Assembly (NCBI GenBank): GCA_951406725.2
Contig: OX597823.1
Location: 90,396,001 to 90,460,000, forward strand
Reading direction: 5' to 3'
DNA from: Octopus vulgaris
Taxonomy: Eukaryota
DNA length: 64,000 nucleotides
This document shows, piece by piece, positions 1 through 64,000 of this stretch. The notes below the pieces were generated by a model. That model ran no database searches and had not been told where the DNA came from. It saw nothing but the letters and a program-made list of their open reading frames with translations. Each line of letters starts with the position of its first letter. Position 1 is the stretch's first letter. The translations under genes were made by a program, and so were the position numbers.

Positions 1-897
1 ATATATATATGTATGTATATATATATATGATGTGCATATATATGTGTGCATGTGTGTGTGCATACACATGTGTCCATATATATGTATGTATATACATATG
101 TACATCTATATATGTGTGTGTGTGTGTATGTATATATATATATATGTATTAACACATATGGTCATATATATATATATATACTCGATAAGTACTATATATA
201 TACACGTAAATATGTGTATGTATATATATATTTGTGCATGTCCCCTACATACTTGTGGATATATATCTACATTTACACATATTTCCACACATATGCATAT
301 GTTCATACAAATATATGTACACACACACATACACACACACATGTGCAGATGTAAACATTCAAACATTATGTACGTACATTATATATTCAAATATGTATAC
401 ATTTGCAAGCACATGCTTATACACACACACACACTCCTAATATGCGTACACACATATATGTGTGTATGTGTGTGTATGTACAGCACACACACATGCAATA
501 CACAATTCCATTTGTGAAAGTGAATCAGTTGAGAGGGAGTGTGTTGATGACCTTTATGAATCCTCCCTGAATTGGTGAAAGTGATGTGGCCAATGGCCTG
601 TCTGAACCAATCTGGCAGATACCCAGTGGACACAGGTCAGTGCCTGGTGTCTAGTGGTGGAGGACTTGGGGGGGGGTGAGGGGCATTACTGTAATCTCAG
701 TTTAAATCTATCATTCTTCCATGCACCAGTATATATGTCGTGAGCATAGGAATGAATACACATGCATACACACACATAGATGCTGATACACACACACACA
801 CACACATATTCTCACATATATACACATGTAAATGTCCTCACACATATATGAATATATATACATGTATATTTACATATATACACATACACAAACATGC

Positions 898-930
<33 letters not shown>

Positions 931-946
931 CATATGTATACACATA

Positions 947-1193
947 GGCACAGGAATGGCTGTGTGGTAAGGAGGTTGCTTCCCAACCACATGGTTCTGG
1001 GTTCAGTCCCACTGTGTGGTACCTTGGGAAAGTGTCTTCTACTATAGCCTTGGGCCGACCAAACCCTTGTGAGTGGATTTGGTAGATGGAGACTGAAAGA
1101 AGCCTGTCGTGTATATATATATATATATATATATATACATGAATATGTTCTTGTGCCTGTGTTTGTCCCCCTACCATCGCTTGACAACTGATA
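947..1193 (+). mobile_element. tRNA-derived SINE family A (CORE-like, resembles octopus OR2-type), head plus internal (TA)n plus partial tail
   Basis: Head GGCACAGGAATGGCTGTGTGGTAAG (A box) and GGTTCAGTCCC (B-box-like), then CORE-like ACCTTGGGAAAGTGTCTTC. The same sequence recurs more than 15 times in the window. Family name is tentative. Confidence 0.8.
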
Positions 1194-1936
1194 TAATGTG
1201 TCTCGAGGAAACATGTTCCAGAAGATGCCTAGAAGAGAGTATGGTGACAGAAGAATCTGGAAGAATGGGTTATGTTGCAAGAGAGTATGTGGCACAGTGA
1301 GAGATGGACATATGGATGGGATGGATGTAAGTTCCTCAAATATTGTAGAGAACATAATGTATTTGAAATGTAGGTGTATAGGTGAGTTACTTACAAGGGT
1401 CTCTTACAAGAACCATGTTGTTAGATGTTGCTTATAGGAGATGAGGGTAGGGAATGGTGAACGGAAGTGGGTGGTGAATATGAATGATGAATGAAGAAAT
1501 GACGATAAGAGTGATAGATGGGATGATGTCAACTGGGAGCAGCTGAGGGGAGAAAGTGTGGGGAGGAATCATGAAGTGTTGTAATGGGAAACAGGGCTTG
1601 ATTTCATTTCTTACAGCAGAAGGGTGGTGCTGTAGATAGGAGAGGAATGGAGGGATGAGTGATAGGAAGATGAAGGGTGGGGTTAAAGGTTGCAAGAGCA
1701 TGTGTGTGTGTGTGGGGAGGAGTAAGAAATGGATTAAACAAGGATGGGGTCGATAAAAGTAAGACTCAGGGATGTATATCAATAGGAAGTGATTCAGAGA
1801 AGGGATCCAGTTGTTTGGTTTGGTAGAAGGAGAGGAGAGAGAAAAAAGTAACAATTGTAGCTTTGTCAAAGATAAATAAAATGAGGGATCCAATTGTGTG
1901 TAGGACACTCGGTGAAGGGTATATATATATATATAT

Positions 1937-2328
1937 TTTTTGCTTGTTTCAGTCATTTGACTGCGGCCATGCTGGAGCACCGCCTTTAGTCGAGCAAATC
2001 AACCCCGGGACTTATTCTTTGTAAGCCCAGTACTTATTCTATTGGCCTCTTTTGCCGAACCGCTAAGTGACGGGGACGTAAACACACCAGCATCGGTTGT
2101 CAAGCAATGCTAAGGGGACAAACACAGATACACAAACACATACATATATATATATATACATGTATATGACAGGCTTCTTTCAGTTTCCGTCTACCAAATC
2201 CACTCACAAGGCATTGGTCAGCCCAGGGCTATAGCAGAAGACACTTGCCCAAGATGCCACGTAGTGGGACTGAACCCGGAACCATGTGGTTGGTTAGCAA
2301 GCTACTTACCACACAGCCACTCCTGTGC
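1937..2328 (-). mobile_element. SINE family A, near full length
   Basis: Reverse complement of head, internal microsatellite and tail ending CAGTCAAATGACTGAAACAAG. Confidence 0.85.
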
Positions 2329-2358
2329 CCATATATATATATATATATATATATATAA

Positions 2359-2522
2359 AGGCACAGGTGTAGAAAGAAGTTTGGTTCATAATCACATGGC
2401 ACCAGGTTTAGTCTCCCTGCATGGCATCTTTGGCAAAAGCCTTCTACTTTAGCTTTGGGGACCAATCAAAGAGTGCTGTTGTGAGTGTATTTAGCAGATG
2501 GAAACTTAAAGAAGCCCATCGT
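2359..2522 (+). mobile_element. SINE family A, diverged head
   Basis: Alignable by eye to 947-1110, with many substitutions. Confidence 0.7.
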
Positions 2523-2578
2523 ATATGTGTTTGTGTATGTATGTATTTGTGTATGTATATATATATATATTATATGTA

Positions 2579-2650
<72 letters not shown>

Positions 2651-2736
2651 GTGTGTGTGTGTACTTCAAGATGTAACCACATGTGAATCGTTGGTGATTT
2701 TCTTCCTCTGTCTTCCTTTCTATTGAACTTCCCTCT

Positions 2737-2772
2737 GTTTCCGAAGAAGAGTGTTTGCTCGAAACGTTAAAC
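2737..2772 (+). ncRNA. Degenerate minimal hammerhead ribozyme motif in a Penelope-like terminal repeat remnant (about 2665-2880)
   Basis: GTTT-CCGAAGA-A-GAGT gttt GCTC-GAAAC-GTT-AAAC. Stem I is GTTT/AAAC, stem II is a hairpin and stem III is the palindrome AACGTT. The core reads CCGAAGA instead of CTGAAGA. Confidence 0.55.
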
Positions 2773-2905
2773 CACCTTTCTTTCCTTCCCTGAGCATCTG
2801 CTAATACTTTACATGTACCACATACTTGCATTGTAGTGTTTATAGTGTTTGTTGTTGTTCCTTTTTTCTTGATTTACTATATATATATATCTGTGTGTGT
2901 GTGTG

Positions 2906-2944
<39 letters not shown>

Positions 2945-2954
<10 letters not shown>

Positions 2955-3055
2955 CTGTGGTTGCAGAACAAACAAATATAAGGTCATCCATGTAATATGA
3001 AATGTTACGTGGATGACCTTAAATTTGTTTGTTCTGCAATCATAGTTTAATATAT
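2945..3055. repeat. Near-perfect inverted repeat (hairpin) with arms of about 54 bp and a 3-nt loop
   Basis: TAAACTGTGGTTGCAGAACAAACAAATATAAGGTCATCCATGTAATAT-gaa-ATGTTACGTGGATGACCTTAAATTTGTTTGTTCTGCAATCATAGTTTA. Confidence 0.9.
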
Positions 3056-3144
3056 TTGTCTCATTTAATTGAGCACTTCTATAGCAGTCCTATTAAACAT
3101 TTTGTTCCTGATAAGAAACAATCACTGTATTACTGATATATATA

Positions 3145-3290
3145 TCATCATCATCATCATCATCGTTTAGCGTCCGTTTTCCATGCTAGCATGGGTTGGA
3201 TTTCTACTGGGGTCTGTGAAGCCAGAAGGCTTCATCAGGCCCAGTCAAATCTGGCAGTGTTTCTACGGCTGGATGCCCTTCCTAACGCCA
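3145..3290 (-). mobile_element. RTE-type LINE 3'UTR end with (GAT)n tail
   Basis: Same terminal sequence as the ORF-linked copy at 48390-48950, and nearly identical to 61708-61860. Confidence 0.7.
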
Positions 3291-3308
3291 TATATATATA
3301 TGTATATA

Positions 3309-3351
<43 letters not shown>

Positions 3352-3611
3352 CACAAGAGAGTATACATATATATAAATACAAAAATGGGACAAGAACACA
3401 AAACATCCAGAAGACAATACAAAAAACATGGACGGGTCATTCGAAGTCTTTAATCTTCAGTCACTTGTCCCATTTTGTATTTTTTTATATATATATAGTG
3501 GTGTACGTACACTTTGTTCTCTTATATATATACATACATACATACACATATATACATATATACGTTTAAGGACTTTTACTTCACCAGATCTTATCTATTG
3601 TATATAAAGTG

Positions 3612-3932
3612 AAGGCACGTGGCTTAGTGGTTAGAGCATTCAGCTCATGATCAAAAGGGCATGAGTTCAATTCCCGGCGATACATTGTGTCCTTGAGCAA
3701 GACACTTTATTTCATGTTGCTCCGTTCCACTCAGCTTGCAAAAAATGAGTAGTACCTGTATTTCAAAGGGCCGGCCTTATCACACTCTTTGTCACGTTGA
3801 ATCTCTCTGAGAAGTACATTAATGGTACACATGTCTGTGGAGTGCTCAGCCACTTACACGTTAATTTCACGATCAAGCTGTTCCGTTGATTGTATCAGTT
3901 GAGACCCTTGTTGACACAACCGACAGAGTGCT
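3612..3932 (+). mobile_element. tRNA-derived SINE family C variant
   Basis: A box TGGCTTAGTGG and B box GAGTTCAATTCC. The 3' half matches 59190-59375. Confidence 0.75.
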
Positions 3933-4223
3933 CCTGTATATCTATTTATCTATCTATCTATCAATCTATCTATCTATATATATAGTAATCTATCTATATA
4001 TATATATATATATATATAGATATATATCAGTAAACCCTCAATTAGTAATATGTTAAAAAAAACATGAAACATGTAAAGTAGAAAAACAAGCACTAGAACT
4101 GCATACACACACACACACACAATTAAAGATGGTGCCAAAGCATGGCCTGAGCCGTAATGGTTAAAACAAACAAAAGCACTAAAAGAACTTATCTACGCCC
4201 CCCCACCAAGACATGCACAAACA

Positions 4224-4284
<61 letters not shown>

Positions 4285-5489
4285 ACTAATCAGGACCATA
4301 TATATTCATATACAGGCAGATGCATTTGTACATTCTTATCATTGATATATATATACATATATATATACATAACCACACACACACATCTATATATATCATA
4401 CATATTACATGTGTGTGCATGTGTATATCTATATAAACACACATATATATCCACTCCACAAATAAAAATCCAAGTGCCTGTATCCCAGCATGAAGGACAG
4501 AGTTTCCAAGTATTCCCCCTCCCTCTTCGCCACCCTTAACGAGTGATGGAAAATGGAAATCTGAGTGAAGTGATGTAGATCTGAGTTCATGTCGGTACAT
4601 TTGTGATCTGAGACTCTGAGAAGGAATGGTCAGGGTGGGGGAATGGAGTTGGGGTAAGGGGTGGTTGGCAGATAATAAGCAGAGATTATGCAAATATTTA
4701 GGAGATTGTGTGGTCTTCAGTGTAAAGTGTACAGTGATGTGTACACTTGTACCAGACTTAGACACACACACACACACACACACACTCACTCACGCATACA
4801 GACACACACACATAGGCAAACATACTGATAACAACATGCACAGGTAAACATATATACACGTACACACATAGAGGCAACACATACACACACAGGAGAAAGA
4901 AATGTGTATATGCACACACATACACATACAAGCATCACACATACACACACAGGCAAACACATGCATAGACATGCACACAAATGCACACACATGCAGGCAA
5001 ACACATACGAATACACAGACAAACACACATATGGGTGAGCACATACACTCACACAGGTAACTATACACCCCCCCATACACACACACATGCACAGAGGCAG
5101 ACATGTTCTACTAGACTGCCAAAGTATCTGATGATGAACTCCTGTTCAAAGGCCCTCCCATGTAGGGCTTTTAAGAAATATTGTACCAGGTAGAATGAAT
5201 TTCCTTTTGAGGCCCTCTCTGGGAAAGGGTTTAGGTTCCTATCAACTTTGTTAGGAATTCACAAGACTCCTTTCTTTGATCTGAACCTTTTCTTGGATTT
5301 CCAGGGCCTTGGTTCTATGCACCAGTTAAATGCCCATCTCTACTTCTGTTTCCAGGCAATATTTAACAGGAATACATATGCTCAGTAATGCAACATAACA
5401 ACATAGTAATGATATATATGCTACAATGTGCATACCCCCCCCAAACACACCAGACTTCTTATAGTCTCTGTCTACTAAATCCACTCACT

Positions 5490-5644
5490 TTTAGTCGAGC
5501 AAATTGACCCCAGGACTTATTCTTTGTAGGCTTCGTACTTATTCTATCAGTCACTTTTGCTGAACCGCTAAGTGACAGGGATGTAAACACACCAGCATCA
5601 GTTGTCAAGCGATGGTGGAGAGACAAACAATGACACACAAACAA

Positions 5645-5677
<33 letters not shown>

Positions 5678-5848
5678 TATATATACAACGGGCTTCTTTC
5701 AGTTTCCATCTACCAAATCTACTCACAAGGCTTTGGTCGGCCTGAGGCTATAGTAGAAGACACTTGCCCAAGGTGCCACGCAGTGGGACTGAACCCAGAA
5801 CCATGTCATTGGTAAGCAGGCTACTTACCACACAGCCACTCCTGCACC
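5490..5848 (-). mobile_element. SINE family A
   Basis: Reverse complement of head, microsatellite and tail; similar to 1937-2328. Confidence 0.8.
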
Positions 5849-6646
5849 TATATATATATATATCCCCTATATTTATGCGAGCTTGTGTGATCGACTAGAC
5901 TATTGGATGTTGTTATGCATCGCTGGTCACAATGCGCTTTGTGTGGTTTTAGCTTTTGACTGATACTACCCTACTGGCTAGTCCAAGTGGCCTAATGTCT
6001 GTTCCCCCTGATCAGAAGGCTGCTCTGTTGTAGGGTGGCCCATTTACAGCTGAGTGGACTGGACCAATGTGAAACGAAGTACTTTATTCAATCACAGAAT
6101 GTGCTGCCTGGTCTGGGAACCTAGCCCATGATCTAGTGACAATGAGGGCAACACCCTCACCAATAGGCCATGCGCTTTCACATGTATCCCACATTAATCT
6201 CTGATTAACTCATATCTAATTAATTACTAAACATTTATTGTGTTTGTTTATTTCTTATCTTTAAAATATAAAAGAAGCTAAGTCGGGCCAAAGTTGGAGT
6301 TTCCTTTCGTTACATTGTGATTAATAACAAACTGAAAATTTAATAAATATTTTGGAAAATGGCCACAAACTTTCCATTGATCTTTTGAAGCGTTTGCCAA
6401 CAGTGTCTCAAACTAACCTTGTAACAACTCCACTGATATTTTAAAATATCTTTTAACAACAAAATGCTGAATGATAAACTTTGAAGTCATTGAAAAAAAA
6501 AATACTAAGTCGTCGTTGTTGTTGTTGTTGTTGTCATCGCCGTCATCATCATCAGTTTAATGTGCACTTTCACTTGCTCCATTTTTACATCTGCTTTTGC
6601 ATGGGTGAGACCAGGGGTCAGTCAAGCAGTCAGTATTGAGTCCTAG

Positions 6647-6877
6647 GGCGGTGAGCAGGCAGAAACGTTAGCATGCCGGGCGAAATGCATAGCCGTATTT
6701 CGTCTGCTGCTACGTTCTGAGTTCAAATTCTGCCGAGGTCGCCTTTGCCTTTCATCCTTTCGAGGTCGATTAAATAAGTACCAGTTACGCACTGGGGTCG
6801 ATGTAATCGACTTAATCCGTTTGTCTGTCCTTGTTTGTTCCCTCTGTGTTTAGCCCCTTGTGGGTAGTAAAGAAATA
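6647..6877 (+). mobile_element. Full-length SINE family B (Nin-domain-like) with 15-bp TSD
   Basis: B box GAGTTCAAATTC and central GCCTTTCATCCTTTCGAGGTCGATTAAATAAGTACCAG (Nin-like). Flanked by the direct repeat AGTATTGAGTCCTAG at 6632-6646 and 6878-6892. Confidence 0.9.
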
Positions 6878-7169
6878 AGTATTGAGTCCTAGGGGTCAAT
6901 GTAGCTATGTAAGACATTGATAAACACCTGAAACGATTTTGATCATTAAGGGTGCTGAATAAATAGTGAACTGAATCTGGAAGAGTGTGGGTAATTTAAG
7001 GGTAAAACTCACTAATGTACAGTCAAATATCAATACAATATTAGTGTTTACCAAACACATATTATATCTCAAGTATTTTGATTGTATTAAGTCAGGTCTG
7101 AATTAGGGGCCTACATCATTGCTGTGTATGGTGCATTCAACATTCATTGGTATATATTACAGGATCCTC

Positions 7170-7400
7170 CTGGGGAACCCCTTGAGTAGAGGGTCAGTTC
7201 CCATCTCCACAAGATACCTCCTCATCTGTCACGACCATGGGGCATGTGGTTGACCAATACAAGCCATCAACCCAGTTGGATCCTCAATGAATAGAACATT
7301 GTAAGCAGGGTCCAGCTTGGGTCATTGAGGAACATGACCACTCAGTTTGAGTTGGCACTCTTGAATCATACAAGGGACTGGATGCATCCCAGTTTCTGGG
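7170..7400 (-). mobile_element. Decayed RTE-clade LINE ORF C-terminal fragment
   Basis: Manual translation gives ETGMHPVPCMIQECQLKLSGHVPQ*PKLDPAYNVLFIEDPTG...GQPHAPW. This matches the RTE C-terminal pattern (RQLRxxGHV...DP...GRP...W). Confidence 0.65.
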
Positions 7401-7497
7401 TTCAGTCCTGACTGTATTTATATAATATCATTAAATTTTATTCTTTATCAATTTTGTTGAGCATTTTCATTAAATTTCTTTAAATATTTCTTATTAA

Positions 7498-8320
7498 CAC
7501 GTTGCCTGCCACAGGACATCGATATGATCTGCTTCTATTTGCCAAAAGGGTTTTTATTAACTTTCTCAAATCAGAAAGCTGAAATATTTGGTGTGGTGGT
7601 ATATAGGTACATAATACATGTAATCACACTACAATGTCGTGATACAAGTTATCTCATAGTAATGCAAAATGCTCAGATTGGTTTGCTACGAAGGCTTTGA
7701 GGGGATGTTATGCATTATTTGACTATGTCTCTTCATTGTATGTTTTCTTTATTTTTTTCAGATTCACAAAGAACTATTATAAATTTTGATTTGTAATATA
7801 TAAGATGCCAAAAAGCCTTTCCAATGAAAAAATTGCTGGAGTGCTTCAGGAACCCGTGGTAAATGAACTATCGGAAGATGATATCTTAGAGTCAGAGAGT
7901 GAATACTGAGATGCTTTGGATAAAAATTAGCAAATACCAGTGGAAGTAAATACCAGTGAGGCCAGTTCCACTGACGAAGATGAACAATTAGTTGCTTGAG
8001 GTCATAAGAGACAACGCAGTTCTCCTGTACCGACAGCACCGAGTTCTCCGGCACCAACTGCATCGACATCTAATACCTGATATATATAGATGTTTTACCA
8101 AATATATTTCCTGGCTGGTGCCATGATATTAGTTAACTTGTATTATTGGGCAAATAAAAGGTGTCTTTGGTGTTTCCACTACACGCTCACAATGTTAGAT
8201 CCAGATGCCAGTTCATTTTAAGCTTGTTACAATAAAATAGACCTCTATGAGTATGCTCCTACCTGGCAAAATTGTATAGATTGGCTACTACGAGATAACT
8301 CGTTGTTGGCAGTCAAAATG
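7498..8320 (+). mobile_element. Internally deleted piggyBac-like DNA transposon
   Basis: TTAA lies at 7494-7497 and 8321-8324. TIRs are CACGTTGCCTGCCA and CATTTTGACTGCCA (11/14). An internal inverted repeat links 7644-7661 and 8286-8303 (16/18). An acidic N-terminal ORF remnant lies inside. Confidence 0.75.
7805..8080 (+). pseudogene. piggyBac-like transposase N-terminal remnant
   Basis: MPKSLSNEKIAGVLQEPVVNELSEDDILESESEY*DALDKN*QIPVEVNTSEASSTDEDEQLVA*GHKRQRSSP... has three internal stops. An acidic, Ser-rich N-terminus is typical of piggyBac transposases; no catalytic domain is present. Confidence 0.6.
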
Positions 8321-8356
8321 TTAAAAAGCAGTAACGACAGAAAAATAAATGACAGT

Positions 8357-8460
8357 TTCCTCTGAATCCATCCAACGGTTCTTGAGATATCTTGTCCACG
8401 GACAAACAAACAAACACAACTGAAAACAATACCTTTGCCTTCACTAAGGTGGAGGTAATA
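8357..8460 (+). mobile_element. Possible Helentron/DINE-1-like non-autonomous element 3' end
   Basis: A short (CAAA)n run is followed by the terminal hairpin ACCTTTGCCTT-cact-AAGGTGGAGGT and then AAT. Architecture only. Confidence 0.35.
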
Positions 8461-9249
8461 ATGATTTCAAATTTTGGTACAAGGCCAGCAATTTAGGGGT
8501 GGGGCTAAGACGATTGCATCAACCCCAATGTTCAACTGGTACTTATTTTATTGACCCCAAAAGGATGAAAGGTAAAGGGGACCTCGACAGAATTTAATAA
8601 ACATCAAAGTTTAAAAAGCAAAAATTATCTATATAGTTATGTGTGTGTGTGTGTGTTTGGCGGATATTAATTTGCATATCTTTCAACAAAAGTTCCAGAA
8701 GCAAAAACGAAAATAATATAAATATAAAAAAACTGCTGCACTCACACACACACACACGCACACACACACACACGCACAAGCACAAACACACACGTACACA
8801 CACACACGCACACACACACACACACGCGCGCGCACACGCACACACACACACACACACATGCACACACACACACACGCACACACACACGCGCACACACATG
8901 CACACATACACACATGCAAATACAAAAAATACAAAAAAGAAGAAAAAAAGTAAAAAGCAAAAGGATCCTAACGAACTGAAGCAGATTAGTTTTGCGTTAA
9001 TTAGTTATTTTATGAAATATGTTTTCTGTGTGTCTGCTGGGCAAAGATTCAGTTTAAGAAAATAGAAACTAAATCAGTAACCGTGTGTGTGTGTGTGTGT
9101 ATGTATATATGTGTGTGTGTGTGTGTGTGTGCAGTGTGTGTGTGCGTGTGTGTGTGTGTGCAGTGGGTATGTGTGCAGTGGGGTTTAGTCATGTAGTTTC
9201 TCAGCTCCAACAGGAATGAAACGATGTGTAATGAACAGAAACACTATAC

Positions 9250-9550
9250 TATGAAAACAATGCAAGCTGCGGGTTGCGCATATAATGCGCTCGGCAACAT
9301 TTCACGTACGACAGCAAATGCACTCGAAAGATCCGCAGACGTAAAATAATATTCTTCGCATGCAGCAGCTGATGGGGTCGGCGAGAAGGGGTCGTGTCGT
9401 AGACATTTGTAACCGAAACGGAAAAGAAAGAAAATTGTGCAATCAGCAATTGAGGTGCATCGCCGTATTGTTGGCGGCGGGGGGTGCGGGGTGGGGCAAT
9501 GTTTGTCAGTGGTGGTGGTCACGGCAGTGTAATATTTTGCAGGTGAACCC
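9250..9550. promoter_or_regulatory. CpG-rich unique-sequence island (candidate promoter or first exon)
   Basis: About 22 CpG counted in roughly 260 bp (9265-9525), against CpG-poor surroundings. It is not similar to any repeat in the window. Confidence 0.45.
9302..9406 (-). CDS. Candidate short Cys-rich ORF or first coding exon, MSTTRPLLADPISCCMRRILFYVCGSFECICC(RT*)
   Basis: ATG at 9406 and stop at 9302-9304, with a possible splice donor GTACGT starting at 9309 on the minus strand. It lies within the CpG island. No homolog recognised. Confidence 0.25.
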   Translation of the reverse strand: MSTTRPLLADPISCCMRRILFYVCGSFECICCRT

Positions 9551-10058
9551 TGGCTGGGTTTGTACTCAGGAAGTGTCAGAGAAACCAAATGTTTACCAAT
9601 GGGATCGTCCATTGTTATTGTTGCATCTTTTACGGTTTTACTGACTGACCCAGGCTGTTGGTGTTGTTGTTGTTGGTGCTGTTGTTATTGTTGCTGTTGT
9701 TTAGCCCCAGGTTTCCCTAAGATTAACAACCGAAACCACTGGTTACTGAGTTCAAAACTATAGCAAAACATACTCCACTGCTTTGTTTTACATATGCGTA
9801 TATATGTGTGTATATGTGTATGTATGTATATATATGTGTATATGTGCTTATATATGTATATATGTGTATATATGTATATATATGGGTATATGTGTATATT
9901 TGTGTATATGTGTATATATGTATATATGTATATATATGGGTATATGTGTATATATGTGTATATCTGTATGTATGTGTATATATGTGTATGTTTGTATATA
10001 TGTATATATATATGTGTATATGTGTATATATGCATATATATGTGTGTATATGTGTATA

Positions 10059-10219
10059 TAGGTGTAAGTGTGGTTGTGTGGTGAAAAGTTTCCTTCCCAA
10101 CCAAATGGCTTCAGGTTCAGTCCCAGTGTGTGACATTTTGGGTGCTTTCTAACATATCCCTGGACTGGTCAAAGTCTTGTGAGTGGATTTGGTAGATGGA
10201 AACTGAAAGAAGCCTGCTG

Positions 10220-10259
<40 letters not shown>

Positions 10260-10520
10260 TATGTATGTATATGTATGTGAATGTGTGTGTGCATGTGTGT
10301 GTGTTTGTGTCTGTGTTTGTTCACCACCACTGCATGACAAGAGGTGTTGGTGTGTTTATGTCCCTGTAACTTAGCAGTTCAGCAAAAGAGAATGATCGAA
10401 TAAAGTACCTGGCTTAACCAAAAGAATCTAAGTACTGAAGCTGATTCGTTCAATTAAAATTCTTCGAGGTTGTGCCCCAGCATGGCCACAGTCTAATGAC
10501 TGAAACAAATAAAGGATAAA
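10059..10520 (+). mobile_element. SINE family A, full length, diverged
   Basis: Head, internal (TA)n/(TG)n and tail ...CAGTCTAATGACTGAAACAAA. Confidence 0.8.
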
Positions 10521-10787
10521 AGTTGTGAGTGTGTGTGTATACATGAGTTCTTTTATTTCAGTCTATGGAGTGTGGCCATACTGGAGCACCACCTCAACGA
10601 GTTTAGTTTGAACAAATGATTGCCCCACCACCACCACCACCCCATTACTTATTTCTTATGTCTGGTGCCTGTTCATTTGCTCCTTTTTTTACTGGAGTGC
10701 TAAGTTATGGAGACATAAACAAACCAACACTGGTTGTCAAAGTGTGGGTAAGACAAATACGAACCAACACACACACATACACACATA

Positions 10788-10910
10788 TGAGGGGCTGTTG
10801 TAAAGTCGATAGCTTTGGGTAAAAGAAAATACAGGAGGATCAGTTAATTATGATTTTATTCAACGTATTCCCTTCTCAGATTCACACACTTATTGCAGTG
10901 GTCCTTCAGT
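10788..10910 (-). mobile_element. Mariner-like element 3' end fragment
   Basis: Reverse complement of 33210-33318. It encodes LKDHCNKCVNLRREYVE*, a mariner transposase C-terminal motif. Confidence 0.7.
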
Positions 10911-11119
10911 GGTCCTTCAATAGTCCTTCAGTGGTCCTTCAATAGTCCTTCAGTGGTCCTTCAGTAATCCTTCAGTGGTCCTTCAGTAGTCCACCAGTGG
11001 TCCTACAGTGGTCCACCAGTGGTCCTTCAGTGGTCCTGCCGTGGTCCTTCAGTGGTCCTGCCGTGGTCCAGTGGTGGTCCTTCAGTGGTCTTCCAGTAGT
11101 CCACCAGAGGTCCTTCAGT
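10896..11119. repeat. Minisatellite, 11-bp unit CAGTGGTCCTT, about 20 imperfect copies
   Basis: Directly visible tandem array. Confidence 0.9.
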
Positions 11120-11344
11120 CTGCCAAATTCCTTTGCAAGAAGAGCTATGTGTTTGAGGGACGGAGCATAAATGTGCTGTGAGAGAGAGCCTTTGTATGGC
11201 TGGTTATTAAGGGTAGTGTACAAGAGAAAAAGTAGCTTGGAAGGGTATGGAGATATGGTACTGGTGCAGGCAGAGGGAACCTGTGGAAGGGGGACAACAA
11301 AGAAGATGTGGGTGGAATGATGAGCCTCACTCACTTGGCTCTGC

Positions 11345-11648
11345 ATTGGTTAAGATGACAAATGCCTAGTTGATCTGATCAACAGAACAGCCGCTCATGA
11401 AATCAATATGTAGGTGGCTGAGTGCTCCACAGACATACTCTTTTACTTGTTTCAGTCATTTGACTGTGGCCACGCTGAAGCACAGCCTTTTAGTTGAGCA
11501 AATCGATCCAGGACTTATTCTTTGTAAGCCTAGTACTTATTCTATCGGTCTCTTTTGCTGAATTGCTAAGTTACAGGGACGTAAACATACCAGCATCGAT
11601 TGTGAAGCGATGTTGGGGGGACAAACACACACATGCACATACACACAT

Positions 11649-11721
<73 letters not shown>

Positions 11722-12095
11722 GCTTCTTTCAGTTTCAATCTACCAAATCCACTCACAAGGCTTTGGTCGGCCTGAGGCTATAGTAGAAGACACTTGCCCT
11801 AAGTGCAATGCAGTGGGACTGAACCCAGAACCATGTGGTTCATAAGCAAGCTACTTACCACACAGCCACTCCTACATGCACACTCTTAACAGGGTTCTGA
11901 GGGAGATTCATCATCATATCGAATGTGACAAGGCCAGCCTCTTTGAAATATGGGTACTACTCATTTTAGCCAGCCGAGTAGACTGGAGGAATGTGAAATA
12001 AAATGTCTTGTTCAAGGACACAACACACTGCCTGGTATTGAACTCATGCCTTATGATTAGGAGACAAATAGTCTAACCACTAAACCATGTGCCAT
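11345..12095 (-). mobile_element. SINE family C variant interrupted by a SINE family A copy (about 11418-11875)
   Basis: The family C 3' part (11345-11417) and 5' part (11880-12095) flank a complete family A copy on the same strand. Confidence 0.7.
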
Positions 12096-12394
12096 CCCTA
12101 CTAGCAAAGTTAATTATGAAGGGTGACATCATGGCACTGGGTTGAGTTTGACTCATCTAACAAATGCCGGCATGGAAAAACAGATGTAAAGACAATGATA
12201 GTGATTCCAACAATGATGATAATGATGTTGATGATGCAGGTGATGGTGATTATGTGATGATGATGACTGAGGATAACGGTGATGATGTTGGTGATGGAGA
12301 AGATGACATCAATGATGATGATGATAACAGTAAAAGGGATAACAGTGAAGATTGTTTGTTATGGTAATGACAACGATGATGATGATGTATAAAC

Positions 12395-12630
12395 ACGATG
12401 CCAGACTCGCCGGACTGGTTCCTGTGCCGGTGGCATGTAAAAAGCACCTACTACACTCTCGGAGTGGTTGGCATTAGGAAGGGCTTCCAGCTGTAAGAAC
12501 CATGCCAGATCAGATTGGAGCCTGGTGCAGCTGCTGGCTCTCCAGACCTCAGTCAAACCGTCCAACCCATGCCAGCATGGAAAACAGCATGGAAAACAGA
12601 TGTTAAACGATGATGGTGGTGATGATGATA
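12395..12630 (+). mobile_element. RTE-type LINE 3'UTR end
   Basis: AAAAAGCACC unit, then ...GTCCAACCCATGCCAGCATGGAAAAC...TTAAACGATGATG tail. Confidence 0.7.
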
Positions 12631-12878
12631 AACAAATCATTTAAATGAAGTGACAAGAGCAACATCAATTCATTTTAATCCCTAATCTTCTCTGCGTATG
12701 TAGATAGACATGCAGGTGTATGCCTATGCATACAACGCATGCACGTGTGCAGGTCTGTATGGTTGTGTTTGTATGCAATGCTGAAATCTCCACAGACATA
12801 TGCACAGTCATGTAAATTAATTGGGAAATGAAATAGAGTATATGCATACATACGTGTGTATACACAATTACACACACA

Positions 12879-12920
<42 letters not shown>

Positions 12921-12995
12921 CATACATATATATATATCCCCATACACATATACATACATATATATATACATGCATATGAATATACATACACATAT

Positions 12996-13032
<37 letters not shown>

Positions 13033-13683
13033 CAAGAAGCACATATACATATGCATATATATTTGCATACACATATACACACACATATCAATATAGATAT
13101 ACATATACACTATGTATATCTACATATAAATATAAATACATATACATACACACACACACACACATATATATACATACGGATATACATACACATTTACAAA
13201 CATATATATATATACATACACACGCACATATACATATGGATATATACTTGCATACACATAGACACACACATATCCATATAGACATACATATATACACACA
13301 AATATCCATATAGATATACATATACACTATGTATATGTACATATAAATATAAATATAAATACATATACATACATACACACACACATATAATATAAACATG
13401 TATATATACATACACATACATTTTTACACACAAACACATGATAGTTATTTCAGTACTGCTGCTGCTGCCTCCTGATGATCACGGGCATTCACAGACATGC
13501 ACACAACCATTAAAACACATGATTATCATAAACAGAGGAAAGCCATTGTCAAAATGTTTTCCCTAATCTTTTAACCCGGCATGAAGAGAATTTCGTTTTT
13601 TTTTTTGTTTGCAGGAAATAAATTTGTGAATGTCTATGATTTGATTTTCAACAAAATTAAACACGCCTGGTTCTATATACATA

Positions 13684-13731
<48 letters not shown>

Positions 13732-13790
13732 TATATACATATGCATATATATATATGCATATATATATACATATGCATATATATATATGC

Positions 13791-13829
<39 letters not shown>

Positions 13830-13865
13830 CATGCATATATATATACATGCATATATATATATACA

Positions 13866-13907
<42 letters not shown>

Positions 13908-14029
13908 TACAGGATGAACTTGTTCACTTGGAGCTGTTCGGAATAGGAAACCATATTTTTGTTGATTGAATGGCAACTTAGCATAAATATTTTCATTTGG
14001 AATATTTTAAATTAAGATTCATCCGTGTT

Positions 14030-14475
14030 CATAACATCAACAACATCATCATCATCATCATCATCAGCAGTAGCAGCAGCATTAGCAGCATCAACCACCA
14101 TGATGATCATCATCACCACCAACACCACTGATACCACCAGCATTACCAGCGCCACTACCATCAACACCATCATCATCATCATCATCATTACCATCACCAC
14201 TACCAGCACCAGCATCAACCAACACCACCACCATCACCACCACCACCACCTCCACCATCACCAACCAACAACAACAACTTTATCACCAACACCATCATCA
14301 CCAACCACTGTCAGCTCAAACATCACCACATCACTAACACAGTGACCACCATCACCCCACCACCACCACCACCCTCACCACAACCATCACCATTACCACC
14401 ATCGTCCTCCCCCACCTTCATCATCATTACCACCCCATCCAACCCAACCACCACTACCTCACTCCACCACCATCT
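14030..14475. repeat. Compound (CAT)/(CAG)/(CAC) trinucleotide low-complexity tract
   Basis: Directly visible; a similar tract lies at 16705-17035. Confidence 0.85.
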
Positions 14476-15057
14476 CAACTGCTAAAATACAAATCCAGCA
14501 ACCCCCCACCCCACCCACCTTACCAACCACCCGTTTCACACCACTTTCAAAAATACCAAGAAACCATGGCCGCAAAAACTAATTGTTAATAATTTGAACA
14601 ACTTTCAACTCATTCCTGCCCCCTGTTTCTCTCACCCCCTTTCTATCTCCAGGCCTCTCTTTCTTTCCCTGGTTATTTTGTCTCTCACTCTCACTTTCTC
14701 TCTCTCTCTCTCTCCCTTTCCTTACACCCCTCTTTCTCCAACTCCCTTTCCAACTCCCTCTCTTTCTCTGAAATTTTTATCTATTATTTGTGTTTCCGTT
14801 TTTCTAATTTCTACATGTGTAAACATCTCTCCACTGCTAGATTTGTTTTGGCAGTTGCTTTAATAGTCTTCCCACCAGTCAGGTTGCCTTTTACAGTTTT
14901 ATGGCCCAATAAACAAAGCAAAACAACCAAAAACAGCATAGAAAAGAAAAGCCCCCAAAAGACAAAAAACAAACAAAACAAAGTAGCTCCCCCCCCCCCT
15001 GCAAACTTTGGAAAAAAACGTATCTAAAGAAAGTACAAATTAACAAAGAATCAACCA

Positions 15058-15101
15058 TATATATATATATATATATAAATATGTATGTATATATATATAT
15101 G

Positions 15102-15139
<38 letters not shown>

Positions 15140-15199
15140 TGTATATATATGTATGTATGTATATATATATATGTATGTATGTATATATATGTATGTATG

Positions 15200-15242
<43 letters not shown>

Positions 15243-15267
15243 ATATATATATGTATGTGTATGTATG

Positions 15268-15300
<33 letters not shown>

Positions 15301-15590
15301 GTATATATATGTATTTATATATATATATATATGTATATGTACATATATATGTATATGTACATATACATATATATATATATATATAAATACATATATATAC
15401 ATATATATATATATATGTCTATATATATATGTGTGTATATATATATGTATACACACACACATGCACCTATATATATATACATATATATGCGTGTGTTCAT
15501 GTATATGCCTATATATGTATACGCATATGTATGTATACATATACATGTGTATGTAATTCTGTACACACACACACACACACATATATTTAT
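15058..15590. repeat. Long compound (TA)n/(TATG)n microsatellite, representative of dozens in the window
   Basis: Directly visible. These tracts are the source of the spurious YI/HT/CV-repeat ORFs. Confidence 0.95.
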
Positions 15591-16262
15591 AGCTAGATCC
15601 ACACCCCCACCCACCCACAAGCATACATATATAATTCAGATGTGCTCGACAACATCAATTTTAAAAATTACGTGAAATTTCTAAGCCAGTTTGTTCTTAT
15701 TTCTTTCCTCCTAGTTTCCAAGTAACAAATTTATAGATCCCTGTGGGGTGGTGGTGGTGGTGGTTGTGGGGCCGGTTGGTAATTGCTCATATGTGGGAAG
15801 GGGGGGGGTGTTGCAAACAACAACAACAACAACAAACAGAAAATAATTGCTTTACATAAGAAAACTAAATTAATATTTGTTAGATTAGAAATTTAAAAAA
15901 ACAAATTTTTATTTTAGACTTCTGAGCTACATTTTTGCAGTCAATTTTTTTTCTATATTTGGTATGAATTATTTTTTTTTTCTAACTAATTTCACTTCAT
16001 GTAGTAATAATAATAATAATGATACTATTAATAAAATATATACACACATGAAAAGTGGACGTGGAAATGATGATGTATATATGTGTGTGTATATATTCAT
16101 ACATATACATATATACACATGCATATACACATATAAATACATATGTATATATGCATGTATACTATGTAGACATCATCATCATCATCATTTAACATCTGTA
16201 TCTCTCTCTCTCTCTCTATCTATTTGTCTGTCTGTGTCTGTTTATCTATCTATCTATCTATC

Positions 16263-16312
<50 letters not shown>

Positions 16313-17668
16313 AGAAAAGTGGACGTTAAAATGAAGAAGATTATATATATATATATGTATACATACACACACACATAATTACATCACGTAAAATTAAATA
16401 TACATGTATATTTGTATGTGTGTATGTTTGGATTCAAGAAGTGGTGATATTAGTAGTAGTAGTAGTTGTAGTAGTAGTAGTAGTTGTTGTTGTTGTGGTA
16501 GTAGTAAAATCTTTCAACAAAATATTTATCAGAGATGCATAATTTTTTAAGCATAATATTTCTTTCTGGAAACTTTTAATGTGTGTGTGTGAAGGGGTAG
16601 GGTGGGGTGGGCTTTTTAACAAAAAAAAAACCCAACAAAAAGCAAAAAAGAGAGACCTATATTACTTTCCAATCATACAGGTAATCAAAAATTGATGAAA
16701 TATAACCACCACCACCACCACCACCACCACCACCACCACCACTATCACCATCACAACACAACCGCCATCACTCCAACCACCAATACCACCACTACCACCA
16801 CAAGCAACAACAGTACCACCAACAGCATCAGCAGTGTAACCATCATCACTACCACCACCAGCACCCATCACCACAAACAATGACACTATCACCTTCACCA
16901 ACACATTACCACCACTAGCATCACCACTGGTAACACCACCACCACCAACAACAACAACCAACGCCCACTTCCACACCACTACCACCACCACCACTATCAT
17001 CACCACCACAACAGCTGGCACCATCGCTACTATTGCTACTGAGGGAAAAAAAAAAGCAAAAGTAAAAAAAAAACATACAAAAGGAACAAAAACAAATTAA
17101 TAAACATCAAGAGAGCTTGTGATGTTTATGTGTCACTTTTATTTTTAATAAAGTAGACATTTAAATAAGTTGCTGGTCATAAACATTATTGAACAATGTT
17201 TGTGTGATTGTCTACTTACAGAGACATAAATGTCAGAAATAACATTAAGTTGCAACACTAAGAGAACTTGCTGAACAGAACCTGTAATTTTTTTACTGAT
17301 GATCAACCTCACTTGAAACTTTGTTCATAGGTTGTGCTTTTATGTATTCTTTTATGGGTCTCTACAGTTACACTTGACAGAATGTGATGATGTCTGGAAT
17401 GCTGTTGTTCAAGAACGGTCTGGCACTGCGTTGGTTATGACTCTGAGGGTTCCAGTTGAACCAACCAAGGAAGGAATTACAACCGTGTTTCGTGGTCTGC
17501 TACCACAACAGCTCCTTTATAGGATCCAGTTAGCTCAAGACATCATCAGGAGGAACCACGTCCGGTTTCGGCCCCGAATCCTCTACCGTTTTGACATGGC
17601 GGGGCAGCCTGTTCGGGAAATTAACATTTAATATGCAAGTGGCTGAATACTCCACCGACATGTATACC

Positions 17669-17900
17669 TATTTCTTTACTACCCACAAGGGGCCAAACAC
17701 AGAGGAGACAAACAAGGACAGATAAACGGAATAAGTCGATTATATCAACCCCAGTGCGTAACTGGTACTTAATTTATCAACCCCGAAAGGATGAAAGGCA
17801 AAGTTGACCTCGGCGAAATTTGAACTCAGAACGTAACAGCAGACGAAATATGGCTATGCATTTTGCCTGGCATGCTAACGTTTCTGCCAGCTCGCCGCCC
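17669..17900 (-). mobile_element. SINE family B nested in a family C variant copy (about 17425-18110)
   Basis: Reverse complement of 6647-6877, with an imperfect flanking duplication GACATGTATACC / GATATGTATACC. Confidence 0.8.
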
Positions 17901-18214
17901 TACAGATATGTATACCCTTAACATAGTTCTCAGGGAGATTCAGCATGACACAGAATATGACAAGGCTGGCCCCTTTTGAATTACTGGTACAGCTCATTTC
18001 TGCCAGATGAATGAACTGGAGGAATGTGAAATAAAGTATCTTGAGGACACAATGCGTTGCTTGGTATTGAACTCATGACTTTAGGATCATGAGCAGAATA
18101 CTCTGACCACAAAGGCATTCACCATCACAAAACACCCTGGCACTCCAACGGTTACAACAAAAAGTGCTCCAGTTGATCTGATCATTGGAACGTCCTGTTT
18201 GGGAAATTAACATG

Positions 18215-18464
18215 CATGTGCCAGTGACACGTAAAAAGCACCGTCCGAACATGGCAGATGCCAGCACCGCCTGACCGTCCATGTGGCCCCTGTGCCGGTG
18301 GCACGTAAAAAACACCCACTACACTCATGGAGTGGTTGGCGTTAGGAAGGGCATCCAGCTGTAGAAACACTGCCAAATCAGACTAGAGCCTGGTGCAGCC
18401 TCTATGGCTTCCCAGACCCTGGTCGAACCGTCCAACCCATGCTAGCATGGAAAATGGACGTTAA

Positions 18465-18498
<34 letters not shown>
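18215..18498 (+). mobile_element. RTE-type LINE 3'UTR end with (GAT)n tail
   Basis: Two AAAAGCACC units plus the conserved terminal segment and a long (GAT)n tail. Confidence 0.75.
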
Positions 18499-19132
18499 CG
18501 TGGCTGAGCACTCCACAGACATGTGTACCTTTAATGTAGTTGTCAGGGAGATTCAGCATGACTCCAGAGTGTGACAAGGCTGGATCCTTTTGAATTACAG
18601 GTATGACTTATTTTTGCCAGCTGAGTGGACTGGAGCAATGCTCTGGACAAAGCATGCCTTGGACAGAGGACGAGGAATGGCCTTCGCAGGTGAATACGAA
18701 GGTCAACGCAGATGTCACTATGGTCAGGGTGATGAACACCTTCTCAAAGGACATGTTTAGATACACCTTCTGTGGCCCTGACCTGGAGCATTGCATAAGG
18801 GAAGCGTACAGCCTTGTCTGAGAGGAGGGGCTTTATATATAGTATTTATGTATATTATATGTATTAGTTGAACTATGTTGTTGTTTGTAATGAACTGTTA
18901 AGACCAAAAATTGAAAAGTTGTAAAAGTTGTAAGAGGTTTAATACCTTGTTTTGTGTTTGGTTTTAAAGAACAATGTTTTAGAGAAGCAAAAGACGGTGG
19001 GTGCTTTTTGTCTTCTCCCATCCTTATAACCTTTCTTTCATTATCGTTCGTTTCATTAATGTCCTTGTCCAGCCCACAAAGCTACTTTACTCTATGTACT
19101 GCCTTTATGGCAAATGCAATGAAATAAAGAAA

Positions 19133-19505
19133 CTTGCTTCCCAACCACATGGTTCCAGGTTCAGTCCCACTGTGTGGCACCTTGGACAAGTGTCTATTGC
19201 TATAGCCTTGAGTGAATCAAAGCCCTGTGAGTGGATTTGGTAGATGAAAACTGAAAGAAGCTCATTGTGTATATATATATGTGTGTGTGTATGTATATGT
19301 TTGTGTGTCTGTATTTGTCCCTACACCATTGCTTGACAACTGATGTTGGTGTGTTTACATCCCTGTAGCTTGGCAGTTTGGCAAAAGAGACTGATAGAAT
19401 AAGTACAAGTCTTACAAAGAATAAGTCCTAGGGTTGCTTTGTTTGACTGCAGGCGGTGCTCCAGCATGGCCACAGTCAAATGACTGAAACAAGTAGAAGA
19501 ATAAA
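19133..19505 (+). mobile_element. SINE family A (5'-clipped)
   Basis: Matches the head, microsatellite and tail consensus. Confidence 0.8.
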
Positions 19506-21097
19506 AGAATATATGTAAGAATTTAATTTTGATGGCTATAAATAAAACATAACCTACGAGATATTTGATGCTGAACATTCTAAATTTAAAATTGAATAAA
19601 CGATGGAGCGACAGGTAAATTGGTTTTGCTTGTATTCTGGTATGACTCTAGTTTACTGAATTCAACCAGTAGGAACTGTTGTTGTAGTCATTGTAGTGTG
19701 TTAGTAATACTAACATGCAGTCGTGGTTGTAGCATATCGTCATGGTTACTTACAGCGTACATCACTTATCAGCTGGATGACTATGTTTATTAATTTAAAT
19801 TTTTTCTTTTCCCTCTTTTTTTGGTCATGATGCCATCTAGAATACTAGGAAATATAGCTTTATGCTAATTCAATTATAAAAATTTAATTAACGAATGGAT
19901 AAAATAGTTTTGCTATCTGATGTGTATATATGTGAGATATATATATTAATGTAATGTTGACTTAGGTAAAAATTATATTAGGTATTCAGTTAAAATCTCA
20001 TGTTACATTTGATAGGAAATACAAAATCAAATAAGAGGCATGCCTTTATGATTGCAAATAATTAAGTGATTAAATAAAGAACAAAATAAATAAGGTGAAT
20101 ATAATAAAATATATGTGTATATATACACACACATATATATAAACATATACACGCATATATATGTATTCACACACTCATTTACATATACCCACACATATAT
20201 ACATATACATAATATAAATGTACATATGTGTGTGTGTGTATAAATATATATATATATATATATATACATACACCTACACACACATACATATGTACACAGA
20301 CACACACCCTCTCTCTCTCTATATATATATATACATATTTACATGTATATATATATATATGCACATATTTACATATACGTACATATATACATTCATACAT
20401 ATATATATATATTCATACATATATATATATATTCATACATATATGTATATATACATACATATATGTATATATGTATTTATGTATACATGTATGTTGCCCA
20501 GAGAATGTTAACTATGTATTAGCAGTTAATTAATTGAATAATTGGAAAGTCTTTTCATTGCAAGCAATCGTTTAACTAAAAAGAGTCCTTGGTTTTTTTG
20601 TTTGGTTCAGCTGGCTGGCTGGTTGGTTGGTTGGTTGGCCAGTACATGTGGGAACTGAATAATGTGTCCAGAGGGGAGTGGGGAGGGGAAGGCAGAGGTA
20701 AAAAATTGTAAACACACATACAGGAAATGAATTATAAATAAAATTAAAAAAAAAATAAAAATAAATAACAAACAACAATAATAATAATAATAATAATGAT
20801 AATAACAATATTAGTCTCAAATTTTGGCACAAGGCCAGTAAGTTTGGGGGAGGGGATAAGTCCTTTACATTAACCCCAGTGCTCGACTGGTACTTATTTC
20901 AACGACTCCAAAAGGACGAAGGGCAAAGTCGAATTTACTGGGATTTGAACTCAGTATGTAAAGACAGACAAAATACTGCTAAGCGGTTTGCTTGCCACAG
21001 TAACAATTCTGTCAGCTTGCTGCCTTCATAATAATAATAACAATAATAATAATAATGATAATAATAATAACGATAGTGATAGGGATATCAATGATGA

Positions 21098-21470
21098 TGC
21101 AGGAGTGGCTGTGTGGTAACTAGCTTGCTCCCCAACCACATGGTTCCTGATTCAGTCCCACTGCATGACACCTTGGGCAGACCAACCAAAGCCTTGGGAG
21201 TGGATTTGGTAGACGGAAACTAAAAGAAGCCTGTCATATATATATATGTGTGTGTGTGTGTGATGTGTGTTTATATGTTTGTACCCCCACCTCAACATTG
21301 CTTGACACCCAATCCTGGTGTGTTTATGTCCCTGTAACTTAACAGTTCAGCAGAAGAGACTGATAAAATAAGTACTTAGGCTTGCAAAGAATAAGTCCTG
21401 GGATTGATTTGTTTGACTAAAGGCGATGCTCCAGCATGGCCACATTCAAATGACTGAAACAAGTAAAAGA
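21098..21470 (+). mobile_element. SINE family A
   Basis: Matches the consensus with an internal deletion in the head. A family B copy lies at about 20820-21027 (-). Confidence 0.8.
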
Positions 21471-22427
21471 ATATATATATATATATATGGTGTGAAGGGA
21501 TGAGAGATATTAAATTGGAGCAAGTTCCTTACAAGCACTCTGTTAGAATCCAGGTTTTGGCTAATCCCATTGAATGATATGAGACAACAGGAAATTTCTA
21601 TAAGGTAGATAATTATGTGGTATTTCACCTGATGGACAAATTCTGAGTTTGTTTCTTTGGATTCTTTACAATGTACAGAGTGTATATTTATGACATTAAA
21701 ATAAGAATGAAGAATTATACATTCACAATGACTGTTTATTACAGTACTGTACACAATATATTCACACTAAATCTCTGTCTGACATGTGTTTCTATGGTGT
21801 AGATATGCTAGGATGTGGCATCCAGTTGCATCCTGTTGGTTTAATTGCGTTATGAGTTCATCCACGAAGCTTAATTCAAAGTGTTATCACTACAAGTCTT
21901 TGAAGATGCGGAAACAGAAATAACAGAATGTGAGAAAAGAAAATAGAAACACTCCCTGAAATAGTAATAGGTGACTTATGAATGAATGATGAAAGAATGA
22001 AGCAAGTAAATGCATAACTGAAATTGCCTGGACTTGTACATAACTACATAGCAATGAGTACATAGTGTAGACTATTTTAAAAGAGGGAAACACATATTTT
22101 GTTCAACAACAGGGATATTATAACCAACAGTTTCATTGTAATTGGTTCATCAGGTTATGGTTTATCCACCTTTATGCTTTGATTGTAGAGAGAAAATTAT
22201 TTTCAGATTGAGTTATTGCTTAAGATTATTTTCCTCCTTTTTATTGCATACACACACTCCTCTACATATACACTCACACACACACACATATATATAGACA
22301 CACACATATACACATACATACAGGTAATCACATGCACATGTATTTATAAACACACATACACATGTAAATGAACATGTGCGTATTTATGTATTTGTATCTT
22401 TTTATTTCTCTCTCTCTCCCTAATATG

Positions 22428-22471
<44 letters not shown>

Positions 22472-23637
22472 GTATGTGGTGAGGTACAATTGAATAGTTG
22501 GAAAATAAAACATATAGACAGATAGACATAGATATAAAAAGGGAGATAGATAGATAGGTATATATATATATATATATACACACACACATACACAGACACA
22601 CAGATAGATATATTTATAGTTGAGTCAAACGAAATACAATGAAAGCGTGTCACTAAGATAAAAGCGAGAAAGTTGAACAATATATATTTCCTAAACGATG
22701 ATGTTTTTATCTTGGATTTTCATTCCCTTCAGACTCTCAGCAATGGCCTAGTGTTGTTAAAAGTACTATAAACATTAATATTTTTCAATGATGGCTTTCT
22801 CCAAACATCAAAGACATTTTACATTAGTTCGCTGACGGCATCGGTGCTCTTTTATTTACTCTCTCCATTATGCTACGTGAGTGTGTATGTGTGTGTGTGT
22901 GTGTATGTGTGTGTGCATGTATACATACACATATATATGTGAAATGTGTGTGTGTATGTGTGAGTGCGTGTGTATATATATATATATATATATAAGCGAG
23001 TACATGTTTGTGTATATTTTTATATGTGTATTTATGTGAGTATAGGTAAATGTATATATAAATATAGAGGAGTGTGTGTGTGTGTGTGTACAGACATATC
23101 TCAAGTATTATTTGATTTATATAATAATGACTCTACATATTGGCATTGAGCCACAAGTTCACAGCCAGGGTGTGTAGATTGCTGATTGAATCAAATTAAC
23201 ACTATTACGGTATATTTTCTTCCTTGATGGGTACTAATTTTACAGCCTCAGAAAGAGGAAAAAATCCTACCCCACCCCACAAAATAAAAACAGCAACAAC
23301 AAAAAAAAATGACCCTTTTCCATGTCCCCCACCACGTCTCTCCAAGAGTTCTTGGAAATCAGAGAATAGACTCGGGGAAATTATTTATTGAAGGTTATTT
23401 ATATTTAGTTCTGTGTTCCGACATTTGCACACCAGGAAATAAAGTGTGACAAGGCCGTACATTCTCTTTTGTACCAATATGAACTTTCACCTGTCTTTGA
23501 GAAAATAACAATGGGAAAATATTACAAGACTTCATGTATACAGACCATGAAAGAGTGCATAACCAACCTAGCATACAGTAATGCCAATCACTATGGAATT
23601 ATATCAACCTAAACATTGAATTAATAACATTGGGTAC

Positions 23638-24085
23638 TTAACCCTTTTGATACCAACCCACTTGAGACTGTCTTTGGTTCTGTAGTACAGACTTCCTGCT
23701 TCAAAGTGATCTAAAGTGAAACCTTGCATCAGAATTTCAGGTTCCAAGCACCATTCTAACAATGACAGATTTATTTTACCAAACTCTTTATTATTTCCAA
23801 AATAAATTGAACCAAAGGCGATGTGTTTCAACAGAAATACACTGGGGAGTGCACCTGGTTCTAAGGTACGATATTCCTGTTTTGAAGTGATCTAAATTTA
23901 AACCTCCCAGGAAGATTTCTACATTATTTGCAAAATTAACGGAAACAAAAGCAGTGCATTTCAACAGAAATTTGGTAACAAAAGGGTTCAGTATTAACAC
24001 TTTTAATTCCAACCCACCCATGACTACCTATCATACAGACTTCCTCTTTTGGAATGATCTAAATTAAAGCCTTCCATCATAATCA
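23638..24085 (-). mobile_element. Cluster of diverged piggyBac-like MITE copies
   Basis: Starts TTAACCCTTTTGATACC and contains GGTAACAAAAGGGTT. Internal sequence is the reverse complement of the 30033-30254 family. Confidence 0.6.
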
Positions 24086-24795
24086 TCATCGTTTAACATC
24101 TGCTTTCCAAGCTAGCATGGGTTGGACGATTTTGACTGAGGGTTGGCGAACCAGATGGCTGCACCAGGCTCCAATCTTGATCTGGCAGTTTCTACAGCTG
24201 GATGCCCTTCCTAACGCCAACCACTCCGAGAGTGTAGTGGGTACTTTTTACGTGCCACTGGCATGGGGGCTAGTCAGGCAGTACTGGCAATGACCTCGCT
24301 CGAATCTTTTTACACATGCCACCGGCACAGTTGCCAGTAAGGCAATGTTGGTGACGATCACGCTCGAATGGTGCCCTTTTATGTGCCATGGCATGGGGGC
24401 CAGTCAGGCGGTACTGGCAATGACTTCACTCAAATCTTTTTACACATGCCACTGGCACAGGTGCCAGTAAGGCAATGTTGGTGACGATCACGCTCGAATG
24501 GTACCCTTTTATGTGCCATGGCATGGGGGCCAGTCAGGCGGTACTGGCAATGACCTCACTCGAATCTTTTTACACATGCCACTGGCACAGGTGCCAGTAA
24601 GGCAATGTTGGTGACGATCACGCTCGAATGGTGCCCTTTTATGTGCCACGGCACGGGGGCCAGTCAGGCGGTACTGGCAATGACCTCGCTCGAATCTTTT
24701 TACACATGCCACTGGCACAGGTGCTAGTAGTAAGGCGATGTTGGTAACGATCACGCTCGAATGGTGCCCTTTTACATGTCACCGGCACGGAAGTC
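24082..24795 (-). mobile_element. RTE-type LINE 3'UTR with an expanded 130-bp tandem array (about 4 units)
   Basis: The anchor (C/T)AGTCAGGC recurs at 24271, 24401, 24531 and 24661, giving a period of 130. Units are near identical and each has two related halves of about 65 bp. Confidence 0.85.
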
Positions 24796-25242
24796 CCAAA
24801 TAACAGAAAAGTTATTTCAGTAAATTCTTCATAATTTTCATAATTGGAACAAAGAATTGTATTTCAACAGAAATATGCAAATGAAAGGGTTAAGAAACTA
24901 CAAAATTCTTTCCATGAATGGTTGCCAAATAAAATACAATCTTCATTTCTTTCTCTTTCTATCTTTTTGTTGAAAATGCTGCTCTCTTGACAAGTTGTGT
25001 ATGAAGTACTTGGCCCAACTCTATTCATATCTAAGGTACTGGCAGAACTTTGGGTTAGAGAAAAACTAAACCAGCTAAAAATAATAAAGAAAAATATATT
25101 TCCTACAGTGTATGTACATACATAGCAACACAACTTCTTTCAAATTTCAATAACTATGTAGAATAGTTATTGGTGCAAATGTGACTGTGTGGTTAAGAAG
25201 TTTTCTTCCTGACCGCATGGTTCCAAGTTCAGTTCCAAAAGT

Positions 25243-25494
25243 AGGTGAGAAAAAATAGTACTCAAATACCAGAGGTAGAGTAATATAATTTATTAATATA
25301 ACTGCAAAGATATCACAGAAACTGTTATTCAGAGTTTCACAGTCCCGTTTGTCAGACAGTTTTGTTTCTAAACGAAGTTGTCCGATGAACGGGAACCTGA
25401 ATCTCTGGGTAACAGTTTTTGTGATAGCTTTGCAGTTATATTAATAAAGCATATTACTCTACCTCTGGTATTTGAGTACTATTTTTTCCCACCT
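25243..25494. mobile_element. Palindromic element (arms about 120 bp), each arm carrying a degenerate hammerhead motif; inverted Penelope-like terminal repeats
   Basis: AGGTGAGAAAAAATAGTACTCAAATACCAGAGGTAGAGTAATAT... is mirrored by ...ATATTACTCTACCTCTGGTATTTGAGTACTATTTTTTCCCACCT. Motifs lie at 25319-25362 (-) and 25375-25418 (+). Confidence 0.8.
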
Positions 25495-25519
25495 TGTTTC
25501 GCATTTATGTGCTTACTCT

Positions 25520-25580
<61 letters not shown>

Positions 25581-26149
25581 GCACATGTGTATATATATAT
25601 ATATATATAAATATATATGCACATATATATATATATATATTACATACATAGAAAAATATGTTCATATATAAATATAGACACTACATGTGTAACAAAATGC
25701 ATTCACACACATGAAGACTCATACATAGCAAAAGAAAAAGTCACATGTTATTGTGATGTAGTCTGGGATATATTATTGACTAAAAACAAAATAAAAAAAA
25801 ACTGAAGAGAAAAAGGAGAAGCAAGAATGGTCATAACTTGAATACATTTTGATCATAGGTCTGTTTGATCAATGTTAGCCTGGGGTTAAATAATAACAAA
25901 AACAGCAACAACAATAAAACAATTTCCTTTTTTGCCAATATTTATGGCTGTAACAGTCAATGGTGCAAACTATCTAAAACTACTGACCACAGACATATAT
26001 TGAAGACCATGTCCGCAAACACGAGTACATAGCAACATAGTTTCTTCCAGGCTATTGCTAGCTATAAAAGGTTACTTGTGTAAAAAAAGAAAAGAAAAAG
26101 AAACAATTACATTGATATACTGACCACATATAGGAGGAGAGAGAGAGGA

Positions 26150-26181
<32 letters not shown>

Positions 26182-26650
26182 GGAGAGAGAGAGAGAATAA
26201 GCCATACACAAATATGTCTATGTGGCAAGAAAGCTGCTTTCATACATTGTTAACTGTAATAGCAATTCAAAATAGAAGGTGCGGCAGAAAAACCTCCCAA
26301 ATTTTATACAACAGTTTTTATGATTCTTGTAAAGTTAGACAGATAAAAATGATGTCTTAATATAACTGATGTCTCACCATTTTTAAAAATTACTATTATG
26401 GTTCGGATTGGTACACACTGTACATCTGGTGATCTGATGTTCAAACATCAACCTGTAAAATGTGAGAATATCTATTGCATCCTCCCCACACACATGTATA
26501 CAGTGTGTGGCAGAAAAATCTGCCATATTTTTTTTGAACATTAGTGTGACACTAGTAAAGTTAAGCCAGTGATAACAGCATCATCATGTTAATTATGTTT
26601 TACTGTTTTATTACCAGTCATCAGTATGGGATTGGTGCTCGCCTTGCACC

Positions 26651-26694
26651 ACAGTCTGATGAAGGTGAGAAAACTGAAACTTCGAAGTCACTGT
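26651..26694 (+). ncRNA. Minimal type-I hammerhead ribozyme with intact catalytic core
   Basis: ACAGT-CTGATGA-AGGTgagaaAACT-GAAAC-TTCGAA-GTC-ACTGT. Stem I is a perfect 5 bp, CUGAUGA and GAAA are canonical, stem III is the palindrome ACTTCGAAGT, and the triplet is GUC (predicted cut after 26689). Confidence 0.8.
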
Positions 26695-27054
26695 CAAACT
26701 TTTTTTATGTAAAAGTTAACGAATATGCAATACTAAAAATTATTCAATAATTCTCCAGTTTAAGAGTACCGTATTTTAGCATAAACAAAGAACCCTCTTT
26801 TGTTAAAAATTAGGTTAAAATAAAATGGGAGTTTCTTATACATAAATAATATTATAATCCAAATTTTAAGTCCCCAAAACAAAGGAATTCCTTGTACACA
26901 AGGGTTGTTTATATACATTAAAATATGGTAAATTGTTTTTTTTTTTTATGTAACTTGACTTTAAAGTAAACATCCACAAACATTTTGTGCCTGTGTATGA
27001 GTGTATAATGAGTATACACGCATTATGTGTTTGTATATTTATCACTCGGTGATA

Positions 27055-27451
27055 TCTGTCAAGATTTCTACAGCTGGATGCCCTTTCTAACGCCAACCAC
27101 TCCAAGAGTGTAGTGGGTGCTTTTAACATGCCACCAGCATGGAAGCCAGTCAGGCAGCACTGGCAACGACCCACACATGAATGGTGCTTATTGTGTGCCA
27201 CCAACACGGGTGCCAGTCAAGTGGCACTGGCATCAGCCACAACTACTATTTCCATTTTTGATTTCGATTTGATTGAGATTCTGATTGTGATTTGACTTTT
27301 GATTTTTGATTTTGAATTTTGAATTTTGATTTTATTCGACTGAATAAGTCTCCTCAAGCATGGCGTGTCACCCGACGATTCAGAGGTACTTTTTAAATGG
27401 GTTGGTTATGTGACACTGGTATAGGCTACAGCTGTGATCTCACTTTACTTG

Positions 27452-27452
<1 letters not shown>
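27055..27452 (-). mobile_element. RTE-type LINE 3'UTR fragment
   Basis: Matches 48500-48880. Confidence 0.65.
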
Positions 27453-27507
<55 letters not shown>

Positions 27508-27711
27508 ATAATGAGTAAAAGGAAAACCTTTGTTACAGCACACCTAATTAGTGCTCTGTATGAGCAAAATATAACATAAATCAAAGTGGAGAACAGATTT
27601 TCGTAGGTCAAATTCCTTTATCTTGGGATTACAAAAATATATAAAAAGTACATTGAGATATTAGGTTTCAAGCGCTCCATTATTACAATCCAAAGAAAAG
27701 TAGTAGCACAA

Positions 27712-27797
27712 AACCTTATGATTGTTTCGAGGAAGGCATTTGTATTGGGCGAATTTTTCATCTGATACAAATAGTCGCATTTCTCTCATCAGAAATA
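27712..27797 (-). ncRNA. Hammerhead motif with long stem II, partly decayed
   Basis: CTGATGA-GAG...ATTTGTAT...ATACAAAT...CTC-GAAAC-AATC-ATA. Stem III can be restored to the palindrome ACGATCGT by reversing two CpG>CpA changes (inference). Confidence 0.55.
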
Positions 27798-28069
27798 CAA
27801 ATAAAATTATTAAAATAGTTTAAAAATTGAAAAAGCTTAAAATGTCTCCTACTTATAGAGCTTGAGTAATGTTATAGTTTTAAAAAATGTCATAGTATTT
27901 TAAAAAAAGTTTGCAAGGATATAGAAAAAGGCTTTGTTGAAGTGAAAAAAAAGTTGTGAAGTAAAACATATGTGTATATAAATATATATATGTGTGTGTA
28001 GATGTTGAACAATGAGAATGAGTGCTCAACACTGCAGTGGTGGATAAAGATCCTTCATTTGTATATTAA

Positions 28070-28125
28070 GGCTACCATTGGTTTCATGTTAAGAAAAATA
28101 TCTTAATATCTTAATTTATCAAGTC
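28070..28125 (-). ncRNA. Degenerate hammerhead-like motif
   Basis: TTGATAA...ATATTAAGA/TCTTAACAT hairpin-GAAAC-CAATG-GTA. The 5' core box has two substitutions. Confidence 0.35.
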
Positions 28126-28197
28126 AGTCACTTGGAGGAAAGACGTTCATTTCCATTTTGGATGAATATACAATACATATATATATATATATATATA

Positions 28198-28612
28198 TCA
28201 TCATCATTGTTTAATGTCTGTTTTCCATGCTGGTAGGGGTTGGACGGTTCAACTTGGGGTCTTGGAAGCCAGGAGGCTGCACCAGGCTCCAGTCTGATCT
28301 GGCAGTGTTTCTACAGGTGGATGTCTTTCCTAACACCAACCACTCCGAGAGTGTAGTGGGTGCTTTTTATGTGCCACTGGCACAGGGGCCCGAGGGGGCT
28401 GGCATTGACAACATTTGGATGGTGCTTTTATGTGCCACTGGCACGGGAGCCATAGGGAGCCGGCATTGACCACGTTTGGATGGTGCTTTTATGTGCCACC
28501 AGCACAGAAGCCAGTCAAGGGGGTGTTGGCATCAGTGACATTCGGATGGTGCTTTCTACATGCCACTGGCACAGGAGCCAATTGGAGTGAGGGGGCTGGC
28601 AGCGACCACGTT
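28198..28612 (-). mobile_element. RTE-type LINE 3'UTR with four GGTGCTTTT subunits
   Basis: Conserved terminus plus repeated subunits of about 60 bp. Confidence 0.75.
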
Positions 28613-30032
28613 TGTATACATATACATATATATATGTATGTATATATAGATATATGTATATATATCACTAGCTCACTCTGTAGAGTGCTCCATCCGTTTG
28701 TCTCTTTCTCTGGTAGTGTTAATTCCTTTTGAAGATATCTGTGACACTCTTTCTTCCTCTGTAATATTTTTGATGTCTAAAACAACATCTCATATATTTA
28801 TTGTAGCGAATCCTAATTTACCAAAGCTAAAAGGATTTGTTGACTAGCAACAAATATTAAAACCATTTTAACTGCTATAAAAACTAAAAAACTATTTAAC
28901 TTATCACTAACTTGTGTTTATTTTTAGCAAAATTCATAATTTTCTATAAAGCATCAGAATGGAGTTTGGCTGCATTTTGTTTTTTCAACTGAGAGCCTAC
29001 TTGTATGGTTTTAATGCTAACCAATTGAAGTGGCATTGAATGTTTTTATGGCATGAGAACAAGGAGAAAGTTATTGTGTCTAATGCACCAACTAATAATA
29101 TTGCATTTGTTTTCCTTCTTTTTTGTTGATTAATCTGCAAAGATGGTGTGTGTCTGTGTGTGTGTGTATGTGTGTGTGTGTGTAGCCATTTCAAGTCCTC
29201 CTTCTTGGTAAAGCATCACATCTTTTGTTAAATCCAAATAAATTTTAGCTGCATTTGCTCAATCATGTTCAAACACTTTTTTTTTTTAAACTCTAAGAAT
29301 TTGAATTAGGTTTTCTTTTTGTGTGTGTTTTATTGATTTTTTTTTTCATATTTAAAAAAAAAAAATTTATTGTTTTCTTATTTTGTTACACTTTTTATGT
29401 GCCCCCGCCCCGCCTTTCTCATCTTAACTGTCTGAATATTTACATATGAAGTGAGAGGTGTTAAAAACTAAAAGAAGATAAACGTGTTGGTTGGATGATG
29501 TAAAAAAAGACAAGAGAGAGACAGAGAGGCAAAGGAGAGAATGCTAATGAAAAAAACTGTCTAAGACAAACAAATAGCAGACAAACACCGCAGTGAATTA
29601 ATTATGGAGTATTTTTTCCAAACTGTCTTATAGATTATATTTTATATATTTCAAACAAGAAATTCACCCACTGTAGACCAAAAGGACATTTACACTTTCA
29701 TCAGCAATTGTAGCTAAACCAACCTTTGATAACATCATTAATCATAATGACCAGTAATTAATGACATCATTATTTATAGACGGTCATTATTTTGATGACA
29801 GCAGCAATTGTACCAAATGAATATTTGACTTTATTGAGTGATACAAGATGTCTCTCAGGTTTCTTCGGGGAGTGAAATTATGGTTGAAAATACTCCCAAA
29901 AAGCTTCTTAATGTTGTCTTTATTTTAAGAGGGGACAACAGTTTAGGCACCAATTACCATAGCATTTCTGTGAGGAGATGAATAGTAGCTGCATGTATTA
30001 GTAGCTTTGTAAGAAATTAATGGGTTATTTAA

Positions 30033-30254
30033 CCCTTTCGTTACTGTATTTATTTTGAGATGCTCTGTGTTTCTTTCAATTAATTTTAAATATAACAAAG
30101 AATTTAGTAATAATAACTTAGTTATCATTCAGCTAGTGTCAGGAACATAAATTGTGACTAAGGTTTGGTGGAAGATTTTAATTCAAAACTTATGAAAACA
30201 AGACATTTGTACTCAGAGCCAGAGCCGGTTTCAGCTGGGTTGGTAACGAAAGGG
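30033..30254 (+). mobile_element. piggyBac-like MITE, 222 bp
   Basis: Perfect 12-bp TIR CCCTTTCGTTAC/GTAACGAAAGGG, with TTAA at 30029-30032 and 30255-30258. Confidence 0.9.
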
Positions 30255-30358
30255 TTAACAGGTCTGTTATTGTACCTGATGTAAGTGGACAAAAGAAGTG
30301 GAATTGATGACATTAGCAATCACACCTAACAAATTTTTGATAGCATTATTATGAATTA

Positions 30359-30575
30359 AAGGCAGCAAACTGGCAGAATTGTTAGCACACTAGACAAAAT
30401 GCTTAGCGGCATTTCACCCATCTCTACGCTCTGAGTTCAAATTCTGCTGAGGTCGACTTTGCCTTTCATCCTTTCAGGATCGATAAATTAAGTACCAGTT
30501 ATGCACTGGGGTCGATGTAATCGACTAGTCCTCTCCCACCAAATTTCAGGCCCTGTGCCTATAGTAGAAAGGATT
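30359..30575 (+). mobile_element. SINE family B with alternative tail
   Basis: Same head and Nin-like core as 6647, but the tail is ...CAAATTTCAGGCCCTGTGCCTATAGTAGAAAGG. Confidence 0.8.
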
Positions 30576-31284
30576 ATTATAAATTATAGTCAACCGATTG
30601 TTGATGACATCTTCATCATTGTTTAGTGTCCATCTTCCATGCTGACGGGAGTTGGATGGTTTGAACGGATCTGATAGGACAGAAGATTACATCAAGCCCC
30701 AAAAACTGTTTTGGCATGGCTCCTATGACTGGATGCCCTTCCTAATGCCAACCACTTTGCAGCATGTATTGGGTGCTTTTCCCATGGCACCAGCACTAGT
30801 GTGGTCACCAAGAAACTTGCAAGACAAAAAAGTGCCCTCAATTTAATGATGGGGTGGGGTGGGTGTAATATTGAGGGAGATGGCTTTATACAAGGTGTTC
30901 AGAGATTAAAGTATGATAGAGGGAGAGGAACAAATATCTTACAGTACAGGAGATGCATGGCTACTCCAGCAGAAACGGGAGATGTTGGTGATAAGATGAA
31001 AGGGCAAACCTTCAAGGTACGAAAAAGTGAATGTAAGTGAGACTAGGGACAGAGGATCAGAAAGGGTCAATTAGTTTGTAAGTGTGTGTAAGGAATATAG
31101 CAGATGGTTGGAGATGGAGTGAGAGGTGAATGTTTAGAATAAGAAACATGGGTCAATGGTGAATATGTGTTGATTTTTGAGATGGGTGAGGTGAAGGAAG
31201 AGGCATAGATCAAGGGGGAGGAAGAGATGATAAGTGAGATGGGTGAGGGGGAGGAAGAGGTGGTAAGTGACAGCTATTATCTTT

Positions 31285-31668
31285 TTCCTTTTACTCGGTT
31301 CAGTCATTTGACTGGGGCCAAGCTGGAGCACTGCTTTGAAGAAATTTTAGCCATGTAAACGACTCCAGCATTTTTTCTTTTTTTTTTGTTCTAAGCTTGG
31401 TACTTATTCTATCGACCTCTATTGTTGAACTGCTAAGTTAAGAGGATGTAAACCAACCGGTGTTGGTGTGTTTACATCAAGCAGTGGTGGGGGACAACCC
31501 CAGACACACAAACACGTTTTAGTTTCAGTCTAAGAAATCCACTCACAAGGCTTTGGTTGACCTCTGGCTATGGTAGAAGATACTTGTCCAAGGTGTCACG
31601 CAGTGAGACTGAACCTGCAACTATGTGGTTACAAAGTATGCTGCTAACCACACAGCCACACCTGCACT
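31285..31668 (-). mobile_element. SINE family A, diverged
   Basis: Reverse complement of the consensus. Confidence 0.7.
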
Positions 31669-32192
31669 AATTGTTGATGACATCAGCAATTATATTTAAT
31701 GAATTGTTGACGGTATTAGCAATGTAAACAAGCAGCATTTGATGACATCATCAATCGTAAATAATGAACCTTTGATGCTATTAATAATAATTAAAGCCAA
31801 ATAACAGCATTTGGTGTCATTAGTAATTGTAAGCAAACAATAATTAATGAATCTAGCATCAATAATAATTAGTGGTGACGTTGTCAATCATAGACAACTG
31901 GTTTTGCTTTTGATAAATTCATCAATATTAAATAATGAGAATTTAGTTATATCACCAATTATTACTAATCAGAATTTGTTGACACCACCAGCTAATTAGT
32001 AACATCACCAATCATAGCCAAAATTCCAATTTTAATATGTATAACCGTAGTTAATAAGCTAATGGTAATTTCTCCAACCAAATATGAAAAACCAGTGGTA
32101 CCATAGACAATTCAGTCGACAAACCAATAGAAACATAAAGAGCTTTGTGAGTGGATTTGATGGACAGAAACAGGAAAAAGCCCGTTATGTGA

Positions 32193-32263
<71 letters not shown>

Positions 32264-32289
32264 CCTTTGCGTCTCTGTTAGAATCACCG

Positions 32290-32437
32290 ATGTAGAATGG
32301 TTCTAGCTTCAGTCCCACTATGTGACACCTTGGGCAAGTGTCTACTGCTATAGCTCTGGATCAAACAAAACCTTGTGAGTGGATTTGGTGAATAGAAACT
32401 GAAAGAAGCTTGTTGTGTGTGTGAGAGAGTGTGTGTG

Positions 32438-32480
<43 letters not shown>

Positions 32481-32705
32481 ATGTGTGTGTGTTTGTGTGT
32501 GTTTGTGTTTGTCCCCCACCACTGCTTGACAACTGGTGTTGGTATGTTTATGTTCCTGTAACTTAGCAGTTTGGCAAAAGAGATCAACAGAATAAATGCT
32601 TGGTTTAAACATTAAAAATAAGTAGTGGAGTCGATTCATTTGACTAAAAATTCTTCAAGGCAGTGCCCCAGCATGGCCACAGTCTAATGACTGAAATGAT
32701 AAAAA
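32290..32705 (+). mobile_element. SINE family A
   Basis: Head (5'-clipped), microsatellite and tail. Confidence 0.75.
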
Positions 32706-33110
32706 GAAAAATCTAAATACAACACACCAATACTAACATGGTTAACCGTAACTCATAAACCGATGGTAAACTTGCTAATTTTAACCAAAGCAGCATTGGT
32801 AACATCCCCAGGTTTAATCAGTTTGTATGGGTTGGATGGTTTGAAAAGGATCGGACAAACCAGAGGACTGCATTGAACTCCAGCATCTGCTTAGGGTATC
32901 TTCTGCAGCTGGATACCCCTTTTAATGTCAACTACTTTAAAGAGGGTACTGGGTGCTTTTCATGTGTCACTGGTGCCGGTGAGGTCACTAAGTAACTTAT
33001 AACCAACAGGTTCACATCATCAGTTAATCAAATATCAAAGAGTTCTAACATTTAGCCATCAGTAAGTGTCAGTAATGTAAAGTATTCATTATTAATTGTG
33101 ACAAACTATT

Positions 33111-33318
33111 CAGGTGTGAAAAATTCCTGGTTTTAAAGGTATCATGAAAAGCCTGGTTGGAGGCTTAACCTTTTGAGTTCTTTTACAGGGCTTAGAAAAA
33201 CTGAAGAACTGCTGCAATAAGTGTGTGAATCTGAGAGGGGAATGTGTTGAATAAAATCATAATTAACTGATTCTCCTGTATTTTCTTTTACCCAAATCCA
33301 GGAACTTTTCAGCACCAC
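33111..33318 (+). mobile_element. Mariner-derived MITE retaining the transposase C-terminus
   Basis: Imperfect TIRs GGTGTGAAAAATTCCTGG / CCAGGAACTTTTCAGCACC. It encodes LEKLKNCCNKCVNLRGECVE*, matching the mariner KCxxxxGxYxE end motif. Confidence 0.75.
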
Positions 33319-33737
33319 TTTTTATGTTATATTATAACAGTCATAAATTTATAACTTATGTTGTTTTTGTCTTTTTCTCTCACTAATCATTTCTCTGTTT
33401 CATTCTCTCAGTTTTGTACTTTTTTCTGATGAAGTATTAACCCTTTTTTGCTCAACCATTTTTGCCTATGGACCCCTTTGATTTCTATTTTACTCCACTG
33501 GACCCTCATGTTAAAAAAATCCCATTATATCTTTAGAATTAAATATGAGTAGAAATTGTTAAAAAAAATTGTTAAAATTTTTATGTACTGTCAAAGTATA
33601 ACACATTTATTGCAGATAAATTTTAGCAATAAAATCTCATATGAATCTCCTAAGAGTCATATGGACCCCAACTGAAAACTACTGAGACCTTATGATTTTT
33701 ATTCTTAATAAATCATTTGGCAAATATCATTGCTCCT

Positions 33738-33773
33738 TTTTCTGATAAAGGGCTAATGTCCAAAACATTAAGG
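33738..33773 (+). ncRNA. Decayed minimal hammerhead motif (Penelope pLTR remnant)
   Basis: CTGATAA-AGGGCtaatGTCC-AAAAC-ATT-AAGG has the same layout as 2737-2772, with G>A changes. Confidence 0.4.
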
Positions 33774-35507
33774 CTAATTCTCTTCTCATTAAAGCCTTAA
33801 ACTGATATTGTACTCGCTAAACCTTGTCTCTCCTGTGTTGTCTTTTTTATTATTCATTGTATTTACACTATGGTACAAGCTGTTAGTCTGTGACCAATCA
33901 TATTCAAATAAGATAGGCTGTGACCAATCACATTCAAACGAGATAAAAAAACAAAATAAAAAAAATCTACAACTTACCTTCCTCAAAAAGTTTCTTTGGT
34001 ATACTCCTTATATTATTTGTTGTTTATATTTATATATTTATTTTGTTAAGCCTTTGTTGATAATGAAAGGTGAGAAAGAGGTAGAGGAGGGGAGAAGATG
34101 TTTCAAGCACCCCACCGTTTCACTTTGAGTATATAATGGAATAATCCACAGTGTGATATCAGATGGAATTTTGAAGACTCGTGTAAGTAAATGTCCCAAT
34201 GGCACTGTAAATAACCAAATATGTCTGGAGATTTTCTGAAAATAGATCAATTATGGCAATTAGTAAAGAAGATTGAGAAAAAATAAGCAACAACATTAAT
34301 TCTTTCTAATTTGGGCACAAGGCCAGCAATTCTAAGGAATTTAACACTAACAACAGCAACATCAGTCATAGCAACATAAAAAGAAAACCCATCACAATTT
34401 AGTTTTGTGCAAAGGGACAGACATGTGTGTGTATGTGTGTGTGTGTGTGTGTATAAAATGGAAGCAATAATTACAAACTAGCCTATCACTTAATCAGCAA
34501 TTCATGTCTGAGGAAGTGAGTGAACGATAATAATTTTATAGCACATATTAAATCTGTCTATCTGTCTGTCTATCTGTCTCTTTCTCTCTCTCTCTTCGTC
34601 TCTCTCTTTTTATATATATAAAATTCAATTTTCCTCATTGAAATTATTATTATTAAGACACACACACGGTGACCTTCTTTCAGTTTCTGTCTAACAAATC
34701 CACTTAGAAGGTTTTGGTTGGCCCAAGACTATAATAGAAGATAATTGTCCAAAGTGTGATGCTGTGGAACTGAACCCTAAACCATATGGCTGGGAAGCAA
34801 ACTTCTTAACTACATAATCATGTGACACACTGGATAATGCAATCCCAGAATGCCTCATTCATTGGTTTCATCAATGAGTTCTCAATTGTTTTACTCATCT
34901 GAAGCAATTTGCTCATTAAATTAACATAAAAACTGGCTGAATATTCCTCAGATATAGTCCACCCTTATCACAATTCTCAGAATGAATCAATGTAACAAAA
35001 TAAGTGGCAGGAAATTTTCAATTCATTAATTTTTAATTAATTACAGGTGCTCTCGATTTGTTAGATATTTTATTTTACTGACCCCGGAAGGGTAGTAGAT
35101 AATGTTTGACTGCAAAGGGTTTTGAACTTAGAACAGAAAATTGTAACTAAATATAGTACTACAGCAACACTTTGATGTTGCCTCAACTGGTTCACACCAT
35201 AAATAATGTGGTACTACTTTAAGAAATTAGTGTAATTAACTTTACGGTAATCTCCTTAGTATAACAAATGTAGGAGAAAAAATAATGGGAAAAAATATTT
35301 AAAAAAAATACTTTATCACTTTTAAGGTGAGAGAAAAAGAGAGAAAAAGGGTAGAACAAGTGTGAGAGAGAGAGAGGTAGAGAAAGAGAGGGGGAAGGAG
35401 ACAGAGTGGGAGGAGGAGATGAAAATGTATATACATACAAAATATAGATATGCTTACACACACACACACACATAAACATACATATACCATTTTAGGTATA
35501 TAAACAT

Positions 35508-36155
35508 AGGCGCAGGAGTGGTTGTGTGGTAAGTAGCTTGCTTACCAACCACATGGTTCTGGGTTCAGTCCTATTGCATGGCACCTTGGGCAAGTGCCTT
35601 CTACTATAGCCTCGAGCCAACCAAAGCCTTGTGAGTGGATTTGGTAGACGGAAACTGAAAGAAGCCTGTTGTATATATGTATATATTTATGTTTGTGTCT
35701 CTGTGTTTGTCCCCCCAATATCGCTTGACAACGAATTTGGCTGCAGTCAAATGACTGAAACAAGTAAAAGAATCAAAGAACATACAAACAGATAGAGCCA
35801 GAAATAACAAGTTTATATTCACAAACATACACATACTCAAAAATACAGATGCAGCCAAAACTAAATGCACATTCATAACAACAAAAGATTAGTCTCAAAG
35901 GAATACATACAATATACATACTCTTAGATATATATATTCATAAATGCACATGCCCATATTTACAAACATACACACATATAGGCGTAGGCATGGCTGTGTG
36001 GTAAGAAGGTTGCTTTCCAACCACATGGTTCTGGGTTCAGTCCCACTGTGTGGTACCTTGGGAAAGTGTCTTCTACTATAGTCTTGGGATGACCATAGAC
36101 TTTTGAGTGGATTTGGGAGATGGAAACTTAAAGAAGCCTGTTGTATGTATGTGTG

Positions 36156-36196
<41 letters not shown>

Positions 36197-36895
36197 TTTT
36201 ACTTGTTTCAGTCATTTGACTGCGGCCATGCTGGAGCACCGCATTTGGTCAAATAAATCAACTCCAGACATATTCTTTGTAAGCCTAGTACTTATTCATT
36301 CAGTCTCTTTTGCCAAACTGCTAAGTTATGAAGATAATAATAATGAAATTATTGTATACAGTGCTAAACACACCAACATCAGTTGTCAAGCAATGGTGGG
36401 GGGACAAACACAGACACACAAATACATACATGCATACATATATATACATAATATATATATATATATATGTATATACGACGGGCTTCTTTCAGTTTCCATC
36501 TACCAAATCCACTTACAAGGCTTTGGTTGGCCCGAGGCTACAGTAGAAGACACTTGCCCAAGGTGCTATGCAGTGGGATTGAACCCGGAACCATGTGGTT
36601 GGGAAGCAAGCTTCTTACTACACAGCCATGCCTGTGCCTATATATATGTGTGTGTGTGCGATGTGTGTGTATGTATGTGTGTATGTGTGTGTGTGTGTGT
36701 GTGTGGTGTGTGTGTATTTGTCCCCCACCACTGCATGGTTTGTTTATGTCCATTTAACTTAGTAGTTTGGCAAAAGAGACTGATAAAATGAGTACTAGGC
36801 TTAAAAATAGAGTACTGGGGTTGATTCTTTTGACTAAAATCTCAAGTGCTCCAGCATGGCCACAGTCTAATGACTGAAATAAGTTAAAGCTAAAA
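35508..36895. mobile_element. Cluster of SINE family A copies in both orientations
   Basis: Copies at about 35508-35775 (+), 35980-36142 (+) and 36194-36638 (-), plus a tail at 36715-36895 (+). Confidence 0.8.
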
Positions 36896-38092
36896 GACAC
36901 ACACATGTACATTGTACTTATAAAAACACAGATTTCTACAGATATGCTTATAAATGCCCACTCACACACATTCAGATACACACATATATTCATAAATACA
37001 CACATACTAGCAAATACACACATACACTGACATACTCATAGATAGATATACACACACAAATACACACTTATATATTAATATAAACACAAACTTACACAAA
37101 CATATATCAATACATACACACACACATTAATACATACACACTTACACATATATATTAATACATACACACTTACACTTACACATACATTAATACATACACA
37201 TGTTTTCACACACATACATTAATACATACACACATGTTTTCACACACATATATTAATACATACCTACAAATAGAGATAGTCACAACTACAAGCACATACA
37301 ACCACACACACACACGCTAACATATGGACTCACAAATACAAGCATTGGGATACAAATACACACACAAACGCATACACATACATACTCACAAACACAAACA
37401 TTCTCACAAGTGCGTGCACACATTCAAATGAGCTTACATACTTACACAAGCACACACACATACAGACTCACAATCACATACACACACACATCTCATAGAT
37501 ATACTCAACCACAAAAATATACATATAAAAGCCATGCATACTCACATACACGAATATGCTTTTTGCATGCATAGACGTATTGAAGAAAATAGTAGGAAGA
37601 CCTCGTCCATAGAATAAATCAACAAAGCAGTAAATGTGTGGCAGGAAGGGGGATGTCAACAAATGGGGGAAAAGAAGGAGTAATAGTGGGAGTAGATGCT
37701 GCTGTTAAGGAAGTGATGCAAGGAGGGGGGAGCAGTTGATTGGAGGGGTAGTAGTGAGAGTATGTGTTGCTGTTAAGGGAGTGATGTAAAAGGAAGGGGA
37801 GTGGACTGGAAGGGTGGAGGAGGGAGAAGGTCTGGTGCCAGCAAGTGATGGTGGAAGATGGGAGCAAGGATGGTGGTGGTGGCGGTGGTGGTGGAGGTTG
37901 GGCAAGAGAAAGAAACTTGAAGAATTGGTAAAAAGGTGTTGGAAGGGGGAAGTGAAAAATGATGTTGTTTTTGGTGAAAGATGATGCTTAGAAGTCTCAT
38001 TAGTTAGGAAGGAACTTAATACTTTCCCCACAATGGATTGATAGACAAACAGCCAGATTGCTAGATGAACAGATAGATAAATAGATAGATAA

Positions 38093-38136
<44 letters not shown>

Positions 38137-38339
38137 TCAGATAGATAAATAGATGGATAGATAGTAAGATGGCTGTGTAGTAAGATTGCTTCCCAACCAC
38201 ATGGTTCCGGGTTCAATCCCACTGCATAGCACCTTGGGCAAATGTCTTCTACTATAGCCTCGGGCCAGGTAGATGGAAACTGAAAGAAGCCCGTCGTATA
38301 GATAGATGGATAGACACACAGATAGATAGATAGATATAT

Positions 38340-39660
38340 GTTTCTTTATTGGCCATGCAATGCTGAACACAGAAGGGACAAAATACTAAGTAGAGCTTTT
38401 TTTTTGGGAAGAGAAGAAGGAAAAAAAAGTGGGGAGTAGAAATTCGATCAAAAGGGATTGTAAAAAAAAAAAGGCTGAACAATAGGGATCGTGTATCACA
38501 GAGATGTCATAATGTAAAAAGGGGAAACAGATTAGGTTTATCTGTGGAAAGAAAAGCCGACTGAAAAGACCACTTTAACCTCGGGCAATTATGTCATGAA
38601 AAAAAAACACGTTACAGTGATTCTTCTTTCCTTCTTTTTTTTTTAGTTCATAGGATTATGTTCAAGCTGGCTCTGTCTTTCACACATGCTATCCTTGCTA
38701 CATTCACCCATCTTTTTTTGAAACATTCACTAGACAAAACTTCCCTCTATTCTCATCTTCCTTTTCAATTGATACTTGAAGAAGAGAGAGGAAAGTGTTT
38801 GTCTCTAGACCTTTCAGATGCATCCACCATACACATTCTTTTGCCATAGCAACAAGTATGATGAAAATGGCTCTTCCTTCTCATTTCAAAGAAGGATGCA
38901 TGACAATATTCAAAATAGACTTGGTTGATAAACTGACTTGTCCCACATGCGACAGCAGTCGTTTGACATAGGCCTACAGTTCGGAAATGGTTGGACACTG
39001 TACGAGTGCATGTAGAATGGTTTCATTGCTCTGATCACATCTTGGGCAGGTCAGTCTTGTATTTCTCGAGCCATGCCTGTAGAGCTTATCCCGAACGGGT
39101 AGCACTTCTCGATAGCACTGCCAGGCCAGGGATCTCTGGAAGTTGTCCATAGGTCCTGGCCTGAAAGTCTTCTTGAACAGGCGGGTCAGGTATTCCTCGT
39201 CAATGCCCAGGTTCACCCCGAGGTGATCGTTGTACCTCCCCTCCACTAATCCCCTATAGAATGCTTTGGTTGTGTTGAAGTCGCTCAAGGTTGATCCAGA
39301 ATGGCATAGTTGCTTCAGAGCAACACGACACTCGCAGTACCATTCACCCTTCCTTGGCCTCTTTTTGATCCTCGACTGCAGTTCAGTCATGGAGATGAGC
39401 TGCGAGAAAGTGCACCTCACAAACAGTGACCACACATGTTCACCATTGTCTACAAAGAGCCAGAGATGTCGCATTCTCAGCACGTGTCTGTGCATCATCA
39501 ACCACAGCATGCCCAGCTCTCCTTTTAACAAGTGTTGGCAGCAAACAGATTGCCTGACCATCAGAACATCCTTTCCACAAGAAGTGGAAGGGAATGCGTT
39601 CTAGTTTGGTGATGGTAGGGTTGGGACAAGGCACGGCGGTCAGGCAGTAGTAGGTGGGTG
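38340..39660 (-). mobile_element. 5'-truncated Tx1/L1-like non-LTR retrotransposon
   Basis: ORF2 C-terminus plus a 3'UTR ending ...GGCCAATAAAGAAA, followed by (TCTA)n. Confidence 0.85.
38648..39660 (-). pseudogene. LINE ORF2 C-terminal remnant with CCHC zinc finger (zf-RVT-like)
   Basis: ...LERIPFHFLWKG / CQHLLKGELGM...AWQCYREVLPVRDKL...CPRCDQSNETILHALVQCP...FKKRWVNV...LNIIL*. Contains frameshifts and stops. Confidence 0.85.
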
Positions 39661-40071
39661 CCAAGAGTTTGGTAGATTACATCCTGGCATCGCAATATAT
39701 TGTCATCAAATCTCTAGTCCAATGGTTTCTCAATGGGTGGGTAGGTAGGTAGATAAATAAGTTTCTTTATTGGCCACACAGGGCTGCACACAGATGGGAC
39801 AGAGAGAGACGGATAGATGGATAGATAGATATAGGCAAATAGATAGATAGATGTATGTGTTTGTGAGTATGTATGTGTTTGTGTGTGTGTGCGTTTGTAT
39901 CCCAATGCTTGTATGAGTGTATTTGTGAGTACATATGTTAGTGTGTGTGTGTGTGTGTATGTGCTTGTGACTATCTCTGTTTGTAAGTATGTATTAATAT
40001 ATGTGTGTGTAAAGAGAGAGAAAGAGAGAGAGGTAGATACTCAAGTTCATTGATAAATAGATAAAGATAGG

Positions 40072-40107
<36 letters not shown>

Positions 40108-40493
40108 AAGGAAGAGAGATCAGCAGCAACAATAATTACTACAACAACAACAAGACCACCGCTACCAATAGTACCGACAATAACAACCAAATACAGTAAC
40201 AATAACAACAGCCGCAACACCCTCACTATGAACAGCAGCAATAGCCATGATAAAACCAACAACAACAACATCAGCCCTGTGAATATTGCCAAGTACATCA
40301 TTAACTTTGCAGTGCTGGGGTTCAATGCCTCCTGCAGCTGAGAGAGAGAGAGGGAGAAAGAGAGAGAGATGGGGGAAGAGAGAGAGAGGGGGGGCAAAGA
40401 GAGAGGGGAGGGGGAGAGAGAGAAACCATTGGACTAGAGATTTGATGACAATATATTGTGATGCCAGGATGTAATCTACCAAACTCTTGGCAC
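39658..40493. repeat. 74-bp inverted duplication (39658-39731 vs 40420-40493)
   Basis: GTGCCAAGAGTTTGGTAGATTACATCCTGGCATCRCAATATATTGTCATCAAATCTCTAGTCCAATGGTTTCTC, with one mismatch. Confidence 0.9.
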
Positions 40494-41215
40494 TTTGTCC
40501 AGCAGTACCCAATTAATTTAACTGATTCTCAGTGTTTCAAGAACCCTATTAATTTAAGTACCCACTCTCATATATATATATGTGTGTGTGTGTGTGTTTA
40601 TAACAGGAAGGGTTGAATATGCAGTAAATTCATATATATATATATATATATCTATATATATATATATGTATGTATCAATAGATAAATAGTAAAAGATAGA
40701 TTGAATAACATTTTTAATTAAAATCACTATAATCGTTTCAGTATTTTTACACATGTAGCACATTGGTGAAATGATATAGTCAGTGTTGTGTAATCACTAT
40801 CCTCCATCAAAGCTGTAAGATGCATTTCTTCAGGTGGTTGTTTGCTCATGCTATCATTTCACTCAGTCTGGGAACTGTGGATGTGCTTTGCATAGCATAC
40901 TTCAAGGTTTTACCCAAATCGTATTTAATTAATTAATTAACTGCCCACCCACCCATTCTGATTTCCAGTACTTAGAATTACTCATTTCCCATCATCAGCT
41001 GGTAAATCAAGACTGGTTTGAATATTTTTTGAAATATGAAATTTAACCCTTATCCTGCTTCAAGCTCTCACTTTTTATTTCATTTTGGTGCCTTTCAGTT
41101 AAAATATATTAAAGAATGCTTTACATTTGTATTAAACCCAGTAATGAACTGAATTGCTTCTGATAAATCAACAGATATATATATATATATATATATATTA
41201 TTATTATTATTATTA

Positions 41216-41264
<49 letters not shown>

Positions 41265-41265
41265 A

Positions 41266-42568
41266 TATTAAAGTGCTACTAATAGTTTCATATGTTGAGA
41301 AATATCTCAAATATATTTTTCAGGTGTAAACGAACTAAAAGATTGAATAAATAGAAGAAACACAATGAAGCTAAGAAAGCAGCACATAGAAAATGCAGAC
41401 AGTAAACAACAGAAAATGAAACGAAAGTGTCAAAAGGTAAAAAGTGCTACACTCCTTAGGCCTTAAATGAGAAGGCTGGAATGATATCAAAGCAGTCAGG
41501 AATAAGGGGAATTTTCCACTTCTTCAGAATATATTTATATATATTAATCAAAATATTAGTAATAGATCTAGTGGCACCAAAGATAAAGTAATACCTTATT
41601 ACTCTAGTACTAATCATGATAATAAGAAACCAAAAAATAGGCCAAGGAAAATAATTTGGTTTGCCCTTCCCTTTTCCCTTAATATAAAAACTAACATTGG
41701 TAAAAGATTCCTGTCTCTCCCAGACAAACACCAGCTGCTCACAGATACAGGAAAATATTTTATAGGCGTTCTGTAAAATTATTATATAGCTGCTGCCAAA
41801 ATATGAAGAGTATCATTACACGTGGTCAACACCAAGAGCCTGAATCCAGCTGCAACTGTCGCAACCCAGGATCATGTCCACTTGACTAACGATGTAAGAG
41901 TAAATCTATCATATATAATGCAGAAGTTACTGCAACCCTAAATAATAATACAACTGATAAGAAGACCTATATTGGATTATGTGAAGGAGAATTTAAAAAT
42001 CTCTATGCCAATCACATAGGACAAAGGGACAAAAATAAAGCTAGTAAGTTAGCTAGCTACATATGGACTTTGAAAGATAATGAAACACTGCTTGTGATTA
42101 AATGGAAAATAATTAAGAAATCCATATTTTATGTGAATGGATCGAATAAATGTAGACTTTGTTTGGCTGAAAGAGTGCAGATCCTGTTCAGAACTAAGAT
42201 CCCTAACTCTCTATTGAACTCCAGGTCAGAAATTTTCAATGGTTGCATACATATGTATCAATATATTCTGAAGAATTGGAAAATTCTGCCTATCCCTGAC
42301 TGACTTGATATCTTTCCAGCCTTCTCATTTAAGGTCTTAGGAGGATAGCCCTTTCAGGCACTTTAGTTTTGTTTACTGTTTTTCATTTTCCATTTTCGGT
42401 TTTTCTTTTTCCGTTGTTTCCTGTCTATGTTTTCTATCTGCTGCCTTCTCAGCTTCATCGCATTTCTTCTATTTATTCAATTTTTTAGTTCGTTATGATA
42501 TGTGGTTTGCACCTGAAGAATATGTTTGAGTTCTCTCAACACATGAAACTATTAGTAACACTTTAATA
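41266..42568 (+). mobile_element. 5'-truncated Penelope-like retroelement bounded by inverted terminal repeats
   Basis: 41266-41542 is a diverged reverse complement of 42252-42568. A GIY-YIG coding remnant lies between them, and each repeat has a hammerhead-like motif. Confidence 0.85.
41560..42303 (+). pseudogene. Penelope-like linker plus GIY-YIG endonuclease remnant
   Basis: RKIIWFALPFSLNIKTNIGKRFLSLPDKH/..RKIFYRRSVKLLYSCCQNMKSII...CNCRNPGSCPLD*RCKSKSIIYNAEV...KKTYIGLCEGEFK...H...LASYIWTLK...IKWKI...CRLCLAE...LLNSRSEIFNGCIH. At least one frameshift and one stop. Confidence 0.85.
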
Positions 42569-43066
42569 CCTGTATTGTGACCTTTGAAAAATATTGTTTA
42601 TCTCTTACCACATGGAATACTTTAGTACTTTTTTCGTAGAATTTTCTATCACAGACCAGTACATTATACACACACACACATATATATATATACATATATA
42701 TGTATATATATACACACACACACACACATATATATATATACACACACATACATATATACACAGACATATATTTGAATAAAACAAATTTCATTTTTTTAAT
42801 GGCGGAGGTAATATTTCTATCACACACACACACACACAAACACACACATATATATATAAATATAAGATCCAACGATCAAGGTGTAGGATGAAAGTTAGCA
42901 TCAAGAAATCTGTAGTAAATATATAAAACAACTTTCAGGGACAAAAGTGGTTTATTGAGATGGAAGGTTGTGGATTTTCTCCTTATTGAAATATGATAAA
43001 CTGAAAAAAGTTCTTTTTATATTCCGCGGCAGGCAACCGGAGTTGCTGGGTGTGCGAATAAGAATA

Positions 43067-43294
43067 TATTTCTTTACTGCCCACAAGGGGCTAAACATAG
43101 AGGGGACAAACAAGGACAGACAAAAAGATTAATTCGATTACATCGACCCCAGTGTGAAACTGGTACTTTATTTATCGACCCCGAAAGGATGAAAGGCAAA
43201 GTCGACCTCGGCAGAATTTGAACTTGGAACGTAACGACAGCTGAATTACCGCTAAGCATTTTGCCCGGCATGCTAACGTGTCTGCCAGCTTGCC
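43067..43294 (-). mobile_element. SINE family B with 16-bp TSD
   Basis: Direct repeat TGTGCGAATAAGAATA at 43051-43066 and 43295-43310. Confidence 0.9.
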
Positions 43295-43339
43295 TGTGCG
43301 AATAAGAATACAAGAATTAAGGAATGGAGGAAATAAGAT

Positions 43340-43429
43340 CTGGGCTACATATGTTTCATAGCGAGTGGAACCTCAGAAGTGGTAAATATGCAAGTGAGGT
43401 GTACATCAAAGGCTACTCTTCAGGTCAAG
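43340..43429 (-). ncRNA. Hammerhead motif, intact core, long stem II, weak stem I
   Basis: CTGAAGA-GTAGC...ACCTCA..TGAGGT...GCTAT-GAAAC-ATAT-GTA, with palindromic stem III ACATATGT. Confidence 0.6.
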
Positions 43430-43479
43430 GAGGTCCATGTTAACGCATGGAGGATTTGATCAGAATGTGCGTGTATATA

Positions 43480-43700
43480 TGGCAGGAATGTTAGCACGCT
43501 GGGCGAAATGCGTAGCCATATTTCGTCTGCCGTTATGCTCTGAGTTCAAATTCCGTCGAGGTCGACTTTGCCTTTCATCCTTTCGGGGTCGATAAATTAA
43601 GTACCAGTTATGCATTGGGGTCGACGTAATCGACTTAATCCGTTTGTCTATCCTTGTTTGTCCCCTCTGTGTTTAGCCCCTTGTGGGTAGTAAAGAAATA
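43480..43700 (+). mobile_element. SINE family B
   Basis: Highly similar to 6647-6877. Confidence 0.85.
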
Positions 43701-44172
43701 TATATATATATATGCGTGTGTGTGTGTGTGTGATAGCTAAATCGCAAATGGAGATGGATTGCTATAATTTTTTCAGGTGGAACCATTGAAAATTTCACTC
43801 TGTAGTGCATGAAACTTAAGGTAATGTCAAAAGCTGCCGTATAAAGAAGTCACTCATTCCCCAATTTAGTGGGTGGTGAGTGCTTGCTCTCACTATCCAG
43901 GACTAATGGGTGTGTATGTGTGTATCTGAAATAATATATGTTCCATAATATATATATTTGTATGATGGTGACGTTTAGATTATAGTTTTGAAAAGGTGTG
44001 TATATGCATACATACACACACACATACATACATGCATTACATACATACATTACATACATATACACACACACATACGTCCATCCATCCATCCATCCATCCA
44101 TCCATACATACATACATATATCATCATTTCAACGTCCATAATGAGGGTGATATATATACATGTGTATAGTAG

Positions 44173-44212
<40 letters not shown>

Positions 44213-44849
44213 CACACATTGCCACACCTATTGTCTACAACACCTAATTTGCTCAAACATATTCTTCGTTATTGTTGCTGTTGTTGTTGTTCATATTACT
44301 CCACTTATGTTGTTTGTCCCTGTAAGTAGTATTAGTGGTGGTGGTCATGGCGGTAATGGTAGAAACGGTGGTGCTGAAGTGCTTCATTATTTTTAGTTGC
44401 TGTTGTTTTTGTTTTCACCTTCTTGACTCATTTTTTTTTTGGTCTATTGTCTTATTCTGTTACTTAAAATATTGCTCTGATTCTGATTGCTGCTGCTGCT
44501 ACTGCTGCTGCTACTCTTGTTCTCATCCCCAGTGTCCTTGTTGGCTGTTATTATTAAGGTGGTCAGTGGGTGGAATTGTTCGTACACTGAGCAAGATGCT
44601 TACCAGCGTTTCATCCATCTTTACATTCTGAGTTCCAATTCCACTGAGGTTGACTTTGCCCTTCATCCATTTGGGGTTGATGAAATAAGCACCTGTTGAG
44701 TACCAGAGTCGATGTAATCAACTTACCCCACCCCCAAAACTACTGGCCTTGTGACAAAATTTTAAACAAATTATTATGATTATTATTATTATTATCATTA
44801 TTCTTATTGTTTGAGCGTTGGGCCTCACAGACACAAAGTGGTTGAGTTC

Positions 44850-45168
44850 CTTTTGAGCATTGGGCCTCACAGAGGCAATGACCAAGACCTTTGTCATGCA
44901 TGAGAAGAAGACCAATCAAGCCAAGCAAAATCAGTCATGACATATACGGGTGTCATGCAAATGGCACCCGTGCCGGTGGCACGTAAAAGCACCCATTACA
45001 CTCTTGGACTGGTTGGTGTTAGGAAGGACATCCAACTGTAGAAAACCATGCCAAATCAGACTGGAGTCTGGTGCAATATTCCAGCTTGCCAGCCTGGTCA
45101 AACTGTCCAAAGCATGCCAGAATGGACAACAGATGTTAAATGATGATCATAATGATGATGATGATGAT
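44850..45168 (+). mobile_element. RTE-type LINE 3' end (last codons plus 3'UTR)
   Basis: LGLTEAMT...EKKTNQAK-like remnant followed by the common 3'UTR and (GAT)n. Family B SINEs lie at about 44565-44765 and 45174-45372, and another 3'UTR at 45392-45685. Confidence 0.7.
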
Positions 45169-46659
45169 TATCAAGGTGGTGAGCATGCTAGGCGAAATGC
45201 TTAGCGGTATTTCGTCTGTCTTTACACTCTGATTTCAAATTCTGCCAAGGTCGACTTTGCCTTTCATCCTTTTGAAGTTGATAAATTAAGTACCAGTTAT
45301 ATACTGTGGTCGATGTAATCAACTAGTCCCCTCCCCACCAAAATCCCAGGCTTTGTGCCCATTGTAGAAAGGATCATCATCATCATTTTTATTGTGGCCA
45401 ATGCCAGTACCACCTGACTGGCTCCCGTGTCGGTGGCATGTAAAAAGCACCATTTGAACATTGTTATTGCCTGTGCCGCCTGACAGGCTTCCGTGTTGGT
45501 GGCATGTAAAAAGCACCCACTACACACTCGGAGTGGCTGGCATTAGGAAGGACATGCAGCTGTAGAAACCTTGCCAGATCAGATCCGAGCCTGGTGCAGC
45601 CAGCCCCCTGGCTTACCAGTCCTTAGTCAAACCGTCCAACCCATACCAGCATGGAAAGCGGACATTAAACAACGATGATGATGATTATTATTATTATCAT
45701 TATTATTATTATTATGATTATTATTATTATTATTATTATTATTAGGTGTAGTAGTAGTAGTAATAATAGTAGCAGCATTGACAGTGTTGTTTTTGTTGTT
45801 ATGTTTGGTTGTCTATTTGGTTTTATTAGTTTGTTGCTGTTGTAGTTGTTTAGTATCTTGACATGGTTGTTGTTGTTGTCGTTGCTTTTCAGTCTTTTAC
45901 GTTTGTTTTTTTTTTTTTTGTTTCTAAATATATTTAATGTATTTATTTATTTATTTATTCATTTAGTCTGTCTGTTTTTAGTTGCCACTCAGCAGAGAGA
46001 AGTTGTATTTCATTCATTTAACTAACAGCAACCAGTTGTCCATTTGGGGGTGGGGGTGGAGAGAGAGCGAGAGAAGAAGAAGAAGAAGGAGAAGAAGAAG
46101 AAGAAGAAGAGGGAGAGATTTACTTAGTAAATATTACAAGAAAGAGAATAATAGAGAGAAGGGTGAGAGAGACTGACAAAGAGTAAGGTAAAAGAAGACA
46201 GAAAGAGAGTAGGCGAGAAAGAGAGAGAGACTGAGGGGAGGGGGAAGAGAGAGAGGGAGTGGAGACATTCACTCAAGTAGACATTATCAGCCAGCACTTT
46301 TGGTGGGGTGTTTTGAATTAATTATTTCGACCTCCCAGAACATTCCCTGCCTCTTTCCTTCCCACCTTTTGCTCTCTACAAGCACACATGTATGCACACA
46401 GACACTTTCTTCCCCCTGTCCTTTTCACACTCTTAATCTCACTCACACAGTCAGTGTGCATGCACACATACATATATAATGTGTGAGTGTAGACGTATGT
46501 GTGTGTGAGTGTAGACGTATGTGTGTGTGTGTGTATGTGTATATATATATATATATATATATAAGCATATTCATGTGTTTATATTTGATTGTATGTGTAT
46601 ATATGTGTGTGTGTGTGTGTGTGTATTTATATATATAAACACATATGCAAATATATGTG

Positions 46660-46692
<33 letters not shown>

Positions 46693-47421
46693 ATGCATAT
46701 ATGTGTACATGTGTGTGTATATATATGTGGGTGTGTGTGGGTGTCAGTGCATATGCACATACATACACACACACACACACATATATATATACACACACAT
46801 ATACACACATACTTACATATATGTAGATGCAAGACAATTTAGTCAAGCAATTTGGGTCAAGATGGAAAAGAATGGTGCAATCAAAACAGAATTTGAAGCA
46901 CATTGTGAGCAGTGGTGTATAACAGCATCTGAGGGTCTGGTTGATACTTTGATATATGAATATATACAAAAACTCGTGCATACATATACACACACAAATA
47001 TATATATACATACACACATACATCATTATCATCACTATCATTATGTGTGCTTTTCCACACGGGAGTGTTGAGGCAGAATTTTTTTATGGGTGGATGCTTT
47101 TTCTGTCAACAACCTTCACCTGTTTCCAGGCAAGATAATGATCCTCTCAGTCTACCAAACAACTAACAGTCCAGGCATGTTTCCATGGTGAACTTTATGC
47201 TGAAGCAAGCAACACCATTTCTATCAGTGGTGAGGCTCTTCTCTACAATCAGTGTCCAACACGTCAAAAAATCTGGGTATGTTTACTCAGGGGACAGCAA
47301 ACAAACAACACCGTTTGTATGAATGAAGATACATTGTTTACAATCAGTGCTCACATGTCAAGACAAAAGAAATACACACTCAGTCTCTCTCTCTCTCTCA
47401 CTCATACACACATATAAATAC

Positions 47422-47468
<47 letters not shown>

Positions 47469-47644
47469 TGTGTATGTGTGCAATAGGCTTCTTGCAGAGT
47501 GTGAGGTGGAGATAGAGGAAAAGAGGAATAAAAGTGCAAAGGAGAGGTGGAGGAATGGAATGAGAGGCTAGGAAAGAGGCTGGAGAGCAGAATGGGAGAG
47601 CAACGGGGAAGTTTATTTTCTTTTTAAACCATGTGTGATCATGT

Positions 47645-48060
47645 ACATCATCATCATTATCATTGTTTAACGTCTGCTTTCCATGCTGGCATGGGTTGGA
47701 CGGTTTCATTTAGGTCTGGAGAGTCAGCAGTTGCACCAGGCTCCAATCTGATCTGGCAAGGTTTCTACTGCTGGATGCCCTTCCTAATGCCAACCACTCC
47801 AAGAGTGTAGTGGGTGCTTTTTATGTGCCAGCAGTACAGGAGCCAGTCAGGTGGGCCTGGCATCATTCACATTCGGATGGTGCTTTTTACATGCCACCAG
47901 CAAGGGGGTCAGTCAGGGGGTACTGGCATCAGCCATGTTCAGTTGGCACTTTTTACGTGCCACTGGTATGGGGGCCAGTTAGGGGCCCCTGGCCACAGCT
48001 ACAATATTGGTTTTACATCACTCAACTGGTCTTCTCAAGTATATCATATTGCACAACAAA
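47645..48060 (-). mobile_element. RTE-type LINE 3'UTR
   Basis: Conserved terminus and three subunits. Confidence 0.75.
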
Positions 48061-48389
48061 TCAGGGGTGAATACATATGAGTATGCATATACAAATGTTG
48101 GAATATGTGAGTGTGTGTGTGTGTGTGCATGGAAATATCAAATTTCTAATGTTGGCATAAGGCCAGTAATTTTGGGAGTAGTAGTAAGTTGATTACATTA
48201 ACCCCAGTGTTTAAATGGTACTTATTTAATCAACTCTGAAAAGATGAGAGGTAAAGTCAACCTCAGCAGAATTTGAACTCAGAAAATGAAGATAGGTGAA
48301 ATGCTGTTATGCATTTTGCATGGTGTGCTAACCATTCTGCCAGCTTACATTGGCCCTAGTACTTGACTGGCAATTTATTTTATGGTTCC

Positions 48390-48950
48390 CATCGTCGTCG
48401 TCGTAATCGTTTAACTTCCACTTTCCATGCTGGCATGGGTTGAACGATTTGACTGAGGGCTGGCAAGCCAGAAGGTTGCACCAAGTTCCAATCTGTTCTG
48501 GCAATGTTTCTACAGCTGGATGCCCTTTCTAACGCCAAGTACTCTGAGAGTGTAGTGGGTACTTTTCACATACCACTGGCATGAGGGCCAGTCAGGTGCT
48601 ACTGGCATCAGCCATGCTTGGATGGTGCTTTTTATGTGCCACTGGCACAGGAGTCACTCAGGTGACACTGACATCGACCAAGCTCGAATGGTGCTTTTTA
48701 CATGCCACTGGCATGGGTGCCAATCAAGCAGTACTGTCATCGGTCAACGACAATGACTTCACATGCCTCAACAAGTCTTCACAAGCACAGTTTATTGCCC
48801 AATGATTGAAGGGTACTCTTAAACGGGCCGGTTATGCTGCACTGGCATAGGCCATGGTTACAGTCACACTTTGCTTGCCGGGTCTTCTCAAGCACAGCAT
48901 ATCTCCAAAGGTCTCGATCACTTGTCATCACCTCGGTGAGGCCCAAGTGG
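48390..48950 (-). mobile_element. RTE-type LINE 3' end linking the ORF C-terminus to the ubiquitous 3'UTR
   Basis: LGLTEVMTSDRDLWRYAVLEKTRQAK (RTE-like DRxxWR end motif) runs directly into the subunit-containing 3'UTR and (GAC/GAT)n tail. Confidence 0.75.
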
Positions 48951-50051
48951 GAAGATCCCACCAAAAGTGTTGAGGTAAGTGTCAAAGGTTACTTTTATAT
49001 TCTAGACAAACGTTGGATACATAATTTAATGTGTTCCCATGACGTACTTCGTGAGACTCCAAAACACCCTCTCAACAACTCCTACTGACCTCTTGTCACT
49101 ACTCTTTATAAGAGTTTAGCTAGTCCATTCTTCCAATACCCCAGGGGTGTCAATGGCTCGCTTCCCACTCAAAAAGAATGAAAAAGACTTCAGCAATATT
49201 TGAACTCAGATGGTAAAGTGCCAGAAGAAATGCTGCTAATTTCCTCTAAAATGCTAACCATTCCTGCCAGCTCAACACCTTTGGGGAGGGTTCAAGAATT
49301 AGATAAAAAGAAACAATAAAGGTGGGATGACAGTTTCTTGCAATCAGTTCTTTTTAATCAGTTGGGTTACAACTGTCAGGTATAAGGTTAGGGAGAAAGG
49401 AGTATAAAAGGGAGATGACTGTTATTAAGACTGGAGTGGGAGAGATGTAGGGGAGAGATAGATGGGGGCAGCACTCATTAGTGTTCTGCAGCTGGAATGG
49501 TTAAATCATAAAGTGAAGTGACTGGAATTGTCTTATCGCAACGACCATCCACCATCACTACACTATCACATACCACCACCACCACCACCACCACCACCAT
49601 TGTTGCCACCTCCAATACTGCATCTGCTCTTCTCAAAGATGTTGATAGCGATGGGTGGGTGGATGGGTGGCCGGATAGGTGGAAATAGAGAAGACCCATT
49701 ATGCAAACTGTTAATCTCTAATAGAAGACATCTGGTAATCTTCCTTCCTGCTCTTCCTTGCTGTTTATTTATTAGTGTTGACGGAGCCTTATTTTCTTAC
49801 AACAATATCTACTTCCATCTCTTCCTCCCACCTTTCTCACACCTACATCTCCAACATCCCCACTTACCCATACACCATTATCTACCTCTCCATCTACTTA
49901 CCCACCTACCCACACACTTATCTACTCTCACACCTATCTACCTACCCATCTATCAATTCACCCTCTTACCTACCTACCTATCTATCTTCACTGCCCCCAC
50001 CTGACAGAACGCCCTCCTCCAAACGTTCATTCAGAAATCTACCAACCAATG

Positions 50052-50268
50052 TACAAGGTGAGGCATAAAAACCTCCCATATTTTATACAGCCATTGCTGT
50101 GATGCTAGCAAAGTTATACAAATGCTAAAAATGTCTTCAGGTAGCTAAGGATTTACCGTTTACATGGCATTTTTCATTATGGTTTCAATCTGTGCACATT
50201 TTGTGTTTGTTGTCGAAAAGTTGGTCAACCTGTAAAATGTGGCTGGTTTTTCCTTGCTTCCCCCTGTA
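50052..50268 (+). mobile_element. Tc1/mariner-like MITE with TA ends
   Basis: TACAAGGTGAGGCATAAAAACCTCCCATATTTTA ... TAAAATGTGGCTGGTTTTTCCTTGCTTCCCCCTGTA. Related ends lie at about 26273-26490, 26499 and 51532-51568. Confidence 0.55.
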
Positions 50269-50969
50269 CCTACTCTTGAGCCAACAACGGTGTCTCTCTG
50301 TAGCTACTCAAATTGCTAAAAGCAGCAGCTAAATAGCCCTCAAATAACACACCCTGCAATCTTTAAAGAAAAAAGAAAAGTTGCCTTGGATAACATAATC
50401 TGAGGTGAAGTATACAAAATGCTCAAAAGATAAGATAAGATTTTTTTGCTTGTTTCAGTCACCTATGAGGCTGACAGAGAATCCATCTGTCTAAGTGATA
50501 AAATAATTTCCCAGTAAACTAGAGATCTAGGTTCCAATTCCGGTCAGTACATCAGTTAAATTCTTCTTTTTAAATCTCAAAATGTACCTCACAAATGGAT
50601 CCCTTTGAATATTATTTACACCCGATTTCAGTTTGCATCCACAAAATATCACCAAGTATGTTAAAGGTTTATAAGCCTTTGATCTACCTTTTGTGTTAGC
50701 AGTGAAATTTAATCATTTTAAAGTTTATCTCTACAGATTTGCCATCAAATTGCTAAAAGCAGCAGCCAAATTTAGAGCCAGCACTGAAAGTTGCTATGTT
50801 TTACATATAAATATGTTTATGCAAAAAATGTGGTCAAAGATAGGAAAATAGGGAATGGATGTTGCCAGGAATGTGTTTAATATGAAAAACTAGTCTCTCC
50901 AATAGTGTTACACTGTTACATGTAGTGGCTGTTTAAGCAATGTATTTGTGGATGGTTAATGGGCTGAAT

Positions 50970-51013
50970 GTAATACTGAAGAAAGAGTAAAAACTCCTGA
51001 AATATGTATATAC
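50970..51013 (+). ncRNA. Minimal hammerhead-like motif
   Basis: ATA-CTGAAGA-AAGAGTaaaaACTCCT-GAAAT-AT-GTA-TAT. Core boxes are present but the stems are short. Confidence 0.45.
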
Positions 51014-52263
51014 ACTCATTAGCTATTTTTCATCTTCAATCACAAAGTTTACATTGACATATTTATATAAAATAACATCATAACTTTTAATATCTTTCTT
51101 TTACTCTTTTACTTGTTTCAGTCATTTGACTGCAGCCATGTTGGAGCACCACCTTTAACATATAATGTGGTGAAAGAGTCAACAGAAGTTCGCCATTACC
51201 TTCTACCAGAGCCGCGTGGAGCTTAAGTGTTTCGCTCATAAACTCATACATCGCCCGGTCTGAGATTCAAACCCACGATCCCTCGACTGTGAGTCTGCTG
51301 CTCTAATCACTAGGCCATCTGTAGAGATAATGTTGAATATTGTTTATACAAGGTGCAACAAAAAAAAAAAAGCCTTAAGCTTCACTGTTCTTGATAAATC
51401 TTTCAACAACATAAGCACAATATGCAGTGGGTCAAACCAACCTAATAACCACACAGAAACTGGTAAAACATTAGCTATCAGAAGACATTATTTCCATCTG
51501 CTTAATCTCACTAGTTCCACAACAATGCTTGTATAAAATATGGGAGAATTTTTCTGCCACACCCTGTATTTATAAAACACATTAGCTACCAAATTATTTC
51601 TATTCATTCTTGTTATTTTTCAAGGGATTATCCTAATGGCTACACCAAATCCATCCATCAAAACAGATTGTCTCAGTATGTTAGACATCACTAGAAGACC
51701 ACCATTATATACAAACAGATAACATTAAATATTATCCATATTAAAATCTTAGCTGCCGGTTAATATAGTATTTCCGTACTAATTCGCTTGTTTACATGAA
51801 ATCAAGATGGCCTATCTGGTTATGTTAGACATTAATTGAAGAAGCTTAACTCTGTGGAGCTAAGCTGCGGAGCAAATATTAATGGAATCAGTGAAACTAA
51901 TGTCAAGATGACAGCTCAATGTTGCAAACAGATATTTGTACTTTAAAAAAAGTGAAGAGGTGTAGGTGTAGCTGGGTGGTTAAGAAGCTTGCTTCCCAAC
52001 CACATGGTTCCAGGTTCAGTCCCACTGTGTGGAACCTTGGGCAAGAGTCTTCTATTATAGCCCTATCAGCAATTTAAATGGCTACATTTAAGCCATTGAA
52101 AGACTTAACTTTTGTTCAAAAAGAAATCTCAGAAAGAATCTTTTGAGATGTGGCACAAACAGATCCAAAGACCCTTTTTTCAGTGAGGTGGCAGGGACAC
52201 TAATAATATAATAATAGATTACACTGGTTAAATGATTGTATAGAATATCTATTACTGATTTGT

Positions 52264-52324
<61 letters not shown>

Positions 52325-52337
52325 GTGTGTGTGTGTT

Positions 52338-52830
52338 ATCATCATCATCATATAACATCTGTTTTCCATGCTAGCATAGGTTGGACAGTCTGACTGAGGT
52401 CTGGAGAGCCAGTGGCTGCACTAGGCTCCAATCTGATCTGGCAATGTTTCTACAGCTGGTTGCCCTTCCTAACGTCAACCATTCTGAGAGTGTAGTGGGT
52501 GCTTTTTACATGCCACCAGCACAGGAGCCAGTCAGGTGGGCCTGGCATCGATTACATTTGGATAGTGCTTTTTACATGCCACTGGCACAGGGGCCAGTCT
52601 GGGAGTACTGGCATCAGCTGAGTTCGGATGGTGCTTTTTATGTGCCACTAGCACAGGAGCCAGTCAGGGGATACTGGCATCGGACATGTTCAGATGGTGC
52701 TTTTTATGTGTCACCGGCACGGGATCCAGTCAGGGGGTACTGGCATTGGCCACATTTGGATGGTACTTTTTACATGCCACTGGCATGGGAGCCTGTCAGG
52801 CACGGGAGGCAGTCAGGGACAGGAGCCAGT
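52338..52830 (-). mobile_element. RTE-type LINE 3'UTR with five to six subunits of about 65 bp
   Basis: Repeated GGTGCTTTTTA(C/T)(A/G)TGCCAC...CCAGTCAGG units. Confidence 0.8.
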
Positions 52831-52962
52831 TATCTATGTATGTATCCAAAGATCCAATTTTCAGTGTATGAATATCTATAGTTAATTTTCTGTATATAAG
52901 TATCCGAAGACCTAGTTTTCAGTGTTTCACTATCTATTGTTGATTTGTTCTCTATATAACAT

Positions 52963-53595
52963 AGAAATGGCTGTGTGGTTAAAAAGATTGCTTTGTAATC
53001 ACATGGTGTCAGTTTCAGTCCTACTGCACAGCACCTTGAGCAAGTGTCTTTTCTTATAGCCCTGGGCCAACCAATGCTACATAAGTGAATTTGGTAGATG
53101 GAAACTGTGTAGAATACCATTCTGCATGTGTGTGTGTGTATGTCTTTGTATTTGTCCTCTCTCTCGCACTTGAAAACCCCCATAACTTAGCAGTTCAGCA
53201 AAAGAAATTGATAGGATAAGTGCCAAACTTTGAAAATCAGTCTTGGATCCATTTTAAGACTAAACTCTTGAAGATGGCACTTCTACTTGCAGCAGCATTC
53301 ACCTGGGATGGATCGAGCCAGTTCTGACCAAGAAGTTCATCGCATCTCTCATGAATACTGACCACATTCAAAGGTCAGCCATTATGTTCTAGCAGGCAAA
53401 ATAATGCTTCTGCCTGCAGCCCCAAATATCCAGACTGCAAATTTGACAAATGCCCCACTGGGGGAGCAGGAGCATCCTTCGGCACAGATGCCATTGCAGT
53501 AGTTGCCATTTGTTGTTGAGGTGTAGGCTTCATGCTTGAACTCTTTAAAGTGGTGCCCCAGCATGGCCACAGTCTAATGATGGAAACACTAAAAA
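52963..53595 (+). mobile_element. SINE family A interrupted by an unrelated insert of about 265 bp
   Basis: The SINE tail breaks after AACTCTTGAAG (about 53263-53273) and resumes at AACTCTTTAAAG (about 53539-53550). Confidence 0.6.
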
Positions 53596-53816
53596 GTTTA
53601 AGTATAAGTATCCAAAGCCCCAGTTTTCAGCGTTTCAATATTGTTGATATGATGATGTGTGTAGGGTGGGAGATAAAACTGGACCTTTTCAGCTTTTCAT
53701 TATGTTGTCTCCAGTTCTATGGAACCAGATCAGTAAATTTGGTAGAATTCCAAATCAGATTCTTCGTTGACATCAAAAAAGTAGATAATGTTTATACACC
53801 CACATACATGTATGCA

Positions 53817-53859
<43 letters not shown>

Positions 53860-53878
53860 GAGTGTGTGTGTATATATT

Positions 53879-53921
<43 letters not shown>

Positions 53922-53998
53922 GTGTGCACATATGTATATATTTATGTGTATACATACACATACATGTATACATACACATACACACACACATATATATT

Positions 53999-54037
<39 letters not shown>

Positions 54038-55047
54038 ATACATACAGTTGCACACACAGATGCATATACACACACATATACACACACATATATACACACA
54101 TTATATACAAACACACACACATATATATATATATATACACACACACATACACACACATGCACACACACACATGCACATACACACACATGCACATACATAC
54201 ATGTAAGTGTGTGTGTGTGTATCTGTATATACACATGAATACACATGCATACATCTATACGTGTGTGTGTGCGTGCATGTGAAAACTGTCATGGGTGCCA
54301 TTAATATTAGCATCGACTTTGTGGCACTGAGCATATTTAAAAGAATGAAAGAAAGAAAGAAAGAAAGAATGAATAGAACAAAGAAAGACAGAAAGAAAGA
54401 ACGGCAGTAAAAAAAACACAAAAGAATCACCAACATAGACTTGAACATGATGGCGTTGTCGCTTGTATTTTTTTTTACATTTTTCTGTTGCATTAACGAT
54501 GATAAACATTTGAACACCGTTGCCATTTAGGCCGGCATTCTGCCAAATGGTTAGCACATTATGGAAATTACACACCAACTAAACATTATTCCTTCATAAA
54601 AGCATTTCTACCAATTCTAGGTATTGCTGTTCTTATTCTTTTTATTTTCTATCGTTTTTTTTAAATTTTAAAATTCTTTTTCTTTTTCTTGTTCTTCTTC
54701 TCTTCTGCCCTTAATATATCAGATTGCCTATGAAGTAATTAACACACTTAATAATGTGATAGATTAATCAATAATTACATTGATTTCTTTTTTTTTTTTG
54801 TTTTAATTGTTTTTCTCTCTCGCTTTTTAAGGCACATGGCTAATTCTTTATCATTGGAGATTTTTCTTGAACAAAAGGATATTGGTCACACTTTTATAAA
54901 TTCTTGACATCATAAAAATCACAGTAAGGTGTGATTTGAGTGAGATTTCATCACTATTTCTTCAAGCAGGTCACAGGGAAATCACATTTCTGATGTTATT
55001 GTTTAAATCTGGATTAACCCTTTAAGCATTCAGATTATTTTGTCAAA

Positions 55048-55458
55048 CTGGCACTTATGCCTGTGCTAGTAGGGTGCCAAGAACACCATCTGAGCGTGAT
55101 CGTTGTGATCGTTGTCAGAGCAGCCAACTGGCTTCCTTACCCATGGCACGTAAAAAAGGGCACCATTCAAGCGTGATCGTTACCAATGTTGCTTCACTGG
55201 CACCTGTGTCGGTGGCACATGTAAAAAGATTTGAGCGAGGTCATTGCCAGTACCACCTGACTGGCCCCATGCAGGTGGCACGTAAAAAGCACCCACTACA
55301 CTCTCGGAGTGGTTGGCGTTAGGATGGGCATCCAGCTGTAGAAACTCTGTCAGATCAAGACTGGAGCCTGGTGCAGCCATCTGGTTGCCAGCCCTCAGTC
55401 AAAACTGTCCAACCCATGCTAGCATGGAAAACGGACGTTAAACGATGATGATGATGAT
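55048..55458 (+). mobile_element. RTE-type LINE 3'UTR (same subfamily as 24082-24795)
   Basis: Contains a single copy of the 130-bp unit. Further 3'UTR copies lie at about 55870-56075, 56390-56620 and 57575-57827. Confidence 0.75.
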
Positions 55459-58400
55459 GTAATGCATATTTATTCACATTGTTTTGAATTAATCATGCTT
55501 TATCTCATTGCTTTGAGATTTCAATGATGTGCTGGTTTAGTTTTAGAATGACATTGTAAGGTAAGTGTAAGAGGCAGAATATGGCTGGTTTGAAAATGAA
55601 AGCTATAGAATATTTGGGCTGGATGTGGTCAATTGAAATACTAAAGGTTTACAGTTGTGGATTGACAGAATCATGAGAATATCAGACAAATATGATTTGA
55701 ATATTTGTTCTTTTTTCTAATTGGTATATCCATGTATCCACAGCAAGATACATAGATATCTTTGTCCCGCTATACTTTTAATCTCTCAACTGACACCAAG
55801 CAATCTCACCTTCAATACTACTCCCCTTTCTTTAGTTGAGGGCTTTTTGTCTTGTAAGATATTTGGTGACCCTGTCAGTGTTGGTGCCACATGAAAAGCA
55901 CTGGTGCTGGTGCTGCCTGAAAGCGCCTAGTAAACTCTGTAAAAGTGGGAGGGCATCCAGCCATAGAAGACATGCTAAAATGTATAACGGAGCCTGGTGC
56001 AACCCTGGCCTTACCAGCACCTGTCAACTCATTCCAACATGGAAAACAGATGTTAAATGATGGTAATGATGATTGCTTTGAATTAATCATGTATTGTCTT
56101 GTAGCTCTGGAATTGCAATGTTGAGATTGTTTACTTTTAGAATGACATTGTAGGATAGGCATGAGAGGCAGGATCTGGTTGGTTCGAATATAAAAACAGA
56201 TGGAATATTTTGGTCAGATATGGTCATTCTGGATGTGAAAGGTTTACTGTTGTGGATTGAGAAAATCATTAGAACATCAGACAAAAGTGCTTTGCAGTAT
56301 TTTGTCTTAGCGCTTCACATTCTGAGTTCAAATCCTGTGAAAGTCAACTTTACTTTCAAATTTCCAGGGTCAATAAAATAAAATACAAATACTGGTGCCA
56401 CATAAAAAGCACCCAGCACACTCTCTAAAGTGGTTGGCATTTGGAAGGGCGTCAAGCTGTAGAAACCATGCCAGAACAGACGATTGGAACCTGGTATAGC
56501 TCTCTGGTTTGTCAGCTCTTGTTGAACTGTCCAGCCTATACCAGCATGGAAAATGGAGGTTAAAGGATGATGACAATGGTAAAGATGATGATAGTGATGA
56601 TGATAATGATGGTGATGAAGATGACACTATTTTTGCTTCAATTAAGTTTGAAAATAAAGAAAAATTTATTTAAATAACTTTGTCATTGTTACTAAGCAGG
56701 CCTATGTTCAAAGGCATTCCAACCATGACTGTCCAGTCATTTTTAATTTAATCTCATTAAATTCCAGGCTATACTATCCAATGATGTTAGGGTGTGATCT
56801 GACCCTTTTCATACTAACCCACCTGAGACCACCCCTCGTTCCATGAGACAGACTTCATATTTCAAACTGATCTAAACAAAAACTTTCCGTCAGAATTCCA
56901 TTTTAATTCATGGTTCAAATGCCAGATTAATAACGACAAAACTGTTTTACTAAATTCTTCATTTTTTTCCAAATTAATTGAAACAATGTCTGTGCATTTC
57001 AACAGAAATATGGTACCAAAAAGGTTAATAATAACAAAGTTACTGCTAAATTCTTCAATAATTTCAAAATTAATTGAAACAAAAGCAATGAATTCTTTCA
57101 ACAAAAATACAACAAAGGGTTTAAGCTGGTGTTTGGAACATAAATGAACATGGAATTCTGATGAAAGGATTTTGAACTTGTATCATTTAGTTGGAAATTT
57201 GTATCAAAGAACTAAGGCTAGTCTTGGGTGAATTGATATCAAAAAGGGTTTTAAATTAATTTTTAACTGTAAGAAAAACTTTAAAATATACAAAAGAAAA
57301 ACATGTAAAAGAGAATAAATAATTGAAGCATAACAGATCTTTTCTCTTTTACCTGCTTCAGTTTTTAGGTTGTGGCCATGCTGGGGCACCACCTCGAAGG
57401 TTTTAGTTGAATAAAACGACCCCAGTACTTATCTTTTGAAGTCTGTTATGCTGTCAGTCTCTTTTGTCAAATTGCCAAGTTAGGGGAATGTAAACAAACC
57501 AACACCAGCTGTCAAGCAGTGTGGAGACTGTATATTTTATATATATATATGTTAATGTTTGTTTTTATGTGTAGTTAAAAAAGCACCATTTGAGCATGGC
57601 TGATGCCAGTGCCACCTGACTGGTTCCCATGCCGGTGGCACGTAAAAAGCACCCAATACACTCTTGGAGTGGTTGGCATTAGAAAGGGCATCCAGCTGTA
57701 GAAACCTTGCCAGATCAGATTGGAGCCTGGTGCAGCCTTCTGGCTTGCCAGCCCTCAGTCAAACCGTCCAACCCATGCAAGCATGGAAAGTGGACGTTAA
57801 ACGACGACGATGATGACGATGATGATGTTACTCTATGCTTCTGTGGAGCACAAATTTATTATTCTTTAACAAGAATATTGCTGACAGTAACTTCAAAGTT
57901 TTGACCAGTTAAGCCATCATTGGGCTGCCTCACACACACACACCAGGCTTCTTTCAGTTTCCAGTTATTAAATCCACTCACAAGGCTTTATTCAGCCTGG
58001 GGCTTATAGTATGTGACACTAACCCAAAGTGCCACCTGATGTGGGATTATTTTCCTATTTTTCTTTTTTCTTTTTTCGCAATTAATTAAAAAATTTATTG
58101 AGCTATTATTTGAAAACTCACTGAACTAAAGGAACGGCTTGGGCGTCTTAACATACTTAACCCTAATGGTCAGAACCGAATGGGAGCAAATGAAAGAAAA
58201 ATAAAAAGCTTAGAGAGAAGCCAGCAAAAGGAGGTCATATTATTAAATTCCAATTACAAAGCTAAATGAAAAAAATTAAATAACAGAACAATAAAATAAA
58301 TAAAATAAAGTATTTTTTAGTAAAACATAAATGACTAAAGCGAATTATCAAGTAATGAGATTTGACTTCGTTTATCTCTGTTTGAAATCAATTATGAAAG

Positions 58401-58975
58401 TAGAATTCTATAAAACAACCGTAATAATGATTTGATATAAAAAAAATATAATGTAAAAAAAAGGAGGTAAAAAAAAGCCAGTGAAAAAAAGAACAAAAAA
58501 TATAGAAGAACATTCACTAGTGTGTGTGTGTGTGAGGGGGGCATTGATGGTGTTTCTAACAACAACAAAAGGAAAAAGGAAAAGATGAGCAGAAATTTAC
58601 AGACTTGGAGTTAGAGCTATGATGGATTTAATATATGTGTGTGTGTGTGAGTGTACTTATATCTCTCTATCTATTTATGAGACTGTCTGTCTGTGTACCT
58701 ACCTACCTACCTACCTACTTACCTACCTACCTACCTACCTACCTACCTACCTACCTACCTACCGACCTACCTATCTATCTATCTATGAGCCTACCTACCT
58801 ACCTACCTACCTATCTATCTATCCACGCACCTACCTACCTACATGCCTGTTTGTCTATCTATCTATGTATCTATGAGCCTGCCTGCCTGCCTGCCTGCCT
58901 ACCTATCTATATATCTATTTACCTACCTACCTACCTCTCTCTCTCTCTGCCTACCTACCTATCTATCTATCTATA

Positions 58976-59815
58976 TAGTATTAATAACGTTAAGTGGAGG
59001 TGCAATGGCCCAGTGGTTAGGGCAGCGGACTTGCGGTCATAGGATCGCGGTTTCGATTCCCAGACCGGGCGTTGTGAGTGTTTATTGAGCGAAAACACCT
59101 AAAGCTCCACGAGTCTCCGGCAGGGGATGGTGGTGATCCCTGCTGTACTCTTTCACCACAACTTTCTCTCACTCTTACTTCCTGTTTCTGTTGTACCTGT
59201 ATTTCAAAGGGCCGGCCTTGTCACTCTCTGTGTCACGCTGAATATCCCCAAGAACTACGTTAAGGGTACACGTGTCTGTGGAGTGCTCAGCCACTTACAC
59301 GTTAATTTCACGAGCAGGCTGTTCCGTTGATTTGGATCAACCGGAACCCTCATCGTCGTAACCGACGGAGTGCTTCCAATAACGTTAAAGAGAACAGAGA
59401 TTTTTCACATCCATAATTTTAATCAACAGTTATTTACAGCAACCTTTTCTGGACCTATGTGCATCTCAACTGCATCAACTACACACTGTTGGATATGCAG
59501 CCTGGTGCCATGGGTGGGGCAGTGTCATCAGGGTCCTTACTCAGCAAGCTGAATGAGTAAAGTGTTTTTTGTGAGGTATGGGTGCTACTATTTATAGTTG
59601 TAGGAACCATGACTTAGGGTTCACCTCTACTAAATGTGGTCGGTGAAGCAAAACATAGTCCTAGAAATAGGTCAAGGTTGGATTGGATGTTTATGTAGAT
59701 TTATCATTTGATGCGGTTGAAACGCACATAATTCCAGAAAAGGATGCTGTAAATAACTGTTGATTAAAATTATGGCTGTGAAAAATCTCCATTCTTCTTA
59801 TCCTTATTAATACTA
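58976..59815. mobile_element. MITE-like element with TIRs of about 110 bp; left TIR split by a SINE
   Basis: 58976-58993 plus 59389-59478 is the reverse complement of about 59707-59815. Confidence 0.75.
58994..59377 (+). mobile_element. Young full-length SINE family C with 11-bp TSD
   Basis: A box TGGCCCAGTGG and B-box-like GGTTTCGATTCC, with many CpGs retained. TSD AATAACGTTAA at 58983-58993 and 59378-59388. Confidence 0.9.
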
Positions 59816-60028
59816 TTCATTTCTCTATGGAAACTAATACAAGTAAACTGAAAGTTCAAAAAAGAAAGCAGTGAACTTAGGCTTTTATTTGCTTACAATT
59901 TGACCAGTTCTTGTAAATAATATACACACCTTAATTTATACTTATTCAGTAAGATAACAAATATACACTATTAATAACCAGCATAAGTCAACATACTCAA
60001 GCAAAAGAAGAGTCTACAACATATTCAA

Positions 60029-60400
60029 CCCTTTCATTACTGTATTTCTGTTGAGATGCTCTGTGTTTCTTTCAATTACTTTAAATATAACTGAGAATTT
60101 AGTAAAATAACTTAGTTATCATTCAGCTAGTATTAGGAACATGAATTGTGACTAAGGTTTGGTGGAAGATTTTAATTCAAAACTTATGAAAACAAGACAT
60201 TTATACTACAGAGCCAGAGATAGTCTCAGCCAGGTTGATATCGAGAGAGTTAAAAATATGGTGACTTTAACCCTTTTGTTACCATATTTCTGTTGAGATG
60301 CTCTGTGTTTCTTTCACTTACTTTAACTATAACAAAGAATTTAGTAAAATAACTTAGTTATCATTTAGCTAGTATTAGGAACATAAATTATGAATAAATT
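60029..60400 (+). mobile_element. Two adjacent copies (one full, one partial) of the piggyBac-like MITE
   Basis: 60029-60249 aligns to 30033-30254, and the second copy starts TTAA-CCCTTTTGTTACC at 60271. Diverged copies lie at about 56800-57125. Confidence 0.8.
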
Positions 60401-60556
60401 TTGGTCTGTGTTTCTTTCAATTCACCTGTGCCATAGAAATGCCCCTTTCTATATAAAACCCTACCCCACCATCCAAATTCTGGTTTTAAATAAGTACACC
60501 CCCAATTTAGCTTTTTATATAAAATATGTTAATATAGATATATTTAGCATTTTTGT

Positions 60557-60926
60557 AGAGGTGCAATGGCCCATGGGTAAGGGCGGTGGACTCGCAATTG
60601 TAGGATTGCGGTTTTGATTCCCAGACCAGATGTTGTGAGTGTTTATTGAGCGAAAACACCGAAAGTTCCATGAGGCTCCAACAGGGGGTGGTGGCGAACC
60701 CTGTTGTATTCTTTCACCACACTTCTTTCTTCCTGTTTCTATTGTACCTGTATTTCAAAAGGGCCAGCTTTGTCACACTCTGTGTCACGCTGAATCTCCC
60801 TGAGAACTACGTTAAGTGTACATGTGTCTGTGGAGTGCTCAGCCACTTGCACGTTAATTTCATGAGCAAGCTGTTCCGTTGATCAGGTCAGTTGGAATCC
60901 TCACCATCATAACCGACGGAGTGCCA
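60557..60926 (+). mobile_element. SINE family C
   Basis: Colinear with 58994-59377. A head-only minus-strand copy lies at about 51165-51320. Confidence 0.85.
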
Positions 60927-61277
60927 TGATTTAGCATTTTTACATAATATAATGATTTAATATTTGAAAAAATCTATATAAAATACTTGAATGAGAATTA
61001 CAAGTTTGCTTCGATTTTGGTAAGCTTTAATCAGCGTTTGGCGTTAAATTAGTTCCAGAATGTAGCAGACAGTTCTTCAAATTAGAATCAGTGAATTGCG
61101 ACTACATTTTGATTGTTTTAAAATCACTTTATATGTATTTGTTTGTTTTCTTTATTACCCATAGAGGGCGACTATTATATGTATTTGTTTAGTTGGACAT
61201 CTTTCTAAAACAACAAATACAGCAGATGGGAGTCTGGTCAAATCTTGTTGGTACTGATAAAATATTCTTTTCTACTC

Positions 61278-61490
61278 TAGGCACAAGGCCCGAAATTGTT
61301 TGGGGAGGGGGCTAGTCAATTACATCAACAATAGTACATACACAACTGGTACTTAATTTGTCAACCCCCCCACCAAAAAGGATGAAAGGCAAAGTCGACC
61401 TTGGTGGAATTTGAACTCAGAATGTAAAGACAGACGAAATACCACTAAGCTATTTGTCTGGTGTGCTAACGTTTCTGCCATCTCACCTCT
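61278..61490 (-). mobile_element. SINE family B (alternative tail)
   Basis: Reverse complement of 30359-30575. Confidence 0.75.
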
Positions 61491-61707
61491 GTGGTACTGA
61501 AAAAATATTCACAAAATAATGGATTAGGTGGAAGCATGTGGCTTAATGGTTTGGGTGCTGGACTCATGATCCTTAGATGGTGCTTTCTATTCCTTGACCA
61601 GGTATTCTTGAGCAAAACACTTCATTTCATGTTGCTCCAGTCCACTCAGCTGGTAATAATTACTAAATCTGTGATGGACTGGCAACCCATCCAGGTGGGA
61701 AAATACA

Positions 61708-62022
61708 CATCATCATCATCATCATCATCATTTAGCGTCCGTTTTCCATGCTAGCATGGGTTGGACGGTTCTGCTGGGGTCTGTGAAGCCAGAAGGCTTC
61801 ATCAGGCCCAGTCAAATCTGGCAGTGTTTCTACGGCTGGATGCCCTTCCTAACGCCAACCACTCCGTGAGTGTAGTGGGTGCTTTTTACGTGCCACCCGC
61901 ACTGGTGCCAGACAGAGCTGGCAAACGGCCACGAACGAATGGTGCTTTTTATGTGCCACCGGCACGATGTGCCACCGATGTGCCACCGATGTGCCACCGA
62001 TGTGCCACACACGATGTGCCAC
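61708..62022 (-). mobile_element. RTE-type LINE 3'UTR ending in an 11-bp tandem array
   Basis: Conserved terminus, with GATGTGCCACC repeated about 4-5 times at 61966-62022. Confidence 0.75.
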
Positions 62023-62040
62023 ACACACATATATATATAT

Positions 62041-62083
<43 letters not shown>

Positions 62084-62096
62084 CACATATATATAT

Positions 62097-62137
<41 letters not shown>

Positions 62138-62150
62138 CACATATATATAT

Positions 62151-62193
<43 letters not shown>

Positions 62194-62670
62194 CACATAT
62201 ATATATACACACACACATATATATATATATATATACTCTTTTACTCTTTTACTTGTTTCAGTCATTTGACTGCGGCCATGCTGGAGCACCGCCTTTAGTC
62301 CTGCAACTCGACTCCGGGACATTCTTTGTAAGCCCAGTACTTATTTTAGCGGTCTCTTTTGCCAAACCGCTAAGTGACGGGGACATAAACACACCAGCAT
62401 CGGTTGTCAAGCAATGCTAGGGGGACAAACACAGACACACAGACATACACTCACACACACACACATATATATATATATATACACACACATGCATATATAT
62501 ATATACACACATATATACACACACACATATATATATATATATATAGATATATATAAATACATACACATATATATACATACAGGGAGAATTCACAAAAAAA
62601 CAAAAGACAAAGACAGGTGGTGTAGACAATAAACAGATGTATTAGTATAATGCTTGGGAAGTGAAAAAGT

Positions 62671-62706
62671 CTTTAACATTTCGAGCCTACACTCTTCCAC
62701 AGAAAG
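62671..62706 (-). ncRNA. Degenerate minimal hammerhead motif in a pLTR remnant (about 62580-62772)
   Basis: CTTT-CTGTGGA-AGAGTgtagGCTC-GAAAT-GTT-AAAG; same family as 2737-2772. Confidence 0.5.
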
Positions 62707-63046
62707 GAACACAGAAAGAAACAAGGAGAGAAAATAAAGAATGTGTAGTGGCTAGCGATCTATCATGGTGAATATATATATATACACACATATATACATA
62801 CATACATATACATATATATATACACATGCACACATACATAAAAAGTGTATAGTATTTCTTTCCTTTTAATTTTCACACTAAGATTTTCATAATTTCAAAT
62901 CTTGGTAAGTAGTTTTAATTCTATCATTTGCTGCTGACCATGTGACTGCACCTGTGCATTTGATTTGAAAACATAAATGTATAAGCATGCAGTACACGTG
63001 GAATTTTGGTGTGTATTTGCTGCATAATTACATATTGTCTTAGGCG

Positions 63047-63116
63047 ATCCCACTGATGAAGTACAGATGACTAATTAATTTATTTGTTCATTAATACAGA
63101 CACTCGAGTTTGGGAT
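63047..63116 (+). ncRNA. Hammerhead motif with one core substitution
   Basis: ATCCCA-CTGATGA-(long imperfect stem II)-GACAC-TCGA-GTT-TGGGAT. Stem I is a perfect 6 bp and stem III is the palindrome ACTCGAGT; GAAA is changed to GACA. Confidence 0.65.
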
Positions 63117-64000
63117 TAACTGTAAATAATTATTATTTTCATTCTCTTTGGAGTCACTTCTTTTTCATGGTTACTATGGCTGGATGCCCTTTCTAACAAC
63201 AACCACTTAACAAAGTGTACTGGGTCCTTTTTTTACATGTCACCAGCACTTGATTTGGATAGGATCCTATAGAGGAAGTGCCTAAGGATTCAACCCTGCA
63301 TGACCTTCCCAGGAACAGTCAGTGGAGAAGATGGATGGAGAGTCTGAGACTGAAAAGTTTATCAAATTTTTCATGCCAGCTCCTTTCAAACAGTTCAATC
63401 CATGTCAACATGGAAAATGGACATTAAATGATGATCAAGATGATCTATGTGTGTGCGTGTGTGAATGTGTGTGGTGCGAGATGTTAGTATCTCCTTGCCT
63501 TGACACTGCATGATAATCGTAAATGAGTGCCACTGTTTTACAAGCAGTGTTCTTTGTTTCCAATCTGTAGTGAAAACACGTCTGCCCATGGGGAAAATAT
63601 CACCTTGCTTGGAAAGAGCTGAGGTTTGACGACAAGAAGGGCATCTGGCCATAGAAAATCTGCCTCAACAAATTCTCTCCAAGCTTGGAAGAATGGATGT
63701 TAAACAATGATGGTTGAAGATTAGAGAAAATGGGTTTAAAAATATAAATATACAATCTCATCTTTACTAAATGGAAGTGAATGACCTTCAAATGTCTCTA
63801 GGAAAAACCTAATTTTCTTTTCTCACCAAATTTTTACAATGTTACCATTATCTCTAGTGAATTCACATTGCACTTTTAAGAGTGTGGAAATTGGTTCAAG
63901 AACTTGTTTCTCTGCTGAGGTGTGTGTGTGTGTGTGTGTAGTGGGGGGAACAGTTTATTTTACATTGGGAATTCATTGATGTTATTTATTAAACCAAGAA

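Follow-up and report, generated by a model that had tools for sequence, protein, structure and literature searches.

The 64,000-nucleotide stretch of the Octopus vulgaris genome analysed here (the window) contains many short motifs resembling hammerhead ribozymes, which raises the question of whether these are genuine ribozyme relics, which element left them behind and whether any copy is still of use. A sequence-only reading had described a dispersed, diverse population of minimal hammerheads belonging to a Penelope pLTR or retrozyme-like system. Our analysis indicates that the 13 motifs are very probably decayed copies of 11 type I hammerhead families. These families likely represent the pseudo-LTRs at the 3' end of Penelope-like retrotransposons, with insertions that would have stopped after 100-400 bases.

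A hammerhead-like motif with the type I layout is present at 13 of 13 coordinates, and these loci belong to 11 genome-wide repeat families with stems that differ from one another and still pair. Copies are labelled below, with the start of each locus in brackets, as 2741 (2737), 25355 (25319), 25382 (25375), 26656 (26651), 27792 (27712), 28122 (28070), 33742 (33738), 41323 (41277), 42513 (42513), 43423 (43340), 50976 (50970), 62702 (62671) and 63053 (63047). The stems quoted in the sequence-only reading (ACAGT/ACTGT, ATCCCA/TGGGAT, AAACTGT/ACAGTTT and GTTT/AAAC) are present, and so are its stem III palindromes (ACTTCGAAGT, ACTCGAGT, ACATATGT and AACGTT). The literal order CTGA(T/A)GA ... GAAA ... 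TH is intact in only five of the 13 (26656 and, likewise on the plus strand, 42513 and 50976; 27792 and 43423 on the minus strand). That reading was silent on strand, and six loci (25319, 27712, 28070, 41277, 43340 and 62671) lie on the minus strand; the word minimal does not suit several of them, the stem II region measuring 25-59 nt in five families.

The hammerhead at 2737..2772 (plus strand) is minimal, with the core of a U4C subfamily, a two-base-pair palindromic stem III and a predicted cut after 2768, and the unit around it (about 2665-2873, ~210 bp) is flanked on both sides by (TA)n. The motif at 25319..25362 (minus), which carries G8A, is the inverted 5'-truncated partner (about 25243-25367) of the copy at 25375..25418 (plus), in which A15U is found on top of the family's U4C and whose unit (about 25365-25521) has (TA)n at its end. 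At 26651..26694 (plus) the hammerhead has a 10-nt palindromic stem III and a predicted cut after 26689, with homology over about 26651-26761. Long stem II regions are found at 27713..27796 (minus; 57 nt, intact core, stem III broken by CpG decay), 43343..43426 (minus; 59 nt, intact core, one mismatch in stem I) and 63047..63116 (plus; 39 nt, A14C, unit about 62916-63172). Damaged stems I and II characterize the copy at 28070..28125 (minus; U3-A8 core family, unit about 27996-28170), and the minimal hammerhead at 33739..33772 (plus; unit about 33737-33867) is old and CpG-decayed, with G8A and G12A. The hammerhead at 41273..41327 (minus; G8A) belongs to an inverted 5'-truncated copy (about 41266-41544) of a Hydra element with a (TAT)n/(TA)n tract at its end, and that at 42509..42561 (plus; intact core, broken stem I) lies ~208 nt past an ORF stop in an element ending at (TA)n near 42685. 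The remaining two are located at 50972..51016 (plus; intact core, weak stem I, unit about 50873-51086) and 62671..62706 (minus; minimal, intact stems, abundant A6U family, unit about 62593-62775).

Core mutations are found in five copies (25355, 25382, 33742, 41323 and 63053), and three others (2741, 28122 and 62702) carry the core variant of their family. The only copy whose core is canonical and whose stems I and III are both intact is 26656; ten of the 13 copies are broken in the core or in the stems and two more have non-canonical cores, so that the window population is mostly fossil. In folding computations the palindrome of 26656 by itself gives no hairpin, whereas two copies of it pair at -12.5 kcal/mol, and the minimum free energy (MFE) structure of the monomer differs from the hammerhead fold.

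Motifs of this kind could be chance matches in AT-rich DNA, a reading whose probability is now practically nil. A strict descriptor, too restrictive to recover decayed copies or long stems, found one match in the window (26656; mean of 0.03 in 100 shuffles), and a relaxed descriptor found 12 at a score of at least 5 (mean 1.3, maximum 4, in 30 block shuffles) and seven at a score of at least 6 (0.4 in shuffles). Loci of the sequence-only reading make up only six of these 12; the extra match at 52348 is a microsatellite, and five others (5128, 12778, 29704, 37917 and 59531) lack relatives among the fetched DNA and were not counted, so some descriptor matches may be chance. That half of the window matches lie outside the families speaks for chance, as do the Rfam searches, in which the hammerhead families (RF00163 and others) had no match above the gathering threshold in the whole window and none was found around 26656 at E<=10. 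Genome-wide, 73 of 263,217 candidates were scored against the Rfam hammerhead families and six of them matched. In a separate Rfam search, the 150 rows listed of 301 were without exception microsatellites resembling miRNA or sRNA families. The repeat search of the window was likewise dominated by microsatellites. Against chance stand a blind sample of 1.16 Mb, where perfect-core matches number 59 compared with about 0.6 in shuffles, and the family majorities, which retain both core and pairing; for the 13 listed loci the chance reading is already refuted. Match rates thus exceed those of shuffled sequence in window and blind sample alike. By extrapolation from the latter, the genome is estimated to hold ~1.4e5 perfect-core motifs (100,000 or more), and 78 blind-sample matches fall into 42 clusters. 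The density of the window is typical of the genome, and the proposed frequency of roughly one hammerhead per 6 kb agrees with our counts (one per 5-6 kb including decayed copies, one per 20 kb with a perfect core).

At the sequence level, the firm support for the 13 motifs is homology. Ten of the loci were each searched against the octopus genome, and for every one of them all 40 candidates scored (the locus itself among them) matched, out of 85-4832 first-look candidates; the 62671 family emerged from the blind sample. Family majority sequences were assembled from homology alone, their members being the best BLAST matches and not random copies, and core and stem pairing are kept in these majorities. 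The majority core is canonical in six of 11 families. The others are a canonical/U4C mix in 2741 (U at position 4 in 15 and C in 14 of 29 relatives), U4C in 25382 (C4 in 19/24 relatives), U3-A8 in 28122 (both bases in 19/19), A6U in 62702 and a core without G12 in 33742, where CpG decay has left a majority reading AAAA/CA from which an intact ancestor is inferred. U4C as mere CpG decay was rejected in both families concerned: in 25382 C-to-T and G-to-A derivatives both occur, so C4 is ancestral, and in 2741 there are two subfamilies and G5 is found in 29/29 relatives. Stem I has 3-8 pairs in ten of 11 majorities, with T-A, C-G, A-T and G-C at the same positions across families; it is weak in 50976, where the first pair forms in 7/20 relatives. 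Stem III is palindromic in ten of 11, being decayed in 33742. An unpaired base after A9 together with G10.1-C11.1 is clear in 2741, 62702 and 33742, and in 63053 is accompanied by a 3' bulge; in 27792 stem II opens with G-C and the extra base is absent, and in the other six families it opens with A-U or G-U. Overall divergence is 116/2478 in the core versus 2907/25336 in the flanks, although in two burst-like families the core is conserved no better than the flank. Outside the window, another family has a flipped G3-C8 core pair.

The connection with Penelope is visible within the window itself, where the 42513 hammerhead lies directly downstream of a Hydra-type endonuclease remnant and has an inverted partner (the 41277 locus). 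The ORF at 41534..42303 (plus strand) is the broken 3' part of a Penelope-like frame of the Hydra clade, with a frameshift, an in-frame stop and a deletion. Its translation contains a CxCX5C linker, a YIG of GIY-YIG type and CxxC..E..N..CxH, with no CCHH, the clade features being those defined in section 11 of PMC8557442; an assignment to Nematis was rejected, as the published motifs fit Hydra. The N-terminal reverse transcriptase region, where the DKT and RWK motifs of the clade lie, is missing from this ORF, DKT being seen in the homologue P0096 only. The Pfam search left the endonuclease frame unrecognised and a PDB search starting from a long homologue was uninformative; the identity of the frame is based on homologues and motifs. 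Hydra-type endonucleases are located upstream on the same strand in 4/23 copies of the 27792 family and 4/36 of the 43423 family, and contiguity with the hammerhead was seen by eye in three 27792 and two 62702 copies. In the 42513 family 31/37 copies are ORF-linked, a figure inflated by a query that included the ORF end. No upstream endonuclease was found for 26656 (0/36), 28122 (0/27), 33742 (0/15), 50976 (0/23) or 63053 (0/33); 25382 has one of doubtful contiguity at a single locus, and 2741 one at a locus 1 kb off across low-complexity DNA, a weak link. The Penelope pLTR reading holds, with one family tied to an ORF inside the window (42513) and three elsewhere in the genome (27792, 43423 and 62702), and what had been taken for ORF-less units are 5'-truncated 3' ends of longer elements in these four families, less securely in a fifth and by inference in six.

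The 62702 family provides a complete element, on C26, composed of (TA)n, a hammerhead-bearing pLTR, fragments of an ORF in which DKG, YIDD and YIG are found, a second pLTR and (TA)n. Its pLTRs differ by 18 mismatches over 970 nt, the upstream one being about 950 nt long. With its CX2-5CxxC linker, C-terminal GIY-YIG, pLTR-ORF-pLTR order and RVT_1 match (E=1.9e-6, just under the cut-off), the 62702 unit is, judged by motifs, the 3' end of a Neptune-like Penelope element (Neptune/Nematis). The family is the commonest, with an estimated 6e4 or so copies. Among 24 blind copies U6 is present in 23, N7 is each of the four bases six times and H17 is never G; shared variants affect 1/15 structural versus 39/91 flank positions (p=0.008), and the fixed A6U core still looks constrained.

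Copies are ragged at the 5' end and stop abruptly at (TA)n some 100 nt beyond the cleavage site. In agreement with the earlier remark that several units abut (TA)n tracts, (TA)4 occurs within 330 nt downstream in 43/54, 37/46, 35/47, 28/35 and 19/22 copies of five families versus a background of 28%, and is near background in 33742 (4/14) and 50976 (4/22). In the 42513 (Hydra) family (TA)n is found in 28/35 copies at a median of 99 nt past the cut site; distances are tight, and several families have two end classes, as for the Penelope 'tail'. Assembled contigs from four presumed-RNA runs match parts of the 42513 family, and some of them span the predicted cut site; their ends do not pile up, but contigs cannot show RNA ends and so argue neither way. 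Inverted partners are present at 15/32, 7/26 and 5/30 loci in three families, and head-to-head pairs are common but tandem arrays are not; same-strand pairs 150-450 bp apart occur at only two loci across the 11 families, none in the window. A retrozyme origin is not supported for the window families, which are dispersed singles or head-to-head inverted pairs and not head-to-tail arrays. Among tail-bearing blind copies, 48/54 run on into the hammerhead and none clearly begins at the cut site, in agreement with PMC11167929, where uncleaved RNA is the main substrate.

In the Penelope model, and by analogy with known Penelope biology, the element endonuclease would nick (TA)n and reverse transcription would begin at a constant position beyond the cleavage site, at a distance of 70-150 nt except in two families, where it is about 170 and 235 nt. 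An early stop would be usual, leaving nearly every insertion with a hammerhead and little else, and the template was likely uncut, since copies run through the cleavage site. Selection on the motif would likely act only in active source elements. Where pLTRs stand in tandem, two palindromic stem III halves would pair and the long transcript be cut, perhaps with the help of the element's protein, and solo genomic copies, lacking a partner, are predicted to decay neutrally and to be mostly inactive.

Plain random truncation does not predict that 5' ends cluster in the two commonest families (2741 and 62702), near -76 and -70 to -100 from C3, with 32/35 blind copies within -103, and this counts against our preferred explanation. 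Such clustering would suit another origin, in which some families (25382, 26656, 28122, 33742, 50976, 63053 and, in its short form, 2741) are solo elements without autonomy. They would be short RNAs made up of a hammerhead and possessing a 5' end of their own, which Penelope proteins copy in trans, and thereby a dispersed cousin of animal retrozymes. This origin is unlikely, though it has several points in its favour: homology in 26656 and 25382 begins at or just before stem I, five families have no ORF link and that of 25382 is doubtful, a 359-bp head-to-tail hammerhead array (L172) lies in another part of the genome, and the protein could come from a young Penelope family whose open frames reach 869 aa (150/150 scored matches 98-100% identical). 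However, 62702 looks like an equally short unit and yet turned out to be the terminus of a complete element, same-strand pairs are as rare as stated above, and ORF-bearing copies are under-sampled because the copies fetched were chosen by likeness to short queries. That the host keeps some copies as working ribozymes cutting their own transcripts is far less probable still. Copy 26656 is intact and a perfect-core motif occurs about every 20 kb, but almost all window copies are broken or non-canonical, burst-like families do not preserve the core better than the flank, solo copies have no dimer partner and the 26656 monomer does not favour the hammerhead fold; no host gene was identified, and no Pfam match above the cut-off was obtained for 80 of 120 non-repeat window frames.

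The population also suggests that many short unclassified repeats of the octopus genome may be Penelope ends. It may also be, although we consider this rather doubtful, that few natural collections of hammerheads are as dense and as varied as that of the octopus genome, with its 1e5 or more motifs in at least 42 families, the commonest family having ~60,000 copies with U for the near-invariant A6 and the rest of the fold kept, and that A6U and G3-C8 are working natural variants or else the fold is kept for a non-cutting role, e.g., protein binding. If true, this would bear directly on why Penelope carries hammerheads, the role of which has been called unclear (PMC8557442), cleavage being dispensable for insertion in vitro (PMC11167929). 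The scale and the 62702 A6U family are possibly new; neither A6U nor G3-C8 family cores appear in the parts of PMC4209133 consulted, and its supplement or Luense et al. 2017 may describe either. The value lies in a resource: a single genome provides dozens of families whose cores are canonical, U4C, U3-A8, G3-C8 or A6U, recently active members among them, and this diversity allows a direct test of whether cutting or the fold alone is under selection.

The axolotl genome is far larger than the octopus genome. It contains 126,247 retrozyme motifs in two families (PMC7229834; bioRxiv 10.64898/2026.07.22.740005), compared with 42 clusters among only 78 matches of the octopus blind sample. Animal non-LTR retrozymes, as described in the same sources, resemble the window families in the type I hammerhead, in a unit length of a few hundred bases and in a relation to pLTRs, but form head-to-tail arrays and circular RNA, whereas the window families are dispersed or inverted. 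The Penelope-hammerhead arrangement is known, with one octopus Hydra family listed in PMC8557442, and with most copies fossil the finding is ordinary for a Penelope-rich animal genome. According to Cervera and De la Pena (2014; PMC4209133), pLTR minimal hammerheads number 2,000-9,000 motifs per genome, compared with an estimated 1e5 or more in octopus, where stem II regions also reach 57-59 nt. As in that study, the octopus hammerheads are type I with a stem I of 4-5 bp, in some families an extra base after A9, and a palindromic or absent loop 3, and belong to many diverse families per genome, mostly as single truncated copies, with nearby opposite-strand pairs and a U3-A8 variant. The 62702 family differs from Neptune/Nematis clades in the U at core position 6, its putative clade being assigned by motifs. 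The window ORF shares its linker and endonuclease motifs with the Hydra clade, including Hydra-1_Obim of Octopus bimaculoides (Craig et al., 2021; PMC8557442), and although the window families differ by eye from the hammerhead row of Hydra-1_Obim, they resemble that clade in their (TA)n targets, a hammerhead about 100 nt from the 3' end and a stem III with a one-base loop (File S2).

Hammerhead-like motifs are widespread in this 2.80-Gb genome (227 contigs). They were sought in a blind, not formally random sample that took 10 kb at each of 116 round positions spread over 29 large contigs and excluded four window-flank stretches. Perfect-core matches scoring at least 7 numbered 32 in 600 kb against a shuffle mean of 0.2 and, in a second batch, 27 in 560 kb against 0.4 (10 shuffles each). 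This density, one per 20 kb, extrapolates to ~1.4e5 per genome, or to 1.25e5 when one 7-copy array is left out. The 78 blind matches scoring at least 7 fall into 42 clusters, 28 of them singletons. Because matches scoring at least 6 occur at 0.87 per 10 kb in the blind average and at 1.1 in the window, the window is typical of the genome. The window (C10:90396001-90460000) has a GC content of 37% and abundant (TA)n tracts, and at least 56% of it has matches in other fetched DNA; among 80 of its 120 non-repeat frames none had a Pfam match at cut-off, and no host exon was identified.

The sequence-only reading had described diverse hammerheads at roughly one per 6 kb, and their rate in the window exceeds chance: a relaxed descriptor, tolerating as many as two altered core positions and a stem II no longer than 70 nt, gave 12 window matches at score at least 5 versus 1.3 in 30 block shuffles, only six of the 12 being loci listed in that reading. 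For five of the other six, no relatives were found in the fetched DNA. The proposed hammerhead order held in part: a motif is present at all 13 coordinates (minus strand in six), but only the copy at 26656, the single match of the strict descriptor, is intact. Those at 2741 and 62702 are intact except for the core variants of their families, U4C and A6U, respectively. The copies at 27792, 28122, 42513, 43423 and 50976 have a usable core and damaged stems, and those at 25355, 25382, 33742, 41323 and 63053 a mutated core. The window also holds high-copy dispersed repeats that lack a hammerhead match (968-1095, 2118-2344, 6644-6882, 47653-47952 and more copies), which are likely SINEs and one of which adjoins the 43423 copy. 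Tandem repeats lie at 24246-24774 (period 130), 28359-28580 (period 61) and 10896-11119 (period 11), and a 208-aa frame at 38974-39600 (minus strand; zf-RVT, E=1.3e-6) is a LINE 3' remnant.

In own-genome DNA searches with 10 families, all 40 scored candidates matched each time at ~70-93% identity (85-4832 first-look candidates per search); family sets are the best 20-30 loci of each search, and the family of the 62702 copy (62671) was obtained from the blind sample. Majority sequences, made without any structure filter, keep the core and its pairing: stem I of 3-8 pairs in 9/10 and a palindromic stem III in 9/10, both differing in sequence between families. The exceptions are 50976, with the first stem I pair in 7/20 copies, and 33742, with CpG decay. 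Differences from the majority affect 116/2478 non-CpG core cells versus 2907/25336 flank cells; in the two families of burst-like character, core divergence is no lower than that of the flank (6.2 versus 5.7%, and 6.0 versus 3.8%). This pattern fits selection in source lineages followed by neutral decay after insertion; the contrast may be exaggerated by edge effects of the alignments and by the use of BLAST-selected copies.

With the remainder of the motif intact, the blind sample contained 42 canonical, 16 U4C, 13 A6U, 8 G3-C8 and 5 U3-A8 cores (0-1 in each of three shuffles for the first four, 1-3 for U3-A8), and eleven other cores gave 0-3 matches. A G3-C8 (flipped pair) repeat family outside the window (L196:6067-6081, L197, L210, L221, L363, L125, L132, L300), often in perfect head-to-head pairs, comprises 7/8 G3-C8 matches in 1.16 Mb (0 in three shuffles). 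In 24 blind copies of the A6U family, some 97-99% alike, U6 is present in 23, N7 is A, C, G and U six times each, and position H17 holds A in 17, U in 5, C in 2 and G in none. In the 40 copies left after 15 of 55 rows had been removed (14 belonging to the related 2741 family, one a chimera), shared variants occur at 1/15 structural positions outside the search pattern versus 39/91 in the flank (p=0.008; 0.019 and 0.005 at stricter thresholds), the filter having favoured a pyrimidine-rich 5' side. A promoter or protein site could produce this pattern; as a candidate ribozyme, the A6U family is the part of the finding worth a bench test.

The 3' ends are sharp and adjoin (TA)n in most families, (TA)n being not above background in 33742 and 50976. 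Median distances past the cut site are 99-108 nt in four families and 146, 73, 170 and 235 nt in 27792, 28122, 63053 and 43423, respectively; in three families a further group of copies ends earlier, near 33-45 nt. The 5' ends are ragged; in 2741 and 62702, the two commonest families, they cluster no more than ~100 nt upstream of the core. Inverted partners, mostly head-to-head, occur in 10/11 families (up to 15/32 loci), although some are widely separated and probably inserted independently; short tandem spacing occurs at only two loci across the 11 families. Blind copies with the 3' tail continue into the hammerhead in 48/54 cases; of the other six, two begin within the tail, one is decayed, and the rest are explained by a deletion, the edge of a locus and the junction of an inversion.

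A Penelope pLTR origin, also proposed from sequence alone, is supported by ORF links in four families, one of them represented by a complete element. Window 41534-42303 holds broken linker and endonuclease coding with 3127 relatives at E<=0.001, the long ones carrying RT motifs and weak GIY-YIG matches; the 42513 hammerhead lies ~208 nt downstream, and an inverted truncated copy, head-to-head with that element, at 41266-41544. In a profile search of all loci, copies with a same-strand endonuclease upstream numbered 31/37 in 42513 (biased, as the query included the ORF end), 4/23 in 27792, 4/36 in 43423 (three of them within a single 2.9-kb tandem array) and 3/48 in 62702 (two contiguous, Neptune-like). 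The search gave one doubtful locus in 2741, one non-contiguous locus in 25382, and none in 26656, 28122, 33742, 50976 and 63053. The 2.9-kb array (L164-L166, C2:193.997-194.006 Mb) consists of mixed repeats, each unit with a 43423-family copy and a Hydra endonuclease remnant. One blind locus, when extended, yielded a complete (TA)n-pLTR-ORF-pLTR-(TA)n element. Each of its pLTRs carries the A6U motif, the two differ by 18 mismatches over 970 nt, and the ORF pieces measure 452, 268 and 334 aa. A young Neptune-like family (L112:2100-2891, minus strand, and 150 places), with many inverted pairs, has open frames up to 869 aa and a U3-A8 hammerhead ~150 nt past the stop; all 150 scored endonuclease matches are 98-100% identical, which suggests that Penelope machinery is recently or still active. 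Elsewhere, L173 (C1:70.00-70.01 Mb) carries a gag frame of 429 aa and a pol frame of 1038 aa that resemble those of LTR retrotransposons, a label given by eye.

These families, their ends, the ORF links of four of them and their decay probably reflect target-primed reverse transcription that initiates internally on the element RNA, with (TA)n as its target, and stops early. The template would remain uncut at the hammerhead, as in PMC11167929, and cutting would be dimer-dependent in tandem source elements, as PMC4209133 proposes. The MFE fold of the 26656 monomer is not a hammerhead, and its palindrome is predicted to pair only between two copies.

In a literature search with subscription papers mostly outside its reach, we found no octopus or cephalopod hammerhead survey and no A6U or G3-C8 natural cores. 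U4C, A6C and U3-A8 are reported as natural cores (PMC3088659), A6C favours Mn2+ (PMC7151607), and PMC13282606 counts 31 Penelope-like families with recent activity in O. vulgaris, its main text containing neither 'ribozyme' nor 'hammerhead'. Hammerhead-bearing Penelope ends are a known kind of system, and File S2 of PMC8557442 includes the Hydra-1_Obim hammerhead. In many blind-sample families the stem II region spans 45-65 nt (e.g., L173:969, L317:5753, L341:1587, L354:5226), greatly exceeding the helix of 7-8 bp reported for Penelope hammerheads; short-loop descriptors would overlook such motifs. Head-to-tail arrays at L172:2307-4513 (5 copies plus 2 inverted) and L322:7262-7625, with units of ~359-363 bp and one hammerhead per unit, are retrozyme-like as that term is defined in the literature. 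The coding remnant at 41534-42303 matches both the CxCX5C linker and the CxxC..E..N..CxH motif of the Hydra clade as given in section 11 of PMC8557442.

Follow-up and report, generated by a model that had tools for sequence, protein, structure and literature searches.

What does the 44-nt motif at positions 26651-26694 (+) of a 64,000-nt stretch of Octopus vulgaris DNA (hereafter the window) represent: a ribozyme that still cleaves the RNA it is part of, as the first-pass annotation had proposed, or the remnant of one? Animal genomes contain thousands of known hammerheads of the Penelope-like element (PLE) type, and the locus is here examined together with the dispersed family to which it belongs. 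We are fairly confident of the following reading: an old dispersed repeat is represented here by a short copy with the hammerhead at its 5' end, probably a promoterless retrocopy of a PLE pLTR, the core of which was likely kept by chance and which likely cleaves little or nothing at the locus.

Hammerhead motif and stem II register

The window consists of AT-rich animal DNA with many microsatellites. Within the 44 nt, CUGANGA, GAAA and an NUH triplet occur in type I order, with complementarity for three helices of 5, 3 and 3 bp (10 bp as a dimer) and the palindromic helix III of PLE-type motifs. The 5' strand of stem I, ACAGT (26651-26655), pairs with ACTGT (26690-26694) and is followed by the core C3-A9, CTGATGA, plus one unpaired extra base, A26663 (26656-26663), a stem II of GGT/ACT with a GAGAAA loop (26664-26675; pairs G·U, G-C and U-A, family majority GGC/GCC), and a segment (26676-26689) comprising G12, A13, A14 and A15.1 (GAAA, 26676-26679), the 10-nt palindrome ACTTCGAAGT (26679-26688) and the GTC triplet (26687-26689), all on the plus strand. 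Cleavage is expected after C26689, and the duplex formed by the palindrome has a predicted energy of -12.5 kcal/mol. The core letters, 5-bp stem I, GUC triplet and 10-nt palindromic stem III described in the first-pass annotation were all recovered in place, the motif has no attached ORF, as had been claimed, and the proposed hammerhead identity with a putative cut after 26689 is consistent with both the descriptor search and the family alignment.

A search with the full descriptor for type I, which demands the core, pair 15.2-16.2, at least 4 bp in stem I and a 3-bp stem II, gave a single match in the window, at 26651-26694, and the bare core pattern, a weak criterion, matched four times against 0.43 expected. 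The hammerhead motif is beyond chance. A mere arrangement of letters with no ribozyme ancestry would agree with the Rfam scans, in which no family reached the gathering score within the window and no hammerhead model was reported at E<=10 for 26000-27400, and with covariation in 26 aligned copies that did not exceed shuffles, as is expected when copies decay after insertion. However, the full descriptor was found in only 2 of 300 shuffled windows, and the family alignment, whose majority reproduces the whole fold with G10.1-C11.1, refutes this explanation, the probability of which we consider negligible.

Stem II had been drawn as A-U, G-C, a G.A mismatch and U-A, which is the wrong register. 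Across the 26 family copies, 14 of whose rows came from patterns fixing GG..CY, these positions pair in 60% of cases (the closing pair is A-U in 11 copies and open in 15), versus 87% for the register in which A26663 is unpaired and GGT (26664-26666) pairs with ACT (26673-26675), with a closing pair of G-C in 15 copies and G·U in nine. An unbiased row set agrees, with A·C in 12 and A-T in eight rows for the former closing pair and G-C in 12 and G·T in seven for the latter. The unpaired base between positions 9 and 10.1, a mark of the PLE-type variant, is thus present as A26663, and the G10.1-C11.1 pair is not found in the window copy, where a C11.1 to T change leaves a G10.1·U11.1 wobble. The earlier description of a completely canonical core holds for the catalytic letters but had overlooked this wobble and the extra base.

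The repeat copy and its neighbourhood

The hammerhead takes up the initial 44 nt of a repeat copy ~190 nt long, which belongs to an old dispersed family. The 5' part of this copy (26651-26766, +), comprising the hammerhead and an AT-rich downstream part, shows 75-91% identity to other genomic copies, and its 3' remainder (26925-26973, +) matches positions 1614-1664 of locus L004, where the match is contiguous with that to 26652-26763. Between the two parts lies a MITE-like insertion of 164 nt (26767-26930, no strand assigned) with 30-nt terminal inverted repeats, TA at both ends and arms (26767-26796 and 26901-26930) that are 77% complementary. As the repeat runs to 26763 and resumes after the MITE, the copy is ~190 nt long and older than the insertion that splits it. 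Summed contig depth over part of the MITE exceeds single-copy depth more than 1,000-fold, which suggests a very abundant family.

The window contains just one more copy of the family, which is degenerate, has a broken core and lies 31 kb away on the opposite strand (57825-57927, -); no same-strand partner copy was identified in the window, and no family copy of either strand within 10 kb on either side of it. No TATA box is present within 45 nt upstream of the window hammerhead. The upstream flank at 26605-26638 (+) is predicted to pair with the 5' half of the hammerhead, TCATCAG (26618-26624) being complementary to CTGATGA (26656-26662). A reading of 26560-26649 as an inverted, abutting family copy was rejected, as the hammerhead-region profile gave this stretch no score and several of its bases differ in the sequencing run X20; it is therefore treated only as a competing hairpin.

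A domain scan of 71 window frames, in which short exons would be missed, revealed no host gene domain. It yielded one LINE-type zf-RVT match (Pfam PF13966, E=1.3e-6), corresponding to a LINE-type fragment at 38977-39600 (-), plus two matches below the cutoff. A GC-richer high-copy repeat, also present in many of the fetched loci, forms copies and tandem arrays with periods of 130 and 61 at 24246-24774, 27054-27251 and 28173-28580. Contigs of run X9, which is RNA only by guess, cover 26234-26566 at a depth of ~3, and those on the hammerhead are exclusively paralogous, so that this run has no bearing on transcription or strand.

Family size, age and decay

A search for genomic copies, as proposed in the first-pass annotation, did reveal further ones: 26560-26760 gave 40 other matches in the 2.8-Gb assembly (the 40 scored among 137 candidates) at 75-91% identity, 37 of which start at window positions 26648-26656. 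A query placed downstream only returned 1,508 first-look candidates, a number that gives a rough family size, since 40 were scored and the query is AT-rich. Long copies carry ~700 nt of additional upstream sequence (~0.9 kb in total), and the majority sequence of the long-form profile (851 positions) contains no frame over 99 aa. The median divergence from the family majority is 21%, which is close to the PLE expansion at a Jukes-Cantor distance of 0.2 given in passages of the Octopus vulgaris repeat annotation (PMC13282606). Some family copies lie within recent segmental or tandem duplications with 96-98% identical flanks (L024-L027 and L030 at C22 2.51-2.59 Mb; L053/L054 on C12), and at L176 (~1390-1500) a 17-nt stretch of palindrome plus stem has been amplified into a local tandem array.

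Decay of the core was followed in an unbiased set of 32 alignment rows, all taken from loci that upstream queries alone had retrieved and freed of same-place duplicates. All 11 core bases are intact in one of the 32 rows, and G12 is kept in 11 and lost in 19 of 30 copies. At positions 11.1/12, the dinucleotide is CA in 11, TG in seven, TA in four and CG in three of 31 rows, a spectrum which indicates that most copies have lost the general base G12 to CpG deamination. In 2.8 Gb, four sites match the exact core-plus-palindrome pattern, the window copy included, and neutral decay predicts about three such copies (1,508 x 23/61 x 0.0054 x 0.9, where 23/61 is the share of copies long enough for the whole motif, 0.0054 the product of column frequencies and 0.9 the frequency of a pyrimidine at 11.1). 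As the window copy is one remnant of a large, old and decaying family, an intact core in a hand-picked copy is to be expected, and it likely kept its core letters by chance. Over the family, the 10 core positions other than G12 are kept in 87% of cases versus 79% for base-matched flanking columns (P=0.009), and the core including G12 in 83% versus 78% (P=0.11). The better-kept core is most simply explained by selection on the source elements, and not by pure neutrality.

Purifying selection on the window copy itself would be expected had it been domesticated as a cis-regulatory ribozyme of the host, and orthologous sequence bears on this reading. In run X20, from a more distant organism, an orthologous contig spans 26487-26801 with 24 differences and four gap letters, and the insertion is thus shared with that organism, a further sign of the age of the copy. 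Sixteen of the 24 differences could be placed, 14 of them in 26522-26653 and two at 26765-26766; the other eight are hidden under paralogous contigs. Run X7 is identical to the window over 26577-26700, with flanks that differ by about 0.5-5%, and for run X8 no long orthologous piece was among the matches listed. The presence of the insertion in at least two other organisms, the identical stretch in X7, the single placed stem change in X20, at 26653 (A>G), which turns a stem I A-U pair into G·U with pairing kept, and the rank of the window copy among only four exact-core copies are all in line with domestication. However, chance alone would leave about as many, a CpG-type change (C11.1 to T) has eroded stem II, the low divergence of the X7 flanks means that the identity says little, the eight unplaced X20 differences, spread over ~90 hidden bases, occur at the same rate as those in the flanks (14 in 167), and none of the 71 frames in the window contains a host gene domain. 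We consider domestication very improbable.

5' ends of copies and template state

The 5' ends of family copies were determined with two queries taken entirely from sequence 3' of the cut site, using all 40 matches of the first and the best 30 of 41 of the second. After removal of nine of the 70 loci (queries or duplicates), 61 copies with a placed 5' end were available. Nineteen start between -1 and +3 relative to the beginning of stem I (10 on its very first base) and four extend farther upstream, while 30 begin inside the ribozyme, five at the cut site and three later. Thus 19 of the 23 copies that reach the first bases stop there, versus 2.3 expected from the truncation rate within the ribozyme (P ~8e-16, with ends taken from local alignment and copies that are not fully independent). 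In the long copies, CTATATAAAG is present with its initial T at -31 from the hammerhead, and of 33 such copies, all decayed, 10 retain TATAWAW at -29 to -32. The 5' end of the window copy falls on this wall, at position +1 relative to the TATA box of the long copies. As the wall coincides with the first base of the ribozyme and not with the cut site, we infer that the templates were mostly uncleaved.

Two other accounts of the 5' ends were considered and set aside. A separate peak at the cut site (5/61, P=0.008) contains a single clean end (L161): L171 and L223 share ACTGT with an inverted partner, L200 has an inverted junction and L199 a low score. With only one clean end, the peak is no more than a hint. 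A splice acceptor (CAG) at the wall, as in Drosophila virilis, does not fit short copies without a common upstream exon and an A-rich upstream tract. Junctions of inverted copies often fall on the ACAGT/ACTGT of stem I (L171, L223, L170, L178 and L190), which suggests template switching or fold-back via stem I complementarity.

In the source element, going by the spacing, the first base to be transcribed would have been that at which stem I begins. Supplied in trans, a PLE reverse transcriptase (RT) may have started copying ~150 nt downstream of the ribozyme and run off the 5' end of the RNA, so that ~190-nt copies would have been pasted without a promoter, mostly from uncleaved templates. The ancestral ribozyme would have worked, if at all, as a dimer through its 10-nt palindrome or with the help of a protein. 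For D. virilis Penelope, passages of PMC2377424 describe a TATA-less internal promoter, and the promoterless state of the short window copy is therefore not certain.

Tentatively, and with a confidence somewhat short of even, we further suggest that the family represents a PLE-dependent element with no ORF of its own, in which transcription from the TATA promoter begins precisely where the hammerhead does. The ribozyme would then form a removable 5' leader of 39 nt, and the roughly one thousand copies would amount to a fossil tally, with a major class beginning at +1 (uncleaved) and a minor class beginning at the cut site (cleaved). If true, the question of whether cleavage by PLE hammerheads precedes retrotransposition could be addressed with in vivo evidence on a genome scale; the role of these hammerheads is still called unclear in passages of PMC8557442. 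The 5' wall 31 nt below the TATA box is independent genomic evidence that points in the same direction as the uncleaved insertion substrate identified in vitro for one element (PMC11167929). In the openly accessible literature, with subscription papers, Repbase/Dfam and closed supplements outside the scope, no paper was found on octopus hammerheads or on such a 5'-end pattern.

Class assignment

According to passages of PMC4209133, PLE hammerheads are marked by an unpaired base between positions 9 and 10.1, a G10.1-C11.1 pair and a palindromic helix III, and part of its supplement gives the consensus CUGANGAH. Excerpts of PMC8557442 and PMC3846280 describe head-to-head inverted copies and solo pLTRs for PLEs, and those of PMC3846280 also a TATA box with an Inr-like motif in the pLTR. 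In the octopus family, the palindromic helix III ACTTCGAAGT permits a double hammerhead, which is a mark of the PLE-type variant, the hammerhead is located near the 3' end of the element, 5' truncation is frequent, and inverted head-to-head copies abutting within 11 nt occur at 17 of 86 distinct loci.

No RT or GIY-YIG frame was collinear with the family within 6 kb upstream of any of 20 long copies (with a query from one sister family only), and one opposite-strand fragment lies 5 kb away at locus L244. Without a linked frame of either kind, PLE membership rests on the non-coding hallmarks. Same-strand repeats were present at two of the 86 loci, neither of which flanks an ORF as partial tandems forming direct pLTRs would, and no such tandems were found upstream of the 20 long copies. 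A walk upstream from long copies in search of an ORF ended in a TA-rich patch. A 100-nt piece upstream of two long copies, considered as the end of an endonuclease gene, proved to be an unrelated high-copy repeat (711 candidates), whose other 29 loci have no copy of the family next to them. This repeat, ~350 nt long, occurs in tandem and inverted pairs (L127-L156), and no hammerhead core was found in it.

The CTGATGAAGG-N8-CCGAAAC layout recurs in a sister family, which is located downstream of an RT and an endonuclease-like frame on the same strand (L124), where the RT frame matches Pfam RVT_1 at E=9e-6, below the cutoff, and the endonuclease-like remnants were judged by eye. The elements at L124 (3803-5650) and L095 (C1 near 148.40 Mb) are of a broken Penelope/Poseidon type, in the order RT frame, endonuclease-like remnants, (AAT)n and a minimal hammerhead, GACAC CTGATGAAGG..CCGAAAC GTT GTGTT. 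The sister family accounts for about nine of the 30 loci fetched by the pattern search, with a same-strand copy of the family studied here a few hundred bases farther downstream. A third repeat with a hammerhead, CTGATGAAGAGCGTAGGCATGAAAC, is found upstream of a long family copy at L229 (minus strand) and L061 (~1000-1100), and L006 (1-909) contains an open 303-aa frame that by eye resembles a Tc1/mariner-like transposase, ~600 nt upstream of a family copy.

The missing protein-coding partner would also suit a family that does not derive from PLEs, such as a decayed non-LTR retrozyme or another hammerhead-bearing SINE-like element; the ~190-nt unit is within the retrozyme range, and retrozymes, for which a derivation from pLTRs has been argued (bioRxiv 10.64898/2026.07.22.740005), leave dispersed monomers. 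Such an origin is decidedly unlikely, as no head-to-tail arrays were found (neither of the two same-strand loci among the 86 is a unit array), the copies start at stem I, whereas monomers derived from circles would tend to begin at the cut site, and head-to-head inversions and the TATA spacing are PLE features. The family is likely a pLTR remnant or a non-autonomous PLE derivative, going by these features of its copies, and the window copy itself is, by membership tests, neither an autonomous PLE nor a retrozyme.

Predicted folding and cleavage prospects of the window copy

The claim that the motif could cleave any plus-strand transcript was not supported by folding predictions, nor was activity as a monomer. 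Under a nearest-neighbour model that leaves out Mg2+ and tertiary stabilisation and was run with no known-active control, the hammerhead fold of the bare 44-mer has a predicted monomer weight of only ~3.6e-6 (2e-8 in the register first drawn), which drops to 6e-12 with 50 nt of upstream flank, where TCATCAG would pair with CUGAUGA in a long hairpin. The pairs of stem II have predicted probabilities of 0.005-0.02 in the window copy versus 0.7-0.8 in L069, which keeps GGC/GCC. We predict no cleavage by the monomer and, in a read-through transcript, a ribozyme shut down by its upstream flank.

The idea of palindrome-mediated dimers fared better, as, for the bare 44-mer, the double hammerhead is predicted to be only 3.4 kcal/mol less stable than the best dimer fold, a smaller gap than in any other of the eight copies tested. 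This gap widens to 9.8 kcal/mol with 11-nt flanks and to 28.6 kcal/mol with a 50-nt upstream flank. According to passages of PMC4209133 and of the review PMC6765202, single PLE hammerheads do not cleave and dimers do so little, and the anole PLE hammerhead requires protein for cleavage, insertion proceeding mainly from unprocessed RNA (PMC11167929). A U·U mismatch at the foot of helix II does not abolish cleavage by a retrozyme hammerhead of the axolotl, as reported in part of PMC7229834, and G10.1·U11.1 need thus not be fatal; no cleavage rate for a hammerhead with G·U at 10.1-11.1 was found in the literature. Slow in vitro cleavage by a trimmed dimer of the window copy at high Mg2+ would have about an even chance.

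These considerations bear on whether the window copy, with the same origin as set out above, may still be competent, so that read-through or intronic plus-strand RNA would be cleaved at a low rate by trans dimers or with an RNA chaperone and no selected function. In its favour, all catalytic bases, the 5-bp stem I and the perfect palindrome are intact, the dimer gap of the bare 44-mer is small, and PLE hammerheads do cleave as dimers or with protein. However, the predicted pairing of the upstream flank with CUGAUGA and the gap of 28.6 kcal/mol in its presence, the lack of a same-strand partner in the window or within 10 kb on either side, and the scarcity of partners elsewhere, as the central CG of the palindrome survives in only 10 of 31 copies, speak against it, and we regard a competent copy as unlikely. 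Meaningful cleavage at the window locus is improbable. The preferred reading of the locus is that of a retrocopy with little or no cleavage.

Comparison with known systems

The single window locus matters little and is best read as a well-preserved fossil of a known kind. The family-level 5'-end pattern is a useful by-product that can be tested on all copies by computation alone.

Metazoan non-LTR retrozymes resemble the octopus family in being non-coding, dispersed as monomers, equipped with a type I hammerhead and likely mobilised by PLE enzymes (passages of PMC7229834 and bioRxiv 10.64898/2026.07.22.740005). In contrast to the octopus family, which lacks arrays, their 150-450 nt units are described there as head-to-tail arrays expressed as circles. 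The Penelope pLTRs of Adineta vaga are alike in their length of ~200 bp, a TATA box with an Inr-like motif, the occurrence of solo pLTRs and a head-to-head inverted pLTR with a palindromic junction (excerpts of PMC3846280). The A. vaga families have intact or traceable ORFs, unlike the octopus family, and these excerpts do not relate the 5' ends of copies to the hammerhead.

The Poseidon PLE of the green anole (PAc; PMC11167929) also contains a hammerhead in its pLTR, with an ATG inside CTGATGAAG, and its internal RT start downstream of the ribozyme, together with uncleaved RNA, would explain the short octopus copies. PAc is active, tandem and protein-coding, whereas in the octopus family the frame that follows the ATG runs for no more than 20 codons and every copy is old. 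The hammerheads of PLE pLTRs share with the octopus motif the type I topology, the unpaired base between 9 and 10.1 and a short helix I (passages of PMC4209133, and the dimer study of Lunse et al. as given in part of PMC6765202), as well as a small palindromic helix III, an AU-rich 3' flank and mostly solitary, dispersed copies (PMC4209133). They differ from it in the palindrome, which has 10 nt in the window copy, and in that no RT or endonuclease frame is linked to the octopus family. In Schistosoma PLE hammerheads, as far as described in the same passages, helix II has 7-8 bp, in contrast to only 3 bp closing with G·U in the window copy. The 44-nt motif works like a dimer-dependent hammerhead of the PLE type, and the sequence that carries it is a solitary, MITE-split and decayed pLTR-like retrocopy.
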